DNA from: a virus
Lineage: Duplodnaviria > Caudoviricetes
IMG/VR virus record: IMGVR_UViG_3300020578_000074
Location: 1-61,434 of that record
Strand: one strand, 5' to 3'
Length of the DNA: 61,434 bases
This document shows, piece after piece, positions 1 to 61,434 of the stretch (positions within the stretch are counted from its first letter, which is position 1; every line of letters begins with the position of its first letter). The notes beneath the pieces are model-generated. The model made no database searches, was not told where the DNA came from, and worked only from the letters and a program-made list of their open reading frames with translations. The translations under genes and the position numbers were made by a program.

Positions 1-2
1 TT

Positions 3-365
3 GAGGATCAGAATGAAACCACCTTAGAGGGAGAGGAGGGAGAAGAGAATGAAGAGGGGGTTATGAAGAAGCGTAAGAATGTCCACCCGACTGTGAAGCC
101 GATAGATGTGATGGAGTGGTGTGCGAGGGACATAGGTACGCACAAGCTAGTGGTAGACCCATTCTTAGGGAGTGGAACTACGGGGTGTGCGATGTCTCGT
201 CTTGGACATGACTTTGTGGGGATAGAGTTACAGCCTGAGTACGCGAGGATATGTGAGGCTCGGATCAGGCATTGGAGCCCTATCGGGACGGAGATCAAGT
301 CTGAGGCGGGTGTGGGGAAAACGGAAGATAAGCGTGGGGGTATGTGTTCAATCTTTGACTTCTGA
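3..365 (+). CDS. DNA methyltransferase (N6A/N4C beta-type), 3' part; 5' end lies outside the window
   Basis: HPTVKP, DPFLGSGTTG (motif I) and GIEL motifs; frame open from base 3. Confidence 0.85.
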   Translation, partial: EDQNETTLEGEEGEENEEGVMKKRKNVHPTVKPIDVMEWCARDIGTHKLVVDPFLGSGTTGCAMSRLGHDFVGIELQPEYARICEARIRHWSPIGTEIKSEAGVGKTEDKRGGMCSIFDF

Positions 366-422
366 TTTTCGGATAATTCATAAGGGGGTGGTGGATGAAC
401 CGCTGAGAACAGGAGTGAGAAG

Positions 423-1139
423 ATGATACTTGGATTAGACCCATCGCTGAGAAACTTTGGTTGGGTGTTAATAACGGATGAGGGGGAGTATTTGGATAAA
501 GGGATGATGGGAACAGAGGCGGATATGGTGTTTGTGGAGAGGTACATATATTTGAGAGAGGGTCTGAGAAAGGTGGTTCAGACTATCCGAAGCAAGTATC
601 CGAAAGTGGAGTTGAGGGTAGGTATTGAGTCTCCCATTTTCAACGACTTGTACTCAGAGGGTATGTACGGATTATTTCTCTACTCGAATGAGGCGTTGAT
701 GTTGGAGGGATTGGATACGGTGTATTTAACGCCGAATCAGGTAAAGGCTCACGCACATATGTATTTGAATAGACCGAAGGGTTGGAAGATGCAGAAGGCG
801 GATATGGTGGAGGCTGCGAAGAAGGCGACAGATGGTCAAGGGGCGAAGGGGTGGAATCACCATCAGGCAGATGCGTATTGGGTAGGGAGGACAGCGGGGA
901 GATTTTGGCAGTTGGTGGAGGGGAAGATAGAGATTGCTGATTTATCCGATTTAGAGAGGAAGCATTTTACGGATTTAGAGAGGTATGTTCAGGGTAAGAA
1001 GGCAGGTAGGGTAAAGCGTATGGGACTGACGCATAAAGAAGATGATCGTTACTTTAGGTGGTCGAGTAATCCTATAACAACCGAGGCACAGGGTTCTATT
1101 GTGGAGCCCTCTAACACTCATGGAGCGGATGATGAGTAA
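423..1139 (+). CDS. ruvC: RuvC-like Holliday junction resolvase
   Basis: N-terminal ILGLDPSLRNFGW, GIE acidic residue, TPNQVK, K-x-DM, C-terminal ADAY; AGGAG RBS. Confidence 0.8.
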   Translation: MILGLDPSLRNFGWVLITDEGEYLDKGMMGTEADMVFVERYIYLREGLRKVVQTIRSKYPKVELRVGIESPIFNDLYSEGMYGLFLYSNEALMLEGLDTVYLTPNQVKAHAHMYLNRPKGWKMQKADMVEAAKKATDGQGAKGWNHHQADAYWVGRTAGRFWQLVEGKIEIADLSDLERKHFTDLERYVQGKKAGRVKRMGLTHKEDDRYFRWSSNPITTEAQGSIVEPSNTHGADDE

Positions 1140-2358
1140 GGCGATAAGCACGAAGAAGGCAGAGGGCGTAGCGACAGCCCTGAATAAGCGAGCGGATTTG
1201 ATGGGAACCTTGAAAGAGGTTGAGAAGGGAACTAAGGATAGTTCCCTTGTGGAGCTAGACCCTGCATCATTGACAAGTTCAATGCCTCACATTTCAACAG
1301 GGTCGGTGGCACTTGATTATCTGATTGGAGGTAAGGAAAACGCACAGGGTGTTCGTCCGTGTCCGGGTATTCCGCGAGGACGGATTACGAACATCTACGG
1401 TATGGCGGGAGCGGGCAAGACCACGATTGCGTTGCAGACAGCGGCGAGCGTTTGTGCGGAGGGGGGGACTTGTGTGTACATAGATTGGGAGAACGAGGTT
1501 GAACCTCGTTATGCTTCTGTGTTGGGAGTACCTGTAACGGATAAACAGCGTTTTCTTTTGCTTCAGCCTGAGACGCTTGAGCAGGGCTTCAAGTTGATGG
1601 TGAAGTTTGCTCATGCAGGTGTGGATTTAATTGTGGTGGACTCAGTTGGTGCGGGTGTACCCGAAGCGATGTTTAAGAAGGAAGCAGAGCAGGGTGGTGT
1701 TGGTTTGTTGGCTCGTCAATGGTCTCAGTTCTTGCCTCTTTTTAAGCGTGTTATTGCAGTATCCAATACTGCGGTGATTGGTATTTCTCAGTTGCGTGAG
1801 GCGATTGGTGGTATGCCGGGGTTTGGAGCTGGACCCACCAAAAAACCTCAAGGTGGTCAAGCGTGGACTTTCTATTCCACTCTCAAGATCATGTTGACCG
1901 TTATTGGTAAAGACAAGGGTAAGGAATGGGACGGCTTACAGAACAAGATGATTGAGTCCGTTAAGGGCAATATCGTTAAAGCCGCATTGGATAAGTGCAA
2001 GGTGTCCGACTCGTACAAGCATGAGGCTCAGTTTTATCTGATGTCGGGTAAGGGTGTCGATAATGAGCGGACGGTATTGGATTTGGCTATCGCGACAAAT
2101 ATCGTAGTTAAAAAGGGTGCTTGGTTCTCTTGGATGGGACCGCAGGGTGAAGTTAGAGGTCAAGGTCTTGAAGGCTTTAGAGCTAATATGCCCAACGATT
2201 GGCTCGATTATATGTTCGCTCAGGTTAAACCCTTCCTTACAGCCAAGAAGAACGAACCCGAAGCAGGGACTCTTGGTTCTAGTGGTGTCGAGTTAACTGA
2301 TGATGCCGCTGATGCCTTGAGCGAGCTTGACGCTATGTTCGGGGAAGATGACGAGTAA
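1129..2358 (+). CDS. recA: RecA/UvsX recombinase
   Basis: ISTGSVALD, Walker A GMAGAGKTT, IVVDSV, ISQLRE, GGQAWTFYS, KKGAWFS. Confidence 0.95.
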   Translation: MMSKAISTKKAEGVATALNKRADLMGTLKEVEKGTKDSSLVELDPASLTSSMPHISTGSVALDYLIGGKENAQGVRPCPGIPRGRITNIYGMAGAGKTTIALQTAASVCAEGGTCVYIDWENEVEPRYASVLGVPVTDKQRFLLLQPETLEQGFKLMVKFAHAGVDLIVVDSVGAGVPEAMFKKEAEQGGVGLLARQWSQFLPLFKRVIAVSNTAVIGISQLREAIGGMPGFGAGPTKKPQGGQAWTFYSTLKIMLTVIGKDKGKEWDGLQNKMIESVKGNIVKAALDKCKVSDSYKHEAQFYLMSGKGVDNERTVLDLAIATNIVVKKGAWFSWMGPQGEVRGQGLEGFRANMPNDWLDYMFAQVKPFLTAKKNEPEAGTLGSSGVELTDDAADALSELDAMFGEDDE

Positions 2359-2374
2359 GACAACACCCTTTAGA

Positions 2375-2432
2375 GGATAAAAAGAAACAGCCCCTTATCC
2401 AATCTCAGATAAGGGGCTGTTTCTTTTTATCC
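2375..2432. terminator. Bidirectional intrinsic terminator between convergent genes
   Basis: Perfect 25-bp inverted repeat 2375-2399/2408-2432 containing A- and T-tracts. Confidence 0.85.
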
Positions 2433-2483
2433 CTGCGGAAAGGATCAGTTTCTTATCCCCCCGCCCTGAAAGTTAATGTTCTC

Positions 2484-2975
2484 TCACCTACGAGCGGGGC
2501 TCTTTGGCACAGCCGTAATATTAGGCTGCTGAGACTGCGACGCCGCGTGATCCAACGAAGAATATGCTTCGGTTACAGCTTTCTTCATCGACAAAGTGTC
2601 CTTCTTAAAATTTGTCATAAGACTTACAACAGCGTTAAGTTGTTCTAAGTAATCTTTTCTACCATACTCAACATTCAGAGATGTGCTATTTTGCACCTCT
2701 CTGATCCCTTTGTTTATAACCAAAAGGCACTCGGTTATCCCCGCCAACATGAGCCCTGAAGTTTCAAGTAAGTCGGTAAAGTCATTCCTAATAGGACGGC
2801 TAACATCCGCAGGCCCTGGAGTGTATGCATAATCTACTTGCGGTATGCGATCATCCCTCCAATCTCTATCCTTGGGGAGGGGGCGACTCTTAAAACCGAG
2901 GGCGGCGGTACGACCTTCAAGGTCAGCAATCCGACCTTCAAGGTGACGGATAACATCAGCAGCACTTCTTCTCAT
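2484..2975 (-). CDS. Hypothetical protein with shared RTASE/RIARLE-type leader
   Basis: Starts MRRSAADVIRHLEGRIADLEGRTAA; GGAG RBS; TAATCCTTTTAT upstream (3040-3051). Confidence 0.8.
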   Translation of the reverse strand: MRRSAADVIRHLEGRIADLEGRTAALGFKSRPLPKDRDWRDDRIPQVDYAYTPGPADVSRPIRNDFTDLLETSGLMLAGITECLLVINKGIREVQNSTSLNVEYGRKDYLEQLNAVVSLMTNFKKDTLSMKKAVTEAYSSLDHAASQSQQPNITAVPKSPARR

Positions 2976-3055
2976 GATCAAGTCTCCAATATCGGGTTAA
3001 TGGATAGGGATTTATCCAATACTCACGCTTGGAGATAATATAAAAGGATTATTAA

Positions 3056-3508
3056 TTAGCGTCTATTCCTCGCTACTAATTTTGCCATCTCACGGAGAGC
3101 ATCATCTTCATCCGTCCTAGGATCAATTTCTTCAGCGAGTAGAAAGTAGCGGACCAAATCTCTCCTATCCCAACCTTCGGATATTTTCCGCTTAATATCT
3201 TTTTCTACCATCTTAATGCCCCTCATTCCATCGTAAGACCCGTAGTCATTTTCTTCAGCCCAAGCCTCAATGCTCTTGGTGCTGCGTCTAACAAAGTCCT
3301 GTAGGGCATCAACAACGCTAAAAAAGATGTCCTCGGCACGCTCGGCACGCTTATCATCATAAGGCTCATAGCGATCATCTCTCATCTCGCCTGTGTCGCG
3401 GGCATCGTAGTTGTCGGGGCGACCATAAGCGGTCTTGGTACGACCTTCGAGGCGGGCAACGCGAGCCTCAAGGCTTCTTAAAATCTCACCTGCGGTTCTT
3501 CTTATCAT
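3056..3508 (-). CDS. Hypothetical protein with shared leader
   Basis: Starts MIRRTAGEILRSLEARVARLEGRTKTAY; GGAG RBS; TAATCCCTTTAT upstream (3569-3580). Confidence 0.8.
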   Translation of the reverse strand: MIRRTAGEILRSLEARVARLEGRTKTAYGRPDNYDARDTGEMRDDRYEPYDDKRAERAEDIFFSVVDALQDFVRRSTKSIEAWAEENDYGSYDGMRGIKMVEKDIKRKISEGWDRRDLVRYFLLAEEIDPRTDEDDALREMAKLVARNRR

Positions 3509-3580
3509 GATCAGGGTCTCCAAAGGATTAATGGATAGGGATTTATCCAATACTCCCTTGGAGAGAATATAAAGGGATTA

Positions 3581-4546
3581 TTAAAGGTCACTCCAATCCC
3601 AATTCCCCGAAAGCCCATTACTATTGTAGTCGGATACGACACCCTCAAAAAAGTTCTTGAACGAATCACCACTTACGATCCAATCGAGCCATTTGAGTGG
3701 ATTATCCTTTTGCTTGAAGATGGGTTTGAGTCCGAGTTGGAGTAATCGTCTATCCGCGAGGTATCGGACATAGGTTTTAACTTCGGTAGCTTCAAGTCCT
3801 TGTAGTTGGACATTTCGGAACACGAGGTCTATGAGAGCATCTTCGAGTTCAACAGCTTTCTCATAATTGGTGTAGACGAATCGTTTGAGATCATCTTTAA
3901 CGATTTTTGGATTTTCCTCAATATAGGTGTGGAAAAGTTTGGTCATGCCTTCTACATGGACGGACTCATCTCGGATAGACCATTCCACGATTTCGCACAT
4001 ACCTTTCATTTTCCCAAAGCGTTGGAAGTTGAGAAGCATGACGAAAGCCGAGAAGAGGCTCATGCCTTCATTGCAGACGGAGCGAGCGAGTTCAAAAGCG
4101 AGGTGAGATTTCTTGGATAGTCCTGCGGGAGCTTGGGTCATGAATTCGATTTTATCTCGCATTTCTTTGAACTCTAGGAACAGGGAGTATTCGGACTCCG
4201 CCATACCTAAAGTGTCGTTCAAGAGAGCATAAGCCCTTTGGTGTGTTCCTTCCCGATTGGCAAAAGTGAGTAACATATTCCGCACTTCATTATTGGGAAA
4301 CGCAGGGATAAAGGTTGAGCAATAGTTCCCGCCGACCGCTACATCGCTCTGAGTGAATATCCGTAAAATCTGAGTGATGTGTTGTTTTTCTTCCTGCGTC
4401 ATGAGACCTGATTTCCATTGGTTTACATCGTCTTGAAGTTTGGCTTCCCAAGACCCCCAATGGATTTTCTCATGTTCTTCTGCGTACTGCATGGCCCATG
4501 GATACTTAAAGGGCTTGTAGGTGAGGCTAGGTTCGGTGAGACTCAT
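3581..4546 (-). CDS. nrdB: Ribonucleotide reductase class I small subunit
   Basis: YKPFKYPWA, FTQSD, EGTH, EG..LFSAF, RDESVH di-iron motifs, NFFE. Confidence 0.95.
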   Translation of the reverse strand: MSLTEPSLTYKPFKYPWAMQYAEEHEKIHWGSWEAKLQDDVNQWKSGLMTQEEKQHITQILRIFTQSDVAVGGNYCSTFIPAFPNNEVRNMLLTFANREGTHQRAYALLNDTLGMAESEYSLFLEFKEMRDKIEFMTQAPAGLSKKSHLAFELARSVCNEGMSLFSAFVMLLNFQRFGKMKGMCEIVEWSIRDESVHVEGMTKLFHTYIEENPKIVKDDLKRFVYTNYEKAVELEDALIDLVFRNVQLQGLEATEVKTYVRYLADRRLLQLGLKPIFKQKDNPLKWLDWIVSGDSFKNFFEGVVSDYNSNGLSGNWDWSDL

Positions 4547-4580
4547 ATTGGATAGTCCTGATGTGTGTGTGATTGTTTAG

Positions 4581-6284
4581 TTAGCCTTGGCAGCTAAGAC
4601 ATTCGTCTAGTTGTTCTTTGAGTGCTTTACGCTCAACCTTTTCGGATACTTTATCAGCGATAACACCTGCGGAGGTGCGTAGGTAATAAAGTCCTTTTAA
4701 GCCTTTCTTAAAAGCGGAGAGATGTACGGCATTAACATAGTTGACATCAGAGCCAGCGGGGAAGAAGAGGTTTACGGATTGTCCCTGACAAATCCATTCT
4801 TGTCTGACACCTGCGTGTTCAACAACCCACATTTGGTTTATTTCAAATGCGGTTTTAAAGACTTCTTTTTCCTGAGGACTGAGACAATCAAGATGCTGAA
4901 CGCTTCCTTGTTTGAGCGTAATATCTTGGATAGTTTCCTCGACATTTATGCCTTCTTTAGTTTCCAAGAGGGCTTTGAGATATTTATTGACCTGTAAGAA
5001 CGACCCCGCTCTTGTCCTGTGTGTGAACGCATTAGACTTCCATGGCTCGATTGAGGGAGAAGTATCCAATATGATAGCGGAGTTGGCATTAGGAGCGATG
5101 GCGAGTAGGTGAGAGTTTCTCAGTCCACTACCCAATCCATCAGGATATTCACCCTTGAGTTGGGCAAGTCTCTTACTTGAAGCCACAGCTCTCTCTTTGA
5201 TGTGGCTAAAGATATTTCTGTTTTGGATAGTTGCCCACATGGATTCAAAAGCGACCCCTTTCTTTTGAAGGTAGGAGTGGAAACCCATGGTGCCTAATCC
5301 CAAAGACCTTTCAGCTTTGGCTGAAGCGATAGCTTTGGATAGTTGTTTGGGGCAGTTGTCGATGAAGTACTGAAGCACATCGTCTAGGTACTCGATCAAG
5401 TCCTCGACTATCGTGGTGTCCTTCCACTCATCAAAATACTCAAGATTGAGAGAAGAAAGACAACACACCGCAGAGCGGTCGGGTGCCGTTGGGAGATGGA
5501 CTTCGTTACATAAGTTGGAGCCGTTTATCCTCAAACCCTTGTCCTTCAAGGGCTGTGGAAGATGGCGGTTCGCTGTGTCGATAAAGTTAAGATAAGGTTC
5601 CCCTGTCCTGAACCTTACTTCTAGGATGCGTTGCCATAACTCTCTCGCGTTAAGTGTGTCCCTTATTTCACCGCTCTTGGGGTCTTTCAAGTCCCATGTC
5701 CCTCCCTTGAAGACCTGTTCCATAAACGCATCGGTGATGTTGATCGCGTTGTTCAGAACAAAACACTTACGATTGGTGTCTCCCCCCGTGGGAACTCTTA
5801 AGTTTAAGAACTCCACAATATCGGGGTGAGAAATATCCAAATAGGCGGCATAAGAGCCTTTACGAGTAGAGCCTTGTTTGTAGGCACCCATATCAGCGTC
5901 CACGGTCTTGAGAAATGGAATCGGACCCGGAGACTTATTGGATACGGAACGGACACTTGACCAATGTCCTCCCACTCCGCCTCCCAAGACGCTCATCCAT
6001 CTCAGTTCTTCTGTGTGAGAAATAAGACCTTCTACTGAGTCGGGGACATAAGTAAGAAAACAGGATATCGGCATACCCTGTCCTTCTGCATTGGATAGTA
6101 TCGGAGAAGAAAACATAAACCAGCCCTTGGTGGCGTAGATATAGACCCTTTCGGCTAGTTCTTTATTCGGCGTAAAAGCGTAAGCCGCTCTTTTGAATGC
6201 CTGTAGGGCTGAAGTATCTTCCTCCTTCAAATAGTAACTATCCAATAGTGACTTCGCGTGTTGAGAAAAATGGAAAGTATCCAT
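4581..6284 (-). CDS. nrdA: Ribonucleotide reductase class I large subunit (no ATP cone)
   Basis: PISCFL, GSNLCNE catalytic motif, AIAPNANS, YYLR, C-terminal CLSCQG. Confidence 0.95.
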   Translation of the reverse strand: MDTFHFSQHAKSLLDSYYLKEEDTSALQAFKRAAYAFTPNKELAERVYIYATKGWFMFSSPILSNAEGQGMPISCFLTYVPDSVEGLISHTEELRWMSVLGGGVGGHWSSVRSVSNKSPGPIPFLKTVDADMGAYKQGSTRKGSYAAYLDISHPDIVEFLNLRVPTGGDTNRKCFVLNNAINITDAFMEQVFKGGTWDLKDPKSGEIRDTLNARELWQRILEVRFRTGEPYLNFIDTANRHLPQPLKDKGLRINGSNLCNEVHLPTAPDRSAVCCLSSLNLEYFDEWKDTTIVEDLIEYLDDVLQYFIDNCPKQLSKAIASAKAERSLGLGTMGFHSYLQKKGVAFESMWATIQNRNIFSHIKERAVASSKRLAQLKGEYPDGLGSGLRNSHLLAIAPNANSAIILDTSPSIEPWKSNAFTHRTRAGSFLQVNKYLKALLETKEGINVEETIQDITLKQGSVQHLDCLSPQEKEVFKTAFEINQMWVVEHAGVRQEWICQGQSVNLFFPAGSDVNYVNAVHLSAFKKGLKGLYYLRTSAGVIADKVSEKVERKALKEQLDECLSCQG

Positions 6285-6307
6285 TTAGAGGCTCCTTGTG
6301 GGGTCAT

Positions 6308-6346
6308 AAAAGAAAACCGACTTGCCTGAGGCTCAAGCAAGTCGGT
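6308..6346 (-). terminator. Intrinsic terminator downstream of holA
   Basis: ACCGACTTGC/GCAAGTCGGT stem followed by TTTCTTTT on the minus strand. Confidence 0.65.
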
Positions 6347-6393
6347 GAGTGGGATTGGGTGACTAGCCCATTTAGTGTGTAGCTCGGTCTTAT

Positions 6394-7329
6394 TTAAGCA
6401 CTAAAAACCTTGACCACTCCCGCCTTGAACTTTACCCAAGGTTCTCTGCCGCCGTTTCTAACATTGTCCTCACACCAATATAAATGACGCAGTAACTGCC
6501 TTATCCGTTTTACCCCAATTCGCTTTACTTTGGGGATGATCATGTTCTCTATGAACCAAGGATTTTTACCCAAATCCTCCGCTATCCTTGTGGCAGTCTG
6601 CTTACTCTCTAGTCTTAAACCGACATCTATCCATTGCACTAGATTGTAGAGCAACAATCCATTACAGACCGACATGGTTTGATCTGTGGAAGATGTGGTT
6701 TCGATGCGTGTACAGATTTTTAGAAAGTGCTTCATGTCGCCCATGGCGACAGCCTCAACCAACTCCGTCCCTTGTATTTCGCTCAGTTCAGATATACACC
6801 CTGACACAATTTGAGGTGTTATTTCTTTCTTACCCTGTTCCACACACATCATGTATTTTTTCGCCTCCCATCTTAATACCCCCAAATCCGTCCCCACTCG
6901 CTTCACCACGGCTAGTGCCAAATTCGCCTTTATTTCATAACCCGACTTCTCAATAATATCCATTAAGAACTTGCTCGCCCATTCTTTTTTTTCTGAGTCG
7001 TACTTCGGTTCATCTAGTTTCAGCGTCTGATAAGACTCTAGGGCTTTCGGAAGCCTATCATTCGACTGAACCACCAACACTTCTATTCCTGTTCCCACAC
7101 TATCCAATATCGAAGCTAACTTTTTAAGTTTTGTCGGATTATGGATAACCACGAATAGAGGATCGGTGTCGAAGAGTCCATGTTCAAGGGCAGTTGATAT
7201 TTCTTGTTCCGTGTGCGTCTTGCCATCTACTACTCGCACTTCATTACCCTTTGAGCGTTGCTCTTCCACTATCATTCCCACACGAAGAGTTATCCAATCT
7301 TCCGATGACCCATAAATCACTCTTATCAT
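6394..7329 (-). CDS. holA: DNA polymerase III delta-like clamp loader subunit
   Basis: IYG start, GLF motif, VGTDLGVLRWEAKK helix, delta-like size and layout; adjacent to the holB-like gene. Confidence 0.7.
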   Translation of the reverse strand: MIRVIYGSSEDWITLRVGMIVEEQRSKGNEVRVVDGKTHTEQEISTALEHGLFDTDPLFVVIHNPTKLKKLASILDSVGTGIEVLVVQSNDRLPKALESYQTLKLDEPKYDSEKKEWASKFLMDIIEKSGYEIKANLALAVVKRVGTDLGVLRWEAKKYMMCVEQGKKEITPQIVSGCISELSEIQGTELVEAVAMGDMKHFLKICTRIETTSSTDQTMSVCNGLLLYNLVQWIDVGLRLESKQTATRIAEDLGKNPWFIENMIIPKVKRIGVKRIRQLLRHLYWCEDNVRNGGREPWVKFKAGVVKVFSA

Positions 7330-7343
7330 GTGTGTGTCTCCGT

Positions 7344-7931
7344 TCAATAAGGGTCTAGTCCCAAGAAGTGTCCATACAGCGACACCTGCGTTATCTGTGG
7401 TCGCCTCAACAACCTCTTTAACTCCTCCGTATAAAATCTCAACTCCCCTCTCTTTACACTTACTTCCAATAACGCCTCCAAAATCCCCCTGTAATCCTCT
7501 TTTGTGAGGCTACCCACTACCCCACATACCCCCACTAGATCATCTTTCAATAGAGCCTCAAATAAACGCTCACCTTCATCATAAAGACGATGCCGAGAGG
7601 GAGGAGCAAAATGATATTTCTCTCCACAACGACTACGGATAGTTTCAGGGACTGATCCATAGTCATGAGCCCAAAGGATTAGATCGGGAGCACCAACATA
7701 GGGTTCTTCAATACGCTTTAGAAGGATATCTAATGTAGATGGATTAGCCTCGTCCAAAGGACCCGCTAGCAGAGTCGCGTTCCGATGGGGCCAGGTTTGG
7801 CTGTAAGCCTCCACCAAGTCTCTTATCTCTTCTGCCTTCAAGTCTTTGTACGGCGGTCTCACTAGTGTCCTGCCCTCCAAAAGATCACCTAGTCCTCTCT
7901 CCACTCCCAAACCATGATGTATCACTATCAC
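7344..7931 (-). CDS. holB: Truncated DNA polymerase III delta-prime-like subunit
   Basis: LLKRIEEP and PETIRSRC (SRC) motifs; GTG start with GGAG RBS. Confidence 0.7.
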   Translation of the reverse strand: MIVIHHGLGVERGLGDLLEGRTLVRPPYKDLKAEEIRDLVEAYSQTWPHRNATLLAGPLDEANPSTLDILLKRIEEPYVGAPDLILWAHDYGSVPETIRSRCGEKYHFAPPSRHRLYDEGERLFEALLKDDLVGVCGVVGSLTKEDYRGILEALLEVSVKRGELRFYTEELKRLLRRPQITQVSLYGHFLGLDPY

Positions 7932-8038
7932 TCTAGACTCCTTTCAGAGCGACGCAGGATGCGGCGGCTGTAGTTCGCGTTTAAGGGGGTTAATTGCCCC
8001 TGTAATCCTCTTTATAGAGCAAACCCTCACCCTCCCCC

Positions 8039-8067
8039 TTGCAATAGAGCAAATCTCTTTGTATAAG
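8039..8067 (+). promoter_or_regulatory. Sigma70-like promoter
   Basis: TTGCAA-17 bp-TATAAG with no downstream canonical ORF. Confidence 0.55.
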
Positions 8068-8073
8068 TGTCTA

Positions 8074-8380
8074 CAAGTTCACTTAGGGATCGTCCCCTAA
8101 GGCGTAGCCAAGTCACGAACGGCTAGACTCTTTGAAATCTAACCATCGCTAACCTGAAGGGGGTGGATACCCTTTAGGTTTCGACTAGGCTATGGGTAAC
8201 TCCCACTAAGAGGGATATGTCAGTTTCTGATACGCTCTTAGCGAACCCATAATCTCTGTTCATACGCTGAGGCTTAAGGACACCTGTCACTTAACGACAA
8301 GTTTCAAACAGCCCCTAGGGAGATGGATGGCTCTAATTACTTCCGTTAGAGGTCTTTGGTCTTTATGACCACCATCTAGT
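8074..8380 (+). ncRNA. Candidate structured non-coding RNA of unknown family
   Basis: Series of nested stems: 8082-8101, 8103-8114/8183-8194, 8151-8180, 8206-8241, 8321-8377; directly downstream of the promoter. Confidence 0.45.
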
Positions 8381-8384
8381 CTCT

Positions 8385-9500
8385 TACTCCGTATCCGTCT
8401 TTTATCCACCCTCTAAAGAACACAACCTACTAAACCCTGTCTTCTTTAGTTGTCCTCTCTTATCCAATAAGTATGGTCTTGGATAAGTACCCTCTTAACT
8501 ACTATCTTATCCATTAGGATATTGATCAGTCTAGTTATGTATCTCTTACTACTACTACTAGTAAGTACTTCTTCTTCTAGAAGACCAATAAGAGATAGAT
8601 AGCTCTACTAGAGCTTCTAGGGAATAGGACTTAAGACGGATACGAAGTATCGTCTAAGGACTATAGCCAATAAATACAAACAAACTATCCAATACAACTC
8701 AACAACCAACAACTCAACAACCAACTCAACAACCAACTCAACCGACAACTACTACAACTCAATCAACAACTACTAATACTCAAACAACCCCAACTAATAC
8801 TCAACCAACTACTCAACCTACTACTACTGCAACAACCTCTACTATAACCTCTACTACAATAATCCCTACTTCAACCTATACTCCGATTACTACTACTCCC
8901 CTATCAGCTATCACTCCCCTACCTACAACTCCCCTACCTACAACTATCCATACTTCAGCTTCTACTAGTACTCAGGTAACAACTTCAATCCATACTCAAC
9001 AACCTACTACTAGAAAACCTACTCAACAACAATCAACTCAACTACGGATAAAGTTACTAGCTACGGATAAGTTACTGAGTAAGTAAGACTCAGTAAGATG
9101 TCTCCTAGAGACTTCAAGCTAAGAAGACTTATTGTTGTAGTAAGTCTTACTCTAGATAAGAGAGATAAGATAATAGAGATAAGCGAAGATAAGAGAAATA
9201 AAACTTACTGAAGAATGGATAAGATTGGTGGTTGGATAAGAACCTACTGAGACAAGAACCTAGAGATAGAACCTACTGATAGAAGTCTAAAGACGGATAA
9301 GCTAGACTAAAGAATCTACAGTCGGATAAGAGGGATCAGTCGGATAAGAGGGATCAGGTATCTAAGAACCTACTGAGAGATAGATCAAAAGGTTCTCGGT
9401 CTACTGATGGAAGATAAACGGATAAAACCTTACTGATGGATAAGGTTCTAGGTGTCTATAGTCCACTAGGGAAACCTAGTGAAAAAGAAATCGACCAAGC
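8385..9500. other. Origin-like non-coding region
   Basis: Between divergent replication genes; local skew switch; C/A-rich core 8670-9050; GGATAA-containing and AAGAACCTACTGA repeats; 16/17 inverted repeat 8385-8401/8633-8649. Confidence 0.5.
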
Positions 9501-9733
9501 CCTACTGAGAGAAAAGGGAATCATGGGTTGGGTTATTAGGGGGGGTAAAGAGGCTTTATTGTTTTGAGCGTTCAGATGGGTCTATTTAAGTGTTTAAGGG
9601 CTATGGGTAGGGGTGTGGTAGGGGTTAAGGTTTATGGTGGTTGTTTTAGGGTTTATTGAGCGTTTAGTCTTTGGAGGTTGTGTGTGTTGGGGTTCTATAA
9701 GAGGAGGTGGAGAAGAAAGGAGGCAGTCAGATT

Positions 9734-11842
9734 ATGTACTGCGTAGCGAAGATACTTGGATCAATATATGCCAATCCCCCTTATCATGTTTTAAGGTGCA
9801 TGGTTGCGGGTGAGCGGGAGACTTATCCTATTGTGGTTAAGGGTAAGATAGCAGGACCTGCGTCTGTGGGGGGTGTATTAACCTTTTCGTGTAAGGAGGT
9901 TTTGGATAAAAAGACGGGTAAGGCGGTGTTGGAGGTTGTGAGGAATCCGATCAATCCGAGTTACCTGAGGGGTAATGCCCTAACACAATGGATGGATTGG
10001 TCGGATAGTGGTTTATCGGAGAGTTTGGAGGTGTTATCTTGTTTGACGGAGGCTGGTGTACCCCCTGCGGTGGTGAACAGCATATGGAAAGAGGTGGAGG
10101 CTGATCCCTCGATGGTGAGGCGTAATCCTTGGTGCTTGGTGTACAAGGGATTGGGTTTTCAGGCTGTGGACGCTATAGCGAACACCTTTTTGGGTAAGGA
10201 CTACAATCCGAGTGACAGGAATAGGATAGAGGGTTGTGTATTTTGGTCATTGTTGCAGGGTGTGGGGAATGGACAATCGTATTTGGACACGGGGGCAGTA
10301 TTTAGAGATGTGGGGTTGTTGACGGGATTGGATAATCCGCAGGAGATTGCACAAGCGATCAAGTCGATGAAGGAGAATGTTCCTGCTCGTGTGGTGGTGG
10401 AGAAGTTGCCCCTGGGTGGGAACGCTCTTTATTTGCCGTCTTATCACAAGATGGAGGTGGAGGTAGCTAAGGAGGTGTTATCTCCGATAAGGCATGATAT
10501 TGTGAGCGTAGCGAGCGTATTGGGAGGTTCATCGAAGCGATTGACGGAGGCTGAAATAAGGAGTCATTCAAGGTTTGCCCTAACGGATAAACAATTGAGT
10601 GCTGTGAGGTTAGGTTTGGAGAGTGCGGTGTCGATAGTGACAGGCTTACCCGGTACGGGTAAAACGACAATATTGAGCGTTTTGTGTCGGTGTTTAGAGG
10701 CACAAGGGGAGAAGGTGTTATTGGTAGCCCCAACGGGCATAGCGGCGAAGAGGGCAGGCTCTTTGACGGGTATGGAGTGCATGACCATACACAGGGCATT
10801 TGGTGCAGGTGGGACAAAAGACGAAAAGGGTCGTATTTCGGATTATGAGGGAGTAAAGAAGGTGGAGGGAGAGATTGTTACGGATGTGGCATCGAGTTTA
10901 GACCCGAGTGCTGAGATATGGAGACACAATCGACAAAACCCTCGTGCAGAGAGCGTAGTGATTATAGACGAAGCATCTATGGTGGATTTGCACCAAATGT
11001 GGAGAGTGATGTGTGGCATCTCGGAGAGATGTAGGGTGATTTTGGTCGGAGACATTGCACAGCTTCCTCCTGTAGGTGCTGGCTTTGTCTTAGCTGATTT
11101 ACTGAACTCGTCTCGGATACCTCGTGTGCATTTATCCGAAGTCTTCCGACAGGGGGAGGGGTCAGGAGTAACTTTAGCCGCACATAAGATACACGCAGGA
11201 CAAGTACCTGAGCCTGATGCCGACTTTGAGTTTATCGAGATTTATAATCAACAGGCTGTATTGGATAAGATTTTGGATTTATCGAGGGAGTTGCACCTAG
11301 AGGGGGAGGACTTTCATGTGATGAGTCCAACGCATCATGGATTATTGGGTGTCACAAGTCTGAATAAAGAACTGCGTAGCGTCTTGAACCCTAGCACTAA
11401 ACTGAGTCAATCTTTACAGATTGGTAGCGGGACATATCGGATGGGAGACAAGATTATGATAACCCGCAATGATTATGATTTGGGCGTTTATAATGGCGAT
11501 ATTGGACGCATTTTGAGCATAAACAAAACGAGCATCGAAGTTATCCTTAAAGGTGTCGTGGATCAACGCTTGGATTTACCCTTGGATGAAATATCCAAGT
11601 TGTTGAGATTGGCATATGCGACCACCGTGCATAAAGCACAGGGGCAGGAATATCACACAATTATTATGCCCATGTGTGTTGAACATGGGAACAATCTATT
11701 ACTGCGGAGTCTGCTTTATACTGCCATCACAAGGGCAAAGATTAAGGTCTATTTGGTGGGTGAGCGAGAGGCTATGATTAAGTGTGTAATGAATGCCAAC
11801 ACCACTACCCGCTTATCTAGGTTGCGTGATCGTCTCTCTTAG
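9734..11842 (+). CDS. recD: RecD2-like SF1B helicase
   Basis: TGLPGTGKTT, APTGIAAKR, IIDEASM, GDIAQLPPVGAG, FRQ, YATTVHKAQGQE, YTAITRAK. Confidence 0.92.
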   Translation: MYCVAKILGSIYANPPYHVLRCMVAGERETYPIVVKGKIAGPASVGGVLTFSCKEVLDKKTGKAVLEVVRNPINPSYLRGNALTQWMDWSDSGLSESLEVLSCLTEAGVPPAVVNSIWKEVEADPSMVRRNPWCLVYKGLGFQAVDAIANTFLGKDYNPSDRNRIEGCVFWSLLQGVGNGQSYLDTGAVFRDVGLLTGLDNPQEIAQAIKSMKENVPARVVVEKLPLGGNALYLPSYHKMEVEVAKEVLSPIRHDIVSVASVLGGSSKRLTEAEIRSHSRFALTDKQLSAVRLGLESAVSIVTGLPGTGKTTILSVLCRCLEAQGEKVLLVAPTGIAAKRAGSLTGMECMTIHRAFGAGGTKDEKGRISDYEGVKKVEGEIVTDVASSLDPSAEIWRHNRQNPRAESVVIIDEASMVDLHQMWRVMCGISERCRVILVGDIAQLPPVGAGFVLADLLNSSRIPRVHLSEVFRQGEGSGVTLAAHKIHAGQVPEPDADFEFIEIYNQQAVLDKILDLSRELHLEGEDFHVMSPTHHGLLGVTSLNKELRSVLNPSTKLSQSLQIGSGTYRMGDKIMITRNDYDLGVYNGDIGRILSINKTSIEVILKGVVDQRLDLPLDEISKLLRLAYATTVHKAQGQEYHTIIMPMCVEHGNNLLLRSLLYTAITRAKIKVYLVGEREAMIKCVMNANTTTRLSRLRDRLS

Positions 11843-11847
11843 CCTAA

Positions 11848-11859
11848 TAATCCTTTTAT
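11848..11859 (+). promoter_or_regulatory. Representative putative late promoter TAATCCTTTTAT (TA-N5-TTTAT family)
   Basis: Same or near-identical 12-mer found upstream of about 17 leader/structural genes (see findings). Confidence 0.65.
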
Positions 11860-11916
11860 CGGTCCCTCCAAGGGAGAATGGATAAATCTATCTATTAATC
11901 TCTTGGAGTGACAATC

Positions 11917-12198
11917 ATGATCAGAAGAACCGCGTCAGAAGTTTTAAGAAGCCTCGAAGCCCGCGTTGCCCGTCTTGAGGGTAAGACCTCTAGCGGCAGA
12001 ACCGCTGGCAGCCGCTACTCTTGGCAGAAGTCTTTGTTCTCAGTAAATGGGGGTAGACCATCAACAGGTCTTGCTATTTTAGAACAGAACGATGGAGACC
12101 CTGAGGTCATTGAGCTGCTTCAGGAAGCTCTTAGGGATGGCAGTTCTAACCGCTTTAATATGGCTGAGATCACCCTGATTGCGGCGGTGAGGGGCTAA
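11917..12198 (+). CDS. Small hypothetical protein with shared leader
   Basis: Starts MIRRTASEVLRSLEARVARLEGKTSSGRTAG; GGAG RBS. Confidence 0.8.
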   Translation: MIRRTASEVLRSLEARVARLEGKTSSGRTAGSRYSWQKSLFSVNGGRPSTGLAILEQNDGDPEVIELLQEALRDGSSNRFNMAEITLIAAVRG

Positions 12199-12239
12199 GA
12201 AAAACCTCACATTCCCCTTTGGGGTGTGATGTTAGGTGT

Positions 12240-12953
12240 TTAGTTGTCGGGGTTATTGATCTTGCCGTAAGAGACATAGTTAGAATGAGCGACCGACCAA
12301 ATACCCCTGATTTGACGGCTGATTTCTTTAGCTAACAGCCTCATTTCCCATTGAGCATCGGGGTGGTCTCTTTTAGAGATGAAGTTTATCCAATTGTGGA
12401 GATTAGCAGTAGCCCAATAGGTGGTGTAGATGTTTTGAGGCAAGATCATGCGGGCTTGTTCTCTTGCTACTCCACTAGAGATCATTTCCTCATACAGAGC
12501 GGCGGCATTAGCCGTTTGTACATGGATAGCTTGGGTGGCAGTCAATAAATCACCGATCAAAGGATCAAAGGTCTGATCCAAACTCGCTTGTCTGTTTTTG
12601 GTGTCTTGTTGTCTCAGCTCTTTGGGCAGATAGAATTCTATCTTTTCGCTCGTGTATCTACGGCTGATCTCGTTATAGCTCATGGTGCGATGTCTCATGT
12701 GTTGCCTCGCCACAAACATCGGCACTTTTATCCATAATGTCAGAAGATTATGCTCCGCCGTGGATGTGTGACCTTCTCGAACCAAGAATTTGGATAGTTT
12801 GACTTCTTTGTCTCCCATCTCGGTTGAGAACTGATCAAGGCTGGCTCTTGCAGCATTGACAGGGGTGATATCTTCCCCCATGTGCTGAATGACCGCAACA
12901 CCTCCAATATCATCGCCATATATACAGACCTTTTTATCCAAGAAGTTGCTCAT
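12240..12953 (-). CDS. thyX: FAD-dependent thymidylate synthase
   Basis: ThyX signature RHRTMSYNEISRRY; GH.S..EH; AREQARMILP; AQWEMR. Confidence 0.95.
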   Translation of the reverse strand: MSNFLDKKVCIYGDDIGGVAVIQHMGEDITPVNAARASLDQFSTEMGDKEVKLSKFLVREGHTSTAEHNLLTLWIKVPMFVARQHMRHRTMSYNEISRRYTSEKIEFYLPKELRQQDTKNRQASLDQTFDPLIGDLLTATQAIHVQTANAAALYEEMISSGVAREQARMILPQNIYTTYWATANLHNWINFISKRDHPDAQWEMRLLAKEISRQIRGIWSVAHSNYVSYGKINNPDN

Positions 12954-13080
12954 CTATGTCCCTAATCCTTTCATTGTTCGGTTATTCTTTCAGATACTAC
13001 CTGAGATAGAGTATCCCAACACGGATAACTCAGTATTAGTAAGGTGTGACCCTTTTCCCTCCCTTAAAAAGGAACCTGAC

Positions 13081-13983
13081 ATGATCGTTATCCTCGCCCC
13101 TACCGCTCAACTCGCCGCCGATACCCTCAGCCTCGATACCCCCCCCACCCTCACCGTTGAAGCGGAGTACGGCTCTTGGGTGGCGGAGGGGTCGGTCTAC
13201 ACCGCCGCCCATCACCAACCTTTTGGTTCCAAGTACGCAGGTAGACATATCGGCGGGGAGCAGCCCGCTCCCTGTAACGACACCCATATCCCTGTCCTTG
13301 AGGACAATGATGTGGCTCTGATCAGTCATATTGATGCCGATACCCTTGGTGGTCTTATGAGGGCTTCGGGCAAGTATGCTCAGTTCTTCACTCAAGGCTT
13401 TGAGGGGTTTTGGAGTTATGTGGAGGGGATTGATACGCTCGGGTGGCACAAGGCTGACCCCTCTTCCTCTTACTTCCCGCTCGCCTCGGCTATCGGGGCT
13501 TGGCTTCAGACCAATCGCCTCAATACGCCTAGGGATCAAAACTCTGATGTGACGGAGTTTTGTGAAAAGGCGTTTGAGTTTGTTTCAAACCTTCTCTCAG
13601 GTGGGTTGGACGAACTTGAGATCGGCGTGAAGTTTATCCAAGCCCAAGATGACCTCAACCTGAAGAGTTGGGTGACCACGACTCCGTTTGGTGTGGTTGT
13701 CCGCAGGGCAGATAACTTTACGAACCACCTCTACCGTGACCCTAATGGGGAGGTCGGTCTCGGTGTGGTTGCGTTTAATGAGAAGATGGGTTCTGTCACC
13801 ATCTCCCTTGCCGATCCGATTAAGAATGTCTCTTGTCGGCATATTGTTCAGTCCCTTTGGGGTGACCTTGCAGGTGGTCATGACGGCATCGCTGGCTCGC
13901 CTCGTGGTCAGATCATGACGGAGGGGCAGTTCAGGGATGCCATCAACGCCTTCTCCATGGCGATTGCTCAGGCTACCTGCTAA
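13081..13983 (+). CDS. Hypothetical protein, possibly DHH/DHHA1-like phosphoesterase
   Basis: SHIDADT and C-terminal AGGHDGIAGS motifs; AAGGA RBS before ATG 13081. Confidence 0.55.
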   Translation: MIVILAPTAQLAADTLSLDTPPTLTVEAEYGSWVAEGSVYTAAHHQPFGSKYAGRHIGGEQPAPCNDTHIPVLEDNDVALISHIDADTLGGLMRASGKYAQFFTQGFEGFWSYVEGIDTLGWHKADPSSSYFPLASAIGAWLQTNRLNTPRDQNSDVTEFCEKAFEFVSNLLSGGLDELEIGVKFIQAQDDLNLKSWVTTTPFGVVVRRADNFTNHLYRDPNGEVGLGVVAFNEKMGSVTISLADPIKNVSCRHIVQSLWGDLAGGHDGIAGSPRGQIMTEGQFRDAINAFSMAIAQATC

Positions 13984-14030
13984 TCCCTTTATCGGATACT
14001 CCTAGTTGTTCTTATACAGGAGTATCCAAT

Positions 14031-14459
14031 ATGAGTGAAGAACAGGTTGAGAGGCAGGTTGAGGGGCAGGATGAAGGGCAGGATGATACACCCTTAGAAA
14101 ATATCGTCTTGATCATAGAAAAAGACGGAAACCTTGTAGCTGTACTCGACTCGGAGCATGAGTACACAGAAGAGCAAATGACCATGTTTGCTCGCGTGTA
14201 CTTATTACGAAATCCCTCTTTTGTGCTTTATCTCGTTATTCTCATCGAGCTATGGATACACGAAATGTCCGCACTAGCCGCTGAGAAGTGGGAGCAATCC
14301 ACTATCCTGTACTTATCCGTTAAGAAGTGGACGATACGGAAGTGGAGGAAGCTGGAATGGGAGTATGGGAAGCTAGATAAACGCTTTCGGCTGAGTCACA
14401 AAATGGGAAAACTCAGGGATAAGGCACAACGGCTATTGGATAGTTTGTTCTCGAAGTAG
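14031..14459 (+). CDS. Hypothetical protein with one hydrophobic segment
   Basis: AGGAG RBS; TAATCCCTTTAT at 13981-13992; FVLYLVILIELWI segment. Confidence 0.7.
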   Translation: MSEEQVERQVEGQDEGQDDTPLENIVLIIEKDGNLVAVLDSEHEYTEEQMTMFARVYLLRNPSFVLYLVILIELWIHEMSALAAEKWEQSTILYLSVKKWTIRKWRKLEWEYGKLDKRFRLSHKMGKLRDKAQRLLDSLFSK

Positions 14460-14527
14460 GGGTTTGTATAATGTGGGACATAAGAGCGAAGGCGGTCTTC
14501 TCTCTTGTTTCACTTAAGGGATAAAAC

Positions 14528-14998
14528 ATGGCTAGCGAGAAGTGGAAAGCGGGCAAAGAAATCCAAGACAAGATCAATGAGTTGGTGGGCAGTCACCATC
14601 CACATCTTGCCGATATATGTTATGATATTGTGGTCATCTTCAAAGAAAAGGCTTCCCGTAAGGGCGGATACCCTGTACTTGGTAAGACCTCAAAGGCTCC
14701 TGCCATTTTATCCGTATTGGGGGATCGTCAATATCAGTTTGTGATTGAGATTGGCAACGATGTCTGGCAGAAGCTGAATGTCGATCAACAGACCGCACTA
14801 CTCGACCATCTTTTATCCTTTATTCAGGGAGAAGAAGATGAGGCTACTGCGGAGATGAAGTACAGCCTCACCGAGCCTGATATTTACTACTTCACCGAAG
14901 AAGTGGCTCGTCATGGATATTGGCGACCCGACTTGTCGGATAAGCCCTCAGAAGAGAGCGAGGAGGGCGTAGACCCTCTAGATGACTTGCTGAAGTAA
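14528..14998 (+). CDS. Phage metallopeptidase-like protein with degenerate active site
   Basis: Family-like pattern LGK..KA, FVIEI..DVW..L...QQ.ALLDH; HExxH replaced by HLLSF. Confidence 0.6.
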   Translation: MASEKWKAGKEIQDKINELVGSHHPHLADICYDIVVIFKEKASRKGGYPVLGKTSKAPAILSVLGDRQYQFVIEIGNDVWQKLNVDQQTALLDHLLSFIQGEEDEATAEMKYSLTEPDIYYFTEEVARHGYWRPDLSDKPSEESEEGVDPLDDLLK

Positions 14999-15421
14999 AA
15001 GCTACCCTACCCCCCCCATCCATCGGACGCACATTGGATGGAGGGGGTAGGATGATGAGTAGCTGAATCATGGAAGGTGATGGTGGTGGGTGAGGAGGGG
15101 GGTGTTGGGGAGGGGGATGTGGAGGAGGGGGATTTCTCATATCTACGCTTATTCTTGTGCTCGTGTTTATGACCCCCTGATATGTTAGGTGTCATACGCG
15201 AGATATTGGATAGTTCCGATATTGGATAGTTCCCAAAGAGCGTGTCTGTTTCCATTTTTGGGCAGGGGAGTATGTGCGTTATATTGGATAGTATTTTTTT
15301 GAGAAAAAGTTAGTTTTTCTTAAGATCGGGGGGTCATCTTTTATAAAGAGTAGGTGAGCGATGAGCCTATCACTTCGGATGACTCGCTAACGCTCATAAC
15401 CCTCATCTACGGAGTCTCAGC

Positions 15422-16150
15422 ATGGCTGGCTTCTCAGATTTTTCCCTCGGCGGTTCCGCCCCCCTCCTCTCACTTGACAAGGTTCGTTGGAAGCCTCAGA
15501 AGGGCAAGTATCGCGTGACCTTTGTCGCCCTGCCCGGTCTTGAGAATGGGAACCCTCAGTTTCAGACGGCGAATGGTGATCCGACCAACCCCTCCTTTAA
15601 GGGAGGGAAGCGGTTGTACAACAAGTCTGTCGGATACTTCCTCGACCACGGACCTGAGTATCAGAAGTTCGCGGATGATGGTAAGGGTTCAAAGACCTCG
15701 ATTGCTACGACCTTGGTGTTTTGGCCTGTGGACGCGAACGGAAACTTGGACAAGGCTCGTTTTGCCAATGGTGAGTACGAGATCAAGACTTGGGTGTTCA
15801 GCCTCGACAAGTACAAGCAGTTGGAGGCGATTAACGCGGAGTTTCCGTTGTCACAGCACGACCTCTCCATCACGGTGACCGACCCGCAGTTCCACAAGAT
15901 GTCTTTCGCTCCCTGCAAGGAGTCCCTGTTCAAGACGCTCTCGGACAAGGGAAGCCCTGCCTATAAGGGCGTGGTGGAACACGCTCGTGGTGTTCACGGC
16001 AATATCCAAAACGATATCGCCCAAGACCTCACGCTTGATCAAATCCGCGAGCGTATCTCAGGAAAGGTTGGTTCGCCCACGGGTGGGAGCGGTGGCGGTT
16101 TTAACAGCTCATTTGATGCCGATGACATCCTCGATGATGTTCTTGGCTAA
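15422..16150 (+). CDS. Putative single-stranded DNA-binding protein (gp32-like)
   Basis: Aromatic-rich core, Gly-rich linker, acidic tail FDADDILDDVLG, strong codon bias, downstream terminator at about 16196-16234. Confidence 0.6.
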   Translation: MAGFSDFSLGGSAPLLSLDKVRWKPQKGKYRVTFVALPGLENGNPQFQTANGDPTNPSFKGGKRLYNKSVGYFLDHGPEYQKFADDGKGSKTSIATTLVFWPVDANGNLDKARFANGEYEIKTWVFSLDKYKQLEAINAEFPLSQHDLSITVTDPQFHKMSFAPCKESLFKTLSDKGSPAYKGVVEHARGVHGNIQNDIAQDLTLDQIRERISGKVGSPTGGSGGGFNSSFDADDILDDVLG

Positions 16151-16282
16151 GATGATCTAGTGGGGTGGGGGATACCCTCCCCTTAAGAGCTAAACAAAGC
16201 CCTTGCTCAGAGTAGAGCAGGGGCTTTGTCTTTTAAAGCCTTTATATTTAATCCGATTGGATAAACACCGAAAGGATTAACT

Positions 16283-16810
16283 ATGTGGGATGATGACGAG
16301 ATCAGCTTTATAGGCAACGCCAAGACCGCAAGTATGGATGCGGTACTGAACACCAAGATATCCGATTTGACGGATAGTGGTAAGAGAGCCAAGCGGATAT
16401 CCTTTAAGGAAGGAACCCGAGTGGTTGTGAATACCAATAATGGTGTGGTCATCCCTACACAAGTCCCCCTGAGCGGAACAAAGGGGACGATTGTATCCGT
16501 AAAGACGGCTACAGGAGATGTGACCTCGATGGGTGGAGAGGTATTTGTAAAGTTCGATACTAGGGGTTCTAAGATAGACCGAGTGCCATCGGAATTCTTA
16601 CAGATAGCTTCGATGAAGGTGTCGTCACTAGACGATCATTTCATCCTATTGAGTGGTCCATCCCTGATGGCACATAGTCTCTTTGCCGAGGATAAGGCGG
16701 CACTAGTACATAAGTCTACAAAAGACCTTTGGTCGGTGAAGCTGGCAGAAGATGGGTCTTATGAGATTGAGCGTTTATTTGATGATGATGGGAACCCGCT
16801 CAAGGTCTAA
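16283..16810 (+). CDS. Hypothetical (probable late/virion) protein
   Basis: TAAAGCCTTTAT upstream; AAGGA RBS; KTAS near N-terminus. Confidence 0.7.
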   Translation: MWDDDEISFIGNAKTASMDAVLNTKISDLTDSGKRAKRISFKEGTRVVVNTNNGVVIPTQVPLSGTKGTIVSVKTATGDVTSMGGEVFVKFDTRGSKIDRVPSEFLQIASMKVSSLDDHFILLSGPSLMAHSLFAEDKAALVHKSTKDLWSVKLAEDGSYEIERLFDDDGNPLKV

Positions 16811-17946
16811 TGGGTGCAACCCCTTTCACATAAGGGACACACATCACCAAGTTCGCTCTTTAAGGTGTCTAGCTCTTTATCCAATGTATGAACTTCAGTA
16901 GATGCAAGACCAATCCCATTGGATAAAACCTGTCTTTGGGTGGCTTGTTCAATAAGCGAGTTTAAGACCTGAACTTCATGATGTTGTATCCCAATATCCA
17001 ACGCGAGAACATTGGATAGTTCTTGGGATGTTTTGATATATCCGTTACGGGCATTTAAGATACGCTGTAGGTTTTCAATCTTCTCAAAGCCTTTGATTTC
17101 GGGCATCTCAGGTAAAGACTCTAATCCAATAGAGATGGATTTATCCAAAACGAAGCATTTAGCTCTTTCTCTTTTAATCCGTTCGAGTTCAGGTAGGGCA
17201 TTAAATTTGCTCATTTCGGATACCTGCGGGAGGTTAATATTTAAGACATCATTAAGGGTGTTTATTAACTTCATAAGTGCTTCTCTGTTTTGAAGGGTCA
17301 TATCAAGGGCTTCGATATTTTGGTCGATATTGGATAGTTGTAGTTGTAGGTTTTGTACCTGTTGAACGCTAGCTTCAGCCTCTGATAAGTCTTGAAAGGA
17401 TTTTGCTTTGGAGTTTTCGGATAACAAGTCTTCGGATTTGACTTTTATCCTATTGTTGATGGATTTGACTTCATTTCGGGCTAATGCTGTAGCTTGTTCT
17501 AAGACTTGGATTTTATCCACATCGGATAAGGCACTAGATAAGACGCTAGGTGGGAGGTCGAGTAAGAAGATTTGCTCGAATTGTTTTGCGATTTGGGGAT
17601 AAACTTCTTTCCCATCCACTTCAACGGCGACAACGCCTAGCGACTTAACTTCATCGGGAACGCCTGAACCCACTTTATTTATTTCAAAACCATCCACTTC
17701 ATACCTGTTAATGGATTTCCCTTTTTCCCAAAGGAGCGTGTGTCCATCTTTAAAGGTGATTTGAACCCTGCAAGCCTTTTCACCTTGACGGACAAAACTA
17801 GACCCTCTCGCATTTGTGAGAGCACCTGCTACAGCTCTTGCACACGCCGATTTCCCTGTGTTGTTGGGCCCTGTGATGACAGTAAGACCCTTCACCTCAA
17901 ACTCGGTGTGCTCGATGGACTGAAAATTATCTATTACGACTTTCAT
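16807..17946 (-). CDS. SbcC/Rad50-like ATPase, N-terminal half
   Basis: IDNFQSI, Walker A GPNNTGKS, Q-loop, coiled coil, C-terminal CPLC zinc hook. Confidence 0.8.
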   Translation of the reverse strand: MKVVIDNFQSIEHTEFEVKGLTVITGPNNTGKSACARAVAGALTNARGSSFVRQGEKACRVQITFKDGHTLLWEKGKSINRYEVDGFEINKVGSGVPDEVKSLGVVAVEVDGKEVYPQIAKQFEQIFLLDLPPSVLSSALSDVDKIQVLEQATALARNEVKSINNRIKVKSEDLLSENSKAKSFQDLSEAEASVQQVQNLQLQLSNIDQNIEALDMTLQNREALMKLINTLNDVLNINLPQVSEMSKFNALPELERIKRERAKCFVLDKSISIGLESLPEMPEIKGFEKIENLQRILNARNGYIKTSQELSNVLALDIGIQHHEVQVLNSLIEQATQRQVLSNGIGLASTEVHTLDKELDTLKSELGDVCPLCERGCTH

Positions 17947-18045
17947 TTCGTTCCCCCTTCTACTCTTTATAGATTGATCGGTGTCTAGAGTCTTTGTAGT
18001 CTTTTTTTTTAGTGCAGGTCTCCGATACGATGGAGGATATACCCT

Positions 18046-18351
18046 ATGCCATTACTGAAGAAGCCAACACTACTAGTCCGTTATTCACGCCAAACAGAAA
18101 TGGCGGATATTTGTATCCTACAACCTCACTCAGTTGACTTTGAATTGCTGACCAATGACCTCTTAAAATACGGTGGTCTAGGTGATCATGATGTGTCCGT
18201 GCGGTTTAGCTCTCATGCAGGTTCCATCTTTCCTCGTTCCTTTGAGGTTTTCCGTGTGGAACCTAGTATCCGTTGGACAGGCGGCAACGATACACCCGTC
18301 TTAGACTTTATCAAAGCCCTTTCCCGTAAGTGTGTTGTCGTTATTGCTTAA
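18046..18351 (+). CDS. Hypothetical protein
   Basis: GGAGG RBS; fills intergenic space. Confidence 0.65.
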   Translation: MPLLKKPTLLVRYSRQTEMADICILQPHSVDFELLTNDLLKYGGLGDHDVSVRFSSHAGSIFPRSFEVFRVEPSIRWTGGNDTPVLDFIKALSRKCVVVIA

Positions 18352-18402
18352 TAGCCTGTTTATCGCAACACCAAATGGATAACCTACTCAGGGGGAACAA
18401 TC

Positions 18403-19044
18403 ATGAGAACAGCTAGCGAACTATTAAGAAATCTAGAGATGCGTATCGCCCGTCTCGAATCGACAGCCTCAATGCGTACCGCCGCCTTGGATGCTGAGTA
18501 CCTGAAATATATAAATATGGTTTTCCCTCAGACCGCAGGGTCTAGCTCAGATGATCTAGCTGTGGGTGTACTTTCCATACTGCTCGAAGGTCTAAGCACC
18601 AACCTAGACGCTGTTACAAACTTTAAGCCCAAAAAAGGCGAAGCCTTTACTTCTAAGTCGGGTTATGTAAGAGGCGATGAGGATAATGATGATTTAGTTG
18701 CTCTGCCATACCCTGTGGTAGTTGGTGGGTCGATGGTTTTGAACTATAATTATGATGGGAGCGATTTCGCCCGCTTGTTCAAAAGTAGAACCCTACTAGA
18801 AGGGACCGCAGGACACAAGGATTTGGCGAATAAGCTCTTCAAGACGCTTACGGCAAAACTTGCCGATTATGAAGATTCTTTAGAAGAGGCAACTCTTATG
18901 GAGTTGGACTATCAGGTCAGGGGCATGGAACTAGTCCACAAGGACACGGAGTTGACCCTGAAGAACCTAAAGTGTCAATCCGTAAACGGCACATTCGTAC
19001 TCAGCTTACTCGTAGAGGTGGAGAGCCACCTTATTTATTCTTAA
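18403..19044 (+). CDS. Hypothetical protein with shared leader
   Basis: Starts MRTASELLRNLEMRIARLESTASMRTAA; TAGCCTGTTTAT at 18352-18363. Confidence 0.8.
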   Translation: MRTASELLRNLEMRIARLESTASMRTAALDAEYLKYINMVFPQTAGSSSDDLAVGVLSILLEGLSTNLDAVTNFKPKKGEAFTSKSGYVRGDEDNDDLVALPYPVVVGGSMVLNYNYDGSDFARLFKSRTLLEGTAGHKDLANKLFKTLTAKLADYEDSLEEATLMELDYQVRGMELVHKDTELTLKNLKCQSVNGTFVLSLLVEVESHLIYS

Positions 19045-19385
19045 TTTGATTTACCGAAGAAGTAATCCATTCTAGCCGCCCAAGCGGGGACATGATCAAT
19101 CAAGTAGGCAAATGAATCATCGGCTAGGTCTATATCTGTCCTTGAAGTTGACTCCTTGTAGCGACACTCCAACAGGAATTTGAGCATTGGAGTGGTCTTT
19201 TCAGGGGGGATAATGATTTTAGCGTCCTCATCATCTAGGGGGAGCGACTCAATCGCCTCCGTGAGGATTTGTATCTCTTCCTGATTGAGATCGAAGTTGA
19301 ACCCCTTGCGGGTAAGAGCCTCCATAAGTATGTCGTGGGGCGATTTACCTTTTGCTCCCATTCTTTTGCTTATTCTTATCATCAT
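19041..19385 (-). CDS. Hypothetical protein
   Basis: AGGAG RBS; abuts convergent gene. Confidence 0.65.
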   Translation of the reverse strand: MMIRISKRMGAKGKSPHDILMEALTRKGFNFDLNQEEIQILTEAIESLPLDDEDAKIIIPPEKTTPMLKFLLECRYKESTSRTDIDLADDSFAYLIDHVPAWAARMDYFFGKSN

Positions 19386-19610
19386 AACTCCTGTCGGTGG
19401 TACACGGACTAATAAAATGTGTCGGGTGGTGGGATACTCTTTTGTGGGTTATTCTCTCAAAGAGGCAGAACAAGAACCCATAAAGTATCCGAAAAGGTAG
19501 AGCATAAAGCCCTTAAGGGCTGTCCGAGTTGATAATAACTCAGATGGCTTTAAATCGGTAGTGTGGGCTGCCATATAGAAGCCCGCAATCATCTTTGACA
19601 AGGCGACCAC

Positions 19611-20281
19611 ATGACTATCGAACCCACGCCTTCAGCTACACCCCCGCAGCTTTTTCTTGGGGACTGCATTGACATAATGAAAGATATAAAAGATGAGAGT
19701 ATTGATCTAATACTAACAGACCCCCCATATTCAACCCCGATAAAACACGCTTTCGGGCGAGTGAAGGTTAACAGGCTTTCAGATTTAGCCCTGCAAGAGT
19801 TCTATTTCTCTGAAATAAAAAAGGAATGGACTAGGATATTAAAACCCAACGCGGGGATTTTAGTTTTCTGTGATGACATATACGCAGCTGTCTTGATGGG
19901 TTTGTTCTACGATTGGGGTCAAAAGAACATCTTAATATGGGATAAAGGGCGAATAGGCATGGGGAACCCTTTTAGGAAGCAACACGAACTTATCTTTTAC
20001 GCGAACAGGGGTCACTAGAACTCAATAAACAAAACCTGACGCACATTTCTACAATACAGCGACACCCCATCACAAAGCAGCACCACGGGGCAGAAAAACC
20101 CGTGAGTCTACTTACTACTTTCATTGAGGGGCTGACAAAACAGGGCGATATTGTTTTGGATTGTTTTATGGGTAGCGGGTCAACGGGTGTCGCGTGCCTG
20201 AATACGCAACGGCAGTTTGTGGGGATTGAACTAGACCCCGATTATTTTGAAGTGGCTAAGAAGCGTCTAAATATAGGCTAA
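19611..20281 (+). pseudogene. Frameshifted beta-class DNA methyltransferase
   Basis: GDCID, DPPY and WDK in the first frame; after GGGG 20008-20011 the -1 frame continues with HGAEKP, LDCFMGSGSTG, GIELD to TAA 20281. Confidence 0.85.
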
Positions 20282-20364
20282 GAGCCTCAATCTGATGCTG
20301 TTCTTCTCATCTTATATATTGTTTATATTGGTCCCATAGGTTGTCCGACCTATGGAGAACTCAG

Positions 20365-20790
20365 ATGAGAAGAACAGCATCAGAAGTATTACATGACCTT
20401 GAGAGAAGAGTCGCTCGACTTGAGATGACCGCTGACGATGATTCTTTGAGCCGTCTTAGAGGTCTAGCTCAAAGAGTGTTGGATAAGAGCCCTGCGGATA
20501 GATTGAGAGAAAAAGCGGAAAGTGCAAGGATACGCACCGACCTCCGCAAAGCTATGGAGGATTGGATAAATCAGACGATTGAAGAGGGTATCGAGAAGGG
20601 CAAGATTCGTATGACAATCATGAGCGATCTTGCGAATAAGTTAAAAGGCGATCAGCCTTGGAGTTGGTTAGAGGACTCGGATTGGGAATATCTCGCCAAG
20701 TACCATCGTATCCCATTGAAGGGTAGCCTACCCTCATATAGCGTGTTTGACCATTTCCTCAAGGAGCATGGGCTATTTGTAGGTGGCTGA
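20365..20790 (+). CDS. Hypothetical protein with shared leader
   Basis: Starts MRRTASEVLHDLERRVARLEMTAD; GGAG RBS; TATATTGTTTAT at 20315-20326. Confidence 0.8.
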   Translation: MRRTASEVLHDLERRVARLEMTADDDSLSRLRGLAQRVLDKSPADRLREKAESARIRTDLRKAMEDWINQTIEEGIEKGKIRMTIMSDLANKLKGDQPWSWLEDSDWEYLAKYHRIPLKGSLPSYSVFDHFLKEHGLFVGG

Positions 20791-20878
20791 AGACTGAGAC
20801 ACCCAAACGGATAGCATCCTAATTTGTTGTTCTTTTATATTGTCAGATGGGCAGATCAAACACCGAATGGAGAGAAAC

Positions 20879-21325
20879 ATGAAAACTCGTTACGCTAGCG
20901 ATATCGTCCGTGATCTAGAGAACCGCATCAATCGTCTTGCTCGTCTTCAGGGACTTGAAGGAGATGATCTACCAATCATCTCCAATAGGATGGCGGCAGA
21001 AGATAAGTCTGTGAATCTCGATGTTGCCCCTGTAAAGAAGGCAATAGAAGTCTTGAAGTCAGAGTTCAAGGGCTTGCTCTCAGAGATAGGTGATCTGCAA
21101 ACTCAGCTAGATGAGGATGATGAGGTGACCTTTGACGAAGATGTATCCAATCCTTTAAGGTCTGAGGCTCGTGTGTTACAGAACGGCATTATGAACCATC
21201 TCGATCAGCCTGGTTCCGACCTAGCCCATGCTCTTCATGTCTTGGATGAATCGGTGGAGGCTATCCAAGAGATCGAGGCGGTCTTCAATAAGATCAACAA
21301 GCGTATGAAAAGTATCCGTAAGTAA
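20879..21325 (+). CDS. Coiled-coil protein with divergent leader
   Basis: Starts MKTRYASDIVRDLENRINRLARL; GGAG RBS. Confidence 0.75.
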   Translation: MKTRYASDIVRDLENRINRLARLQGLEGDDLPIISNRMAAEDKSVNLDVAPVKKAIEVLKSEFKGLLSEIGDLQTQLDEDDEVTFDEDVSNPLRSEARVLQNGIMNHLDQPGSDLAHALHVLDESVEAIQEIEAVFNKINKRMKSIRK

Positions 21326-21340
21326 GTTTATCCCGTGACT

Positions 21341-21387
21341 AGGGGGACTGATTCTCTATAACTAGGGATCAGTCCCCTTTCTCTTTT
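21341..21387 (+). terminator. Intrinsic terminator
   Basis: AGGGGGACTGAT/ATCAGTCCCCTT stem followed by a T-rich tract. Confidence 0.7.
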
Positions 21388-21399
21388 AAGAGGTTTTAA

Positions 21400-21729
21400 A
21401 TGAGCGATTTGAAAGCACAAGTGACTCGGATAAGGTCGAATACGAAGGTGACTCAGATCATGGTAAGCCGCGTTGTGAAGTTGCCTCGTGGAGGTGGTGA
21501 TGTTTTTGTGTCCTTGACGGCAAACTATGGGACACCTGATGATTTGAGCGAGGGCTTAACACAAGCGGATGTGAGGACTGCTACGCACTTGTTGGGTATG
21601 GACGCTAATATCCTTGCCCACGAGCAAGCGGCGGCAGGAGGCATCATTTCTCAGACACAGATGCAGGAGGCTGTTCGTAAGATTAAGGGAAACTTCAGCT
21701 ACTTGATCAAGGGCGGCGAAAACCCTTAA
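21400..21729 (+). CDS. Hypothetical protein
   Basis: GAGG RBS, ATG start. Confidence 0.7.
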   Translation: MSDLKAQVTRIRSNTKVTQIMVSRVVKLPRGGGDVFVSLTANYGTPDDLSEGLTQADVRTATHLLGMDANILAHEQAAAGGIISQTQMQEAVRKIKGNFSYLIKGGENP

Positions 21730-21818
21730 GATTTGGGAGAGAGAGTCCATATAATAAGGGGTGGGTGGTCTACATTTGGCTACCTGCCCCATTTCATTTA
21801 TGAGGAGGAAAAGAAGGC

Positions 21819-22601
21819 GTGATTACACAAGATTACATAGATGGGATTTACACTCGGTTATCCGAAATGGATGTCGTATTGGATGCCGATCCCCTTCAGT
21901 TTGGCCCATCGCGTCTTAATCAAAAGACTTCCGAAGTGAGAGGACACTTATCCAATACGGAAAAGATATACATGGAGGTTTCTCATAACCTTCAGCAGTA
22001 CAAGCGGGGCTTATTGATCTCTCAGACGGAGTACAAGTTAGAGGTGACAAACCTCATGACAAATGACCCCCATGTGCGTTCGGGGCGTTCTCAGACGGAA
22101 AGAGAAGCCATAGCCTCAACCCGATTGGTTCCCTTACAGGTTAAGATTAATGACTTGACTCTTGCTGTTCATGATTTGGAGGATGTTCTAACGGTGATCA
22201 AAGCGAAGCGGGCTGACTTGAAGGATATTCAAGGGAGACTCAAGGATCAGCTAAAGCTGTGTCAAGAACAGTTGGGCTTGGGTCAGCGGTGGGGAAGCCG
22301 CACATATACGGCTCAAGATTTTGGTCTGCCTTCCGATTTAAAGCTCCCCTCTGTCGTACCCACCCAAGGGGTCACAACGGATACTCTTGTCCAAGACTAT
22401 TTGGATAGAAGGCAAGAAGCCGAGGATGCCGATGATGTTTTATCCAAAGCTCTGTCCGCACCTGCGAAGCAAACATTAGAAGATAATGTGTCCGATGTTG
22501 GTGCAATCGAGGAGTTTACTAAGATGCCTTTGGATAAAGTGGATACATCAAATATAGATGCCCTAGACCTCGATGAGTTGTTTTCAGAGTTCGAGGTCTA
22601 G
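21819..22601 (+). CDS. Coiled-coil protein with acidic tail (possible recombination mediator)
   Basis: Long helical N-terminal half and acidic LDLDELFSEFEV end; function is inference only. Confidence 0.6.
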   Translation: MITQDYIDGIYTRLSEMDVVLDADPLQFGPSRLNQKTSEVRGHLSNTEKIYMEVSHNLQQYKRGLLISQTEYKLEVTNLMTNDPHVRSGRSQTEREAIASTRLVPLQVKINDLTLAVHDLEDVLTVIKAKRADLKDIQGRLKDQLKLCQEQLGLGQRWGSRTYTAQDFGLPSDLKLPSVVPTQGVTTDTLVQDYLDRRQEAEDADDVLSKALSAPAKQTLEDNVSDVGAIEEFTKMPLDKVDTSNIDALDLDELFSEFEV

Positions 22602-22623
22602 GGCATCGTTCATTTAGGGATGT

Positions 22624-22905
22624 TCATTTAGGGATATTTAAGGGGTTGTTGGGATCGTAATCCGCTATCTCTCTGTAGTTGACGAGGCAATCATCCATCT
22701 CATCAGGGATGCGTAAGCCCCCCTCGACAAAACGGATTGCTACCGCTCGATAGAGAGCAAGTAAGTCTTCCGCCGAGTATCCCTCTTGTTGAAGCTGATT
22801 TTGGAAAGAGGCAGAGCCTATGGCTTGTGCCTGAACAATCAGTTCTTCCGTTGGGATTTCTTTACGGATAAAATCTATCCATTCCTGTAGGTTTTCGGGT
22901 TCCAT
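22624..22905 (-). CDS. Hypothetical protein
   Basis: Start overlaps the upstream stop (TAATG); AGGAG RBS. Confidence 0.7.
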   Translation of the reverse strand: MEPENLQEWIDFIRKEIPTEELIVQAQAIGSASFQNQLQQEGYSAEDLLALYRAVAIRFVEGGLRIPDEMDDCLVNYREIADYDPNNPLNIPK

Positions 22906-25900
22906 TACATATCTCCTTTGAGTTTTTGGACAAGTGAGAGGTCGGTGTCACCTTCATCTATCGCTTTATCTATTTCTTGGCTGAGGATAAGCCTTCTTCT
23001 GCGGATGACATCCCAAGCCGCGTCTAGTATGGGATCGTCCACTAGTTTGGCAAGGTTCTGATTGGCTTCTGCATTAGCCAGCTTAGATACCATAGAGCGA
23101 GTAGCCTCTATGTGTTTCACCTTGTGCTTCTTTAAGAATAATGGATAGTTTTCTCTTTCATTCTGAATAACTTCGTGTCGAAGATTGTCGTTGGCGTACC
23201 ACGCCTTTTTGAACTCGGTGGGGTACATCGAGATAACTTCGTTGAAAGAGATCGACCTCCCGCTAAAGGTAAACTTGCCTGATGCCTTCCAACACTCAGG
23301 GTCATCTACATTAAAAGGGTCAAGGGGTGTGTTTAAGAAGTCCTGTACGGATATCCCCATCTGTTGACACTTCAGGCGGAGATATGTGTTAATAACCAAC
23401 ATGGACTTACTTCCCTTGGTGGGGTCAAACTTTACTTGTAGATTCCGTGCGTACTGACTCCACCACTTTTCACCAAACTTATCTCCTTGAGACAGCTCCA
23501 AGGCAAGGATATCCAATACGGATACTTTCTCCCCCAACTTGTCTTTAAGTGTGCCTATATCAGGTATGTTTTCCTCGTAGTCATTCAAGTTTACTTGACC
23601 ATCAAAACCCATTCTAGGCCAAATATACTTACCATCACTAACGGCGGAGGCGGATACCGTTTTATTGCCCTTAATCGCGGTAAAAAGAAGGCTTAAGACC
23701 GTTTTAAGTCCTGCCCCTATAGGAGCACAGGGGTCCAGATAAATATACTCAAAGTTTATTTCCTTTTCACCTAGGTTTACTTCAACGGAGGAATCTCCGT
23801 GAACCGCTCGGATGAACTTTCCGTTTTGTGATCCTCTGATAACCACATCGGATTCTTCACCACCAAGGTGGTTAAATCCGACCAAATCAAGAGCCTCAAT
23901 TGTTTCCTTATCTGAGAGGTCTAAGGTCTTTCCGTTTATCGTCAAGTTAGTGTACTTGTCATAACGGCTAGGGTTTAAGGCAAGGTGATTGATGGGGTTC
24001 TTTTCAAAGTCGTCTAGAGTACGCTCAAGGGCAGTAATATTTGCAGTAGTGGGTTCAATGATGGCGGATAACATCTCATTGGTGAAGTTGACTGTCTTGG
24101 CGGTGTCTCTAGAGACACCTTCGTAAGAACTAGTTAAGTCCATCGCCAAACTCTTACGGATAATATCCATAAAGAATTCTTGGTCTTGTTGAGCGACCAA
24201 ACCTTTGAGTTCATCTACGGATAGGTTTTCAATGTTCTCTGTGGGGATATTGCCCGAGACTGCGGAGTCGGAAGTGGTTTCTTCTCCGAGCGTTGCATCA
24301 ATAAAAATTTCTTCTACTTCTTGTGCTTGTCCTGCTCTGTAAGCACGGGCAGTTCTTTGTTTCACAACTTCCGAGTTGAACCCATCACCGCGATCTAAAT
24401 GGATAACCTTGGTGAAGGATTGGAAGTTAAAACCAAAGGCATAAGCATCGGTGCAGGTGGTGGTTCCGATATGGCTATTCTTATTGATATAGACTCTTGA
24501 GATGTCGATAGCCCAAGTGGCTTCGAGTTCTCCTTCTTCTAGTTCATTAGCCTTTTTGATTAGATTTGCTTCAGGGATTTTTTCAAAGTCTTCAAGACCC
24601 ATGTTAAATTTAGCCTTGAGGCTATAAATTAGCTTGCCTGCCTGATACCAGCGTATTTCTTCGGGGAGGCAGACTGCATGGACTTTAGAAGGGAGTTTCT
24701 TACTGATCTGCCGAGCGGTTTCCACGGCAAGTAGGTTATCCGATGTGAAGTAAAGAACTTTAGAAGTGCGATATTCGGCGGCGAGGGCAGTAGCCTGTTC
24801 GACCTTTACATTTTTCGCACCCTTGATAAGAGACTCGGGTCTATTTGCTAAACGAATAAGTTTCTTGAGGACGGGAGAGATGCTTTTTTCAGCGAAATCT
24901 TGGAGCATGAGTTTTTGGAGTTCGCGTTTCTTTCCTCTGCCGACCCATTTAGCATCTAGGGAACGGAAGTCGATATCCTGAGCATCATCATAAACATCAA
25001 GACTCTTGGATAGATCACGATATTTCTTAAGCATGGCATCTAGCTCACGCTTAATCTTACTTGCTTCCACCCTGTACAAGTCCTGAACCTTGACGGGCAT
25101 CTTAACGGATAGTGTCCGAGATGTCTTTGGCAGGAGTTTAGGTAAGCCAACTTCTTCGTAGTTAACGCTTTCTTTGAAGGCGAAGAAGGCGTTTTCTTTT
25201 ACCCATGTGTAGAACTCACGCTGAGTCTCGGCATCGTCCTTGATCCCGACAAAGCGTCCTCCCACCACATTTCCATATTTCTTAACGAAGGCTTCTTCAT
25301 CCGCTGCGGAATAATCCGCCCCCTTGGCAAGTGTTACGAACCTGTAAAGGTCTACAGGGTCTTTCTGCATTGTGGATGCGGTCAGGAATACCTTGCGTGG
25401 GTGCTTTAGAGAGGCGAGTGCTTTTCTCTTATCCCCCACAAGAGCTTCGTTCACTTCATCAAAGAAGCAAGCGTAGAACTCCTTTTGGAAGTACTTATCA
25501 GCCTTGGGGTAGCTTTCGACAACTAGAGCCTTTTGGAGTTTTCTTACTTCCTTCTTCAGCTCTTTAATCTTTTTCTTCTTTGTCTCGATCTCCGTGTCCT
25601 CGAATATTGGATAACGATCTCCATCAGGTTCATTTTGGTTTAAGGGGCGACCTTGTAATTGGATGGAGCGTTCTATTTCGGAAATCTGATTTAAGAGCGA
25701 GGCTCCCTCTTCTGACTTGGCGAATTGCCCACCGAAGTCCTGAAACATCTCGGTGTATTTGTCATATGACATTTCAACAATACGATCTAGGATAATCTTA
25801 CGCCAATTTGGGGAAGTATCCGTAGTGCCATCAGCGAGCGTAACTTGTTCTCCGCCTTCGTCCATATAGGCTTCGACTTCTTTCTTGAGATTGCCCACAA

Positions 25901-28313
25901 GTCGAGCAGGCGAGACGAACAAGAATCTGCGTTTTTCAGTTCCCTCAAACATCTCTTGGTTGATCGCAGTCTTGATCGCAGCAAGAGCTGTGACCGTTTT
26001 GCCCACACCTGTATCCAATCCAACAACACCTCTCATGTCGCTCGCTTCTAACCAAGCAAGAGCTTCAAGCTGTTTGTTGTTGAAGAGGAATGGACCTCTG
26101 TCGGTCTTTCTTACAAATCCCCCTAGAGCCGCAGGGGTAAATCTTTCTAGATTTTCGGCTGTCATAGCCGCTTCTTGAGACTTGAGCCTCTTGTGATAGG
26201 CATCAATAAAGTCTGAGGCTGACTTACTGAGTGCGACCGATCCGAGACTCTTACGGACAAGTTCAAAGTTCTCTACATTGAACAAGTAAAATGGATTACG
26301 GGCTTTGTGGTAATCGTTGGGGATATCGGGATTGGAAACTCTCTGAATGGTGGCAACCTTCTCAGCGAGTTTATTCATAATGTGTTGGTCAAGGGATGTG
26401 CTTCTTCCACCTGGCACACCCATCAGAAGTCTTTGTCCATCTTCGGATAGTGTAATGTAGGGTTCAATCAGGCGTTGTTGAACTTTGGAGTCTGAAAGGA
26501 AGTCGATGGTCTGCACCTTTCCGTCTTTGACGATCATGCGATCCTCAAAGAGAGGAACTTCCTTATTCTCCCCATTAGCCTTGAGTATGTATCCCCCTTC
26601 AATAAATCTCCCCTCGATATTGATGATGTTTTCGAGAAGGTAACCTGCATAGCGTCCCTTAACAATAAGAGACTTGGGCGACCCATCAACCACTATTTTC
26701 TTGGTTACTACGGATCGTGAAATACCCGAAAGGACTTGACCCTCACCAAAGTCCCTGATCTCACGGGTGATTAGATCATCGTTTTTCCAATCGACCTGAT
26801 TTAGTTCTTGTGTGAAGCGAGGGACAATATATTGGCTCCCCGTGGGATAAGATATTTCAGCAACATTGAGTTCGGCTTCTTTGTACTCAATCTGTTGAGT
26901 TTTGTCATTCCACTCAGGGTAGTTATTCACCTTGATCTTGGTGGTGCCAATAGTTGGTGTTATCTTCTCGGCAAGTGCTTGAGTAGCAGCTTGTGTTGCC
27001 ATTTTATCCTTTAGCTCTTGGATAGAGCTAAAGGACTGATATTCAGTCCCTGTTGGACTTGTGAACTTTGGGTGATAGACACCACGCATATAGGGAGCGA
27101 CTTTTTTCTGATAGTCTTCTTTAGCTTTACGATGTTGTTCGGTGTCTTCTTGGCGTGTCTGATTGTGCAGTAGCTTCTCAAGCGTTTTGACTAATTTAGC
27201 CGCATCCCTTCTTACGGATTCGGGCTGTGTGTATTTGAGAATGGGTCTTCCAATACTATCCTGAGCCTGAGGTGTGCCGTCTGCATTAAATCCGAACCCA
27301 GGTTTGTATTCTTTAGTCGCCAGCGTCTTATTGGCTTCTATCTGAGCATTAAGGAATTGGATAGTTTGTTTGTGTTGTTGAACTTGGTCTGGAGTGGGTT
27401 CGCTTGGGAGGATAGAATAAAGACCCGATTGATGAGGGAAAGTCTTTTTGACAAGAGCCCTTTCCTCATCGGATAGTTTCTTGCGTGCGGCGATTTTAGG
27501 GACGGGTATCGACTTGTACTTGGGGTCATATGCGATCATGACGAAAAGGGGCTTTCCTGTTTCCTCATAAACAGGAACCGACTCCACGATAAAACCCATA
27601 TTGTCGAGCTGGGCTTTGAGTTTAAGGTCTCTTAACTCAGTAAGTCTAAGGGCTTTTTGGATACGGGCTTGTTCTGTGTCGCTTGCGGACTCAAGGATAG
27701 TGGAGATTTGTGTGTTGAGTTTAAACTGTAGGTAACGGACATTCATGCGTCCGTTGACCTTGATAGAAACCGCCACTTCCATTCTAAATGTCTTGAACAA
27801 GTCCTTCATGAACTCCATGTAGAACTCCATGAGGCGTTTGCCCTCAGGGGAGGTCATACGGGACTTCAGGTCCGTGTACTTTTGGGTAAGGGGAGTGTTG
27901 CGATCATTGATGAGGAGTGTCATTTCCTCATCTACGCTCTTGAGTAGGTTTTCGATCTTGATGCAGTTCTCTCTCATGCCTTTGGGAGATGACGCAGCCC
28001 ATCTGCGAAGGATAAATCTCCAAGAGGCAGCGAACCTAATAGCAAGTTCTGAGGATATCTGTACTTTGCTTTCTTCTAGTTCTTCTATTTTGGATACGAG
28101 ATACTCGTCCATAGACACTAGGTCGCTGTAAACATAAAAGGGTAGGACTACTTCTTCTGCCCTTGTTGTCCTAACCTTCTTGGTGGCAGGGTCAATGATC
28201 TTTTGACCCATCGAGTTTGTGACGGGGACGCTTGCGAAGTTCCGCTCTATCTGTTTGAACAGCTCCCCTTTGAAGGGGACTACTGATCTATTCTTGTTTC
28301 GCAGCAAAATCAT
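22905..28313 (-). CDS. 1802-aa multidomain protein with SNF2/SF2 helicase core
   Basis: GLDTGVGKT, LFVSP, FFDEVN, LTAS, GFNFQ, QRTARAYRAGQ motifs; TAGTGCTTTTAT at 28356-28367. Confidence 0.8.
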   Translation of the reverse strand: MILLRNKNRSVVPFKGELFKQIERNFASVPVTNSMGQKIIDPATKKVRTTRAEEVVLPFYVYSDLVSMDEYLVSKIEELEESKVQISSELAIRFAASWRFILRRWAASSPKGMRENCIKIENLLKSVDEEMTLLINDRNTPLTQKYTDLKSRMTSPEGKRLMEFYMEFMKDLFKTFRMEVAVSIKVNGRMNVRYLQFKLNTQISTILESASDTEQARIQKALRLTELRDLKLKAQLDNMGFIVESVPVYEETGKPLFVMIAYDPKYKSIPVPKIAARKKLSDEERALVKKTFPHQSGLYSILPSEPTPDQVQQHKQTIQFLNAQIEANKTLATKEYKPGFGFNADGTPQAQDSIGRPILKYTQPESVRRDAAKLVKTLEKLLHNQTRQEDTEQHRKAKEDYQKKVAPYMRGVYHPKFTSPTGTEYQSFSSIQELKDKMATQAATQALAEKITPTIGTTKIKVNNYPEWNDKTQQIEYKEAELNVAEISYPTGSQYIVPRFTQELNQVDWKNDDLITREIRDFGEGQVLSGISRSVVTKKIVVDGSPKSLIVKGRYAGYLLENIINIEGRFIEGGYILKANGENKEVPLFEDRMIVKDGKVQTIDFLSDSKVQQRLIEPYITLSEDGQRLLMGVPGGRSTSLDQHIMNKLAEKVATIQRVSNPDIPNDYHKARNPFYLFNVENFELVRKSLGSVALSKSASDFIDAYHKRLKSQEAAMTAENLERFTPAALGGFVRKTDRGPFLFNNKQLEALAWLEASDMRGVVGLDTGVGKTVTALAAIKTAINQEMFEGTEKRRFLFVSPARLVGNLKKEVEAYMDEGGEQVTLADGTTDTSPNWRKIILDRIVEMSYDKYTEMFQDFGGQFAKSEEGASLLNQISEIERSIQLQGRPLNQNEPDGDRYPIFEDTEIETKKKKIKELKKEVRKLQKALVVESYPKADKYFQKEFYACFFDEVNEALVGDKRKALASLKHPRKVFLTASTMQKDPVDLYRFVTLAKGADYSAADEEAFVKKYGNVVGGRFVGIKDDAETQREFYTWVKENAFFAFKESVNYEEVGLPKLLPKTSRTLSVKMPVKVQDLYRVEASKIKRELDAMLKKYRDLSKSLDVYDDAQDIDFRSLDAKWVGRGKKRELQKLMLQDFAEKSISPVLKKLIRLANRPESLIKGAKNVKVEQATALAAEYRTSKVLYFTSDNLLAVETARQISKKLPSKVHAVCLPEEIRWYQAGKLIYSLKAKFNMGLEDFEKIPEANLIKKANELEEGELEATWAIDISRVYINKNSHIGTTTCTDAYAFGFNFQSFTKVIHLDRGDGFNSEVVKQRTARAYRAGQAQEVEEIFIDATLGEETTSDSAVSGNIPTENIENLSVDELKGLVAQQDQEFFMDIIRKSLAMDLTSSYEGVSRDTAKTVNFTNEMLSAIIEPTTANITALERTLDDFEKNPINHLALNPSRYDKYTNLTINGKTLDLSDKETIEALDLVGFNHLGGEESDVVIRGSQNGKFIRAVHGDSSVEVNLGEKEINFEYIYLDPCAPIGAGLKTVLSLLFTAIKGNKTVSASAVSDGKYIWPRMGFDGQVNLNDYEENIPDIGTLKDKLGEKVSVLDILALELSQGDKFGEKWWSQYARNLQVKFDPTKGSKSMLVINTYLRLKCQQMGISVQDFLNTPLDPFNVDDPECWKASGKFTFSGRSISFNEVISMYPTEFKKAWYANDNLRHEVIQNERENYPLFLKKHKVKHIEATRSMVSKLANAEANQNLAKLVDDPILDAAWDVIRRRRLILSQEIDKAIDEGDTDLSLVQKLKGDM

Positions 28314-28371
28314 ATCTTCACCTCACGGTATTGAGAGTCATGATCCCGCAGCTTAATAAAAGCACTAAAAA

Positions 28372-28623
28372 CTAATTCACTAAATACCCCTGACTATCCA
28401 AAATAAGAGATAACTCAGCTAGAACTATGGGATCGTTAGACACCACGACTATTTTATCTTCATTGAAATGGACTTCGTACTTATCCGTAAGTGTCCTTAC
28501 AAATCTCTCAGGGAACATTTTGCCTTTTGGGTAAATCGTTATGGAGTACTCATACTGAAGGAGATCATTCAGCCATTTCGCAACTAGTTCTTTCGGGAGG
28601 ATATGGATGTTATTCTCACTCAT
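28372..28623 (-). CDS. Hypothetical protein
   Basis: Start overlaps the upstream stop (ATGA). Confidence 0.65.
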   Translation of the reverse strand: MSENNIHILPKELVAKWLNDLLQYEYSITIYPKGKMFPERFVRTLTDKYEVHFNEDKIVVVSNDPIVLAELSLILDSQGYLVN

Positions 28624-29189
28624 AAGATCACCTTTTTCTCTAAGTCATCGTCTTTATGTCTCCTCAGTAGGGTTATATTATCCCCAATACACTTTAGGGA
28701 CAGGTAAACATCGGATAAGGATGGGGATTGTTCTAGTGCTTTGATGCACTTTAAATATCTGTATCTTACTTTTCCCTGCGATTCCCCAATAATCCTTGCT
28801 ACAAGGCTTTGGCTTGAGTGTGTGTAGATCAAGACCAAAACATCTATGTCTTTTTTGTCCGTAAAGAACGATTCCAATCTTTTTCGCAGTTCTTCCTCTG
28901 TGTACATTTCGATGTTTATAAAGACTTTAAGTCTTTGTATCCCTCTTGCTATTCGATAATGTATGTTTGGTTGCGTATATTGAAATATCATTCCTAATTG
29001 GGCTTGGCTCACACCTTTTAATAAGTAAAGCTCAAGGAGATCAGCCTCTAAAGGAGAAATGCGGCTCATATTATCTAAGATACGACCAAGTTTCTCTCTT
29101 GATTCCTCGGGTAAATCTTCAGGTGCTGTTGGGAGTGTGTGTAATCCCTGCTCAGAAGAGAAGAGGCGTTCCATCAGTTGAGCGTCCAT
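28620..29189 (-). CDS. Sigma-70 region-4-like HTH protein
   Basis: LYLLKGVSQAQLG..FQYTQPNIHYRIARG..RL and a second SQSLVARIIGESQGKVRYR HTH. Confidence 0.6.
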   Translation of the reverse strand: MDAQLMERLFSSEQGLHTLPTAPEDLPEESREKLGRILDNMSRISPLEADLLELYLLKGVSQAQLGMIFQYTQPNIHYRIARGIQRLKVFINIEMYTEEELRKRLESFFTDKKDIDVLVLIYTHSSQSLVARIIGESQGKVRYRYLKCIKALEQSPSLSDVYLSLKCIGDNITLLRRHKDDDLEKKVIL

Positions 29190-29192
29190 GCT

Positions 29193-29708
29193 TTATCCTT
29201 CTATGGAGAGACAATCAACGGAGACAATTATTTCTACGCTTCTCATCTTTATCAAGAGCGTGTAGAACCTCAAACCCTCTGAATTCATCCACCAATCTAT
29301 TATCTCCCCTTTAAACCCCATCATGTCTCCAGCCTTTATGTCTACCACATCTCCTATTTGAAACTTGCCCCCCAAGTTGTCTGCCTTTTTAATCATTTCT
29401 TTTAGGTGTCTGTCACTCACCACCCCACTACTTATTAATCCTGTCCTCGCATCTATCTTAGCCATAAGCCCCCCCACCCACGGAGTTCTTTTCAGTTGTA
29501 CATAATCATGGGTTGGGTATCCCCAACGGATAAACAGATACCCCTCTAATAAAAAGATAGGGTCTTTACCTGTTCTTATCATTGGAATATATATATCACA
29601 TTCAGGGAAGTTGCTACGCTGAGAGATAAGACTTCGCAGTCTTCCCGCTCTAGCTTCATCTTCCCCCTTTTGTGTCATTTCTAATATGACCCATGCCTTA
29701 TCTCTCAT
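29193..29708 (-). CDS. nusG: NusG/RfaH-like transcription elongation factor
   Basis: NGN-like WVIL...IYIP...LLEGYLFI; KOW motif FQIGDVVDIKAGDMMGFKGEI. Confidence 0.75.
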   Translation of the reverse strand: MRDKAWVILEMTQKGEDEARAGRLRSLISQRSNFPECDIYIPMIRTGKDPIFLLEGYLFIRWGYPTHDYVQLKRTPWVGGLMAKIDARTGLISSGVVSDRHLKEMIKKADNLGGKFQIGDVVDIKAGDMMGFKGEIIDWWMNSEGLRFYTLLIKMRSVEIIVSVDCLSIEG

Positions 29709-29727
29709 AGGTCTCCTATCCTATATC

Positions 29728-30933
29728 CTACATGGTTTGGTTCAGGTGTCCTTTTACCAACCTAGCGAAATCGGATAGTGATAAAACCTTTAGAGATTTA
29801 GGTACTTCTTCCGTCTTGGGGACTCCAAGGGTAGCTTCTACCCTTGGAACTTCTATCCTTGGAACTTCCATTTTGGGGATACCACCTAGCTTCCACTTCA
29901 ATAAATCACACTTAAACATAGCTGAAGTAGGGCGTAAAGGACGGCTCGCCAAACTATCCGATAAACTCAACAGAGATAATCCATAAGTGTCCCATATCTT
30001 TTGAATGGCATCTTTGTCCCAATAGGGGGGCGGTGTCCCTGCCCCCATGCCCAATGAGATGGCATACATACAAGCCGACAACAATCTATCATATGCAGTT
30101 CCCACAGGCGTAGACTCCAATAACTCGTCCGCTAGAGATAAACTGCCTCCATTGTCGGATAACAACATCTTACATATCGTATCGTTCCTATCCACATGAA
30201 GATAACTTCTCACACCCTTGAGTGTCACACTCCCCTCACACGCTGAGGCTACACCCTCAATCGCCTTAAGGGCATCTCTTATATGCCCCTCTGTAAAGTC
30301 CGCTATCAACAATAAGGCTTCCCTCTCCCAACCTAGCTTTTCTTGCTCACACACCCATTGAAGTCTATCCGCTATCTCTTCTGAACTCACATGACGAATA
30401 ATAAACGCAGGTGCACAACGGCTCAGTACCGTTTGTCTCATCTTCTCAGGCTCAGTAGTGGCGAATATCACCACCAACCTTTTATCCATTGTCCCCTTCT
30501 CGTTTTCCTCCATTGGCTTCAACAGAGCATCGAGAGCATCTTTGGATAACTGATGTGCCTCGTCAAACAGGTAAAGTTTCCTATTCCCCGAAAAGCTAGA
30601 ATATCCGATTTCCTCCAACAGCTTCTTCACATCCGCCTTGCCTGAATTTGTAGCCGCATCCACCTCGACAAAACTATCCGATGTTCCGCTCATCATGGAT
30701 AAACATGAATCACACTCATCACAAGGTTCGCCGTCTTTTGGACTCATGCACAACAAGGCACGAGCCATGATGCGACCTAAGGTCGTCTTACCTGACCCAT
30801 AAGGACCTGCGAATAGGTAGGACTGCCTCCACCCTGCACCCGATTTGATAAAGCCCCTCAGGGCTTGTATCGACCCTTGTTGACCCAAGACATCTCGATA
30901 GGTTCTAGGTCTGTATTTTGTATCCAATGACAT
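29728..30933 (-). CDS. dnaX: DNA polymerase III gamma/tau clamp-loader ATPase
   Basis: KYRP, GPYGSGKTT, Zn module C..PCDECDSC, EVDAA, DEAHQLS, ATTEPEK, SRC, GHIRDA. Confidence 0.93.
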   Translation of the reverse strand: MSLDTKYRPRTYRDVLGQQGSIQALRGFIKSGAGWRQSYLFAGPYGSGKTTLGRIMARALLCMSPKDGEPCDECDSCLSMMSGTSDSFVEVDAATNSGKADVKKLLEEIGYSSFSGNRKLYLFDEAHQLSKDALDALLKPMEENEKGTMDKRLVVIFATTEPEKMRQTVLSRCAPAFIIRHVSSEEIADRLQWVCEQEKLGWEREALLLIADFTEGHIRDALKAIEGVASACEGSVTLKGVRSYLHVDRNDTICKMLLSDNGGSLSLADELLESTPVGTAYDRLLSACMYAISLGMGAGTPPPYWDKDAIQKIWDTYGLSLLSLSDSLASRPLRPTSAMFKCDLLKWKLGGIPKMEVPRIEVPRVEATLGVPKTEEVPKSLKVLSLSDFARLVKGHLNQTM

Positions 30934-30995
30934 CGGCTGTCCCTTAGGTCTATAGGTTCATCCGAACCTTATAGAAGGAGCACCCGCAACGCCAA

Positions 30996-31382
30996 TCAGA
31001 AACCAATAGCTAATCCCGTTTTAGCCTCAAACACTCTCCGAAGCTCCGAGCTATACACATTTTCGGCTGTGCTCACCACCTTCATTTTCGCACCACGGAC
31101 TCTAATAAACTCTAGGTCATAAAGGTCTAACCCATTTAGAGTAATCCTAACTACATTCACCGCCCCTGCATGGGGGAACAAGTTGAAGTGTAACTCCACC
31201 CCATTGGGCAAACTTTTGATCCCCTTTAATCCAATAAACACCTGTAGTTTTCTCGCTCCACCAAGCTGATCGACAATCTCACTAGCGACATTGTTCGCCC
31301 TCTTGCGGGTATTTCCACCCTCAAGGCGGGCTACTCTCATCTTAAGGCTTCTTAAAACTTCTGCTGCGGTTCTTATTGTCAT
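30996..31382 (-). CDS. Hypothetical protein with shared leader; paralog of 37139-37468
   Basis: Starts MTIRTAAEVLRSLKMRVARLEGG; perfect 18-bp stem 31393-31432 upstream. Confidence 0.8.
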   Translation of the reverse strand: MTIRTAAEVLRSLKMRVARLEGGNTRKRANNVASEIVDQLGGARKLQVFIGLKGIKSLPNGVELHFNLFPHAGAVNVVRITLNGLDLYDLEFIRVRGAKMKVVSTAENVYSSELRRVFEAKTGLAIGF

Positions 31383-31449
31383 GATCAAATCTCCAAGGGG
31401 TCAATGGATAGATTTATCCATTGACCCCTTGGGTGTTATTTAATATCTA

Positions 31450-31707
31450 TTAAACGACTTGGACACTTATGGACATTAGGTTAAACCTATCTCTTAGCCC
31501 TTCCAACATCGGGTCTTCCGCTAAAAGAATAACCTCATAAGGTTCTTCGAGATAGAGAACCGCCAAAGGGCTTTTCACCTGCACTATGCTCTCTAATCTC
31601 TCAAGAGCCATTCTGTTTTCGGCTCTAATATCCAAGATCATCGCAGGTATGTCGAGGTCAGACAACGAGGTGATCACATAAATTGGAGAGTATTTCATCT
31701 TAGTCAC
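31450..31707 (-). CDS. Hypothetical protein
   Basis: ORF directly downstream of tRNA-Gly; start uncertain. Confidence 0.5.
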   Translation of the reverse strand: MTKMKYSPIYVITSLSDLDIPAMILDIRAENRMALERLESIVQVKSPLAVLYLEEPYEVILLAEDPMLEGLRDRFNLMSISVQVV

Positions 31708-31710
31708 CTA

Positions 31711-31782
31711 AGCGGGAAACGGGACTTGAACCCGCAACATTCAGCTTGGAAGGCTGACGCTCTACCATTGAGCTATTCCCGC
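31711..31782 (-). tRNA. tRNA-Gly (TCC)
   Basis: GCGGGAA acceptor stem, GCTCAATGGTAGAGC D arm, TCAGC-CTTCCAA-GCTGA anticodon arm, GGTTCAAGTCC T arm; CCA not encoded. Confidence 0.95.
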
Positions 31783-31840
31783 ATCTAATCTCAGAATACC
31801 AACTTTTTCTATAAAGTCAAACAAGAAAGGATAAACTACT

Positions 31841-32080
31841 TTGGATAAACCTGATGTTGTTTACGCTAGGGGTCTAATCCGTGACTTGTCCGTCTTAACT
31901 ACAAGTCCTCAGGCATATCCTGAATCTGAAAGGCAAGAGTTAATCGAGGAGCTATACATAGAATGTAGGAGGTTTACAACCTACTGCAAGAGACTACAAC
32001 CTACTGCAAGAGATACAGACCCCACTATCCAAAACCTTCGAGTGGTTCTTGTGGGTCTGCAAAATATACTTAGCCCTTAG
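31841..32080 (+). CDS. Hypothetical protein
   Basis: AAGGA RBS, TTG start; contains a 20-bp tandem repeat near 31975-32013. Confidence 0.45.
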   Translation: MDKPDVVYARGLIRDLSVLTTSPQAYPESERQELIEELYIECRRFTTYCKRLQPTARDTDPTIQNLRVVLVGLQNILSP

Positions 32081-32189
32081 GTAGGGTCACATCGTGAACC
32101 CACACGGATAGTCTCTCGCACCCAATCAAATGCAGTAGCTCCATGATAGGATGACCAATCAGGTTATGGATGGTGTACCTGAACTTCAT
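32070..32189 (-). CDS. 39-aa small protein absent from the ORF track
   Basis: MKFRYTIHNLIGHPIMELLHLIGCERLSVWVHDVTLPKG; ATGA coupling to the upstream stop. Confidence 0.6.
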   Translation of the reverse strand: MKFRYTIHNLIGHPIMELLHLIGCERLSVWVHDVTLPKG

Positions 32190-32512
32190 AGTTCATAACC
32201 TGCCTTGGTCAACAAGCTAGATGGATTTGACTTTAGCCTAGTCTTCTTCTTGGCGGTGGTGGGGGCGACCACCTCAGATGGGGGGGCTGCATTCTCAGAT
32301 GGGGGGGTGGTCTTCCCCTCAATAAACTGAAGAAGCGTATCCGCTGTTGTTAAGACATCAGATAGGGAAATAACTTCTCCCTCACTCCGTGAGGCACGAA
32401 CAAGCTCAAGCGAGAAGTTGAGTACATCGAAACGAAAACCCTGTACCCGATACTTCTTCTCAAACTTCAGTTCAGATTTCTTGATATCAAGCTCAGTCAT
32501 TTCATGCTCCAA
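32186..32512 (-). CDS. Hypothetical protein
   Basis: ORF with plausible composition; start may be ATG 32500. Confidence 0.65.
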   Translation of the reverse strand: MEHEMTELDIKKSELKFEKKYRVQGFRFDVLNFSLELVRASRSEGEVISLSDVLTTADTLLQFIEGKTTPPSENAAPPSEVVAPTTAKKKTRLKSNPSSLLTKAGYEL

Positions 32513-32591
32513 GTGTGGTGGCGGGTCAAATGGATTATACCCTTATAATCCATTTATAATCGTTGTGAAGCGATGTGCAAAAGGATAATAA

Positions 32592-33485
32592 ATGAGAGTA
32601 CACACAAGCCACACTAGAATCAGTACGAGGACAGCGATGGAGAGGACAGCGATGGAGCGTAGAGCGGCTGAAATCCGTATCGCTCAACTAGAGATGAAAG
32701 TAGCCTTACTAGAGATTGAAGCAGGTTTAGGTGACCACCTAAAGACCTTCTTCATAAACTATATCCAAAGTCCCGTTGTTTCTATAGCTTCTCTGCCTAA
32801 AAAGCTGTGGACAGAATTGTATAAAAAAGGGAAGCCCCTAGATGATATCTTTGAGATTGCTATAAAGCATCTCGCCCCCGAAATCACAAAAAAAGTGCGT
32901 GAGGCTCAGATTGAACTCCATGTGGAGGAGTTTAAAGCGGGTTTTGAAGCAAGAGAGACAGAACTAGCTTTGGGAGGCGGATATGCCGAGTTTGTTTTGG
33001 ATGACGACCACTCGGATGATTGGATAGCAGGATACAAGTACAGGGAAGAAAAGGGTGGGGTGTGGACTTCTGACCTACAAAAAGAGGTGGTAGAGATCGG
33101 ACTACGCGAGTGGTCTGATCTAATTGAAGTGTCCGTAGTCAAAACCACACTCATAGATATATTCCAAGCAGTCAATCCGATTGAACTTCTAAAGAGCATT
33201 TGGAAATCGGTTAAGAAGTATGGGATAAAAGTCGCCATACCAATTGTCATTATGGAAATACTGATTACAACCGTGCCTTTGTGGGCGACTAAATTAGTGG
33301 GACCAAAAGCGGCTCTGATTATGTCACAAATACCTGTGACCGAGCTACTTACCCCCGCATATCTAAAGTGGCTCGGAAGCGGATCAGCAGATGAGGATGT
33401 TGATGGGTATTTAGATTGGTACGAAAAGGAATTTGGGTCTGTTAAACTAGCAGGTCACACCCGCTCTTCTCGGATTCCATTCTAA
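32592..33485 (+). CDS. Hypothetical protein with divergent leader and hydrophobic segment
   Basis: RTAMERTAMERRAAEIRIAQLEMKVALLEIEAG; TAATCCATTTAT at 32546-32557. Confidence 0.75.
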   Translation: MRVHTSHTRISTRTAMERTAMERRAAEIRIAQLEMKVALLEIEAGLGDHLKTFFINYIQSPVVSIASLPKKLWTELYKKGKPLDDIFEIAIKHLAPEITKKVREAQIELHVEEFKAGFEARETELALGGGYAEFVLDDDHSDDWIAGYKYREEKGGVWTSDLQKEVVEIGLREWSDLIEVSVVKTTLIDIFQAVNPIELLKSIWKSVKKYGIKVAIPIVIMEILITTVPLWATKLVGPKAALIMSQIPVTELLTPAYLKWLGSGSADEDVDGYLDWYEKEFGSVKLAGHTRSSRIPF

Positions 33486-33643
33486 GAGTACAGCTCAATT
33501 ACCAACCACGCGATTAAATAGGCGATCACAAACTCTGCGGCTATAAGAACTAAAAACCAATAGCCTAACGCCATCATCCAAAGTCCCACTAAAACGCTCG
33601 ACCAAATACCAACTTTAAAAGCAAAAAAATCTTCACTATCCAT
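33482..33643 (-). CDS. 53-aa small membrane protein absent from the ORF track
   Basis: MDSEDFFAFKVGIWSSVLVGLWMMALGYWFLVLIAAEFVIAYLIAWLVIELYS; GGGG/AGGA upstream. Confidence 0.5.
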   Translation of the reverse strand: MDSEDFFAFKVGIWSSVLVGLWMMALGYWFLVLIAAEFVIAYLIAWLVIELYS

Positions 33644-33658
33644 TTCCTGTCCCCTTAA

Positions 33659-33703
33659 AGATGAAGCCCTCCATTCCCCTTATCGGAATGGAGGGCTTCA
33701 TCT
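33659..33703 (-). terminator. Strong hairpin, probable terminator of 33717-34289
   Basis: Perfect 19-bp stem with 7-nt loop. Confidence 0.7.
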
Positions 33704-33716
33704 AGCCCCTTCTATC

Positions 33717-34289
33717 TTAGAACCCGAAGTTTGTCTTAGCCGCCTTTTCAGCTCTGATCTCTTCTTCCAAGGCTTTACACGCAAAGGTAGCGATGATGGT
33801 GTAGGGGTCTTTTCCGATCACCCGCACTTCTCCTCCCTCATTTACTTCCCAAACTGCAAGATAACCCTTCTTATCATCTAGCTCACTAATATCATCCGCC
33901 TTCCCAAACTTCTCCACAAATTTCTTAAGTACCGACATCAGAGCCTTCGATGGACCGCCTAGACCATCCTGAAACTGATTCGAGTAAGAAATCTTTACTG
34001 CGACTAGCTTGCCCTCAAAAAAGATGAACGCATTCATGTCAAAGACAGGGCGATTATCCTGAGGGAACACAAGTACAAGATTGCCGTCCTGCTTCTCGAT
34101 GTTGTACTTGGGATACTTCTTACGGATAGCAGCATCAACAGTCTTGATATCCATTCCATAGGTAACGAAATCCACGGGGAGCGTGTACTTGGATTTACCG
34201 CAGGTTTCTTGTGCAAAGACTGCCGTACCTGTGGACATAAAAACCGCTGCACACATAAGAGACGCAAACAAGAGAACTGACTTCTTCAA
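33717..34289 (-). CDS. Exported protein with Sec signal peptide
   Basis: MKKSVLLFASLMCAAVFMSTGTAVFA-QE; AAGGA RBS. Confidence 0.75.
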   Translation of the reverse strand: MKKSVLLFASLMCAAVFMSTGTAVFAQETCGKSKYTLPVDFVTYGMDIKTVDAAIRKKYPKYNIEKQDGNLVLVFPQDNRPVFDMNAFIFFEGKLVAVKISYSNQFQDGLGGPSKALMSVLKKFVEKFGKADDISELDDKKGYLAVWEVNEGGEVRVIGKDPYTIIATFACKALEEEIRAEKAAKTNFGF

Positions 34290-34337
34290 GGCATTTTTCC
34301 TTTGAAGCGGGTTGAGGGATATCCCCTTATACTACAC

Positions 34338-34535
34338 TTAGAACGGGTTTTTCTCTATCGCTGCGATTATTTTTCTTAAGCAATCTATCTCTTGCTCAAG
34401 TAACTCTTTGTACTCCTTATCCGAGTATCCAAATGGGGTTGGATATTTCCCCCTTGAATGGGAAGCCAACACACCCTCTTTATTGGATAGTTTGTCTTTT
34501 ATGGGGACAAGAACTTGGCGTTTTATTTCATTCAT
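34338..34535 (-). CDS. Hypothetical protein
   Basis: GAGGG RBS before ATG 34535. Confidence 0.55.
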   Translation of the reverse strand: MNEIKRQVLVPIKDKLSNKEGVLASHSRGKYPTPFGYSDKEYKELLEQEIDCLRKIIAAIEKNPF

Positions 34536-34553
34536 GGTGTTACCCTCAGGCAT

Positions 34554-34679
34554 GGGCTACCTGCCTCTCAGATGTGTCTAGTAAAAAGGGTACCCGTTTC
34601 AAATAAGGCACGCTAGAAATGCCAATAGAACAAGAATGAGCATAGGGGTAAGTCTTACGACACCACCTCCGATTTAATG
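34554..34679 (+). repeat. Degenerate direct copies of 37056-37155 and 35924-35965
   Basis: Exact blocks of 19, 15 and 10 bp shared with 37056-37139; 13 and 26 bp shared with 35924-35965. Confidence 0.85.
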
Positions 34680-34736
34680 TAATGCTCTCTAAGAGAGTCA
34701 TACCACGCCATCGCGACTGTCTCACCCAACTATCAT

Positions 34737-35861
34737 TCAAGACTTCTCAATGAGGAAAAGAAACTCCCTGTTTGGCTTCTCGGCTTCAGCGACCCACTCG
34801 TGGGTCCACCGCATTCCAGCCATCACATTTTTTCGATAATCGACTTCAAGCAACTCAACAACAGAGCCAACTGATTTAATTACATCATTCAGTTCTTGGG
34901 CCGTCGCTCGTCCGCCCGAACTATATGACAAGATTATGTGCTTCGCCTGAGCCTCCGCGAGCATCCGTTCGATGGCTTCAACGGCGACAAATCGCCCGCT
35001 ATCACCCTTCCGAAATTCTTCGAACCGAGAACCTGCCACTTTGTCGGAGCTATCGTCTCTGCGTCCAACTTTCCCAAAGATCGAGGGCTTGTCGTTCAAG
35101 CAAATCGAGGTCCACAGGTGGTAATAGGCTGAGTATCGCACCCTAGAGGGCGGCATCTTTTCATTGTTTGAACCGTAAGGTGGATCGAAGTATGCGAGGT
35201 CTACTTCAGTAGTTGGCAACAAGTCGAAGATGTCCCCGCGTTTTACAGTATGCGTTTCTCTTTGAGGAAAGATACGGGGGACTTGCAACTTTAGTTTGTT
35301 GTAGGAGCGGGGAGACCAATCGTTTAGATAAGATGAGAAATGACCAATAGTGCTGTCCACGGTATCCAGACCCCGAATAAGGCTAGTCAGCAGCACGGCC
35401 CGTTCGACTTTCGATAAAGAAAGCCGGTCTATTTCTTCCCGTATTGCATCGAGTCGCTGAGTGTTGTGTTTTTGCCACGGTTTTTTCTGACCATCAACAC
35501 CAACAGAACATCCGCTGTTTGGTTCACCACCATAATGCTCGGTGAACCATCCATCCCGACCGGGCAGGGCGTTCAAATGATCGACCATCGGCTGGTAATG
35601 CTCCTTTGAATCCTCGTTGAGCAGATAACATATACCGAATATCTCTGACCAAATAGAAATGTCATTTGCAACTACTCTGTAGCCTGACTGAGCTAAGGCT
35701 TGTGACACGCGAGTTGTGCCAGAAAAACCATCGAGAACCGTGCGGGGCTTTACCTTATCAACCAATTGAAGAATGTAGGGCAAAAGTTTTAACTTCGAGC
35801 CTGCATACTTGATACCCTCGGTTGTGGGGGCATCGACAACTAGGTCAGAAAAGAGTGACAT
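34737..35861 (-). CDS. Adenine-specific DNA methyltransferase (D12/FokI-like alpha group)
   Basis: IKYAGSKLKL, DGFSGT, YFDPPY, ILSYS. Confidence 0.88.
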   Translation of the reverse strand: MSLFSDLVVDAPTTEGIKYAGSKLKLLPYILQLVDKVKPRTVLDGFSGTTRVSQALAQSGYRVVANDISIWSEIFGICYLLNEDSKEHYQPMVDHLNALPGRDGWFTEHYGGEPNSGCSVGVDGQKKPWQKHNTQRLDAIREEIDRLSLSKVERAVLLTSLIRGLDTVDSTIGHFSSYLNDWSPRSYNKLKLQVPRIFPQRETHTVKRGDIFDLLPTTEVDLAYFDPPYGSNNEKMPPSRVRYSAYYHLWTSICLNDKPSIFGKVGRRDDSSDKVAGSRFEEFRKGDSGRFVAVEAIERMLAEAQAKHIILSYSSGGRATAQELNDVIKSVGSVVELLEVDYRKNVMAGMRWTHEWVAEAEKPNREFLFLIEKS

Positions 35862-35940
35862 ATTTGAACCCTTATAAGAAGTTAGATTCTTACCAATTTC
35901 GGAATAGATACTTTACTTCATTAAAGAATGAGCATATGGC

Positions 35941-36990
35941 TTACGACACCACCTCCGATTTAATGATCTGTATATTTCTAGGGTTGAAAGTGACAACCTC
36001 TGGTTGATTATCCACTAGGTGTTCTCCACCACTCCAAACTATTGCGTCATAGCCTTCATGTTGAGCCCTCTTTGCTTCTGCAAGGTCTTGAACAAGTTTC
36101 ACATTATCCGCTCTTACAAGGCAGGTAAGAACTCTAGGCTCAATAGGTGAGGGGTCAATACCAAGCTCAGTTAAGAGTAGACTGATTCTACCTCTTGATG
36201 TACCCACTCCGCCACTTAAAAGATCAAACACATGATCTCTTGTGTTGTTAGTTGTATCTTGGCGAGTTCTTGATCCCTCTATGCCTTTAAGGAGATCAAC
36301 AAGAGTATTGATGTCAATACCGAAGGTGTCTAGGTATTCAGAGATTGTAAGACCTCGTGCTTTTGACTCCAAAATCTCATCGAGATTATCGTCCCAACCT
36401 TGACGATAGACATATTCAGCGAACGCATACATCTCTTTGGGGAGGTGTTTCTTTAAAAGAGGAAACACCTCCTCATAAGAGACATCCCCATTTCGTTGAG
36501 CGTGAGCATATCTTGTGGCGGTCTTTTTACTAACTGAGAAGAAGAATCCTTTGCCTACAAACGCTTCTTGTTCTAAGAGCTGAGTTCTCATACTTTCAGC
36601 GGTGAAGGATTTGAAGTCGGAAGTTGTGCCGTGATAGACAACAATAGGTTTGCCACTATGTAGGAAGGCATTGATCTCTTTATTGTAGAAGAAGGTGGGC
36701 TCAGGATGTCCTTGTCGCTCATAGCTAAAGCGAACCATGCCTCTACCTGCTTGCTTGATAAGAAATCTCAAGATCACATCATCCGACTTGGTTGCCTCCT
36801 CAGATAAGATATGAATCTTGTCATTAATCCAACGAGCAAAGATTGAGTTGAGCTTCACAAGAGTTCTTCCGTCTGAGAAGAGTACTCTCCCATCAGCTTC
36901 TCTCTCCATGACGAAGGCTTTGACCACTTTCTTATCTATCTCTGAGAGTTGATAAGTAGAGCTTCCGATAACTCTTTTGGCTTGATACAT
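35941..36990 (-). CDS. Protein with ADP-ribosyltransferase-like (polyvalent ART) domain
   Basis: VYHGT..F..F, GKGFFFS, A.RYA, GYDAIV, EVVTFNP.NI; GAGG RBS before ATG 36990. Confidence 0.7.
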   Translation of the reverse strand: MYQAKRVIGSSTYQLSEIDKKVVKAFVMEREADGRVLFSDGRTLVKLNSIFARWINDKIHILSEEATKSDDVILRFLIKQAGRGMVRFSYERQGHPEPTFFYNKEINAFLHSGKPIVVYHGTTSDFKSFTAESMRTQLLEQEAFVGKGFFFSVSKKTATRYAHAQRNGDVSYEEVFPLLKKHLPKEMYAFAEYVYRQGWDDNLDEILESKARGLTISEYLDTFGIDINTLVDLLKGIEGSRTRQDTTNNTRDHVFDLLSGGVGTSRGRISLLLTELGIDPSPIEPRVLTCLVRADNVKLVQDLAEAKRAQHEGYDAIVWSGGEHLVDNQPEVVTFNPRNIQIIKSEVVS

Positions 36991-37138
36991 ACGACACCTC
37001 TTTTTTCCTATGCTCACGCATAAAATGAGTAACAAAAAAATACATTTCCAACGGAGGGCTACCTGCCTCTCAGAGATTGGATAAACAGCGTTTTTTTTTG
37101 TTTATCAAATAAGGCACGCAGAATAAAGGAGAAATGCC

Positions 37139-37468
37139 ATGGGCCAATGGAACAAAATAGCCTCAAGCCTCGACCCATTAACTGAGCGGATATTGGATAG
37201 TTTGGGTGGTTTGAAGCGTGTGACCCAAACCACGGGACTTCAGGTCGTAAACTCCAAAGCTGATGGGGTGGTTTTGACCTTCCCTCTGGATATGAACACC
37301 GACTTCCCTAACCAAGTCGAAATCACCCTAAGCGGAAAAGGATATGATTTATCCTTTTTTGCGTTTAGGGGTGGTCGGACAAAGAAGGTATCTGAGGTCA
37401 AGAATGTGCCGCTCTCTATGATCAAAAAGGTCATCGAGAACAAGACCGACCTATACCTCACCATCTAA
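37139..37468 (+). CDS. Hypothetical protein; paralog of 30996-31382
   Basis: ILDSLGG..NQVEITL..YDLSF..ENKTDL aligns with IVDQLGG..NVVRITL..YDLEF..EAKTGL. Confidence 0.75.
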   Translation: MGQWNKIASSLDPLTERILDSLGGLKRVTQTTGLQVVNSKADGVVLTFPLDMNTDFPNQVEITLSGKGYDLSFFAFRGGRTKKVSEVKNVPLSMIKKVIENKTDLYLTI

Positions 37469-37481
37469 AGGAGCAGATAAA

Positions 37482-39806
37482 ATGGATAAATACTCAGGTA
37501 GACCAAGACTAAAGGTTTTCAGCCCTAAGAGATTGGAGAGGTTCTTTGAAGTAGATGCCAAGTCTCCGTATGTGAAGTACCATATACAGGGGGCGAAGAA
37601 GGGCAAGGAGTATGACTTCTACTTCTTCAAGGTGGGTGATGTGGAGTCTAAAGGGTTGGTCACCCGTAATGAGGGTGTGTTTACGATAGAAGCACTTGGT
37701 GGTGCGTTTAAGATCATTGAAGTGATGCCCACAGAGCTTAAGAGGTTCTTGGTGGAAGCCAACAAGGTTGTTCCGTTTGTAGAGACCGCTGGTTGGCGAG
37801 CGGAGAGGGTTTTGTTAGAGCAGACCCCCATTGCTCTTGCTGTCCTTGCATGGAGAGATGGACACGCAGAGGAGTTGGTGGATATCCAACTAGAGTTCAA
37901 GATCAACACGGATAGGATATTGAGGGTACTCATGTCGAAGTACTTCAATGAGGGAGGGTTGCCGATCACTCCACCTGTTGTTGATGTCCCACCCGTTGTT
38001 ATCCCTGTAGAGGTAGATGTACCTAAAGAAATAGCAAGTATCCCTGCGGTGGATGTAAAGGCGAGTGTGTATCAGAGTGTCTTATCCCGTGGGGAGATGA
38101 TTAATCCTTCGAGATTTGTTGGAGGCAGCCTTCCAAGTCGAAGAATGCAGGGGAGAACCACTCACCTTCAAAAAAGGGGTGTGGCTACCGCAGTTTCGGA
38201 TAAGTTCAACTCCTTGATGACTCAAGCGGTGGATCAGTTCCCTGCGTTATTCGAGCAAAAGAGTTCTCAAAATGAGGTGTCTTTGCGACTCCAAGAAGCG
38301 TTTCTAAGAATCAAAAAAGGTCTGAAAGACTACATAACTTCTCAGCCAGACAAGAGGAAGATAAGGGGCTTGTTGAGTGCCATAAATGGCTCCGCTCTCC
38401 CGATTGAGAACTTGCATCACGAGGAACTGAGTGCCGAAGAGATTGATCGCCTTGCGGGTGTGGTAGACGAAAAAATGATCGGGAGCCTCATCGAGCTTGC
38501 AGAAGTATTTGGGTTGAGTGAATTCATCAAAACAATAAAAGGCAGCCCCAACCTTTTGAATACCCAAAATACTTACAGGAACTTAGTGATTAAAACTATT
38601 GTCGAAAAGACTGATCTCATAAAATACACAGGGATAGATAATCGTAAAACAAGCCTGCCAAAGTTTATTGAGGCTTTCCCATTGGAAAGCCTTGTGGGGT
38701 CTGTTGAGGGGTCCGTTACGATAAATGGTGAGAGTCCATTTTACTATCTCTATCACAATGAACCCTCGTTCAAACTAGCATTGGATAAATACGCAGAGTT
38801 CTTTTATGCAGAGGCAGACCGTTATGGAGTGTTGGGAGATATCCGTCGAAGTTCAAGTTTCGCTGGATACCGTCTAGTTCAGACTCCTAGAGGGCTGTTC
38901 TCTAGTGTGTTCTTATCAGATGAACTGAGGCGTTTATCTAGGTTGACACAAAATGCCTCTGAGGTTGGGTACTACTTGAAAGGTGTTATGCATCTCAAAC
39001 AGGAAACTAGGCAGTTAGTAAAAAGCCTTACTGAAAACACCTCTTCATTATCAGCAGAGGTTTCTAAAACATTAGATGTTTTAGCCGCAATACCTGAAAA
39101 TGACACTTCTTCTTCTCCGACCCTTGATTCCCTTTTGAAAGCCTTTGATGCTAAAGGCGTGTCACTCGTACTGTATTCGTCAAAGCGAGACTATAGAGGG
39201 CATTATGGTACTGAGAACCCCGTTAGTCGTGCTAATCTGTACGGGGATGTCTCGTCTAGGGGTTCTCGGACTTTTATGGGTAAACTTGGGAATAATCCAA
39301 AAGTGATTAAACACTTAAGGGCTATGCTTTGGGCGTTGGGGGTTTGTCAGCAGTACTCTAGTTTTAACCTCAATACTATCCATTTGTGTTTTGAGGACTA
39401 TAGGGCTCACGCAATCAATCTTCCAGAGCGAAGGAGTTGCTTGATTAGACTCAGCCTAGAAGACTCCCCTCAAATTGCTGTGCATGAGATGATGCACAGC
39501 CTTGAGTACTACTCAAAGAGTGTGCAAGATTATGTGACTATGTTCTTCCTGCAACACCTTAAAGACCCTCCAAAAACGAGTGCCGTTTATAAGGGGGAAC
39601 AGAACTTTGTGCTTGAGAACGCTCCTGCTCAGTACGCGGGGAAGTTTTATTCACATACCTCCGCTACTGAGTTGGTCACCATGAGTGTTCAAGAGTTCGC
39701 CACCGCTTCGTCTCTTAAAAAGTATGCTGAGGCGTATCCGAAGTTCTTCCTTTTCGGATACAACATCGTCAAAGGACTTGTCCACATCCCCGAAAGTGAG
39801 CGTTGA
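37482..39806 (+). CDS. Large protein with C-terminal zincin-like metallopeptidase
   Basis: AVHEMMHSLE followed by YAGKFY...TELVTM third-ligand region. Confidence 0.7.
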   Translation: MDKYSGRPRLKVFSPKRLERFFEVDAKSPYVKYHIQGAKKGKEYDFYFFKVGDVESKGLVTRNEGVFTIEALGGAFKIIEVMPTELKRFLVEANKVVPFVETAGWRAERVLLEQTPIALAVLAWRDGHAEELVDIQLEFKINTDRILRVLMSKYFNEGGLPITPPVVDVPPVVIPVEVDVPKEIASIPAVDVKASVYQSVLSRGEMINPSRFVGGSLPSRRMQGRTTHLQKRGVATAVSDKFNSLMTQAVDQFPALFEQKSSQNEVSLRLQEAFLRIKKGLKDYITSQPDKRKIRGLLSAINGSALPIENLHHEELSAEEIDRLAGVVDEKMIGSLIELAEVFGLSEFIKTIKGSPNLLNTQNTYRNLVIKTIVEKTDLIKYTGIDNRKTSLPKFIEAFPLESLVGSVEGSVTINGESPFYYLYHNEPSFKLALDKYAEFFYAEADRYGVLGDIRRSSSFAGYRLVQTPRGLFSSVFLSDELRRLSRLTQNASEVGYYLKGVMHLKQETRQLVKSLTENTSSLSAEVSKTLDVLAAIPENDTSSSPTLDSLLKAFDAKGVSLVLYSSKRDYRGHYGTENPVSRANLYGDVSSRGSRTFMGKLGNNPKVIKHLRAMLWALGVCQQYSSFNLNTIHLCFEDYRAHAINLPERRSCLIRLSLEDSPQIAVHEMMHSLEYYSKSVQDYVTMFFLQHLKDPPKTSAVYKGEQNFVLENAPAQYAGKFYSHTSATELVTMSVQEFATASSLKKYAEAYPKFFLFGYNIVKGLVHIPESER

Positions 39807-39808
39807 AA

Positions 39809-40123
39809 ATGGCTACCACGATTATCCTATTTGAGCTAACCCCTGCTACGGCTGAGGTCACTCTCACCTATGACGATCCCTCGATGATCACTCAGGTCAC
39901 CAAGCAGGGGAGTCAATACATATTGGATAAGTTTGATGCGAAGATTGCTGAACTGATCGAGACAGGTTCGGGCTATGTTATTGGGCGAAGAAATCTATCC
40001 AATGCGTTTTTGTTCACCGAGGCAGCCCACGCCTTGTGTTCTACAACCCGCGTCAAGTGCGAAGTCATAGACCCACCTGCTTGGGAGCCTGAGGATGATG
40101 AGCCCGAAGGTGTCGTGTACTGA
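39809..40123 (+). CDS. Hypothetical protein
   Basis: Directly follows the peptidase gene. Confidence 0.65.
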   Translation: MATTIILFELTPATAEVTLTYDDPSMITQVTKQGSQYILDKFDAKIAELIETGSGYVIGRRNLSNAFLFTEAAHALCSTTRVKCEVIDPPAWEPEDDEPEGVVY

Positions 40124-40150
40124 CCCCGAAGGTATCGGGTACTGAAATGA

Positions 40151-40192
40151 AAAAGACCCCCTCAGGCAATCAAGTGTCTGAGGGGGTCTTTT
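40151..40192. terminator. Bidirectional intrinsic terminator
   Basis: AAAAGACCCCCTCAG/CTGAGGGGGTCTTTT. Confidence 0.85.
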
Positions 40193-40194
40193 AA

Positions 40195-40269
40195 TACTCC
40201 CAACGGGATTTGAACCCGTGTCGCGGGATTGAAAGTCCCGTGTCCTAGGCCAGACTAGACGATGGGAGC
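40195..40269 (-). tRNA. tRNA-Glu (TTC)
   Basis: GCTCCCA acceptor stem, GTCTAGTCTGGCCTAGGAC D arm, CGGGA-CTTTCAA-TCCCG anticodon arm, GGTTCAAATCC T arm. Confidence 0.95.
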
Positions 40270-40384
40270 GTCTGACACTTCTCTTATACCATCTCAGAAC
40301 AAAAGTTTGAAACTTTTTCTATCCCAAATCAGCTAGCCCCGCATTATTTGGGAGCAACCCCTAGCTGATAAAGAGAGAGACACC

Positions 40385-40705
40385 ATGAACATGATTGATA
40401 TCATCAACACCTACAAGAACACCTCCAACGACAACCCCAACACGATGTTTTATGGGTATCGCTTTCCCCTGACCAATGGGAACACCCTGAGTGTTATCTT
40501 TGGTAACGGCACCTACAGCCGCCCTCGGCAATATCTTTCCCCTATCGAGATGTCTCGATACGAGGAGGTTGAGATCGCTATCCTCAGCCCTCAGGGCGAT
40601 TTTATCCGTGATGGGGTTATCATCCCCACGAATCACTATGATGATGTCAATGTTGTGGGTATCGCCACTCTTTCCAATTTCTTGGCGGAGAATGGGTCTC
40701 GGTAG
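40385..40705 (+). CDS. Hypothetical protein; paralog of 41937-42254
   Basis: FPLTNGNTLSVIFG..YS..EVEIAIL. Confidence 0.7.
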   Translation: MNMIDIINTYKNTSNDNPNTMFYGYRFPLTNGNTLSVIFGNGTYSRPRQYLSPIEMSRYEEVEIAILSPQGDFIRDGVIIPTNHYDDVNVVGIATLSNFLAENGSR

Positions 40706-40749
40706 ACCTTTTATTGTGGGTCTCGGTAGACAATCCAAAGGATATATAA

Positions 40750-41784
40750 ATGAGAACCAAGCTACAGATACTCAAAGACATCAGAAGCATCTATATGCAA
40801 CTCTCCCCCGAAAATCTTTGGGAGGATGGGATGCTCACACCTGCCGCCGCCCGCAAAAAGGAAACTCTCTTGATGAGGCAGTTATCCTTACTCTTCAAAG
40901 AGTTGGGCTATGAGGTTGATGAGTACGAAATAGATGATGAGATCAGAAAAGCGATGCGTATGGCTTCAAGTCACACAGCCGCAGTTGTGAAAGCCCCTCG
41001 CACTCTAGGCACTTTCGCTCGTAAAGTCGTCAAGTCCCTTCAAAGTCTTTTCAAAGACCCTGCTTCCGTGTCTTTTGACCCCAAAAAAACGGAAATACGG
41101 AGAGACTTGGGGAACATGAAGGGGACACCTTACTATACTGCCTACATTAATGTGGCAGGGCTTCCTAATGGGGTTCTGTGTGTGACCCCCGTTGATGAGA
41201 CGACCATTAAGATGCCCAACTCTATTAATGTTCATGGAGTTGGGAAGGACTATGCGAAGCTACAGGAGTGGGTGTTGGATTCGCTTAGGGGTCAGGGGCT
41301 ATTAAATCCCGAGTTTGACCCCACACCTTCCGTTGATTTATTCTTTGATCGTATCAAAAAGACCCTACTCTCAACGAGCTTTAAGTTCAAAGGGATAACC
41401 ATTCCGTTGTATAACCCCTCGACGGAGTTGTTTGTATGGGGGAAAAAGGATGGAGACAACGCTGTAATTAACATCCTCTCACGGAGTCTTGAGTTGCAGT
41501 ATTTTGGTGAATGGAGGCAGGGTATGGGAGGTTCTTACAGAAGCACTAAACTTAGCGGGGAGGAGAGCCTTGAGTTTAGGACACTTCTTGGGAAGACTTT
41601 GGTCAAGTCTCTTGACACCAAATACCCTGGACTGACCAATCTTATGGGTGGTGAGAGATATCTTGTCGAACTAGTGGAGGATGCGAATAAATCATTTGGT
41701 CAGGGAATGAGTTTAGGTTATGGTAACTCTTGGGTTGTGTCTTACGATAACCTTCAGAAGTACATCGCGTCTTTTTACGCCTAA
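40750..41784 (+). CDS. Hypothetical two-domain late protein
   Basis: LSPENLWEDG N-domain, RMASSHTAA linker; TAGACCTTTTAT at 40703-40714. Confidence 0.75.
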   Translation: MRTKLQILKDIRSIYMQLSPENLWEDGMLTPAAARKKETLLMRQLSLLFKELGYEVDEYEIDDEIRKAMRMASSHTAAVVKAPRTLGTFARKVVKSLQSLFKDPASVSFDPKKTEIRRDLGNMKGTPYYTAYINVAGLPNGVLCVTPVDETTIKMPNSINVHGVGKDYAKLQEWVLDSLRGQGLLNPEFDPTPSVDLFFDRIKKTLLSTSFKFKGITIPLYNPSTELFVWGKKDGDNAVINILSRSLELQYFGEWRQGMGGSYRSTKLSGEESLEFRTLLGKTLVKSLDTKYPGLTNLMGGERYLVELVEDANKSFGQGMSLGYGNSWVVSYDNLQKYIASFYA

Positions 41785-41936
41785 ACCCGTTAGCTTCTCT
41801 CAAAAACTTCATCGAAGTAGATGCCACCCCAACCCCTTGTTGGATAACAGCAGATGGGTTGGATAACAGCAGATGGGTTGGGGTGGTGTTTAATACGCTC
41901 TTAATCCAAAAGTCTCCCACCCCTCAGTTAGCCCTT

Positions 41937-42254
41937 TTACTTCTTCTCTCCATACTGCGTTAGAATCTTCTCAAGGTCGTTCAAACTGCAATAGGGCAGT
42001 AGGTGAGTATTCTCCTCGTAGTTCAAGCCCTCGTGCCTGAAAAGGATGCCTTCTTGATTGAGAGCAGACACCTCCACCTCCACATAGTCGTCTAACTGTG
42101 CCTTAGCGAAACCATCTTCACTCGGTGATGAATAACACCACCGCCCCATTATAACGGATAACTTATTCCCTCCACTAAGAGGGAATATAATCTGTTGCAT
42201 ATCACGCCTCTTGTAGTGCGTGTGTGTGTATGTCGCCATAATCTTCGTCAGCAC
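41937..42254 (-). CDS. Hypothetical protein; paralog of 40385-40705
   Basis: FPLSGGNKLSVIMG..YS..EVEVSAL; GGAGG RBS. Confidence 0.7.
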   Translation of the reverse strand: MLTKIMATYTHTHYKRRDMQQIIFPLSGGNKLSVIMGRWCYSSPSEDGFAKAQLDDYVEVEVSALNQEGILFRHEGLNYEENTHLLPYCSLNDLEKILTQYGEKK

Positions 42255-42389
42255 CTTACACCTCCGATGTTTGTGGAAGGATTGGTTGGGGTTCTCACCT
42301 TAGGTAATAGGCTATTATAGGTGTTCGGATACTTTTATTCTTTTATAGTCTAGTCTAAACCGAACACCCTGCTGAGGAGCCCTATATAT

Positions 42390-42851
42390 ATGATAAGAAG
42401 AACCGCCGGTGAAGTTTTAAGAAGTCTTGAGGCTCGCGTAGCTCGCCTCGAAGGCGGTCGTAAAATCGCAGCTAAGACCATGAATGTCTTTCAGCTAGCT
42501 GATTTTATGGTTGAGCGGTATGCCCGTTGGCAGAACATTTCTCGGAGAGAAGTCAGCGAAGCCCTTGCTGATTTCTTACTAGCACATTTTAGCGATGAAC
42601 TAGACCTTGAGACACAAGGAGATGTGATCAATATCGGGGCTTCAGATATTGATATCAATTATGCGGGGGAGTCACCCCTGCCTCAGTATTCACATCTGAA
42701 GTACACCGTATTCGCGGATGTCATTTTGACAAACCTCCTTACGGGTAAGCGTCTAAATGTCGAAATCTCCTTACATACTGACAAGAGCGGTAATCCCATA
42801 TTCTCCGAATATATGCCTAATACCAACCCCCTCTACGGGGGGGATTGGTAA
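42390..42851 (+). CDS. Hypothetical protein with shared leader
   Basis: Starts MIRRTAGEVLRSLEARVARLEGGRKIAA; GAGGAG RBS. Confidence 0.8.
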   Translation: MIRRTAGEVLRSLEARVARLEGGRKIAAKTMNVFQLADFMVERYARWQNISRREVSEALADFLLAHFSDELDLETQGDVINIGASDIDINYAGESPLPQYSHLKYTVFADVILTNLLTGKRLNVEISLHTDKSGNPIFSEYMPNTNPLYGGDW

Positions 42852-42966
42852 CTTTTGGGTTTAGGGGAGGCTAAGTCATAGCTTTTATAGATTATCTATG
42901 CAAGGCACAAAGGGAGATTGGATAGTTTTACTCCGATCTCCCTTTGTGCTGACGATCAAGGTATAG

Positions 42967-43923
42967 GTGAGCGAAATGGATAAACGGGCATCTAGTCAAG
43001 CGAGTTGGTCTCTGCTCACCGAGGGGGTGAGCGGTGCTAGAGTGGAGGCTCATCTAGTCCGTTCTTCATTGAACCAAATACTCACAGCACTAGAAGATCA
43101 CCCCAAAGTTAAAGAGGCGATGTATCGCCTTTGTGGTGATAGTTTTGCGGCTATCCCTTTGCACCTTTCCAAATTGGAAAGAGGGCTAGATCGAACAAAC
43201 TATGCCCTTATAACGATGGGAGAGGCGTTTTACAGGCAACAACTATCACACGAAGACCGAGAGCTTGTTGATCAGGCTTCAAAGTTCAATCCAACACCTG
43301 AACCCCACATAGTCCACGAATCGGAGAACCCCATGAGAAGATCAGCCACACTAGACCTACAGGAACTCTTCCTCACAGCCGAGAACGAGGTAGAAGAAGC
43401 AATCAACGACTCTTCGGATCAAATGCTTTATGATTACAGGATCATCAGATCGGCAAAAAACCTTGAGATTAGATTTAACGAAGTAGAGTTCATTCCCCCT
43501 AGGGCAATGGAACATGAGTATATTACATACACGGCTAATGATCAGGCACATTACCTGTGGGAGACCTACTTAGTTAATCGTAGGGGGGTCAGTCGTATCC
43601 CTGGGTTAGAAGTGCAAGTTAGAGGCGGGTCTCTTTTCTTTACTCCTACCGTGTCCCCCTTCAATATGCGTGCATCTAGCATGAAAGTAGCGGCTCGCGT
43701 TATTTGTGCCACATCCCCCAAAGAAGTCATTAGAGCATTAGCTCAGATTCAGGGTGTTGAGGACATTGAGTTGGATGATGATGTTGTCTCATTCGTAATG
43801 GATAAGTTCACGAATGAGCAGGTAGAGCGAGATGTCAAGAGGGTCTTAATGACGCTGAAAGATCGTGTTAAGTTTGAGACGGGTTCGTTTACGGGTTTGG
43901 GGCTTGTTCACCTTAAACCCTAA
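42967..43923 (+). CDS. Hypothetical multi-module late protein
   Basis: KRAS near N-terminus, internal MRRSA and KVAA; 18-bp hairpin upstream. Confidence 0.7.
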   Translation: MSEMDKRASSQASWSLLTEGVSGARVEAHLVRSSLNQILTALEDHPKVKEAMYRLCGDSFAAIPLHLSKLERGLDRTNYALITMGEAFYRQQLSHEDRELVDQASKFNPTPEPHIVHESENPMRRSATLDLQELFLTAENEVEEAINDSSDQMLYDYRIIRSAKNLEIRFNEVEFIPPRAMEHEYITYTANDQAHYLWETYLVNRRGVSRIPGLEVQVRGGSLFFTPTVSPFNMRASSMKVAARVICATSPKEVIRALAQIQGVEDIELDDDVVSFVMDKFTNEQVERDVKRVLMTLKDRVKFETGSFTGLGLVHLKP

Positions 43924-44516
43924 GTGGGGAAAATGCCTCGTAGCCGTTGTTTAAATGCCTTCTTACGACAATAAGATGAACAATACTTTGTAGTGGTTAC
44001 TGTGTTGGAGCAGCCGACACATTGACAAACTGAAGTTTGAAGTATTGGTGGGATGTGGATAGGCGTGGGTGGGGAGGGGGGAGTGGGCGGTTGTTTTTTC
44101 TTCTTCCCACGGAAAGCGTTTTTTCGGCAGTTTTCCGAGCAATACTTCACAGACTTCCTTGTTGGAGGGATCGGTTTCTTACACTTCTCAACGGAGCAGT
44201 AATGGATAGTTGTGGGTGCTGAGGGATTGGGTTTTGGAGTAGCGGATGTGGATGCAGTTGGTTTAGGGGGGGTTGGTTGAGGGGGTGTGCCTTTACGGAT
44301 AAAATCTTCTTCGAGTTCTCGGCGGAGTTTATGGATATTCATTTCCTCTTTTGTGAGGGGTTTACCTGTATTGCTCCTGCCGGGACAATTTGCGTAATAG
44401 CATTTATGTATCGCCTCACACACCCAAGATGTAGGTGTTAAATGGGCAACACATCTCCAAGACTTGTTAGTGCCATCTTCTTCAAGTCTCCATTGAACTC
44501 TACAATCCCTACTCAT
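43920..44516 (-). CDS. Cys-rich, Pro-rich zinc-finger protein
   Basis: Two C-x4-C...KYCSxxCRKxAF fingers with Pro/Thr linkers. Confidence 0.7.
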   Translation of the reverse strand: MSRDCRVQWRLEEDGTNKSWRCVAHLTPTSWVCEAIHKCYYANCPGRSNTGKPLTKEEMNIHKLRRELEEDFIRKGTPPQPTPPKPTASTSATPKPNPSAPTTIHYCSVEKCKKPIPPTRKSVKYCSENCRKNAFRGKKKKQPPTPPSPPTPIHIPPILQTSVCQCVGCSNTVTTTKYCSSYCRKKAFKQRLRGIFPT

Positions 44517-44537
44517 GACTACCCCTTAGGTGAAAAT

Positions 44538-44759
44538 ATGCAAACATCAAGCACCCCATATGGATACTTTAAATGTAATAAGTGTAGATTATATTACCCC
44601 TTACAATACCAAGTGGTCTCAGCCATAGATTGTAGGGTGTGTCAAAACAAGGGAGCTATCCAATTTATAGGTTTGAATAAAAGAGAAGCGGAAGACCTCC
44701 GCAGTAAACAGGAGGAAGCCTTCCGCGTCATATTGGGGGATTCTCCCCTAGGTGTCTAA
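44538..44759 (+). CDS. Small zinc-ribbon protein
   Basis: CNKC...CRVC; AGGTG RBS; its antisense strand carries a hairpin plus T-tract that could terminate the sheath transcript. Confidence 0.5.
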   Translation: MQTSSTPYGYFKCNKCRLYYPLQYQVVSAIDCRVCQNKGAIQFIGLNKREAEDLRSKQEEAFRVILGDSPLGV

Positions 44760-47700
44760 TTAGAGGCTGCTTCTGACATTAAAGGTGAATTGGATATAGA
44801 GCAAGGGGAATACGGGCTTATAAAAGGCTTCGACCAAAAGAGCGGTTGGGTCATTAGGGTCTTGTGTAACGCTAAGACCTGTGTAAGTTGAGATAAGTTG
44901 TTCGCTGACAAGTTGTTTGAACATGGCATTAACCTTACCCTCTATTTGAGGCACCACATTGGGTAAGAACTTAACCCCGATGTACTGATTGAGGGTATCC
45001 CTAGCTCTTAGATGAACTTCATCCGCAATTTGGATAACGGTGGGGGTTTTCGTGAGGATAGAAGTCATGTTCGTGGTCAAGCCGTGTCTTACGGATATGA
45101 CACCTCGTTCAGACTTCAGTACGGTGACACCTGCATTAGCGGTTTGATTTGCATCAACCGCATCTAAAGAACGCCCCAAAGCGGTGAAGCCACGGATAGC
45201 TCTATTAGTCCAAGGTGTTGCGGGATCAACGGCATTTGATGTGGTAGCACAAGCGAGAGCTACGGCAAAGTATGAACCATCAACAAGGAAGTTTTGAGAC
45301 ACCCCACTTGCATCGGTGAAGGCTACACGACCGATATCAGGATAAACGAGGCAGACGCGGGTGTTGGCAGTAGCTGTTGCAAGAGCCTGTGCTTCACGGG
45401 GCTGAGTGCCAGCTCTAAATCCAAGAATCGCTCTCCGTTCCGAACGATAACGGATACTGCTCTGTATATCCACATGGTTAGAAATAGAGGCGAGGATGGA
45501 GGAAGTGGCGGGGAACAAGGGGACAATTACATTCGGGGACAAACCATCAGAGATATCGCCCTCGATAGCATCCAACGCGGTTAAAACTTGTTGTTCCGTT
45601 AAGGTGTTTTTACCTGCCTCCAATGGCACCTGATGAAGGGCAATCGCTCTTGCTCCGTTGGAGAACGCCAAATACGCCCCGAGGCTGAGTGTGTTTTGTG
45701 GGCTGATTTCTCCATAAGTAGCGAGCACATCCGCCATGTTTGTGAATACGGAAGTGCCAAACTGAGTGCGTAGACGGGTGAAATCGAGGTAGTAAACCTG
45801 ACCGATATTAGGTTCTTTGCCTCCCTTGAAGAAAGTCTCCACAACCGCAGTATCGCCAATCTCTGCCCCTACGGTATTGGATACAATCAGACTAACTCCG
45901 TAAATCATGTTTACGGGGATATTGGCGTTAGTGGTGATTGTCTTACCCACCGAGAAGGATAGTGTGGCATCAGCCCCTGTGGGGTACATGAGACCGCCGT
46001 CTCTTGGGAGCAAGGTAAAGGTCAATCCTGTTACGCTGTCCACATAGGTCTGTCCAACAACACCATCTTGTCCAACTCCATCGTTAAGACTTGATGTATT
46101 AGCCGAACCTGAGCCTTTTGGATTGTTTGATGTGACGACAAATCCCTGATAGGCATCTTCTCCCACAGCACCTTCATTCGCAACAATCTTAAATCCATTC
46201 CCCTTTGTGGATACTGCGTTTCCTCCCACTATCGTGATGTAGCTAGATACACCAAATGTAAGGCTCTCAATCACCACCGAAGTCTTGCCTACCCTATCCG
46301 TAAATGGATAGGCGATAGCCTCAGAGGTGAAGCGAGTGTCAAGGGATACCAACTTGGGTTCTGTGGAGAACAACACTACGGCAATGTCTCCACCTGCCCG
46401 AGTGTGAGACATGAGAGCAGAACAAACGCCACTTGCTGTGACTACACCTGTAGAGCCGATGTCTCCCTCACTTACGCCTAGTGTGTCATTTGCCGACCCA
46501 GCACCAACAACAATACTTGCATTAGTGTTTTCATAGGTCGAGATCACACGGAGACCCGCACCTTCGATGACGACTTCAGCATCAGCGGAAGCTGCCGTGA
46601 TAGCTGCCTCTATCTCAGACTTGATGTCTTGTAGCTCAAGTGTATCCCCTGCACCCGAACTTGTAAAGTTGACTACTACACTTACCCCATTAATGGATAA
46701 CACAAGCTGATCATTAACGGGATTGTTGACATCGGAGCCGTCATAAAACACAGCCGCAGGTAATGATCCTACCTGTACACTCCAACCTACGGATAACAAC
46801 ACACTTGCCAAAGACACAACCGACAATGGATTGGAAATGGATAGTGAAGAGGGCATACCTGCCTTTTCAGTATCCGTACCGCCATTGATGGCTATCCCCA
46901 AGTTTGTTTGGGGGTAGTAGTAGTTACCACGAAGCATTCTGCCCTTAAGGATAAGACGGTCTACCTTTTCACCTGAAGAAGTGGTTTTAGATGACTTAGC
47001 TGCTATGGGAAGAACGCCCCATTTGGTTTGGGTTCCACCTGTTGCAGTATCAGCATCAAGACCCGCGATTGAACAGAAGGTAGTGTCGTCAGCTGCGATA
47101 AACTCAATGAAGCCAAACTCGTCCGTAGTGCCAACGCCATTAGGAAGTCCATCTAGTGTGAATACAAGACGACCGCTCGCGTCCGCTGTTACGGATAAGG
47201 ACAAGCCTGTGAAATCGGGCTGTCCAAACACAAAAGTGGCTATGGCATTAGAAATAGCCGCGTCTATGGCGGTAGCCAAGGCGGAAGCATTAGCGTAGCC
47301 TGCAACAGGGATAACGGCAGTAATGTCCCCTGATGCTCCATTTACGCTACCCGTGTAATGGAATTTCAAGTTCTGATATGTACCTAATGCAATATCTAGA
47401 GTGGATATACGACCCATACCCACATAAATGGGTGAAGCAGAAGCGGCTTCCGTATTGATAGCCGTGACCCAATCATCAATATCTAGGTTATCTCCGCTTA
47501 GTGTGGCTGTAAGGGATACACCGTCTACAACCAAGTTCAAGCTAGAGGCAATCCCTGTCCCCAAATCGCCTTTATTGGATTCTTCCGTGTAAGGTAAAGG
47601 TTCGCCCAAATGCAGAGGCAGGGGATGACGGATACCTGTGGAGGTAGAGTCCCCCAATTCCACGCTGAGTGAGGTTCCGTTTATTTCGAGGTTAAGGGTA

Positions 47701-49577
47701 TCCGAAGAACCGAGCACGGGGAAGTAGGGGGATGCCCCTGTGAAGTTAAAGATAGCCGAAGTTTCATCATAATCAGCTAGCTCTACGCTGACCAATTCTG
47801 AAACGGGCTTTCCGTTTTCTATCCTAGCATCGGATAAGACTTCTGACCCCGAAGGGAAGTTCAAGGTGACGGCATCGAGATCGGAGCCTTTTCCTGTAAA
47901 GGTGACACCGTAAACGGATACACCTTCTTTGGTCATGGAGTAGGTGCCAATGCCTGATGTGCCGACGCTCTCTACTCTAATCACATATCCACCGCCCACG
48001 GAGGCGATTTGGTCTTGGATATTATTGTAGTAGAAGGTTGCATAGACTTTATGACTAGCGGGGATGCTTGAGGAGATAGTGATCTGCGAGTTGGCAGGGT
48101 TCACTCTCACCACATCTAAGGGGTCTTTGTCTAAGGCATCCGAAATGGATACCCCTGAACGAACCTGAATCAGATCGGTACGCGATGTTGGTGTACCTGT
48201 ACCTGTACCATCTGTGGGCTGATGGGGTAATTGGAAAGTGTTAGCCAACACTCTTGGAGGTACAACAGAAGTGGTCACTACGGGTGAACACTCCACCATA
48301 AAGGCTCGTTCATCCTTGAGGGAGGATAGAACTTGGATAGTGCCGAAAGGTGTGGTGCCGTTTTGGATAGCACCCTCAGATACGAGGGTGGCAGTACCCC
48401 ACACGATTTTGTCATCATGCAGTACCCAATCTACACCTTCGATAAACTGAGCGGCTTGTCCACCACCGCTCGCCACCAAAGAAACCCTGTCTACGGACAC
48501 AATATCGCGACCAGGGATAAAATCAAACTGATCTCTGAAGGTGTTGTAGTAATAGGTGACTAGGATAGTAGAACCTACGCTAGGGGGATTGGATAAGGTA
48601 ATCGCCCCTGTTTGTCCGTCTAGAGATGTGGGTGTGATGATTTCACCATCCACCTTGACGATGATGTCTGTCACATCTGTGGTGGTGATGCCGCTATTAG
48701 AGCCATCCACAATTGGAGTGAATTGCGTGTAAAACACACTCGAACGCTCCGACCCCACCTGATTAGGATAAAGACCCATCCCACCATTTGCCGACCCTGC
48801 ACCAATACGGATAAAACCATCGGCTAGTAGCTTGAGATTTACTGATCCATTGTTATCGGTGTATGTGGTAGCCGAGAGAGAACCTACAGATGCCGCATTG
48901 ATGACACCAACAACGCGATCAAGACTTCCAAGACGGTCTGTTCCGTCAGCAAGGGGAAGTGTAAGAACGCTCGACACTCCATCACAAGTGACTACGAAGG
49001 TGTTAGTGGAAGCATTAAATGCAAAAGACCCTGCGGAACCCAATAGTTCAGTTTGGGTAGATGTGATTTGCGTACTTAAATCTTCTTCCGTGATGAGTGT
49101 ATCTTTACGATCAAAGAAGTAGGTGACTCTCACATCATCCTCAGCACTTGGAGCTTCAGCGATGGTGACTACACCCGTGGTTCCCTCTACGGATAACACC
49201 ACCGTGGCGACACCATTGATCAGTACGGAAACTGATGTGGGGGTAGTGGCAACTGTGGCAGAACCGTCTCCCGTGACGATGGGTAAGTTACGAACGACAA
49301 AAGAAGTGATTTCTCCGTCAAACTCACCTAGCTCAAAAGAGTCATCAGGGTTGACGGCAACAATTGCACGACCTGTGGCATCTTCTTCCACAATGCGTTG
49401 GTCGATAGTTGCCGAGCTACCTCTCACTAGGGTATTGCCCTTGGAGATGATAGTCTCTCTACCTGTCCCTATGAGTAAGGGAACCTTACCCGTGACAATT
49501 ATATTCGGTTGTGTCTGAGTTTCAAACACGGTTTCGGTGTATACACCTGGGGGAGCGTAGCCGCCTCTAATAGCCAT
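44760..49577 (-). CDS. Contractile tail sheath protein (1605 aa)
   Basis: N-terminal YAPPGVYTET; C-terminal AFSNGA, ERRAILG, GVTVL, VRHGLTT, YKPVFPLLYI sheath core. Confidence 0.88.
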   Translation of the reverse strand: MAIRGGYAPPGVYTETVFETQTQPNIIVTGKVPLLIGTGRETIISKGNTLVRGSSATIDQRIVEEDATGRAIVAVNPDDSFELGEFDGEITSFVVRNLPIVTGDGSATVATTPTSVSVLINGVATVVLSVEGTTGVVTIAEAPSAEDDVRVTYFFDRKDTLITEEDLSTQITSTQTELLGSAGSFAFNASTNTFVVTCDGVSSVLTLPLADGTDRLGSLDRVVGVINAASVGSLSATTYTDNNGSVNLKLLADGFIRIGAGSANGGMGLYPNQVGSERSSVFYTQFTPIVDGSNSGITTTDVTDIIVKVDGEIITPTSLDGQTGAITLSNPPSVGSTILVTYYYNTFRDQFDFIPGRDIVSVDRVSLVASGGGQAAQFIEGVDWVLHDDKIVWGTATLVSEGAIQNGTTPFGTIQVLSSLKDERAFMVECSPVVTTSVVPPRVLANTFQLPHQPTDGTGTGTPTSRTDLIQVRSGVSISDALDKDPLDVVRVNPANSQITISSSIPASHKVYATFYYNNIQDQIASVGGGYVIRVESVGTSGIGTYSMTKEGVSVYGVTFTGKGSDLDAVTLNFPSGSEVLSDARIENGKPVSELVSVELADYDETSAIFNFTGASPYFPVLGSSDTLNLEINGTSLSVELGDSTSTGIRHPLPLHLGEPLPYTEESNKGDLGTGIASSLNLVVDGVSLTATLSGDNLDIDDWVTAINTEAASASPIYVGMGRISTLDIALGTYQNLKFHYTGSVNGASGDITAVIPVAGYANASALATAIDAAISNAIATFVFGQPDFTGLSLSVTADASGRLVFTLDGLPNGVGTTDEFGFIEFIAADDTTFCSIAGLDADTATGGTQTKWGVLPIAAKSSKTTSSGEKVDRLILKGRMLRGNYYYPQTNLGIAINGGTDTEKAGMPSSLSISNPLSVVSLASVLLSVGWSVQVGSLPAAVFYDGSDVNNPVNDQLVLSINGVSVVVNFTSSGAGDTLELQDIKSEIEAAITAASADAEVVIEGAGLRVISTYENTNASIVVGAGSANDTLGVSEGDIGSTGVVTASGVCSALMSHTRAGGDIAVVLFSTEPKLVSLDTRFTSEAIAYPFTDRVGKTSVVIESLTFGVSSYITIVGGNAVSTKGNGFKIVANEGAVGEDAYQGFVVTSNNPKGSGSANTSSLNDGVGQDGVVGQTYVDSVTGLTFTLLPRDGGLMYPTGADATLSFSVGKTITTNANIPVNMIYGVSLIVSNTVGAEIGDTAVVETFFKGGKEPNIGQVYYLDFTRLRTQFGTSVFTNMADVLATYGEISPQNTLSLGAYLAFSNGARAIALHQVPLEAGKNTLTEQQVLTALDAIEGDISDGLSPNVIVPLFPATSSILASISNHVDIQSSIRYRSERRAILGFRAGTQPREAQALATATANTRVCLVYPDIGRVAFTDASGVSQNFLVDGSYFAVALACATTSNAVDPATPWTNRAIRGFTALGRSLDAVDANQTANAGVTVLKSERGVISVRHGLTTNMTSILTKTPTVIQIADEVHLRARDTLNQYIGVKFLPNVVPQIEGKVNAMFKQLVSEQLISTYTGLSVTQDPNDPTALLVEAFYKPVFPLLYIQFTFNVRSSL

Positions 49578-49582
49578 CTTCT

Positions 49583-50020
49583 TTACTCCTGTGACTTGTA
49601 TGGTGTTTGGGATAGTTTGATCCTGCGGAGTCGTTCTTCACGGAACGCTACGCTATCATTAGGTTTCACAGCATAAGTCCCATCGGGAAGTCTCATGACA
49701 TCTTTCATCGAGGTGCCTTTGGAAGATTCCAATAGGTCTATCTTGTCCCTCTTACGATGATAAATGACATCCCACTTCTCAGCCGCATCTTCACCGATCA
49801 CTCGATCATAGTTCAAATCGAATGACTCCATCCCACTATCTTGGGCTTTGACCAATCCTTGCTTGTTGACCACACTTGTCGTGAATCCCACGCTCACTTC
49901 CCCTACCTCTGCGGGAAGAGCAAGAGAACCACACACACAGGTAACACTCTCTAGTGCCTTAGGTGTGCGTTTCTTTTGAGATAATCCACAAGAGTGGCAT
50001 TGATACGAAAGGATTGGCAT
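49583..50020 (-). CDS. FmdB-like zinc-ribbon protein
   Basis: MPILSYQCHSCG...CVCGS; GAGGAG RBS. Confidence 0.7.
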   Translation of the reverse strand: MPILSYQCHSCGLSQKKRTPKALESVTCVCGSLALPAEVGEVSVGFTTSVVNKQGLVKAQDSGMESFDLNYDRVIGEDAAEKWDVIYHRKRDKIDLLESSKGTSMKDVMRLPDGTYAVKPNDSVAFREERLRRIKLSQTPYKSQE

Positions 50021-50087
50021 CTATCTCCTCATCTAGGCTTATGCTCTTTGTTTAAGCCTTAGTAGATAGATAGATTATTAAACCCGA

Positions 50088-51206
50088 CTACCCAATAATC
50101 CTCTGCCTGAAACCATCCGTATTACCTATACCCACAATAGGCTCACCCATAGGCAGTAACTGCATCGGCACTACATTGTTTGTCGAAACGGATAAAATCG
50201 GTATCACTAATGGATAATGGATAAACCAATCAGCTTGGATACTGAAGCTGATGGAAGCCGTGTAGAAATAATCATCCCCATTGTCGTCATACGCTTCTTC
50301 CCCCTCACCTCCAAGACTCACATCGGATAGTTCTAATCCAAGAGTAGAGAGTTTGGGACGGAGTGTTGACCATAACCAAACGACCGTCCTATCAGCTATG
50401 TCGGCTTGTGAATGTACATCCCTAGTCACCAAATCAACATCCACGCTGATATCCCACCTGCCTCCATATTCCTTACTTACTTGTTGTCTACTTCCCTCCA
50501 CCATCACAGCCATTTTATCCCCTGCTTCTAGCTCCCTACCAAAAGCAATAACCACCCCATTAATCAAGTTTCTGTATGCCAATGCTGGCTGTATTGCATA
50601 TGGACCTGTTTGTGCATCCTGTTCTGTGTACCTCGCTTCTAGTCTTAACTTGGCAGAGGGTAAAGCCTCAGCTAAAGTTACTACAGAACCTTCTAGCGTG
50701 TACTCACTCTGAGACAATAACCTGCCTGATGGATACTCTATCAATCTCAAAGAGTTCTCTATCGGCTCCCCCAATAAGGATATTTCCGTATCCGATGTGT
50801 ACATCAAATTTGTTTCATGCACCCTACGATACTTTTGGATAACTGCATATTTTATGTATGGGTCTTCTACTTCTACTGTCGGCTCAATAATGGATACTAC
50901 ATAAACCCCTTCTTCAGGGACTTTTGACATATCATCTCTGACCCACTCTATCGACTTACCTCGATAAGGGGGTATCTGAGCTAAAGATACATAACCCTCT
51001 ACTATTCCAATATAGTTATCATTGGATAAAACCACATTGCTTGCCCCACCTGTTTTGATGACCATCCCAAACTGAGGGCGTTCATCAAAAGAAAACTTGC
51101 CCTGTATATTTTGAGCAAGATCAGGATACCTTGGGTGATCTGCCCAATACTCCCTGAACTCTTTGATGATGCGGTCACGCACCGCTAGTGTGAGATGGTG
51201 AAACAT
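50088..51206 (-). CDS. Probable virion neck/tail-completion protein
   Basis: Position upstream of sheath; beta-rich C-terminal terminator-like region; function is inference. Confidence 0.55.
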   Translation of the reverse strand: MFHHLTLAVRDRIIKEFREYWADHPRYPDLAQNIQGKFSFDERPQFGMVIKTGGASNVVLSNDNYIGIVEGYVSLAQIPPYRGKSIEWVRDDMSKVPEEGVYVVSIIEPTVEVEDPYIKYAVIQKYRRVHETNLMYTSDTEISLLGEPIENSLRLIEYPSGRLLSQSEYTLEGSVVTLAEALPSAKLRLEARYTEQDAQTGPYAIQPALAYRNLINGVVIAFGRELEAGDKMAVMVEGSRQQVSKEYGGRWDISVDVDLVTRDVHSQADIADRTVVWLWSTLRPKLSTLGLELSDVSLGGEGEEAYDDNGDDYFYTASISFSIQADWFIHYPLVIPILSVSTNNVVPMQLLPMGEPIVGIGNTDGFRQRIIG

Positions 51207-52252
51207 TAGCGATGTCTCTGTCTGAGTAAATACAAGTTCGTCTCATGGGCATTAGCTAGACTCATCACATAATCATCTAAACCCAAACTCATCTGATCCT
51301 GTTGCTTTAACATTTCGTAAAATACTTTTAAGGTCTTTTGCAGATTCTCTTCTATTTGTAATGCTCGCTTTAATGGGTCTTTCTCGCCCCTTGATTGTGT
51401 GATCAGATTAGATGTCATCATCTGTGCCTGATCCACGGCATCTAAACTTTCTGATCCAAACTCCCCAATAATCTTCTCTGCTAGCGTATCTATCTCATCT
51501 ACAAGCCCCCCATACAGCTTCTCCATCAATAAATGATCCCCATAAAAGGTGCTACCCTTTATCTGCCAATGGGAAGTCCAATGCGACCAATGTGCCGCTC
51601 TCAGAACCGCAAGTAATGCCTGCATTATGGATAACTTGTTGCTCATCTCACTAGCTCTCTTCCTGCGTTGTTGGATTTTTGACTTGTTTTTCTTGTAATA
51701 CTTCTTAGCATAGTCTTTACGATATCTCCTGAAGCTCGCATCCGACTTTACCCTTTTACGATAAGTCTTTCTCATCTGTCTGCGTCTTTGACTATCAGGA
51801 CGCTTACGGAGAGTTCTAGTTTTCTGAAGCATACGCTTCATTTGATGACGAGGGGCTCTTGCTAATCCCCCCTCTAGTTCCATCTCACTCGCCATCACAT
51901 TACGGATAGCCTCCCTATATTGAGACTCCATGTTCATAGCTTTTTTATCCCTTTCGTTCTTTTGTCCTCTTGTTGAAACCCCTCCCCCTTCATATCTTTT
52001 GAACAAGTGCGGAGTATCCCGATACTGCTTCTGATAACGAAGTATCCGTCTCTTGTTCAGCCTGTAATAACGCTTTCTACGCAGCTTAATCTTTGTCTTG
52101 TTCTTTCTGTTCTTACGCTTACGCTTAAGATAGTCCCTCTTAACTTGTCCCTTTTGTTTTCTTTGCCTGTTGCTAGGAGGCAATACGCTGATTATGGCTA
52201 CCTTAATCAGGTTCCCATAACTATCCGTATCCCAAAATCCATTAGATATCAT
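51206..52252 (-). CDS. Highly basic N-terminal region fused to Dps/ferritin-like domain
   Basis: K/R-rich tracts; HWQIKGSTFYGDHLLMEKLY...IDTLAE ferritin-like motif. Confidence 0.75.
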   Translation of the reverse strand: MISNGFWDTDSYGNLIKVAIISVLPPSNRQRKQKGQVKRDYLKRKRKNRKNKTKIKLRRKRYYRLNKRRILRYQKQYRDTPHLFKRYEGGGVSTRGQKNERDKKAMNMESQYREAIRNVMASEMELEGGLARAPRHQMKRMLQKTRTLRKRPDSQRRRQMRKTYRKRVKSDASFRRYRKDYAKKYYKKNKSKIQQRRKRASEMSNKLSIMQALLAVLRAAHWSHWTSHWQIKGSTFYGDHLLMEKLYGGLVDEIDTLAEKIIGEFGSESLDAVDQAQMMTSNLITQSRGEKDPLKRALQIEENLQKTLKVFYEMLKQQDQMSLGLDDYVMSLANAHETNLYLLRQRHR

Positions 52253-53807
52253 CGGTACGCCTCTTCATACCTGTGGTGTTCTGTTGGTTTATGTACGGAT
52301 GTCCGTACTGATCTCCAGGTAATCCACTAGACCTCGGGCGTTGGTGTAGGGGTTTCCCATCAGGTTGATTCGGTATCGCGTTTGGATTTGGCTGTTTCCC
52401 ATAAGATGTAGACGCACCTGAACTATCCGAAGGCGTGTTCATCACAGGAGGACCTGCCCTTTGTTCATCTCTCCCTTTAGGGTGTCCATCAGGTAACGGC
52501 AAAACTCTATCCCTTTGAGGTTTGCCGTCTTCCGAATCTCCTCGACCCTTCTCAGGGGCAGATGTGTCATTCTCTATTTGATCTTGGCGTGTCTTGTTTA
52601 CCCAAGTCTGCACACCACCTAGGTCTTGTGCAGGTTGTGCCGCAGATTGGATATAGCGAGCGGCTATCTTACTCGCTAACGCTTTTAACCCTGCGTTTCT
52701 GATTGAAGAGGAGTTATTGGCGAAGCCGCTGTCATAAGGGATAACCCTAGCTGAACCGCTGCCGCTATCATTCACATAACCCATATCCAATTTGTTGGCA
52801 GGGGTTCTCCCATTCGCCTCTGATTTATCCAAATTCCGATATTTGAGATTAGGTGAGTCAGGCGATGGACGACCGATGTTTCTAGCGGAGTCTCCATTCG
52901 GTAATGCACTATGTGACCCACTCCCATCAGGATTAGTATCCTTATTTGTTACCGACCCATTCGATAAACTAGACAGAGAGTCGGGAGGTATCACCTCCCG
53001 ATGGAAATCGGATACTCTATCCGAGCCTTTCTTTACCTTCTCAGCATCCTCACTAAAAGTCGGAGTGTTAACAGGCTTTTTTCCTTTATGTTTCGCTTCT
53101 TCCGTCTTCTTTTTGCGAGCGAGGGCAGCTCTGTCTTCTTTGGGCATCCCCCAAGCCTTCTCTCGGGGCATACACTTGAGGGGCTTACTTCCGTTTCCTG
53201 TGACAGAAGCCCACTCTTTCTCACTAGAGACGGCACATGGGCCAACAATATCTCCGGGTTCATAAGTCTTATCCTCACCTTCCTCTTTCTTGATCGTGTG
53301 CTTTACAGGCGTAATCGCGACCCAATCCCCCCAAGTAGCTCTGTCTTCAGGGTCTCCTCCGCCATGTCCTGCGAACCAAGTACCTAAACCCCCCTTACCC
53401 GTGTTCTTGAGTTTAGGGTCGTCACGCTTCGCTCCATAGCGTTCCGCCACTCTTTCGGCAGATGTTTTCCCATAACAGTTCTTATAGGGGCGACAAGAAG
53501 CCTTTTCAGAAAACCCCATATCCTCGCAGGGTTTATCCTCACAATGGGATAAATCCCATTTACGAGGCATCTTGAACTCAGAACCTTCTTTTTTCCACTT
53601 GCCGCCTAGACGCTTATACTGAGCCAAAGCCCAACCATTCGCGTAAGCGGAAGGAAAGGTGCGGAACCCTGCTCCATCGTTAACAGGATTGACAGACTCC
53701 CCACCACGGACAACAGGCTTGTTCCGTTCCCCTTTAGCTAGAGCTTGAAGTTCAGCCCACAGCTTCTCATCCACAGGGACATTCTTACTACCAAACTTGT
53801 TATCCAT
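52242..53807 (-). CDS. Mosaic late protein of small modules
   Basis: SAYANGW..YKRLGGKWK, Cys module MGFSEKASCRPYKNC, GGLGTWF..KCMP, disordered C-half; TAATCCTTTTAT at 53842-53853. Confidence 0.75.
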   Translation of the reverse strand: MDNKFGSKNVPVDEKLWAELQALAKGERNKPVVRGGESVNPVNDGAGFRTFPSAYANGWALAQYKRLGGKWKKEGSEFKMPRKWDLSHCEDKPCEDMGFSEKASCRPYKNCYGKTSAERVAERYGAKRDDPKLKNTGKGGLGTWFAGHGGGDPEDRATWGDWVAITPVKHTIKKEEGEDKTYEPGDIVGPCAVSSEKEWASVTGNGSKPLKCMPREKAWGMPKEDRAALARKKKTEEAKHKGKKPVNTPTFSEDAEKVKKGSDRVSDFHREVIPPDSLSSLSNGSVTNKDTNPDGSGSHSALPNGDSARNIGRPSPDSPNLKYRNLDKSEANGRTPANKLDMGYVNDSGSGSARVIPYDSGFANNSSSIRNAGLKALASKIAARYIQSAAQPAQDLGGVQTWVNKTRQDQIENDTSAPEKGRGDSEDGKPQRDRVLPLPDGHPKGRDEQRAGPPVMNTPSDSSGASTSYGKQPNPNAIPNQPDGKPLHQRPRSSGLPGDQYGHPYINQQNTTGMKRRTDDI

Positions 53808-54020
53808 TTAGGCTCTCCGTTGGTTATATCAACGGGGGGCTATAAAAGGATTAATCCTTGAGTCAGTAACTCGTCTTGGCTCGTTTTATTAATTAATACT
53901 ACGGATAAAAAGCAAGAACCCCATATGCCCTCTCAAGGTCATCTCCCCTTGTGTCGTGCGGTCGTCACCTAGTCTGACCGCCACCCACACTCAACCCCTG
54001 TAGAACAACCGACATTTATC

Positions 54021-54641
54021 TCACAGGTAGTGACTTAGGTCGAACATGACCGTCAGGGTTCCGTACATCGAGGGGTAAACACCGCTCTTCTTATCCGCAG
54101 CAGGGAAACTTATATTTGAGTAGGTCACCCCAAATTTCTTGCAGAAAGACTGCACAGCAGTAATAACCTCTGTTCTTTCTTTAATGTCGTCAGGTGTGAC
54201 GGTATATCCCCAAAACTGTTTGATACCCGTTAAACCCCTTTTTACTTTTACGATCTCACTAACCGGTTTTGGTGCTCTGAAAAACATCCTAACACCTATA
54301 GTGTATGGAACTAAGAGCTTTCCCGCAGCCAGGTCAGTTTCAGAAACATCTTGCCATGAGAATCTAGTCCCCTCTACCACTATGCTAACTGTGGGTCTAT
54401 CTTCCCCAGATACTTCGGGGATTCTGATGGGGTTTACAGACTTTTTCTCAATCACTTTGGCAAGTCCGTTACGAAAATTAGGATAGAGGGTGTCCCTGAA
54501 CTCCTCTTGCATCTCTTTTGCCCTTGGGAGGCTTCTCAGAATGTCTAGCACAGAGGCTGTGCGGCTTGAGCTAGAATCCTCAAGGCGGGCGATTCTCACC
54601 TCAAGGTCGTGTAAAACTTCACTTGCAGTTCTTCTGATCAT
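54021..54641 (-). CDS. Hypothetical protein with shared leader
   Basis: Starts MIRRTASEVLHDLEVRIARLEDSSSSRTAS. Confidence 0.8.
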   Translation of the reverse strand: MIRRTASEVLHDLEVRIARLEDSSSSRTASVLDILRSLPRAKEMQEEFRDTLYPNFRNGLAKVIEKKSVNPIRIPEVSGEDRPTVSIVVEGTRFSWQDVSETDLAAGKLLVPYTIGVRMFFRAPKPVSEIVKVKRGLTGIKQFWGYTVTPDDIKERTEVITAVQSFCKKFGVTYSNISFPAADKKSGVYPSMYGTLTVMFDLSHYL

Positions 54642-54715
54642 TTAGGTGGCTCCATATGACCGGATGGGTTTGGGTTAGGGATTATCCAACCTATGGAGCC
54701 GTGATAAATGAAATA

Positions 54716-54988
54716 TCAAGCCTCAACAACATCAAAAGAGATGGAGAGGCTATCCAAAAACCCTACCACATTCTCTCCCGCGTAACTAGGGAGATTCATC
54801 GTGAAAACGAGGGTCTCCCCCATAATGGCATACCTGTGAGAGTTGAGCGGGAGACGGAAGTAGCGGGTGAAGTGGGTCTGTAGGTTTTTAAACTCCATCT
54901 TGCTGATGGTGATCTCAATCGTTCCCTTGTGGTCGAGGTAGCGGTCGAGGTGAGCGTTCCTCTTGTTAAGCAAAAGTCCTGACTTCAT
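54716..54988 (-). CDS. Hypothetical late protein
   Basis: GGAG RBS; TAGTTTTTTTAT at 55030-55041; 10-bp hairpin. Confidence 0.65.
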   Translation of the reverse strand: MKSGLLLNKRNAHLDRYLDHKGTIEITISKMEFKNLQTHFTRYFRLPLNSHRYAIMGETLVFTMNLPSYAGENVVGFLDSLSISFDVVEA

Positions 54989-55057
54989 TTAGGTTCTCCA
55001 TTAGATGGGGTATCTCTTACACCCATCTAATAAAAAAACTACAGCACTTGGGATACT

Positions 55058-56254
55058 TTAAACGCCGAAAAAGTTATCGGGCATCCATTTAGGTTCAGGA
55101 GCTACTCCCTTACTCCAAATAAAGATTGGCTCACAAAATATCTCCATATTGGATAGTTCATCTAATGTGGAGAAGTTGCTACCGGGTCTTTTACTCATTC
55201 GGTATCCAATTACGCCTTCATAGGTTGCACCTAGGCTCTCCATGTAATCGAGCATGGGCTGACAAATCTTTACATCTCCCTTAACCTTGTCGGATATGTT
55301 TATAGCGATCCTGCCTCCATCTTCTAGGCAATCCCAACTCTTCCTAAGAACAGGGAAAAGAAATATATTTAACCAATCGTCTAGTCTTTTGTATCTTTTC
55401 CAACTTTGTGTCGGCTCTTCTGAATATCGTTCCGTGTCGAAGTACGGAGGGCTTGTAAATACAAAGTCTACCTTTAGACCTGAGAGATCGGCATCTTCAG
55501 CAGGAGAACGGATAAATCGGGTTGATTTATCCGTTTCGCAGTAGTCAACTATCCGTTGATATGGTTCATGGAGTTTGGTGTTCGGGTCTATTCCCACATA
55601 ACTCTCCGCTCCGCTAGCTAAAAATCCAACCAATCTATCCCCCCACCCTGCGGAGAAATCTAAGACCCTCTTAGCCCCAAAAAAGTCATATAAGCCTTTG
55701 GCAAGTGCGGGCTTGAACTGACTCGCCACATAGCCTGACAAAGCGATGCAAGAGAGCAAGACTCTACTATCCACACCTTGGGTTGGCTTCATTAAAGTCC
55801 ACAGGGGACGAAGAAAAAACCTTTTACTGCTCATGCCTTCCCTAGTCCATTGTCTTATGGGGCTAGGGTATTGGATATGTCCAGCTTCACAACGAGTCGG
55901 TTCAACAAACTGATTGGATACTTTAAGTCCCTTATTATTGGGGGCGAAGTAAAGGTGTCTCCCTTGATAAGTGGTGCTTTTAACAGAGACTCTAGGTAGT
56001 CCCCACTCACTCTCTATGGGATTTAGAACATCATGTTTAATATCTAGCCAATCCCTTTTCACATCTTGGGGAGTGTATTTAGCGTAGGGAAAAGGAAGTG
56101 TACTGATGATATTGGATAAGTGGTCGGTCAATTCTTCTTGTGTATAGTTATCCGTTAGCTCTGTCCATATGTGTGCGGGTATGCAGATTTCATTCATCTT
56201 GGTGAGAGAGTATTCCTCAAGCCTTCGCTGAGGTTTCTTTTCGTACTCGAACAT
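55058..56254 (-). CDS. DNA methyltransferase (SPPY-type amino-MTase)
   Basis: VLDFSAGWGDRL, YVGIDPN, FTSPPYF; start probably 56254. Confidence 0.88.
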   Translation of the reverse strand: MFEYEKKPQRRLEEYSLTKMNEICIPAHIWTELTDNYTQEELTDHLSNIISTLPFPYAKYTPQDVKRDWLDIKHDVLNPIESEWGLPRVSVKSTTYQGRHLYFAPNNKGLKVSNQFVEPTRCEAGHIQYPSPIRQWTREGMSSKRFFLRPLWTLMKPTQGVDSRVLLSCIALSGYVASQFKPALAKGLYDFFGAKRVLDFSAGWGDRLVGFLASGAESYVGIDPNTKLHEPYQRIVDYCETDKSTRFIRSPAEDADLSGLKVDFVFTSPPYFDTERYSEEPTQSWKRYKRLDDWLNIFLFPVLRKSWDCLEDGGRIAINISDKVKGDVKICQPMLDYMESLGATYEGVIGYRMSKRPGSNFSTLDELSNMEIFCEPIFIWSKGVAPEPKWMPDNFFGV

Positions 56255-56307
56255 CAAAGTCATTCCCCTTGTTATGTCTCTGTCCGTCACATATACAAAA
56301 CGAATAG

Positions 56308-56446
56308 GCACACCAACAGCCCTGTGACCTGTTACATGGGGAAAGGGTGAAAACCCATATCGTCAAAGGCTTCCTACACCGCTTAGTCCCTGACACCCTT
56401 CTTCTTCGGAATAAGACCAAGTGGCATAGGGAGGCGGTTGGTGTGC
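56308..56446. ncRNA. Candidate structured RNA element
   Basis: 13/14-bp closing stem 56308-56321/56433-56446, internal stems and a cUUCGg hairpin on the + strand. Confidence 0.35.
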
Positions 56447-56528
56447 ATTATAGCATTTGTGATATAACAACTATTGTATAAGTTGTTACCAGAAGAGGGA
56501 ATCCCCCCTCGGTGATTGAGGTGTAAAA

Positions 56529-56954
56529 ATGGATAAGACACAGATTTCAGAGCGTCTGTTACGGATAAAGGTACTTCAGGACAATCTTGAGGAAGAGGTA
56601 GCAGGGTTGCGGACACTTCTTGAAGTGGATGACTTGATTGTCTTGCCGAGTGGGCGAGTAGCGATGTTTAATCAGATTCGTTCTACATATGACGAGGCAA
56701 CCCTTTTGAAGGATATGCAGGAGCGTGGTATTGATCCTTCTTTGATTGGGGAAGTGGTGATTTCCGTGAATCGAGAGAAGCTCGCTTCCGCCATCGAGAG
56801 CGGCGTGATGCCTACCGACTTGGTTGAAAAGAATAAGAGGACGCAGGATGTATCCGTTTTGAGGGTGACTCCCTCGACCTCCTTGAGGGATGAAGTGGTA
56901 GGAGGACTTGGGCAGGTGGTTGCCATGAGTGATCTATTTAAACGCACGAGATAG
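56529..56954 (+). CDS. Hypothetical protein
   Basis: GAGGTG RBS, ATG start. Confidence 0.7.
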   Translation: MDKTQISERLLRIKVLQDNLEEEVAGLRTLLEVDDLIVLPSGRVAMFNQIRSTYDEATLLKDMQERGIDPSLIGEVVISVNREKLASAIESGVMPTDLVEKNKRTQDVSVLRVTPSTSLRDEVVGGLGQVVAMSDLFKRTR

Positions 56955-56996
56955 GTATAAAGCTCGGTGATTTATTAACCTGAGAGTGCATTGATT

Positions 56997-57470
56997 ATGT
57001 GGATAAGAGGGAGTGAGACATATTCCGAAGAAGATTTCTTAACTGAGATCGGGAACGGACTACGCGACACTTCCAAGTTAGATGTGGTGGTTGGTGCTGA
57101 TAGTCAACCATTTGCTAATGGGACGCTTATTGTCGTAGCTGTATGTTTTTTGTCCCCCGATAAGAGATATCACGGCAGGTGTTTTCACAAGAAGCTACCA
57201 ATGTTACGACCTTTTATGGATTTGTACTCTAGGGTATATGCCGAGATGGAGGCTTCTATCTCGGTGGGACAATCCCTCATGAGGCTTTACCCATCCTGCC
57301 CCATAACTATCCATTTAGATGTGAACTCACATCCGAGGGGGTACACCTACAGGTGGTCGAGCGGTTTAGTGAGCATTGTAAAGGGGTATGGATTTGACCG
57401 AGTAGAAACAAAACCTAATGCGTGGTGTGCGTCCTGCGTGGCGGATAAGTACACCAAGCGTTTTCAGTAG
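56997..57470 (+). CDS. RNase H-like YkuK (DUF458) family protein
   Basis: VVVGADSQ, R.YAE...SI, IHLDVN, KP.AW.AS..AD. Confidence 0.8.
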   Translation: MWIRGSETYSEEDFLTEIGNGLRDTSKLDVVVGADSQPFANGTLIVVAVCFLSPDKRYHGRCFHKKLPMLRPFMDLYSRVYAEMEASISVGQSLMRLYPSCPITIHLDVNSHPRGYTYRWSSGLVSIVKGYGFDRVETKPNAWCASCVADKYTKRFQ

Positions 57471-58342
57471 CTTCTACGGAAATTCCTACGGCTGCCAATT
57501 TTCACGGTTTGCTCCTCAGGAAAGGGAGGGAACACCTCTACCTCACCACGGGAGAGCATACCTGCGGCGAAGTCCACCTCACCCTTGTCTGCGTCAAGGA
57601 CAGGCATATCTTTACGATCAGGAGCCCAAGATGGGACTGTTGTTGTAATGTACTTGGCGTTTTCGGATAAAGTGCGGATAGCAACTTCAACATCACCAAA
57701 CTGCTTTATGAAGGCAGACTTGACATCTTCAGCCTTACACCCAAACTTACCACCAATGCCTGCGGGGAGTCCATTTTCAACTGCCTCTCTGCACATCTTT
57801 GCAACATATGCAGGATTGAAGTTTCCAATATCACCCGACCCTGCATTTCCATTTCTTCCCGAATAAAGTCCTTTTGTGACAACATTCAGAACTCTAACTA
57901 GTTGACTTCCAGGTAGGTCAACTTGAATGCCTCCAACCTTTGCAGCCTTACCGAAAAGAAGAATCATTGCTGCCCAACGGTGATGTCCGTCCATGATGAA
58001 ATTGTCGTTAGAGATGATAGCACCAAGATTTGGGTCAATCTTATTGTTGTTGATCATCCAAACAATCATGCACAAAGAGTTTCCAGGTAGCATGGTGGTT
58101 TGTGAAGGTTTAAGGGCAGCGGCAGCGATAGTGCGATTCTGAGACTTAATCTTGTCCCCGCTTCTGTCACCTGCGTGAATGAGAGCGGCAGCAATCTGTG
58201 GGTCTACTTGGCTCAACTTCTTTGCGTTTTCGTACTCGTTCTCGATGACCTCTGGCGTGAGTACCACTTCTGCTGCTCTTCTTTCAAGGCGAGCGATACG
58301 GGCTTCGAGACTTCTTAAGACATCACTTGCGGTTCTCATCAT
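57464..58342 (-). CDS. ParB/Srx-like domain protein with shared leader
   Basis: MMRTASDVLRSLEARIARLERRAA; LKPSQ and IISNDNFIMDGHHRWAA motifs. Confidence 0.8.
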   Translation of the reverse strand: MMRTASDVLRSLEARIARLERRAAEVVLTPEVIENEYENAKKLSQVDPQIAAALIHAGDRSGDKIKSQNRTIAAAALKPSQTTMLPGNSLCMIVWMINNNKIDPNLGAIISNDNFIMDGHHRWAAMILLFGKAAKVGGIQVDLPGSQLVRVLNVVTKGLYSGRNGNAGSGDIGNFNPAYVAKMCREAVENGLPAGIGGKFGCKAEDVKSAFIKQFGDVEVAIRTLSENAKYITTTVPSWAPDRKDMPVLDADKGEVDFAAGMLSRGEVEVFPPFPEEQTVKIGSRRNFRRSY

Positions 58343-58430
58343 TTTAGGCTCTCCTTCTTGGTCGTTCAAATCTATCCATTAATAATTTATTAAACAATCA
58401 GGCTAGACCACAACAATCAGGAGTAAGGGA

Positions 58431-59342
58431 ATGACAAACCCAAAAAAACTAGCTAGGGTGTACCTAGCTAGAAAAGCGTATGTTTTAGAGTCTTCTCGAT
58501 GGGCTATCATGACAAGCTCTACAGGGAGGACTGCACACATCAAGGTGAGAGAGATAGATGAGAATGTCTTGAGCGTCTTTGGGGAAGGGATTATCCGATG
58601 TGCAGGATTAGATAAGGAAGCGATCATCAAGGGATTGGGGAAGAAGCTAAAAGAGATTTATCAGGCATTTCAGAAGGCACCTGATTTATGGGAAAAGTTT
58701 AAGGATATGTTGGGGATAACTACAACCAATCCGATCAAGCTGTACACGGAGTTATCCAAAAAGTTTCAGGCATTATTGGACGAAGGAGCTAAGTGGTGGG
58801 AAGGAGCTAAGAGCAAGCTGAAGAAAGACAGCAAGATTTTACACTTTCTATTTCTGTATGCGTCTGATGCTCCCACACTAACATCTATCGTGCAGTCTAT
58901 CCTTAAAAAGAATGGAGGAGCTGGGGGAGAGCTTTCTAGATGGCTAGGCAAGGTAGTAAAGCCCGTTCTTGGTACAGCTAAGAATTTAGCTGATTGGCTA
59001 GACCATTTCTTAGAGAGGCATCCACTACTTAAGGTTTTAACTATCCCTGCTAAGTCGTACCTTTATTGGGTGATTTGGATAAATGTGACGGAGGTGAGTT
59101 GGAAGATTTCCGAGTTATTAAAAGGATTTTTAGGTCTCATTTCTTGGTCAGACTTATTATCGGGACTCCCCGAGAGCGGAATTGGATTTTTGATATCCTT
59201 GCTCTTCCCTGGTATACCTGGAGGTTGGATATTTAAATCTTTATCCATAGGTTGGAACGCACTACTTGCCCCCGCAATAGGGATTCAGCTTTATGCTCTT
59301 TACACGAAGGGACTTTTAAACGAAAAGGGGGAGCCACTCTAG
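58431..59342 (+). CDS. Hypothetical protein with C-terminal hydrophobic helices
   Basis: AGGAG RBS; KKLARVYL N-terminus; several hydrophobic segments. Confidence 0.7.
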   Translation: MTNPKKLARVYLARKAYVLESSRWAIMTSSTGRTAHIKVREIDENVLSVFGEGIIRCAGLDKEAIIKGLGKKLKEIYQAFQKAPDLWEKFKDMLGITTTNPIKLYTELSKKFQALLDEGAKWWEGAKSKLKKDSKILHFLFLYASDAPTLTSIVQSILKKNGGAGGELSRWLGKVVKPVLGTAKNLADWLDHFLERHPLLKVLTIPAKSYLYWVIWINVTEVSWKISELLKGFLGLISWSDLLSGLPESGIGFLISLLFPGIPGGWIFKSLSIGWNALLAPAIGIQLYALYTKGLLNEKGEPL

Positions 59343-59632
59343 ATGTTTGTCCAAATGGTTTCGCCTTTGTCGTTGTACAACTTCACATAGAATTCAGAAG
59401 TGGATACTCCCTCGAACGCGAGGGCGACTTGTGTTGCCTGTTCTTGGCTCTCAAAGAGAAGAACACCACCCGTCAACAAAGCATCTTCGGATAGTGTGGC
59501 GTGTTTACGGATTTTATGTGTCACGGAGGAGATGCAGGGGGGTTGATCTTCAAAAGGCATAACAGCGACCAAGAACTTATTTTCGGTTCTTGCGATGTGT
59601 CCATATATACTCGTATGTGCGATGAACTTCAT
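59339..59632 (-). CDS. Hypothetical protein
   Basis: AGGA RBS; fills gap between genes. Confidence 0.55.
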   Translation of the reverse strand: MKFIAHTSIYGHIARTENKFLVAVMPFEDQPPCISSVTHKIRKHATLSEDALLTGGVLLFESQEQATQVALAFEGVSTSEFYVKLYNDKGETIWTNI

Positions 59633-59657
59633 GAAGTAATCCTAGGGAGTGTGAGAC

Positions 59658-60644
59658 ATGATTAAAGTGCTGTGGAGGACTGATGTTCACTTAGCCGACC
59701 GAACCCCAAAACGGAGGACGGGAGATTGGTCTATGGATGTTGTAGATAAGCTGAAATGGATAGGTCGAAAGGCAAAGGATTTATCAGTAGATTTGGTGTT
59801 AGACGGCGGGGATTTTTTTGATGTGAAGTCCCCCACTCGGAACTCCCATGCTTTGGTTCGTTCAGCTTGTGAAGCACACAAAGATTACCCTTGTCCTGTA
59901 TATGCCCTTGTGGGTAATCATGATGTGAAGTATGGAAATATCGAATATCTACCTGAACAGCCCTTGAGCGTTTTGTTTTCAGCATCGGTTTTTAGGCAGT
60001 TCGGTGACTCTGAAGAGATTTTCGTAACGGATGAAGAGGGCATTTCTTTACGGATAGTGGGTGTCCCTTATCACGGAACAGAGTACGATTTAGATCGGTT
60101 GAGGAATATTAAAAAGGGACCTGAGGATTACTTGTTTGTGGCTTGTCACTTATTAGCCCGCTCAGGTGCAGGTGGCAGTATGTTTGAAAACGAAGATATT
60201 GTCGGTTATGATTTATTGGATAGTATCCCTGATGTGGATTGTTGGTTTTTTGGTCATTGGCATAAGGATCAAGGGATAACGAGGTTATCGAATGGTGGCT
60301 ATGTGGTGAATGTGGGTAGTTTGACGCGAGGTGCCTTGCACCTTGATGATTTAGACCGATCCCCTTGTGTAGTGGAGGTGAGCGTCAGCGTAGCTGGCTT
60401 ATCCGTTATCCGCCATGATGTACCTATTAGACCTGCGAGTGAGGCTTTCAAGGTGGAGGAGGCGATAAGGGAAAAGGATTCAAAAGAGAGAATGGAACAG
60501 ATAGTCGAGAAGATGAAACAAGTCGCCACTACGGGTTGGTCTCATTTATCTCTAAAGGATAGAGTGCGGAGTGTAAAGGCTTCAAATGGGGCTAAGGAGT
60601 GTGCTTTGGCTTATCTTGAGCAGGTGGATAAAGAAGACTTATAG
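59658..60644 (+). CDS. sbcD: SbcD/Mre11-like metallophosphoesterase nuclease
   Basis: TDVH, GGDFFD, VGNHD, CH, GHWH, NVGSL.R. Confidence 0.85.
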   Translation: MIKVLWRTDVHLADRTPKRRTGDWSMDVVDKLKWIGRKAKDLSVDLVLDGGDFFDVKSPTRNSHALVRSACEAHKDYPCPVYALVGNHDVKYGNIEYLPEQPLSVLFSASVFRQFGDSEEIFVTDEEGISLRIVGVPYHGTEYDLDRLRNIKKGPEDYLFVACHLLARSGAGGSMFENEDIVGYDLLDSIPDVDCWFFGHWHKDQGITRLSNGGYVVNVGSLTRGALHLDDLDRSPCVVEVSVSVAGLSVIRHDVPIRPASEAFKVEEAIREKDSKERMEQIVEKMKQVATTGWSHLSLKDRVRSVKASNGAKECALAYLEQVDKEDL

Positions 60645-60688
60645 TTCCTTTATTCATCCGTTGTCTCGTCAATCAAAGGAGTGAGGCA

Positions 60689-61434
60689 ATGGATAACATA
60701 AAGAGAGCAATGGTGCGTGTGGCGTATGAGAATCGGCAGATAGGGTTGCTTATTTCTCGTATAGCTCGCCTAGAGAAAGAAGCGGACTTAGACCCTCCTC
60801 TAGGTCTAGGACCCTGTGGTATTGCAGATCGCATTTTAGGGACTGATCCCAAGAATTTAGCGAATCTAGACCCTCGCGTGAAAGAGGAATATAATAAGCT
60901 CTTATCCGAGATTAATAGTACCCCCATGATATCGAAGGGTACTCCACCCGTTAAGTCCTTAAACCTAGACAAGAAGTTAGAGAGAGCTGCTTATCCGAGT
61001 ACGATATTTGAGACCATCAGCGTGATGAAATCAACAGTTAAGGTTGAGTTGAGTCCTCACACCCAAGCCCGATTGGATTCTCGTGAGATCAAGATGGACT
61101 TCTTATTAGAGGGTATCCGTCAAGTGTTAGCCTTTAAGTGGATTTACGCACATATAGCAGCTTTGTATGAGAGACTTGGACCTATGGGGTCTGCTGATGG
61201 GGATGCGAGGTACAAGGTAACGGGGGAACATAAAGGACATATTTTGTCGGTTATTCCGAGATGTAACGAAATCAGCAAATCAGCGTATGAGGAATGGCTT
61301 TATGAGCCCTTCCACATAGAGAAGAAGGAGCATGGGGAGGTGGTGAAAGTTTCCATCTCAAAGGCGTTGACGATTGAGGAATACTTAAAAACAGATGGTC
61401 AAAAGTTTGAGGCTGCACAGATTGTGCGTTTGTA
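60689..61434 (+). CDS. Late protein with divergent leader, 3'-truncated by the window end (absent from the ORF track)
   Basis: MDNIKRAMVRVAYENRQIGLLISRIARLEKEAD; frame open to window end; TAGTTCCTTTAT at 60642-60653. Confidence 0.75.
   Translation, partial: MDNIKRAMVRVAYENRQIGLLISRIARLEKEADLDPPLGLGPCGIADRILGTDPKNLANLDPRVKEEYNKLLSEINSTPMISKGTPPVKSLNLDKKLERAAYPSTIFETISVMKSTVKVELSPHTQARLDSREIKMDFLLEGIRQVLAFKWIYAHIAALYERLGPMGSADGDARYKVTGEHKGHILSVIPRCNEISKSAYEEWLYEPFHIEKKEHGEVVKVSISKALTIEEYLKTDGQKFEAAQIVRL

Follow-up and report, generated by a model that had tools for sequence, protein, structure and literature searches.

A near-invariant N-terminal leader on unrelated proteins of an uncultured jumbo phage: a putative, exchangeable capsid-loading tag

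The DNA analysed here (the window, 61,434 nucleotides in length) represents about 20% of the genome of an uncultured jumbo phage, whose capsid protein is 292 aa long, of the HK97 type (PF25209), and not a Gp23. Nine ORFs of the window open with the leader consensus M(I)RRTAxEVLRxLExRVARLE (Table 1, where genes are named by the position of their first base). A profile of these nine copies was run over every six-frame stop-to-stop peptide of the window (1754 in all) and returned them with E values between 1.4e-17 and 6.4e-14, the best match to the decoys, which were reversed sequences, being at 0.17; all nine start positions given in an earlier note on this DNA were confirmed. Three divergent versions had also been proposed, and of these the copy at 20879 is significant, while those at 32592 and 60689 score at decoy level, and our analysis hence supports 10 of the 12 copies claimed, on proteins of 93-292 aa. 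The ORF at 60689 was dropped from the family because its E value is close to that of the best decoy. A separate search of the whole record recovered the same 10 sites, and unsupervised short-BLAST clustering of N-termini gave a single cluster (n=11), which includes 32592, and no second one. The 32592 protein has an ortholog in the close relative G004 (367127-368125, 27% identity over 304 aa). The 54641 leader gene lies on the same strand as, and upstream of, the genes for an HExxH protein and the sheath.

Table 1. Leader genes, related ORFs and upstream elements of the window
Feature	Position	Strand	Basis and remarks
Leader gene 2975, 163 aa	2484..2975	-	Profile E 6.4e-15; leader (MRRSAADVIRHLEGRIADLE, more divergent than the other eight core copies) at 2910-2975, first ~22 codons
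Leader gene 3508, 150 aa	3056..3508	-	Profile E 6.9e-17; leader 3443-3508; acidic body
Leader gene 11917, 93 aa	11917..12198	+	Profile E 1.4e-17; leader 11917-11982
Leader gene 18403, 213 aa	18403..19044	+	Profile E 1.7e-14; leader opens MRTASELLRNLEMRIARLE
Leader gene 20365, 141 aa	20365..20790	+	Profile E 2.1e-15
Divergent leader copy 20879, 148 aa, MKTRYASDIVRDLENRINRLARLQG	20879..21325	+	E 2.1e-4 (window profile), 1.0e-4 (whole-record search)
Leader gene 31382, 128 aa	30996..31382	-	Profile match; body residues 32-125 = phrog_9437
Leader gene 42390, 153 aa	42390..42851	+	Profile match and structure model
Leader gene 54641, 206 aa	54021..54641	-	Profile match
Leader gene 58342, 292 aa	57464..58342	-	Profile match; body with DGHHRW motif
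Conserved 297-aa protein 32592, hydrophobic C-terminal part	32592..33485	+	Leader-like N-terminal helix (…RRAAEIRIAQLEMKVALLE); profile E 0.5
ORF 60689 with leader-like start LISRIARLEKEA, runs off window	60689..61432	+	Profile E 0.14
Putative phage metallopeptidase, PF18894	14528-14998		Pfam match
Promoter-like box AATCCYTTTAT	3569..3579	-	Exact match; ~60 nt upstream of 3508 start
Exact box copy	3040-3050	-	Motif match
Exact box copy	11849-11859	+	Motif match
Exact box copy	13982-13992	+	Motif match; precedes non-leader gene at 14031
Exact box copy	53842-53852	-	Motif match; precedes HExxH gene
5'-UTR hairpin, GGAG ribosome-binding site in 3' arm	3517..3564	-	Folding against shuffles
Equivalent 5'-UTR hairpin	11862-11912	+	Folding against shuffles
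Equivalent 5'-UTR hairpin	31393-31432	-	Folding against shuffles

The leader is under selection as a peptide. Of its 66 nt, 7 distinguish the copies in 3508 and 42390, and 6 of these changes are synonymous, exactly as counted before; when the nine core copies were compared pairwise (36 pairs), codon differences amounted to 235 synonymous and 173 nonsynonymous, and at Ser6 TCA as well as AGY codons are in use. This synonymous excess, together with the use of both serine codon families, bears out the selection that the earlier note had proposed. Among 33 pairs of proteins, a set biased to good leader matches, the 19-residue leader core was 87% identical where the body families were only 31% identical. 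In a model of the 42390 protein the leader forms a helix (residues 6-22), followed by a low-confidence linker (residues 21-27) and a confidently predicted alpha+beta body for which no fold match was found in the PDB. The helix, of approximately 20 residues, is amphipathic with hydrophobic positions L9, L12, V/I16 and L19, in agreement with the heptad-like spacing already described; it carries 5 Arg and 3 Glu per 20 residues, the leader ends in A-R-L-E, and the residues after the helix are also conserved, as E followed by [RGK][QRK][ATS][AST].

The bodies to which this helix is attached are, as previously suggested, unrelated: all-against-all BLASTP of residue 25 to the end detected no relationship (best E 0.098, across 7 residues). 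None of the 12 candidate leader proteins matched Pfam or NCBIfam, and two matched PHROGs, in separate families of unknown function. The small phrog_9437 domain of the 31382 body is found leaderless in many cultured phages. In the 58342 body, where the DGHHRW motif is invariant, a ParB-like domain had been claimed; the best Foldseek match of its model (pLDDT 94.9) is the pNOB8 ParB N-domain (E 9.3e-4, TM score 0.25-0.29), which gives weak support to a ParB/sulfiredoxin-like fold.

In databases, the leader matched 910 of 1,835,955,588 cluster representatives at E<=1e-3, and in 221 of 229 matching proteins that were fetched it starts at residue 3 or before. The fetched proteins (median length 143 aa) provided 217 bodies, which fell into 141 BLAST groups, and none of the 150 leader proteins scanned reached a Pfam cut-off; judged from these comparisons, the protein families that bear the leader in related phages number at least in the hundreds. 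The profile scan proposed in the earlier note, which gave 10 copies in the window, found 12-31 in four complete or near-complete relatives with genes called by a simple longest-ORF rule: 31 in G004 (375,691 bp), 17 in G005, 21 in G006 and 12 in G007. Core proteins of G004 and the window are 50-80% identical, whereas among the window leader genes five align with G004 in the leader only, two have no match, one has a weak match and one is orthologous, so that the tagged genes form the variable fraction of otherwise conserved genomes. Window-type leaders were seen at N-termini or at internal joints only, and some proteins have tandem or internal leaders. Collectively, these data support the leader being a portable tag that acts at the peptide level.

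Upstream of the leader genes, the box AATCCYTTTAT, with five exact matches in the window, may be a promoter. The three strong hairpins had z scores of -4.4, -6.2 and -6.4, in the order of Table 1, with 0 of 200 shuffles equal; weaker ones precede 54641 and 20365 (z about -1.7 to -1.8), and the same shuffle folding test showed no convincing hairpin upstream of the remaining four core leader genes. A hairpin pairing with the ribosome-binding site is therefore associated with 5 of the 9 core leader genes in the window, and in G004 with most leader genes, and the shared box and hairpin point to a common expression module directly upstream of the leader genes. In G004, the corresponding box, TAG[TA]T[TC]N[TC]TTAT, occurs in 52 copies against a shuffle mean of 2.65. 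Twenty of these copies immediately precede leader genes, and none of 16 replication genes has a copy immediately in front of it. Six of 10 late-class genes fall in runs headed by this box, among them those for the capsid protein, head protease, sheath, baseplate wedge and amidase, which suggests that the box marks late genes and, indirectly, supports co-regulation of leader genes with virion genes in G004. Against the late label count 2 of 16 replication-class genes (RNR small subunit and RecD) within box-headed runs, as well as 23 box copies before genes of unknown role.

LR745208.1 is a related phage, with a capsid protein 89% and a portal 72% identical to those of G004. The window leader was not found in it (best E 0.14), and nine of its ORFs carry a different tag, M(T)TLRSKLIRLAHENPALRPQLLPLLKEA. 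One of these (398171-398575) is located inside the head operon, between a scaffold-like gene and the capsid genes. Because this phage retains the head protease (42% identity) and yet uses another tag, the specificity of the protease does not explain the tag; similarly, a near-invariant capsid protein across differently tagged phages disfavours a simple capsid-protein receptor. The head proteases end in ..IRLVRLAKLLS.. in G004 and ..TLIRLASLLS.. in LR745208.1, and these ends resemble, by eye and without statistics, the LR745208.1-type and TASDR-type cargo tags (common LIRLA core). Homologues of the 58342 body (n=120) bear tags of five or more types, which can sit at either terminus: 8 with the window-type leader, 2 with a shortened form of it, 17 with the LR745208.1-type tag (9 C-terminal, and 2 proteins tagged at both ends), 19 with a K/R-rich N-terminus ending in LFE before DD, 29 with a short N-terminus, and the remainder in further classes. 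The LFE form is a T4-like short leader, found on homologues in T4-like phages; in two of three viral-contig loci fetched, its gene comes immediately after a capsid gene of the Gp23 family (PF07068, E 3.6e-76), and its neighbours encode similar short N-termini. These homologues show tags being exchanged on a single cargo, both from lineage to lineage and from one end of the protein to the other. Because related tag types are also C-terminal, a docking helix is a better fit than a cleaved N-terminal propeptide of the classic kind.

We consider the chances somewhat better than even that the leader is an exchangeable, lineage-specific, putative capsid-loading tag, similar in its working to the capsid targeting sequence (CTS) of T4 and not homologous to it. 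Three lines of evidence, namely the G004 box, the tag gene in the LR745208.1 head operon, and the cargo adjacent to Gp23, indirectly support a link to the phage head. According to this reading, the proteins that carry the amphipathic helix at their N-terminus, with a short linker between it and the cargo, would be made late in infection alongside those of head and tail; the helix would dock its cargo on the interior of the assembling prohead, either on the scaffold or core or where the head protease has its site, and the cargo, thus enclosed in the capsid, might exit together with the DNA when the next cell is infected. Several findings count against capsid loading: leader genes are dispersed among replication and nucleotide-metabolism genes, outside the head module; nothing marks the phrog_9437 proteins of cultured phages as virion proteins; and the 217 bodies have a median pI of 5.8 and, unlike T4 internal proteins, are not uniformly basic.

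Heptad-like spacing of hydrophobic residues would also suit a general assembly or oligomerisation module without a capsid address, with tagged proteins forming a cytoplasmic or membrane-bound body by bundling among themselves or onto a conserved hub whose own helix is similar, the membrane-associated 32592 family being one candidate. We regard this as unlikely. In its favour, the string RIARLE recurs in papers on Jun/AP-1 leucine-zipper peptides, tandem or internal leaders exist, related tag types function at either terminus, and leader-like helices are seen on the conserved protein 32592 and its G004 ortholog as well as on a second conserved protein, G004 67345-67938, even though these helices are not significant by profile. 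Such a module, however, leaves unexplained the lineage-wise swap of tags on the same cargo, the T4-like cargo version adjoining the capsid gene and the LR745208.1 tag gene in the head operon, and it is also compatible with capsid loading, since co-assembly with a scaffold helix is one route to it. Quite improbable, in our opinion, is a pro-sequence that holds diverse proteins in an inactive or unfolded state up to its removal by a phage protease, and would serve timing and not targeting. The conserved junction after the helix, the polyprotein-like appearance of internal leaders in multi-module proteins, and the putative metallopeptidase (PF18894) and HExxH protein of the window would agree with it, but a short helix with a flexible linker is unlikely to inhibit more than 140 unrelated folds, a search for a cleavage motif common to leader and head proteins found none, and C-terminal and double-ended tags on homologues suit docking rather than masking. 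The shared box and hairpin could instead suggest that the conserved start acts on expression or turnover, as a translation-initiation region, an mRNA regulator site or a degron that a protease recognises; we give this very little credence, as synonymous sites vary freely while the peptide is kept, the UTR sequence differs between the window and G004 whereas the peptide does not, C-terminal tags cannot be initiation signals, and known degrons are, to our knowledge, shorter and non-helical. A secretion or membrane-targeting signal, in spite of the N-terminal position, the M-R-R opening and the many small proteins involved, is scarcely conceivable for a predicted soluble amphipathic helix that is charged throughout and has neither hydrophobic core nor signal-peptidase site.

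For a capsid-loading tag, the T4 CTS, already cited in the earlier note, remains the closest analogue, in that a single phage bears one short N-terminal peptide on proteins that evolve fast and are otherwise unrelated. Leader and CTS have no sequence similarity, and the leader is longer (22 versus about 10 residues), helical with heptad spacing, present on 10-31 genes per genome instead of a handful, and belongs to a phage with a PF25209 capsid protein instead of Gp23. The T4 head protease has the cutting motif L/I-x-E, which the R-L-E end of the leader does not fit; A-R-L-E does not fit the phiKZ S/A/G-x-E motif either, and this, too, counts against capsid loading. A Peptidase_S77 search gave no match for this phage, with the control equally without signal. 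The CTS, about 10 aa long and subject to a single cut (bioRxiv 10.1101/2021.01.19.427310), loads IPI, IPII, IPIII and Alt into the prohead core, and anti-restriction proteins, which are delivered together with the DNA, are part of the internal cargo (PMC3012670, PMC5694885, bioRxiv 10.1101/2021.01.19.427310); the internal proteins are described as diverse defence proteins with the CTS as only common feature (PMC3012670) and as highly basic (bioRxiv 10.1101/2021.01.19.427310). For P1 DarB, the N-terminal 30 residues are stated to suffice to send a reporter protein to the capsid (PMC9024508), and N-terminal regions are proposed to target internal head proteins of phiKZ and SPN3US into the prohead, with cutting motifs AXE and SXE (PMC5694885). 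The DarB signal is N-terminal like the leader, but on one protein instead of many; phiKZ and SPN3US are likewise jumbo phages, with many internal head proteins, but the cleaved propeptides of their head and ejection proteins mostly exceed 100 residues, have no single common sequence and end in AXE or SXE, in contrast to a near-invariant 22-mer. Duda, Oh and Hendrix reportedly found in 2013 that the C-terminal region of the HK97 maturation protease gets the enzyme enclosed in the procapsid, also a terminal targeting segment, and the head protease ends of G004 and LR745208.1 look tag-like by eye. In encapsulins and bacterial microcompartments, unrelated cargo is docked inside a protein shell by a short helix or peptide that sits on a flexible linker at either end of the cargo. 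Encapsulin shells have the HK97 fold (PMC8346489). The resemblance to the leader lies in a terminal helix on a flexible linker that docks unrelated cargo, docking being a proposal for the leader, whereas encapsulin and microcompartment cargo genes adjoin the shell gene and leader genes are scattered, and the compartment is a protein shell in the former and would be a DNA-filled virus head in the phage studied here.

The nine ORFs that the earlier note had listed as opening with the leader, a ~22-residue N-terminus of the form M(I)RRTAxEVLRxLExRVARLE, do start where claimed in the window, at 2975(-), 3508(-), 11917(+), 18403(+), 20365(+), 31382(-), 42390(+), 54641(-) and 58342(-), and all begin with this sequence. 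When the 1754 six-frame peptides of the window were searched with a profile of the nine copies, these ORFs scored between E 1.4e-17 and E 6.4e-14. Of the three divergent copies also proposed, the one at 20879 held up (E 2.1e-4), while those at 60689 (E 0.14) and 32592 (E 0.5) are without profile support, because the best reversed-sequence decoy reached E 0.17 with the same profile. Unsupervised clustering of all N-termini in the window gave a single cluster of 11 members, including 20840/20879 and 32592, and a whole-record profile search of the window, used as a positive control, returned 10 leader places. The bodies, i.e. the remainder of each tagged protein, are unrelated, as had been suggested: among the 12, the best BLAST match had an E value of 0.098, and neither Pfam nor NCBIfam gave a match for any of the 12 candidate leader ORFs. 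The two bodies that were modelled are also unlike, one being ParB/Srx-like alpha/beta (58342) and the other alpha+beta without a match (42390). With no BLAST relation among the 12, and with 141 BLAST groups among 217 bodies collected from databases (median protein length 143 aa), a single divergent paralog family is rejected. At the DNA level, the copies at 3508 and 42390 differ at 7 of 66 nt, six of the changes being synonymous, exactly as first counted, and over all pairs of the nine copies there are 235 synonymous vs 173 nonsynonymous codon differences. This excess of synonymous changes, along with the use of both serine codon families within leader copies, argues for selection on the peptide, and conservation of the DNA itself is rejected on the same codon-difference counts. 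Leader genes are dispersed across both strands of the window and across 375 kb of G004, a large related virus record. The small domain phrog_9437, found in the 31382 protein, also occurs alone as a ~95-aa protein in 40 cultured-phage records, including those of Rhizobium, Pelagibacter, Vibrio and Sinorhizobium phages.

The window, 61,434 bp long, spans an entire virus record, which CheckV rates ~20% complete. The 485-kb uncultured phage LR745208.1 has a tail sheath 42% identical to the one encoded here, and other genes of the window include RecA, both ribonucleotide reductase subunits, a RecD-like helicase, ThyX, clamp-loader subunits, several DNA methyltransferases and two tRNAs; based on this jumbo-phage sheath and gene content, the window is therefore taken to be part of a jumbo phage with a genome of about 300 kb. 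One intergenic interval (see table) is strand-asymmetric, with many short direct repeats (ACT/CAAC runs, GGATAAG-like units); an Rfam search of this interval gave no match, and it is perhaps a replication origin or other non-coding control region. In G004, the ortholog of the Dps/ferritin-like ORF of the window has a very basic N-terminal half, and five similar methyltransferase paralogs lie in a run.

Coordinates of features in the window and in related virus records
Feature	Record	Coordinates	Strand	Remark
DNA methyltransferase gene/fragment	window	63-365	+	
DNA methyltransferase gene/fragment	window	19611-20018	+	
DNA methyltransferase gene/fragment	window	34737-35861	-	
DNA methyltransferase gene/fragment	window	55058-56311	-	
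Intergenic interval	window	7932-9706		1.8 kb between divergent genes, no ORF of at least 45 aa
Giant 1802-aa ORF	window	22905-28313	-	SNF2-type helicase segment; late-type box precedes G004 counterpart
31382 leader protein	window	30996-31382	-	body, residues 32-125, is phrog_9437 small domain
ADP-ribosyltransferase domain	window	35941-37035	-	'polyvalent protein' type
Giant tail sheath	window	44760-49577	-	1605 aa, several times usual sheath length
Dps/ferritin-like DNA-binding domain ORF	window	51206-52252	-	next ORF after 521-aa ORF
521-aa ORF	window	52242-53807	-	ortholog of G004 HExxH-motif protein encoded near portal gene
Capsid protein	G004	48887-49765	-	292 aa, PF25209/HK97-type
Acidic scaffold-like protein	G004	50555-52096	-	
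Head protease	G004	52134-53582	-	
Tag ORF	LR745208.1	351838-352536	+	
Tag ORF	LR745208.1	389893-390948	-	
Tag ORF	LR745208.1	398171-398575	-	inside head operon: acidic scaffold-like gene on one side, 208-aa and capsid genes on the other
Acidic scaffold-like protein	LR745208.1	398706-399974	-	
Head protease	LR745208.1	399989-401413	-	
Third tag flavour, locus L185	G006	145000-160000		tandem array

Beyond the window, a HMMER search with a 30-position leader profile against 1.84 billion cluster representatives returned 910 sequences with E<=1e-3. From 5.8 billion proteins searched by word index, 8000 candidates were scored, of which 566 reached E<=0.01, and a degenerate DNA pattern of the leader recovered at least 134 stretches in IMG/VR. 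Sources of leader proteins include marine surveys, and contigs range up to 375 kb. The leader was matched in 229 of 232 collected proteins, one of the matches (P0171) being a TPR false positive, and it begins at or before residue 3 in 221 of the 229; in several of the internal cases a Met sits directly ahead of the leader. The consensus of 224 sequences reads M-R-R-[TS]-A-S-E-[VI]-[LI]-R-[SND]-L-E-[MA]-R-[VI]-A-R-L-E-[RGK]-[QRK]-[ATS]-[AST], with several invariant positions, part of this invariance being imposed by the alignment anchor. In a set biased toward strong leader matches, the leader core is 87% identical where the bodies are ~31% identical, and none of the 150 leader proteins scanned reached the Pfam cut-off. 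Six database proteins (P0001, P0002, P0012, P0035, P0119 and P0141) carry two or three leaders, arranged leader-body-leader-body or as tandem leaders, and resemble either fusions of adjacent leader genes or a polyprotein-like layout. Against the cultured-phage collection, tblastn with the 30-residue leader, a short query that was perhaps masked, gave no match even at E 10, and the full 292-aa protein gave none at E 1e-3. Leader profile places number 31 in G004 (375,691 bp, rated complete) and, in three further large related records, 17 in G005, 21 in G006, where matches mostly cover only the second half of the leader, and 12 in G007. With RecA 77%, the small ribonucleotide reductase subunit 78%, the clamp loader 75% and the sheath 53% identical, G004 is, judging from sequence, a close relative of the window phage. 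Five window leader genes nevertheless align to G004 through the leader alone, two have no match there, one matches weakly and one (31382) is orthologous; the tagged genes therefore make up the variable part of the genome, and core proteins are less well conserved than the tag. The leader is a real, large-scale and modular feature.

A Sec/Tat signal peptide consists of a hydrophobic core followed by a signal-peptidase site. The leader consensus, M-R-R-T-A-S-E-V-L-R-S-L-E-M-R-V-A-R-L-E, contains no hydrophobic run and so does not fit such a signal; hydrophobic residues of the leader stand at positions 9, 12, 16 and 19. In the model of the 42390 protein, the leader is a low-confidence helix (residues 6-22, pLDDT about 55), followed by a linker (21-27, pLDDT <50) and then by a confident body, for which a PDB fold search gave no match at E<=1e-3. 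The last four residues of the leader are A-R-L-E, which puts Arg at P3, and inspection by eye revealed no convincing cutting motif common to the leader and the G004 head proteins (capsid, 208-aa, portal, 513-aa and 1171-aa).

Expression signals were also found. In G004, the box TAG[TA]T[TC]N[TC]TTAT (TAGTTTNTTTAT box) lies 50-63 nt upstream of start codons and occurs 52 times vs 2.65 in shuffles; 20 copies precede leader genes, and none is directly before any of the 16 replication-class genes. Box-headed gene runs take in six of 10 late-class genes (208-aa, capsid, protease, sheath, baseplate wedge and amidase) and also two of the 16 replication-class genes. The version of the box in the window, AATCCYTTTAT, has five exact copies, ahead of three leader genes, of the gene at 14031 and of the HExxH gene whose G004 ortholog is near the portal gene. 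We infer that these boxes are promoters, and late ones. Most G004 leader genes share, in addition, a 5'-UTR hairpin with GGAG in its 3' arm; of the nine leader genes in the window, three have a strong hairpin (z -4.4 to -6.4) upstream, two a weak one and four no convincing one.

Relatives of the window phage carry other tags. In LR745208.1, whose capsid protein, portal and head protease are 89%, 72% and 42% identical to those of G004, no copy of the window leader was found, and the same unsupervised clustering of N-termini returned M(T)TLRSKLIRLAHENPALRPQLLPLLKEA, of ~28 residues, on nine ORFs with different bodies. In G006, six or more paralogous genes in tandem start with a third flavour, MNKVSAQQIRSLEMRIARLEKEAG. 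Our literature search, which reached few subscription journals, found no description of the leader, of the LR745208.1-type tag or of such cargo tags in jumbo phages.

A single cargo family brings these tags together. The body of the 58342 protein, which has an invariant DGHHRW motif, had been described as ParB-like; its AlphaFold model (pLDDT 94.9, leader a helix at residues 5-22) gives weak matches to the ParB N-domain fold and to sulfiredoxin. Relatives of this body numbered 136 at E<=1e-5 among 2955 candidates scored, and the best 120 of the 136 were classified by tag: eight have the window leader, two a shortened NLHxRIARLE form, 17 the LR745208.1-type tag (C-terminal in nine), 19 a K/R-rich N-terminus ending LFE before DD (the LFE form), three LAKIARxNP, two TASDRxxLIRxAS by pattern and 29 a short N-terminus, with 40 unclassified. 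The LR745208.1-type tag, which these homologues carry on contigs other than LR745208.1, is at both ends of P0272 and P0280, and a TASDR-type tag is C-terminal in P0240 and P0243. The LFE form lies directly after a Gp23-family capsid gene (PF07068, E 3.6e-76) in two of three viral-contig loci (L003 and L004), the third locus being interrupted by the contig end, and the genes next in line on the T4-like contig likewise encode short N-terminal peptides ending in L/I-x-E-like motifs. In T4, peptides of this sort form the capsid targeting sequence (CTS). Each lineage therefore puts its own tag on one and the same cargo, and this is our strongest indirect argument that the 22-mer would be a local loading tag.

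As for the head component that might read such a tag, capsid relatives amounted to 2097 database proteins at E<=1e-10, on contigs of up to 300 kb, with the best 120 clusters 88-96% identical; by this comparison of sequences, phages of the clade are abundant and have an almost frozen capsid protein. That a near-invariant capsid protein is common to phages with different tags argues against its being a simple receptor. The head protease family is phrog_18299, and between the protease and capsid genes G004 encodes an acidic 513-aa protein in which the stretches ..NARVARLAD.. and ..NARLARKVRKLAD.. show, by eye, the RVARL core of the leader. A permissive leader-profile scan did not match this protein, and the scaffold mimicry that it may represent is a lead only, not statistically significant. 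Head protease C-termini (..IRLVRLAKLLS.. in G004 and ..TLIRLASLLS.. in LR745208.1) resemble LIRLA-type tags, again by eye and without statistical significance.

Based on genomic context and on analogy, the best-supported reading is that the leader is a capsid-loading tag, which we consider somewhat better than an even bet. If so, hundreds of dark-matter families (Pfam, 0 of 150 scanned) would become candidate families of proteins delivered along with the DNA, a class of head-borne proteins that in T4 and P1 holds counter-defence factors; sequence would reveal what this abundant, uncultured jumbo-phage clade injects; the leader would provide a compact, highly conserved tag for putting foreign proteins into large capsids; and the filling of giant-phage heads with dozens of proteins would become a testable question, as would the identity of the head component that recognises the tag and the way in which the two evolve jointly between lineages with an 89% identical capsid protein. 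More tentatively, and at somewhat less than even chances, this abundant, uncultured jumbo-phage clade might run a modular address code, in which lineage-specific, interchangeable terminal helices at either end (the 22-mer, the LRSKLIRLAH..LLPLL hairpin and others) would load 10-30 fast-evolving proteins per virion for co-injection. Such helices might have been copied from those with which the scaffold and head protease of the same phage dock. It would then be possible to predict, from sequence alone, which proteins hundreds of uncultured phages inject.

Among known systems, the closest parallel is the T4 CTS, likewise a short N-terminal peptide common to unrelated proteins (here 10 ORFs with unrelated bodies). 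The leader sequence, however, is unlike the CTS, and its A-R-L-E end does not fit the cutting motif of gp21, which is Leu/Ile-x-Glu. A search for the T4-type protease (PF03420) gave no match in G004-G007, control genomes being silent too; the protease that is present belongs to another family, phrog_18299. The Gp23 family (PF07068) is absent from all four of these leader-positive large records, while present in the positive case, the T4-like record G001, and the head type, with its 292-aa PF25209/HK97-type capsid protein, thus differs from that of T4. The CTS is about 10 residues long and removed after loading (PMC5694885; bioRxiv 10.1101/2021.01.19.427310), and it is the sole common element of the very diverse T4 internal proteins (PMC3012670). 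The leader also resembles the N-terminal packaging signal of P1 DarB (PMC9024508) and the propeptides of SPN3US and phiKZ, which are longer (PMC5694885). Encapsulin cargo-loading peptides, which sit on a flexible linker and can be used at either end of the cargo, may offer a further likeness: one leader-protein model (42390) has a linker, and related tag types are found at either terminus within a single cargo family, the window leader itself lying at the N-terminus of 221 of 229 proteins and internally in the rest. Leader genes are dispersed, and not beside the shell gene as encapsulin cargo genes are. By analogy, the leader would work like the T4 CTS, yet it stands outside that family.
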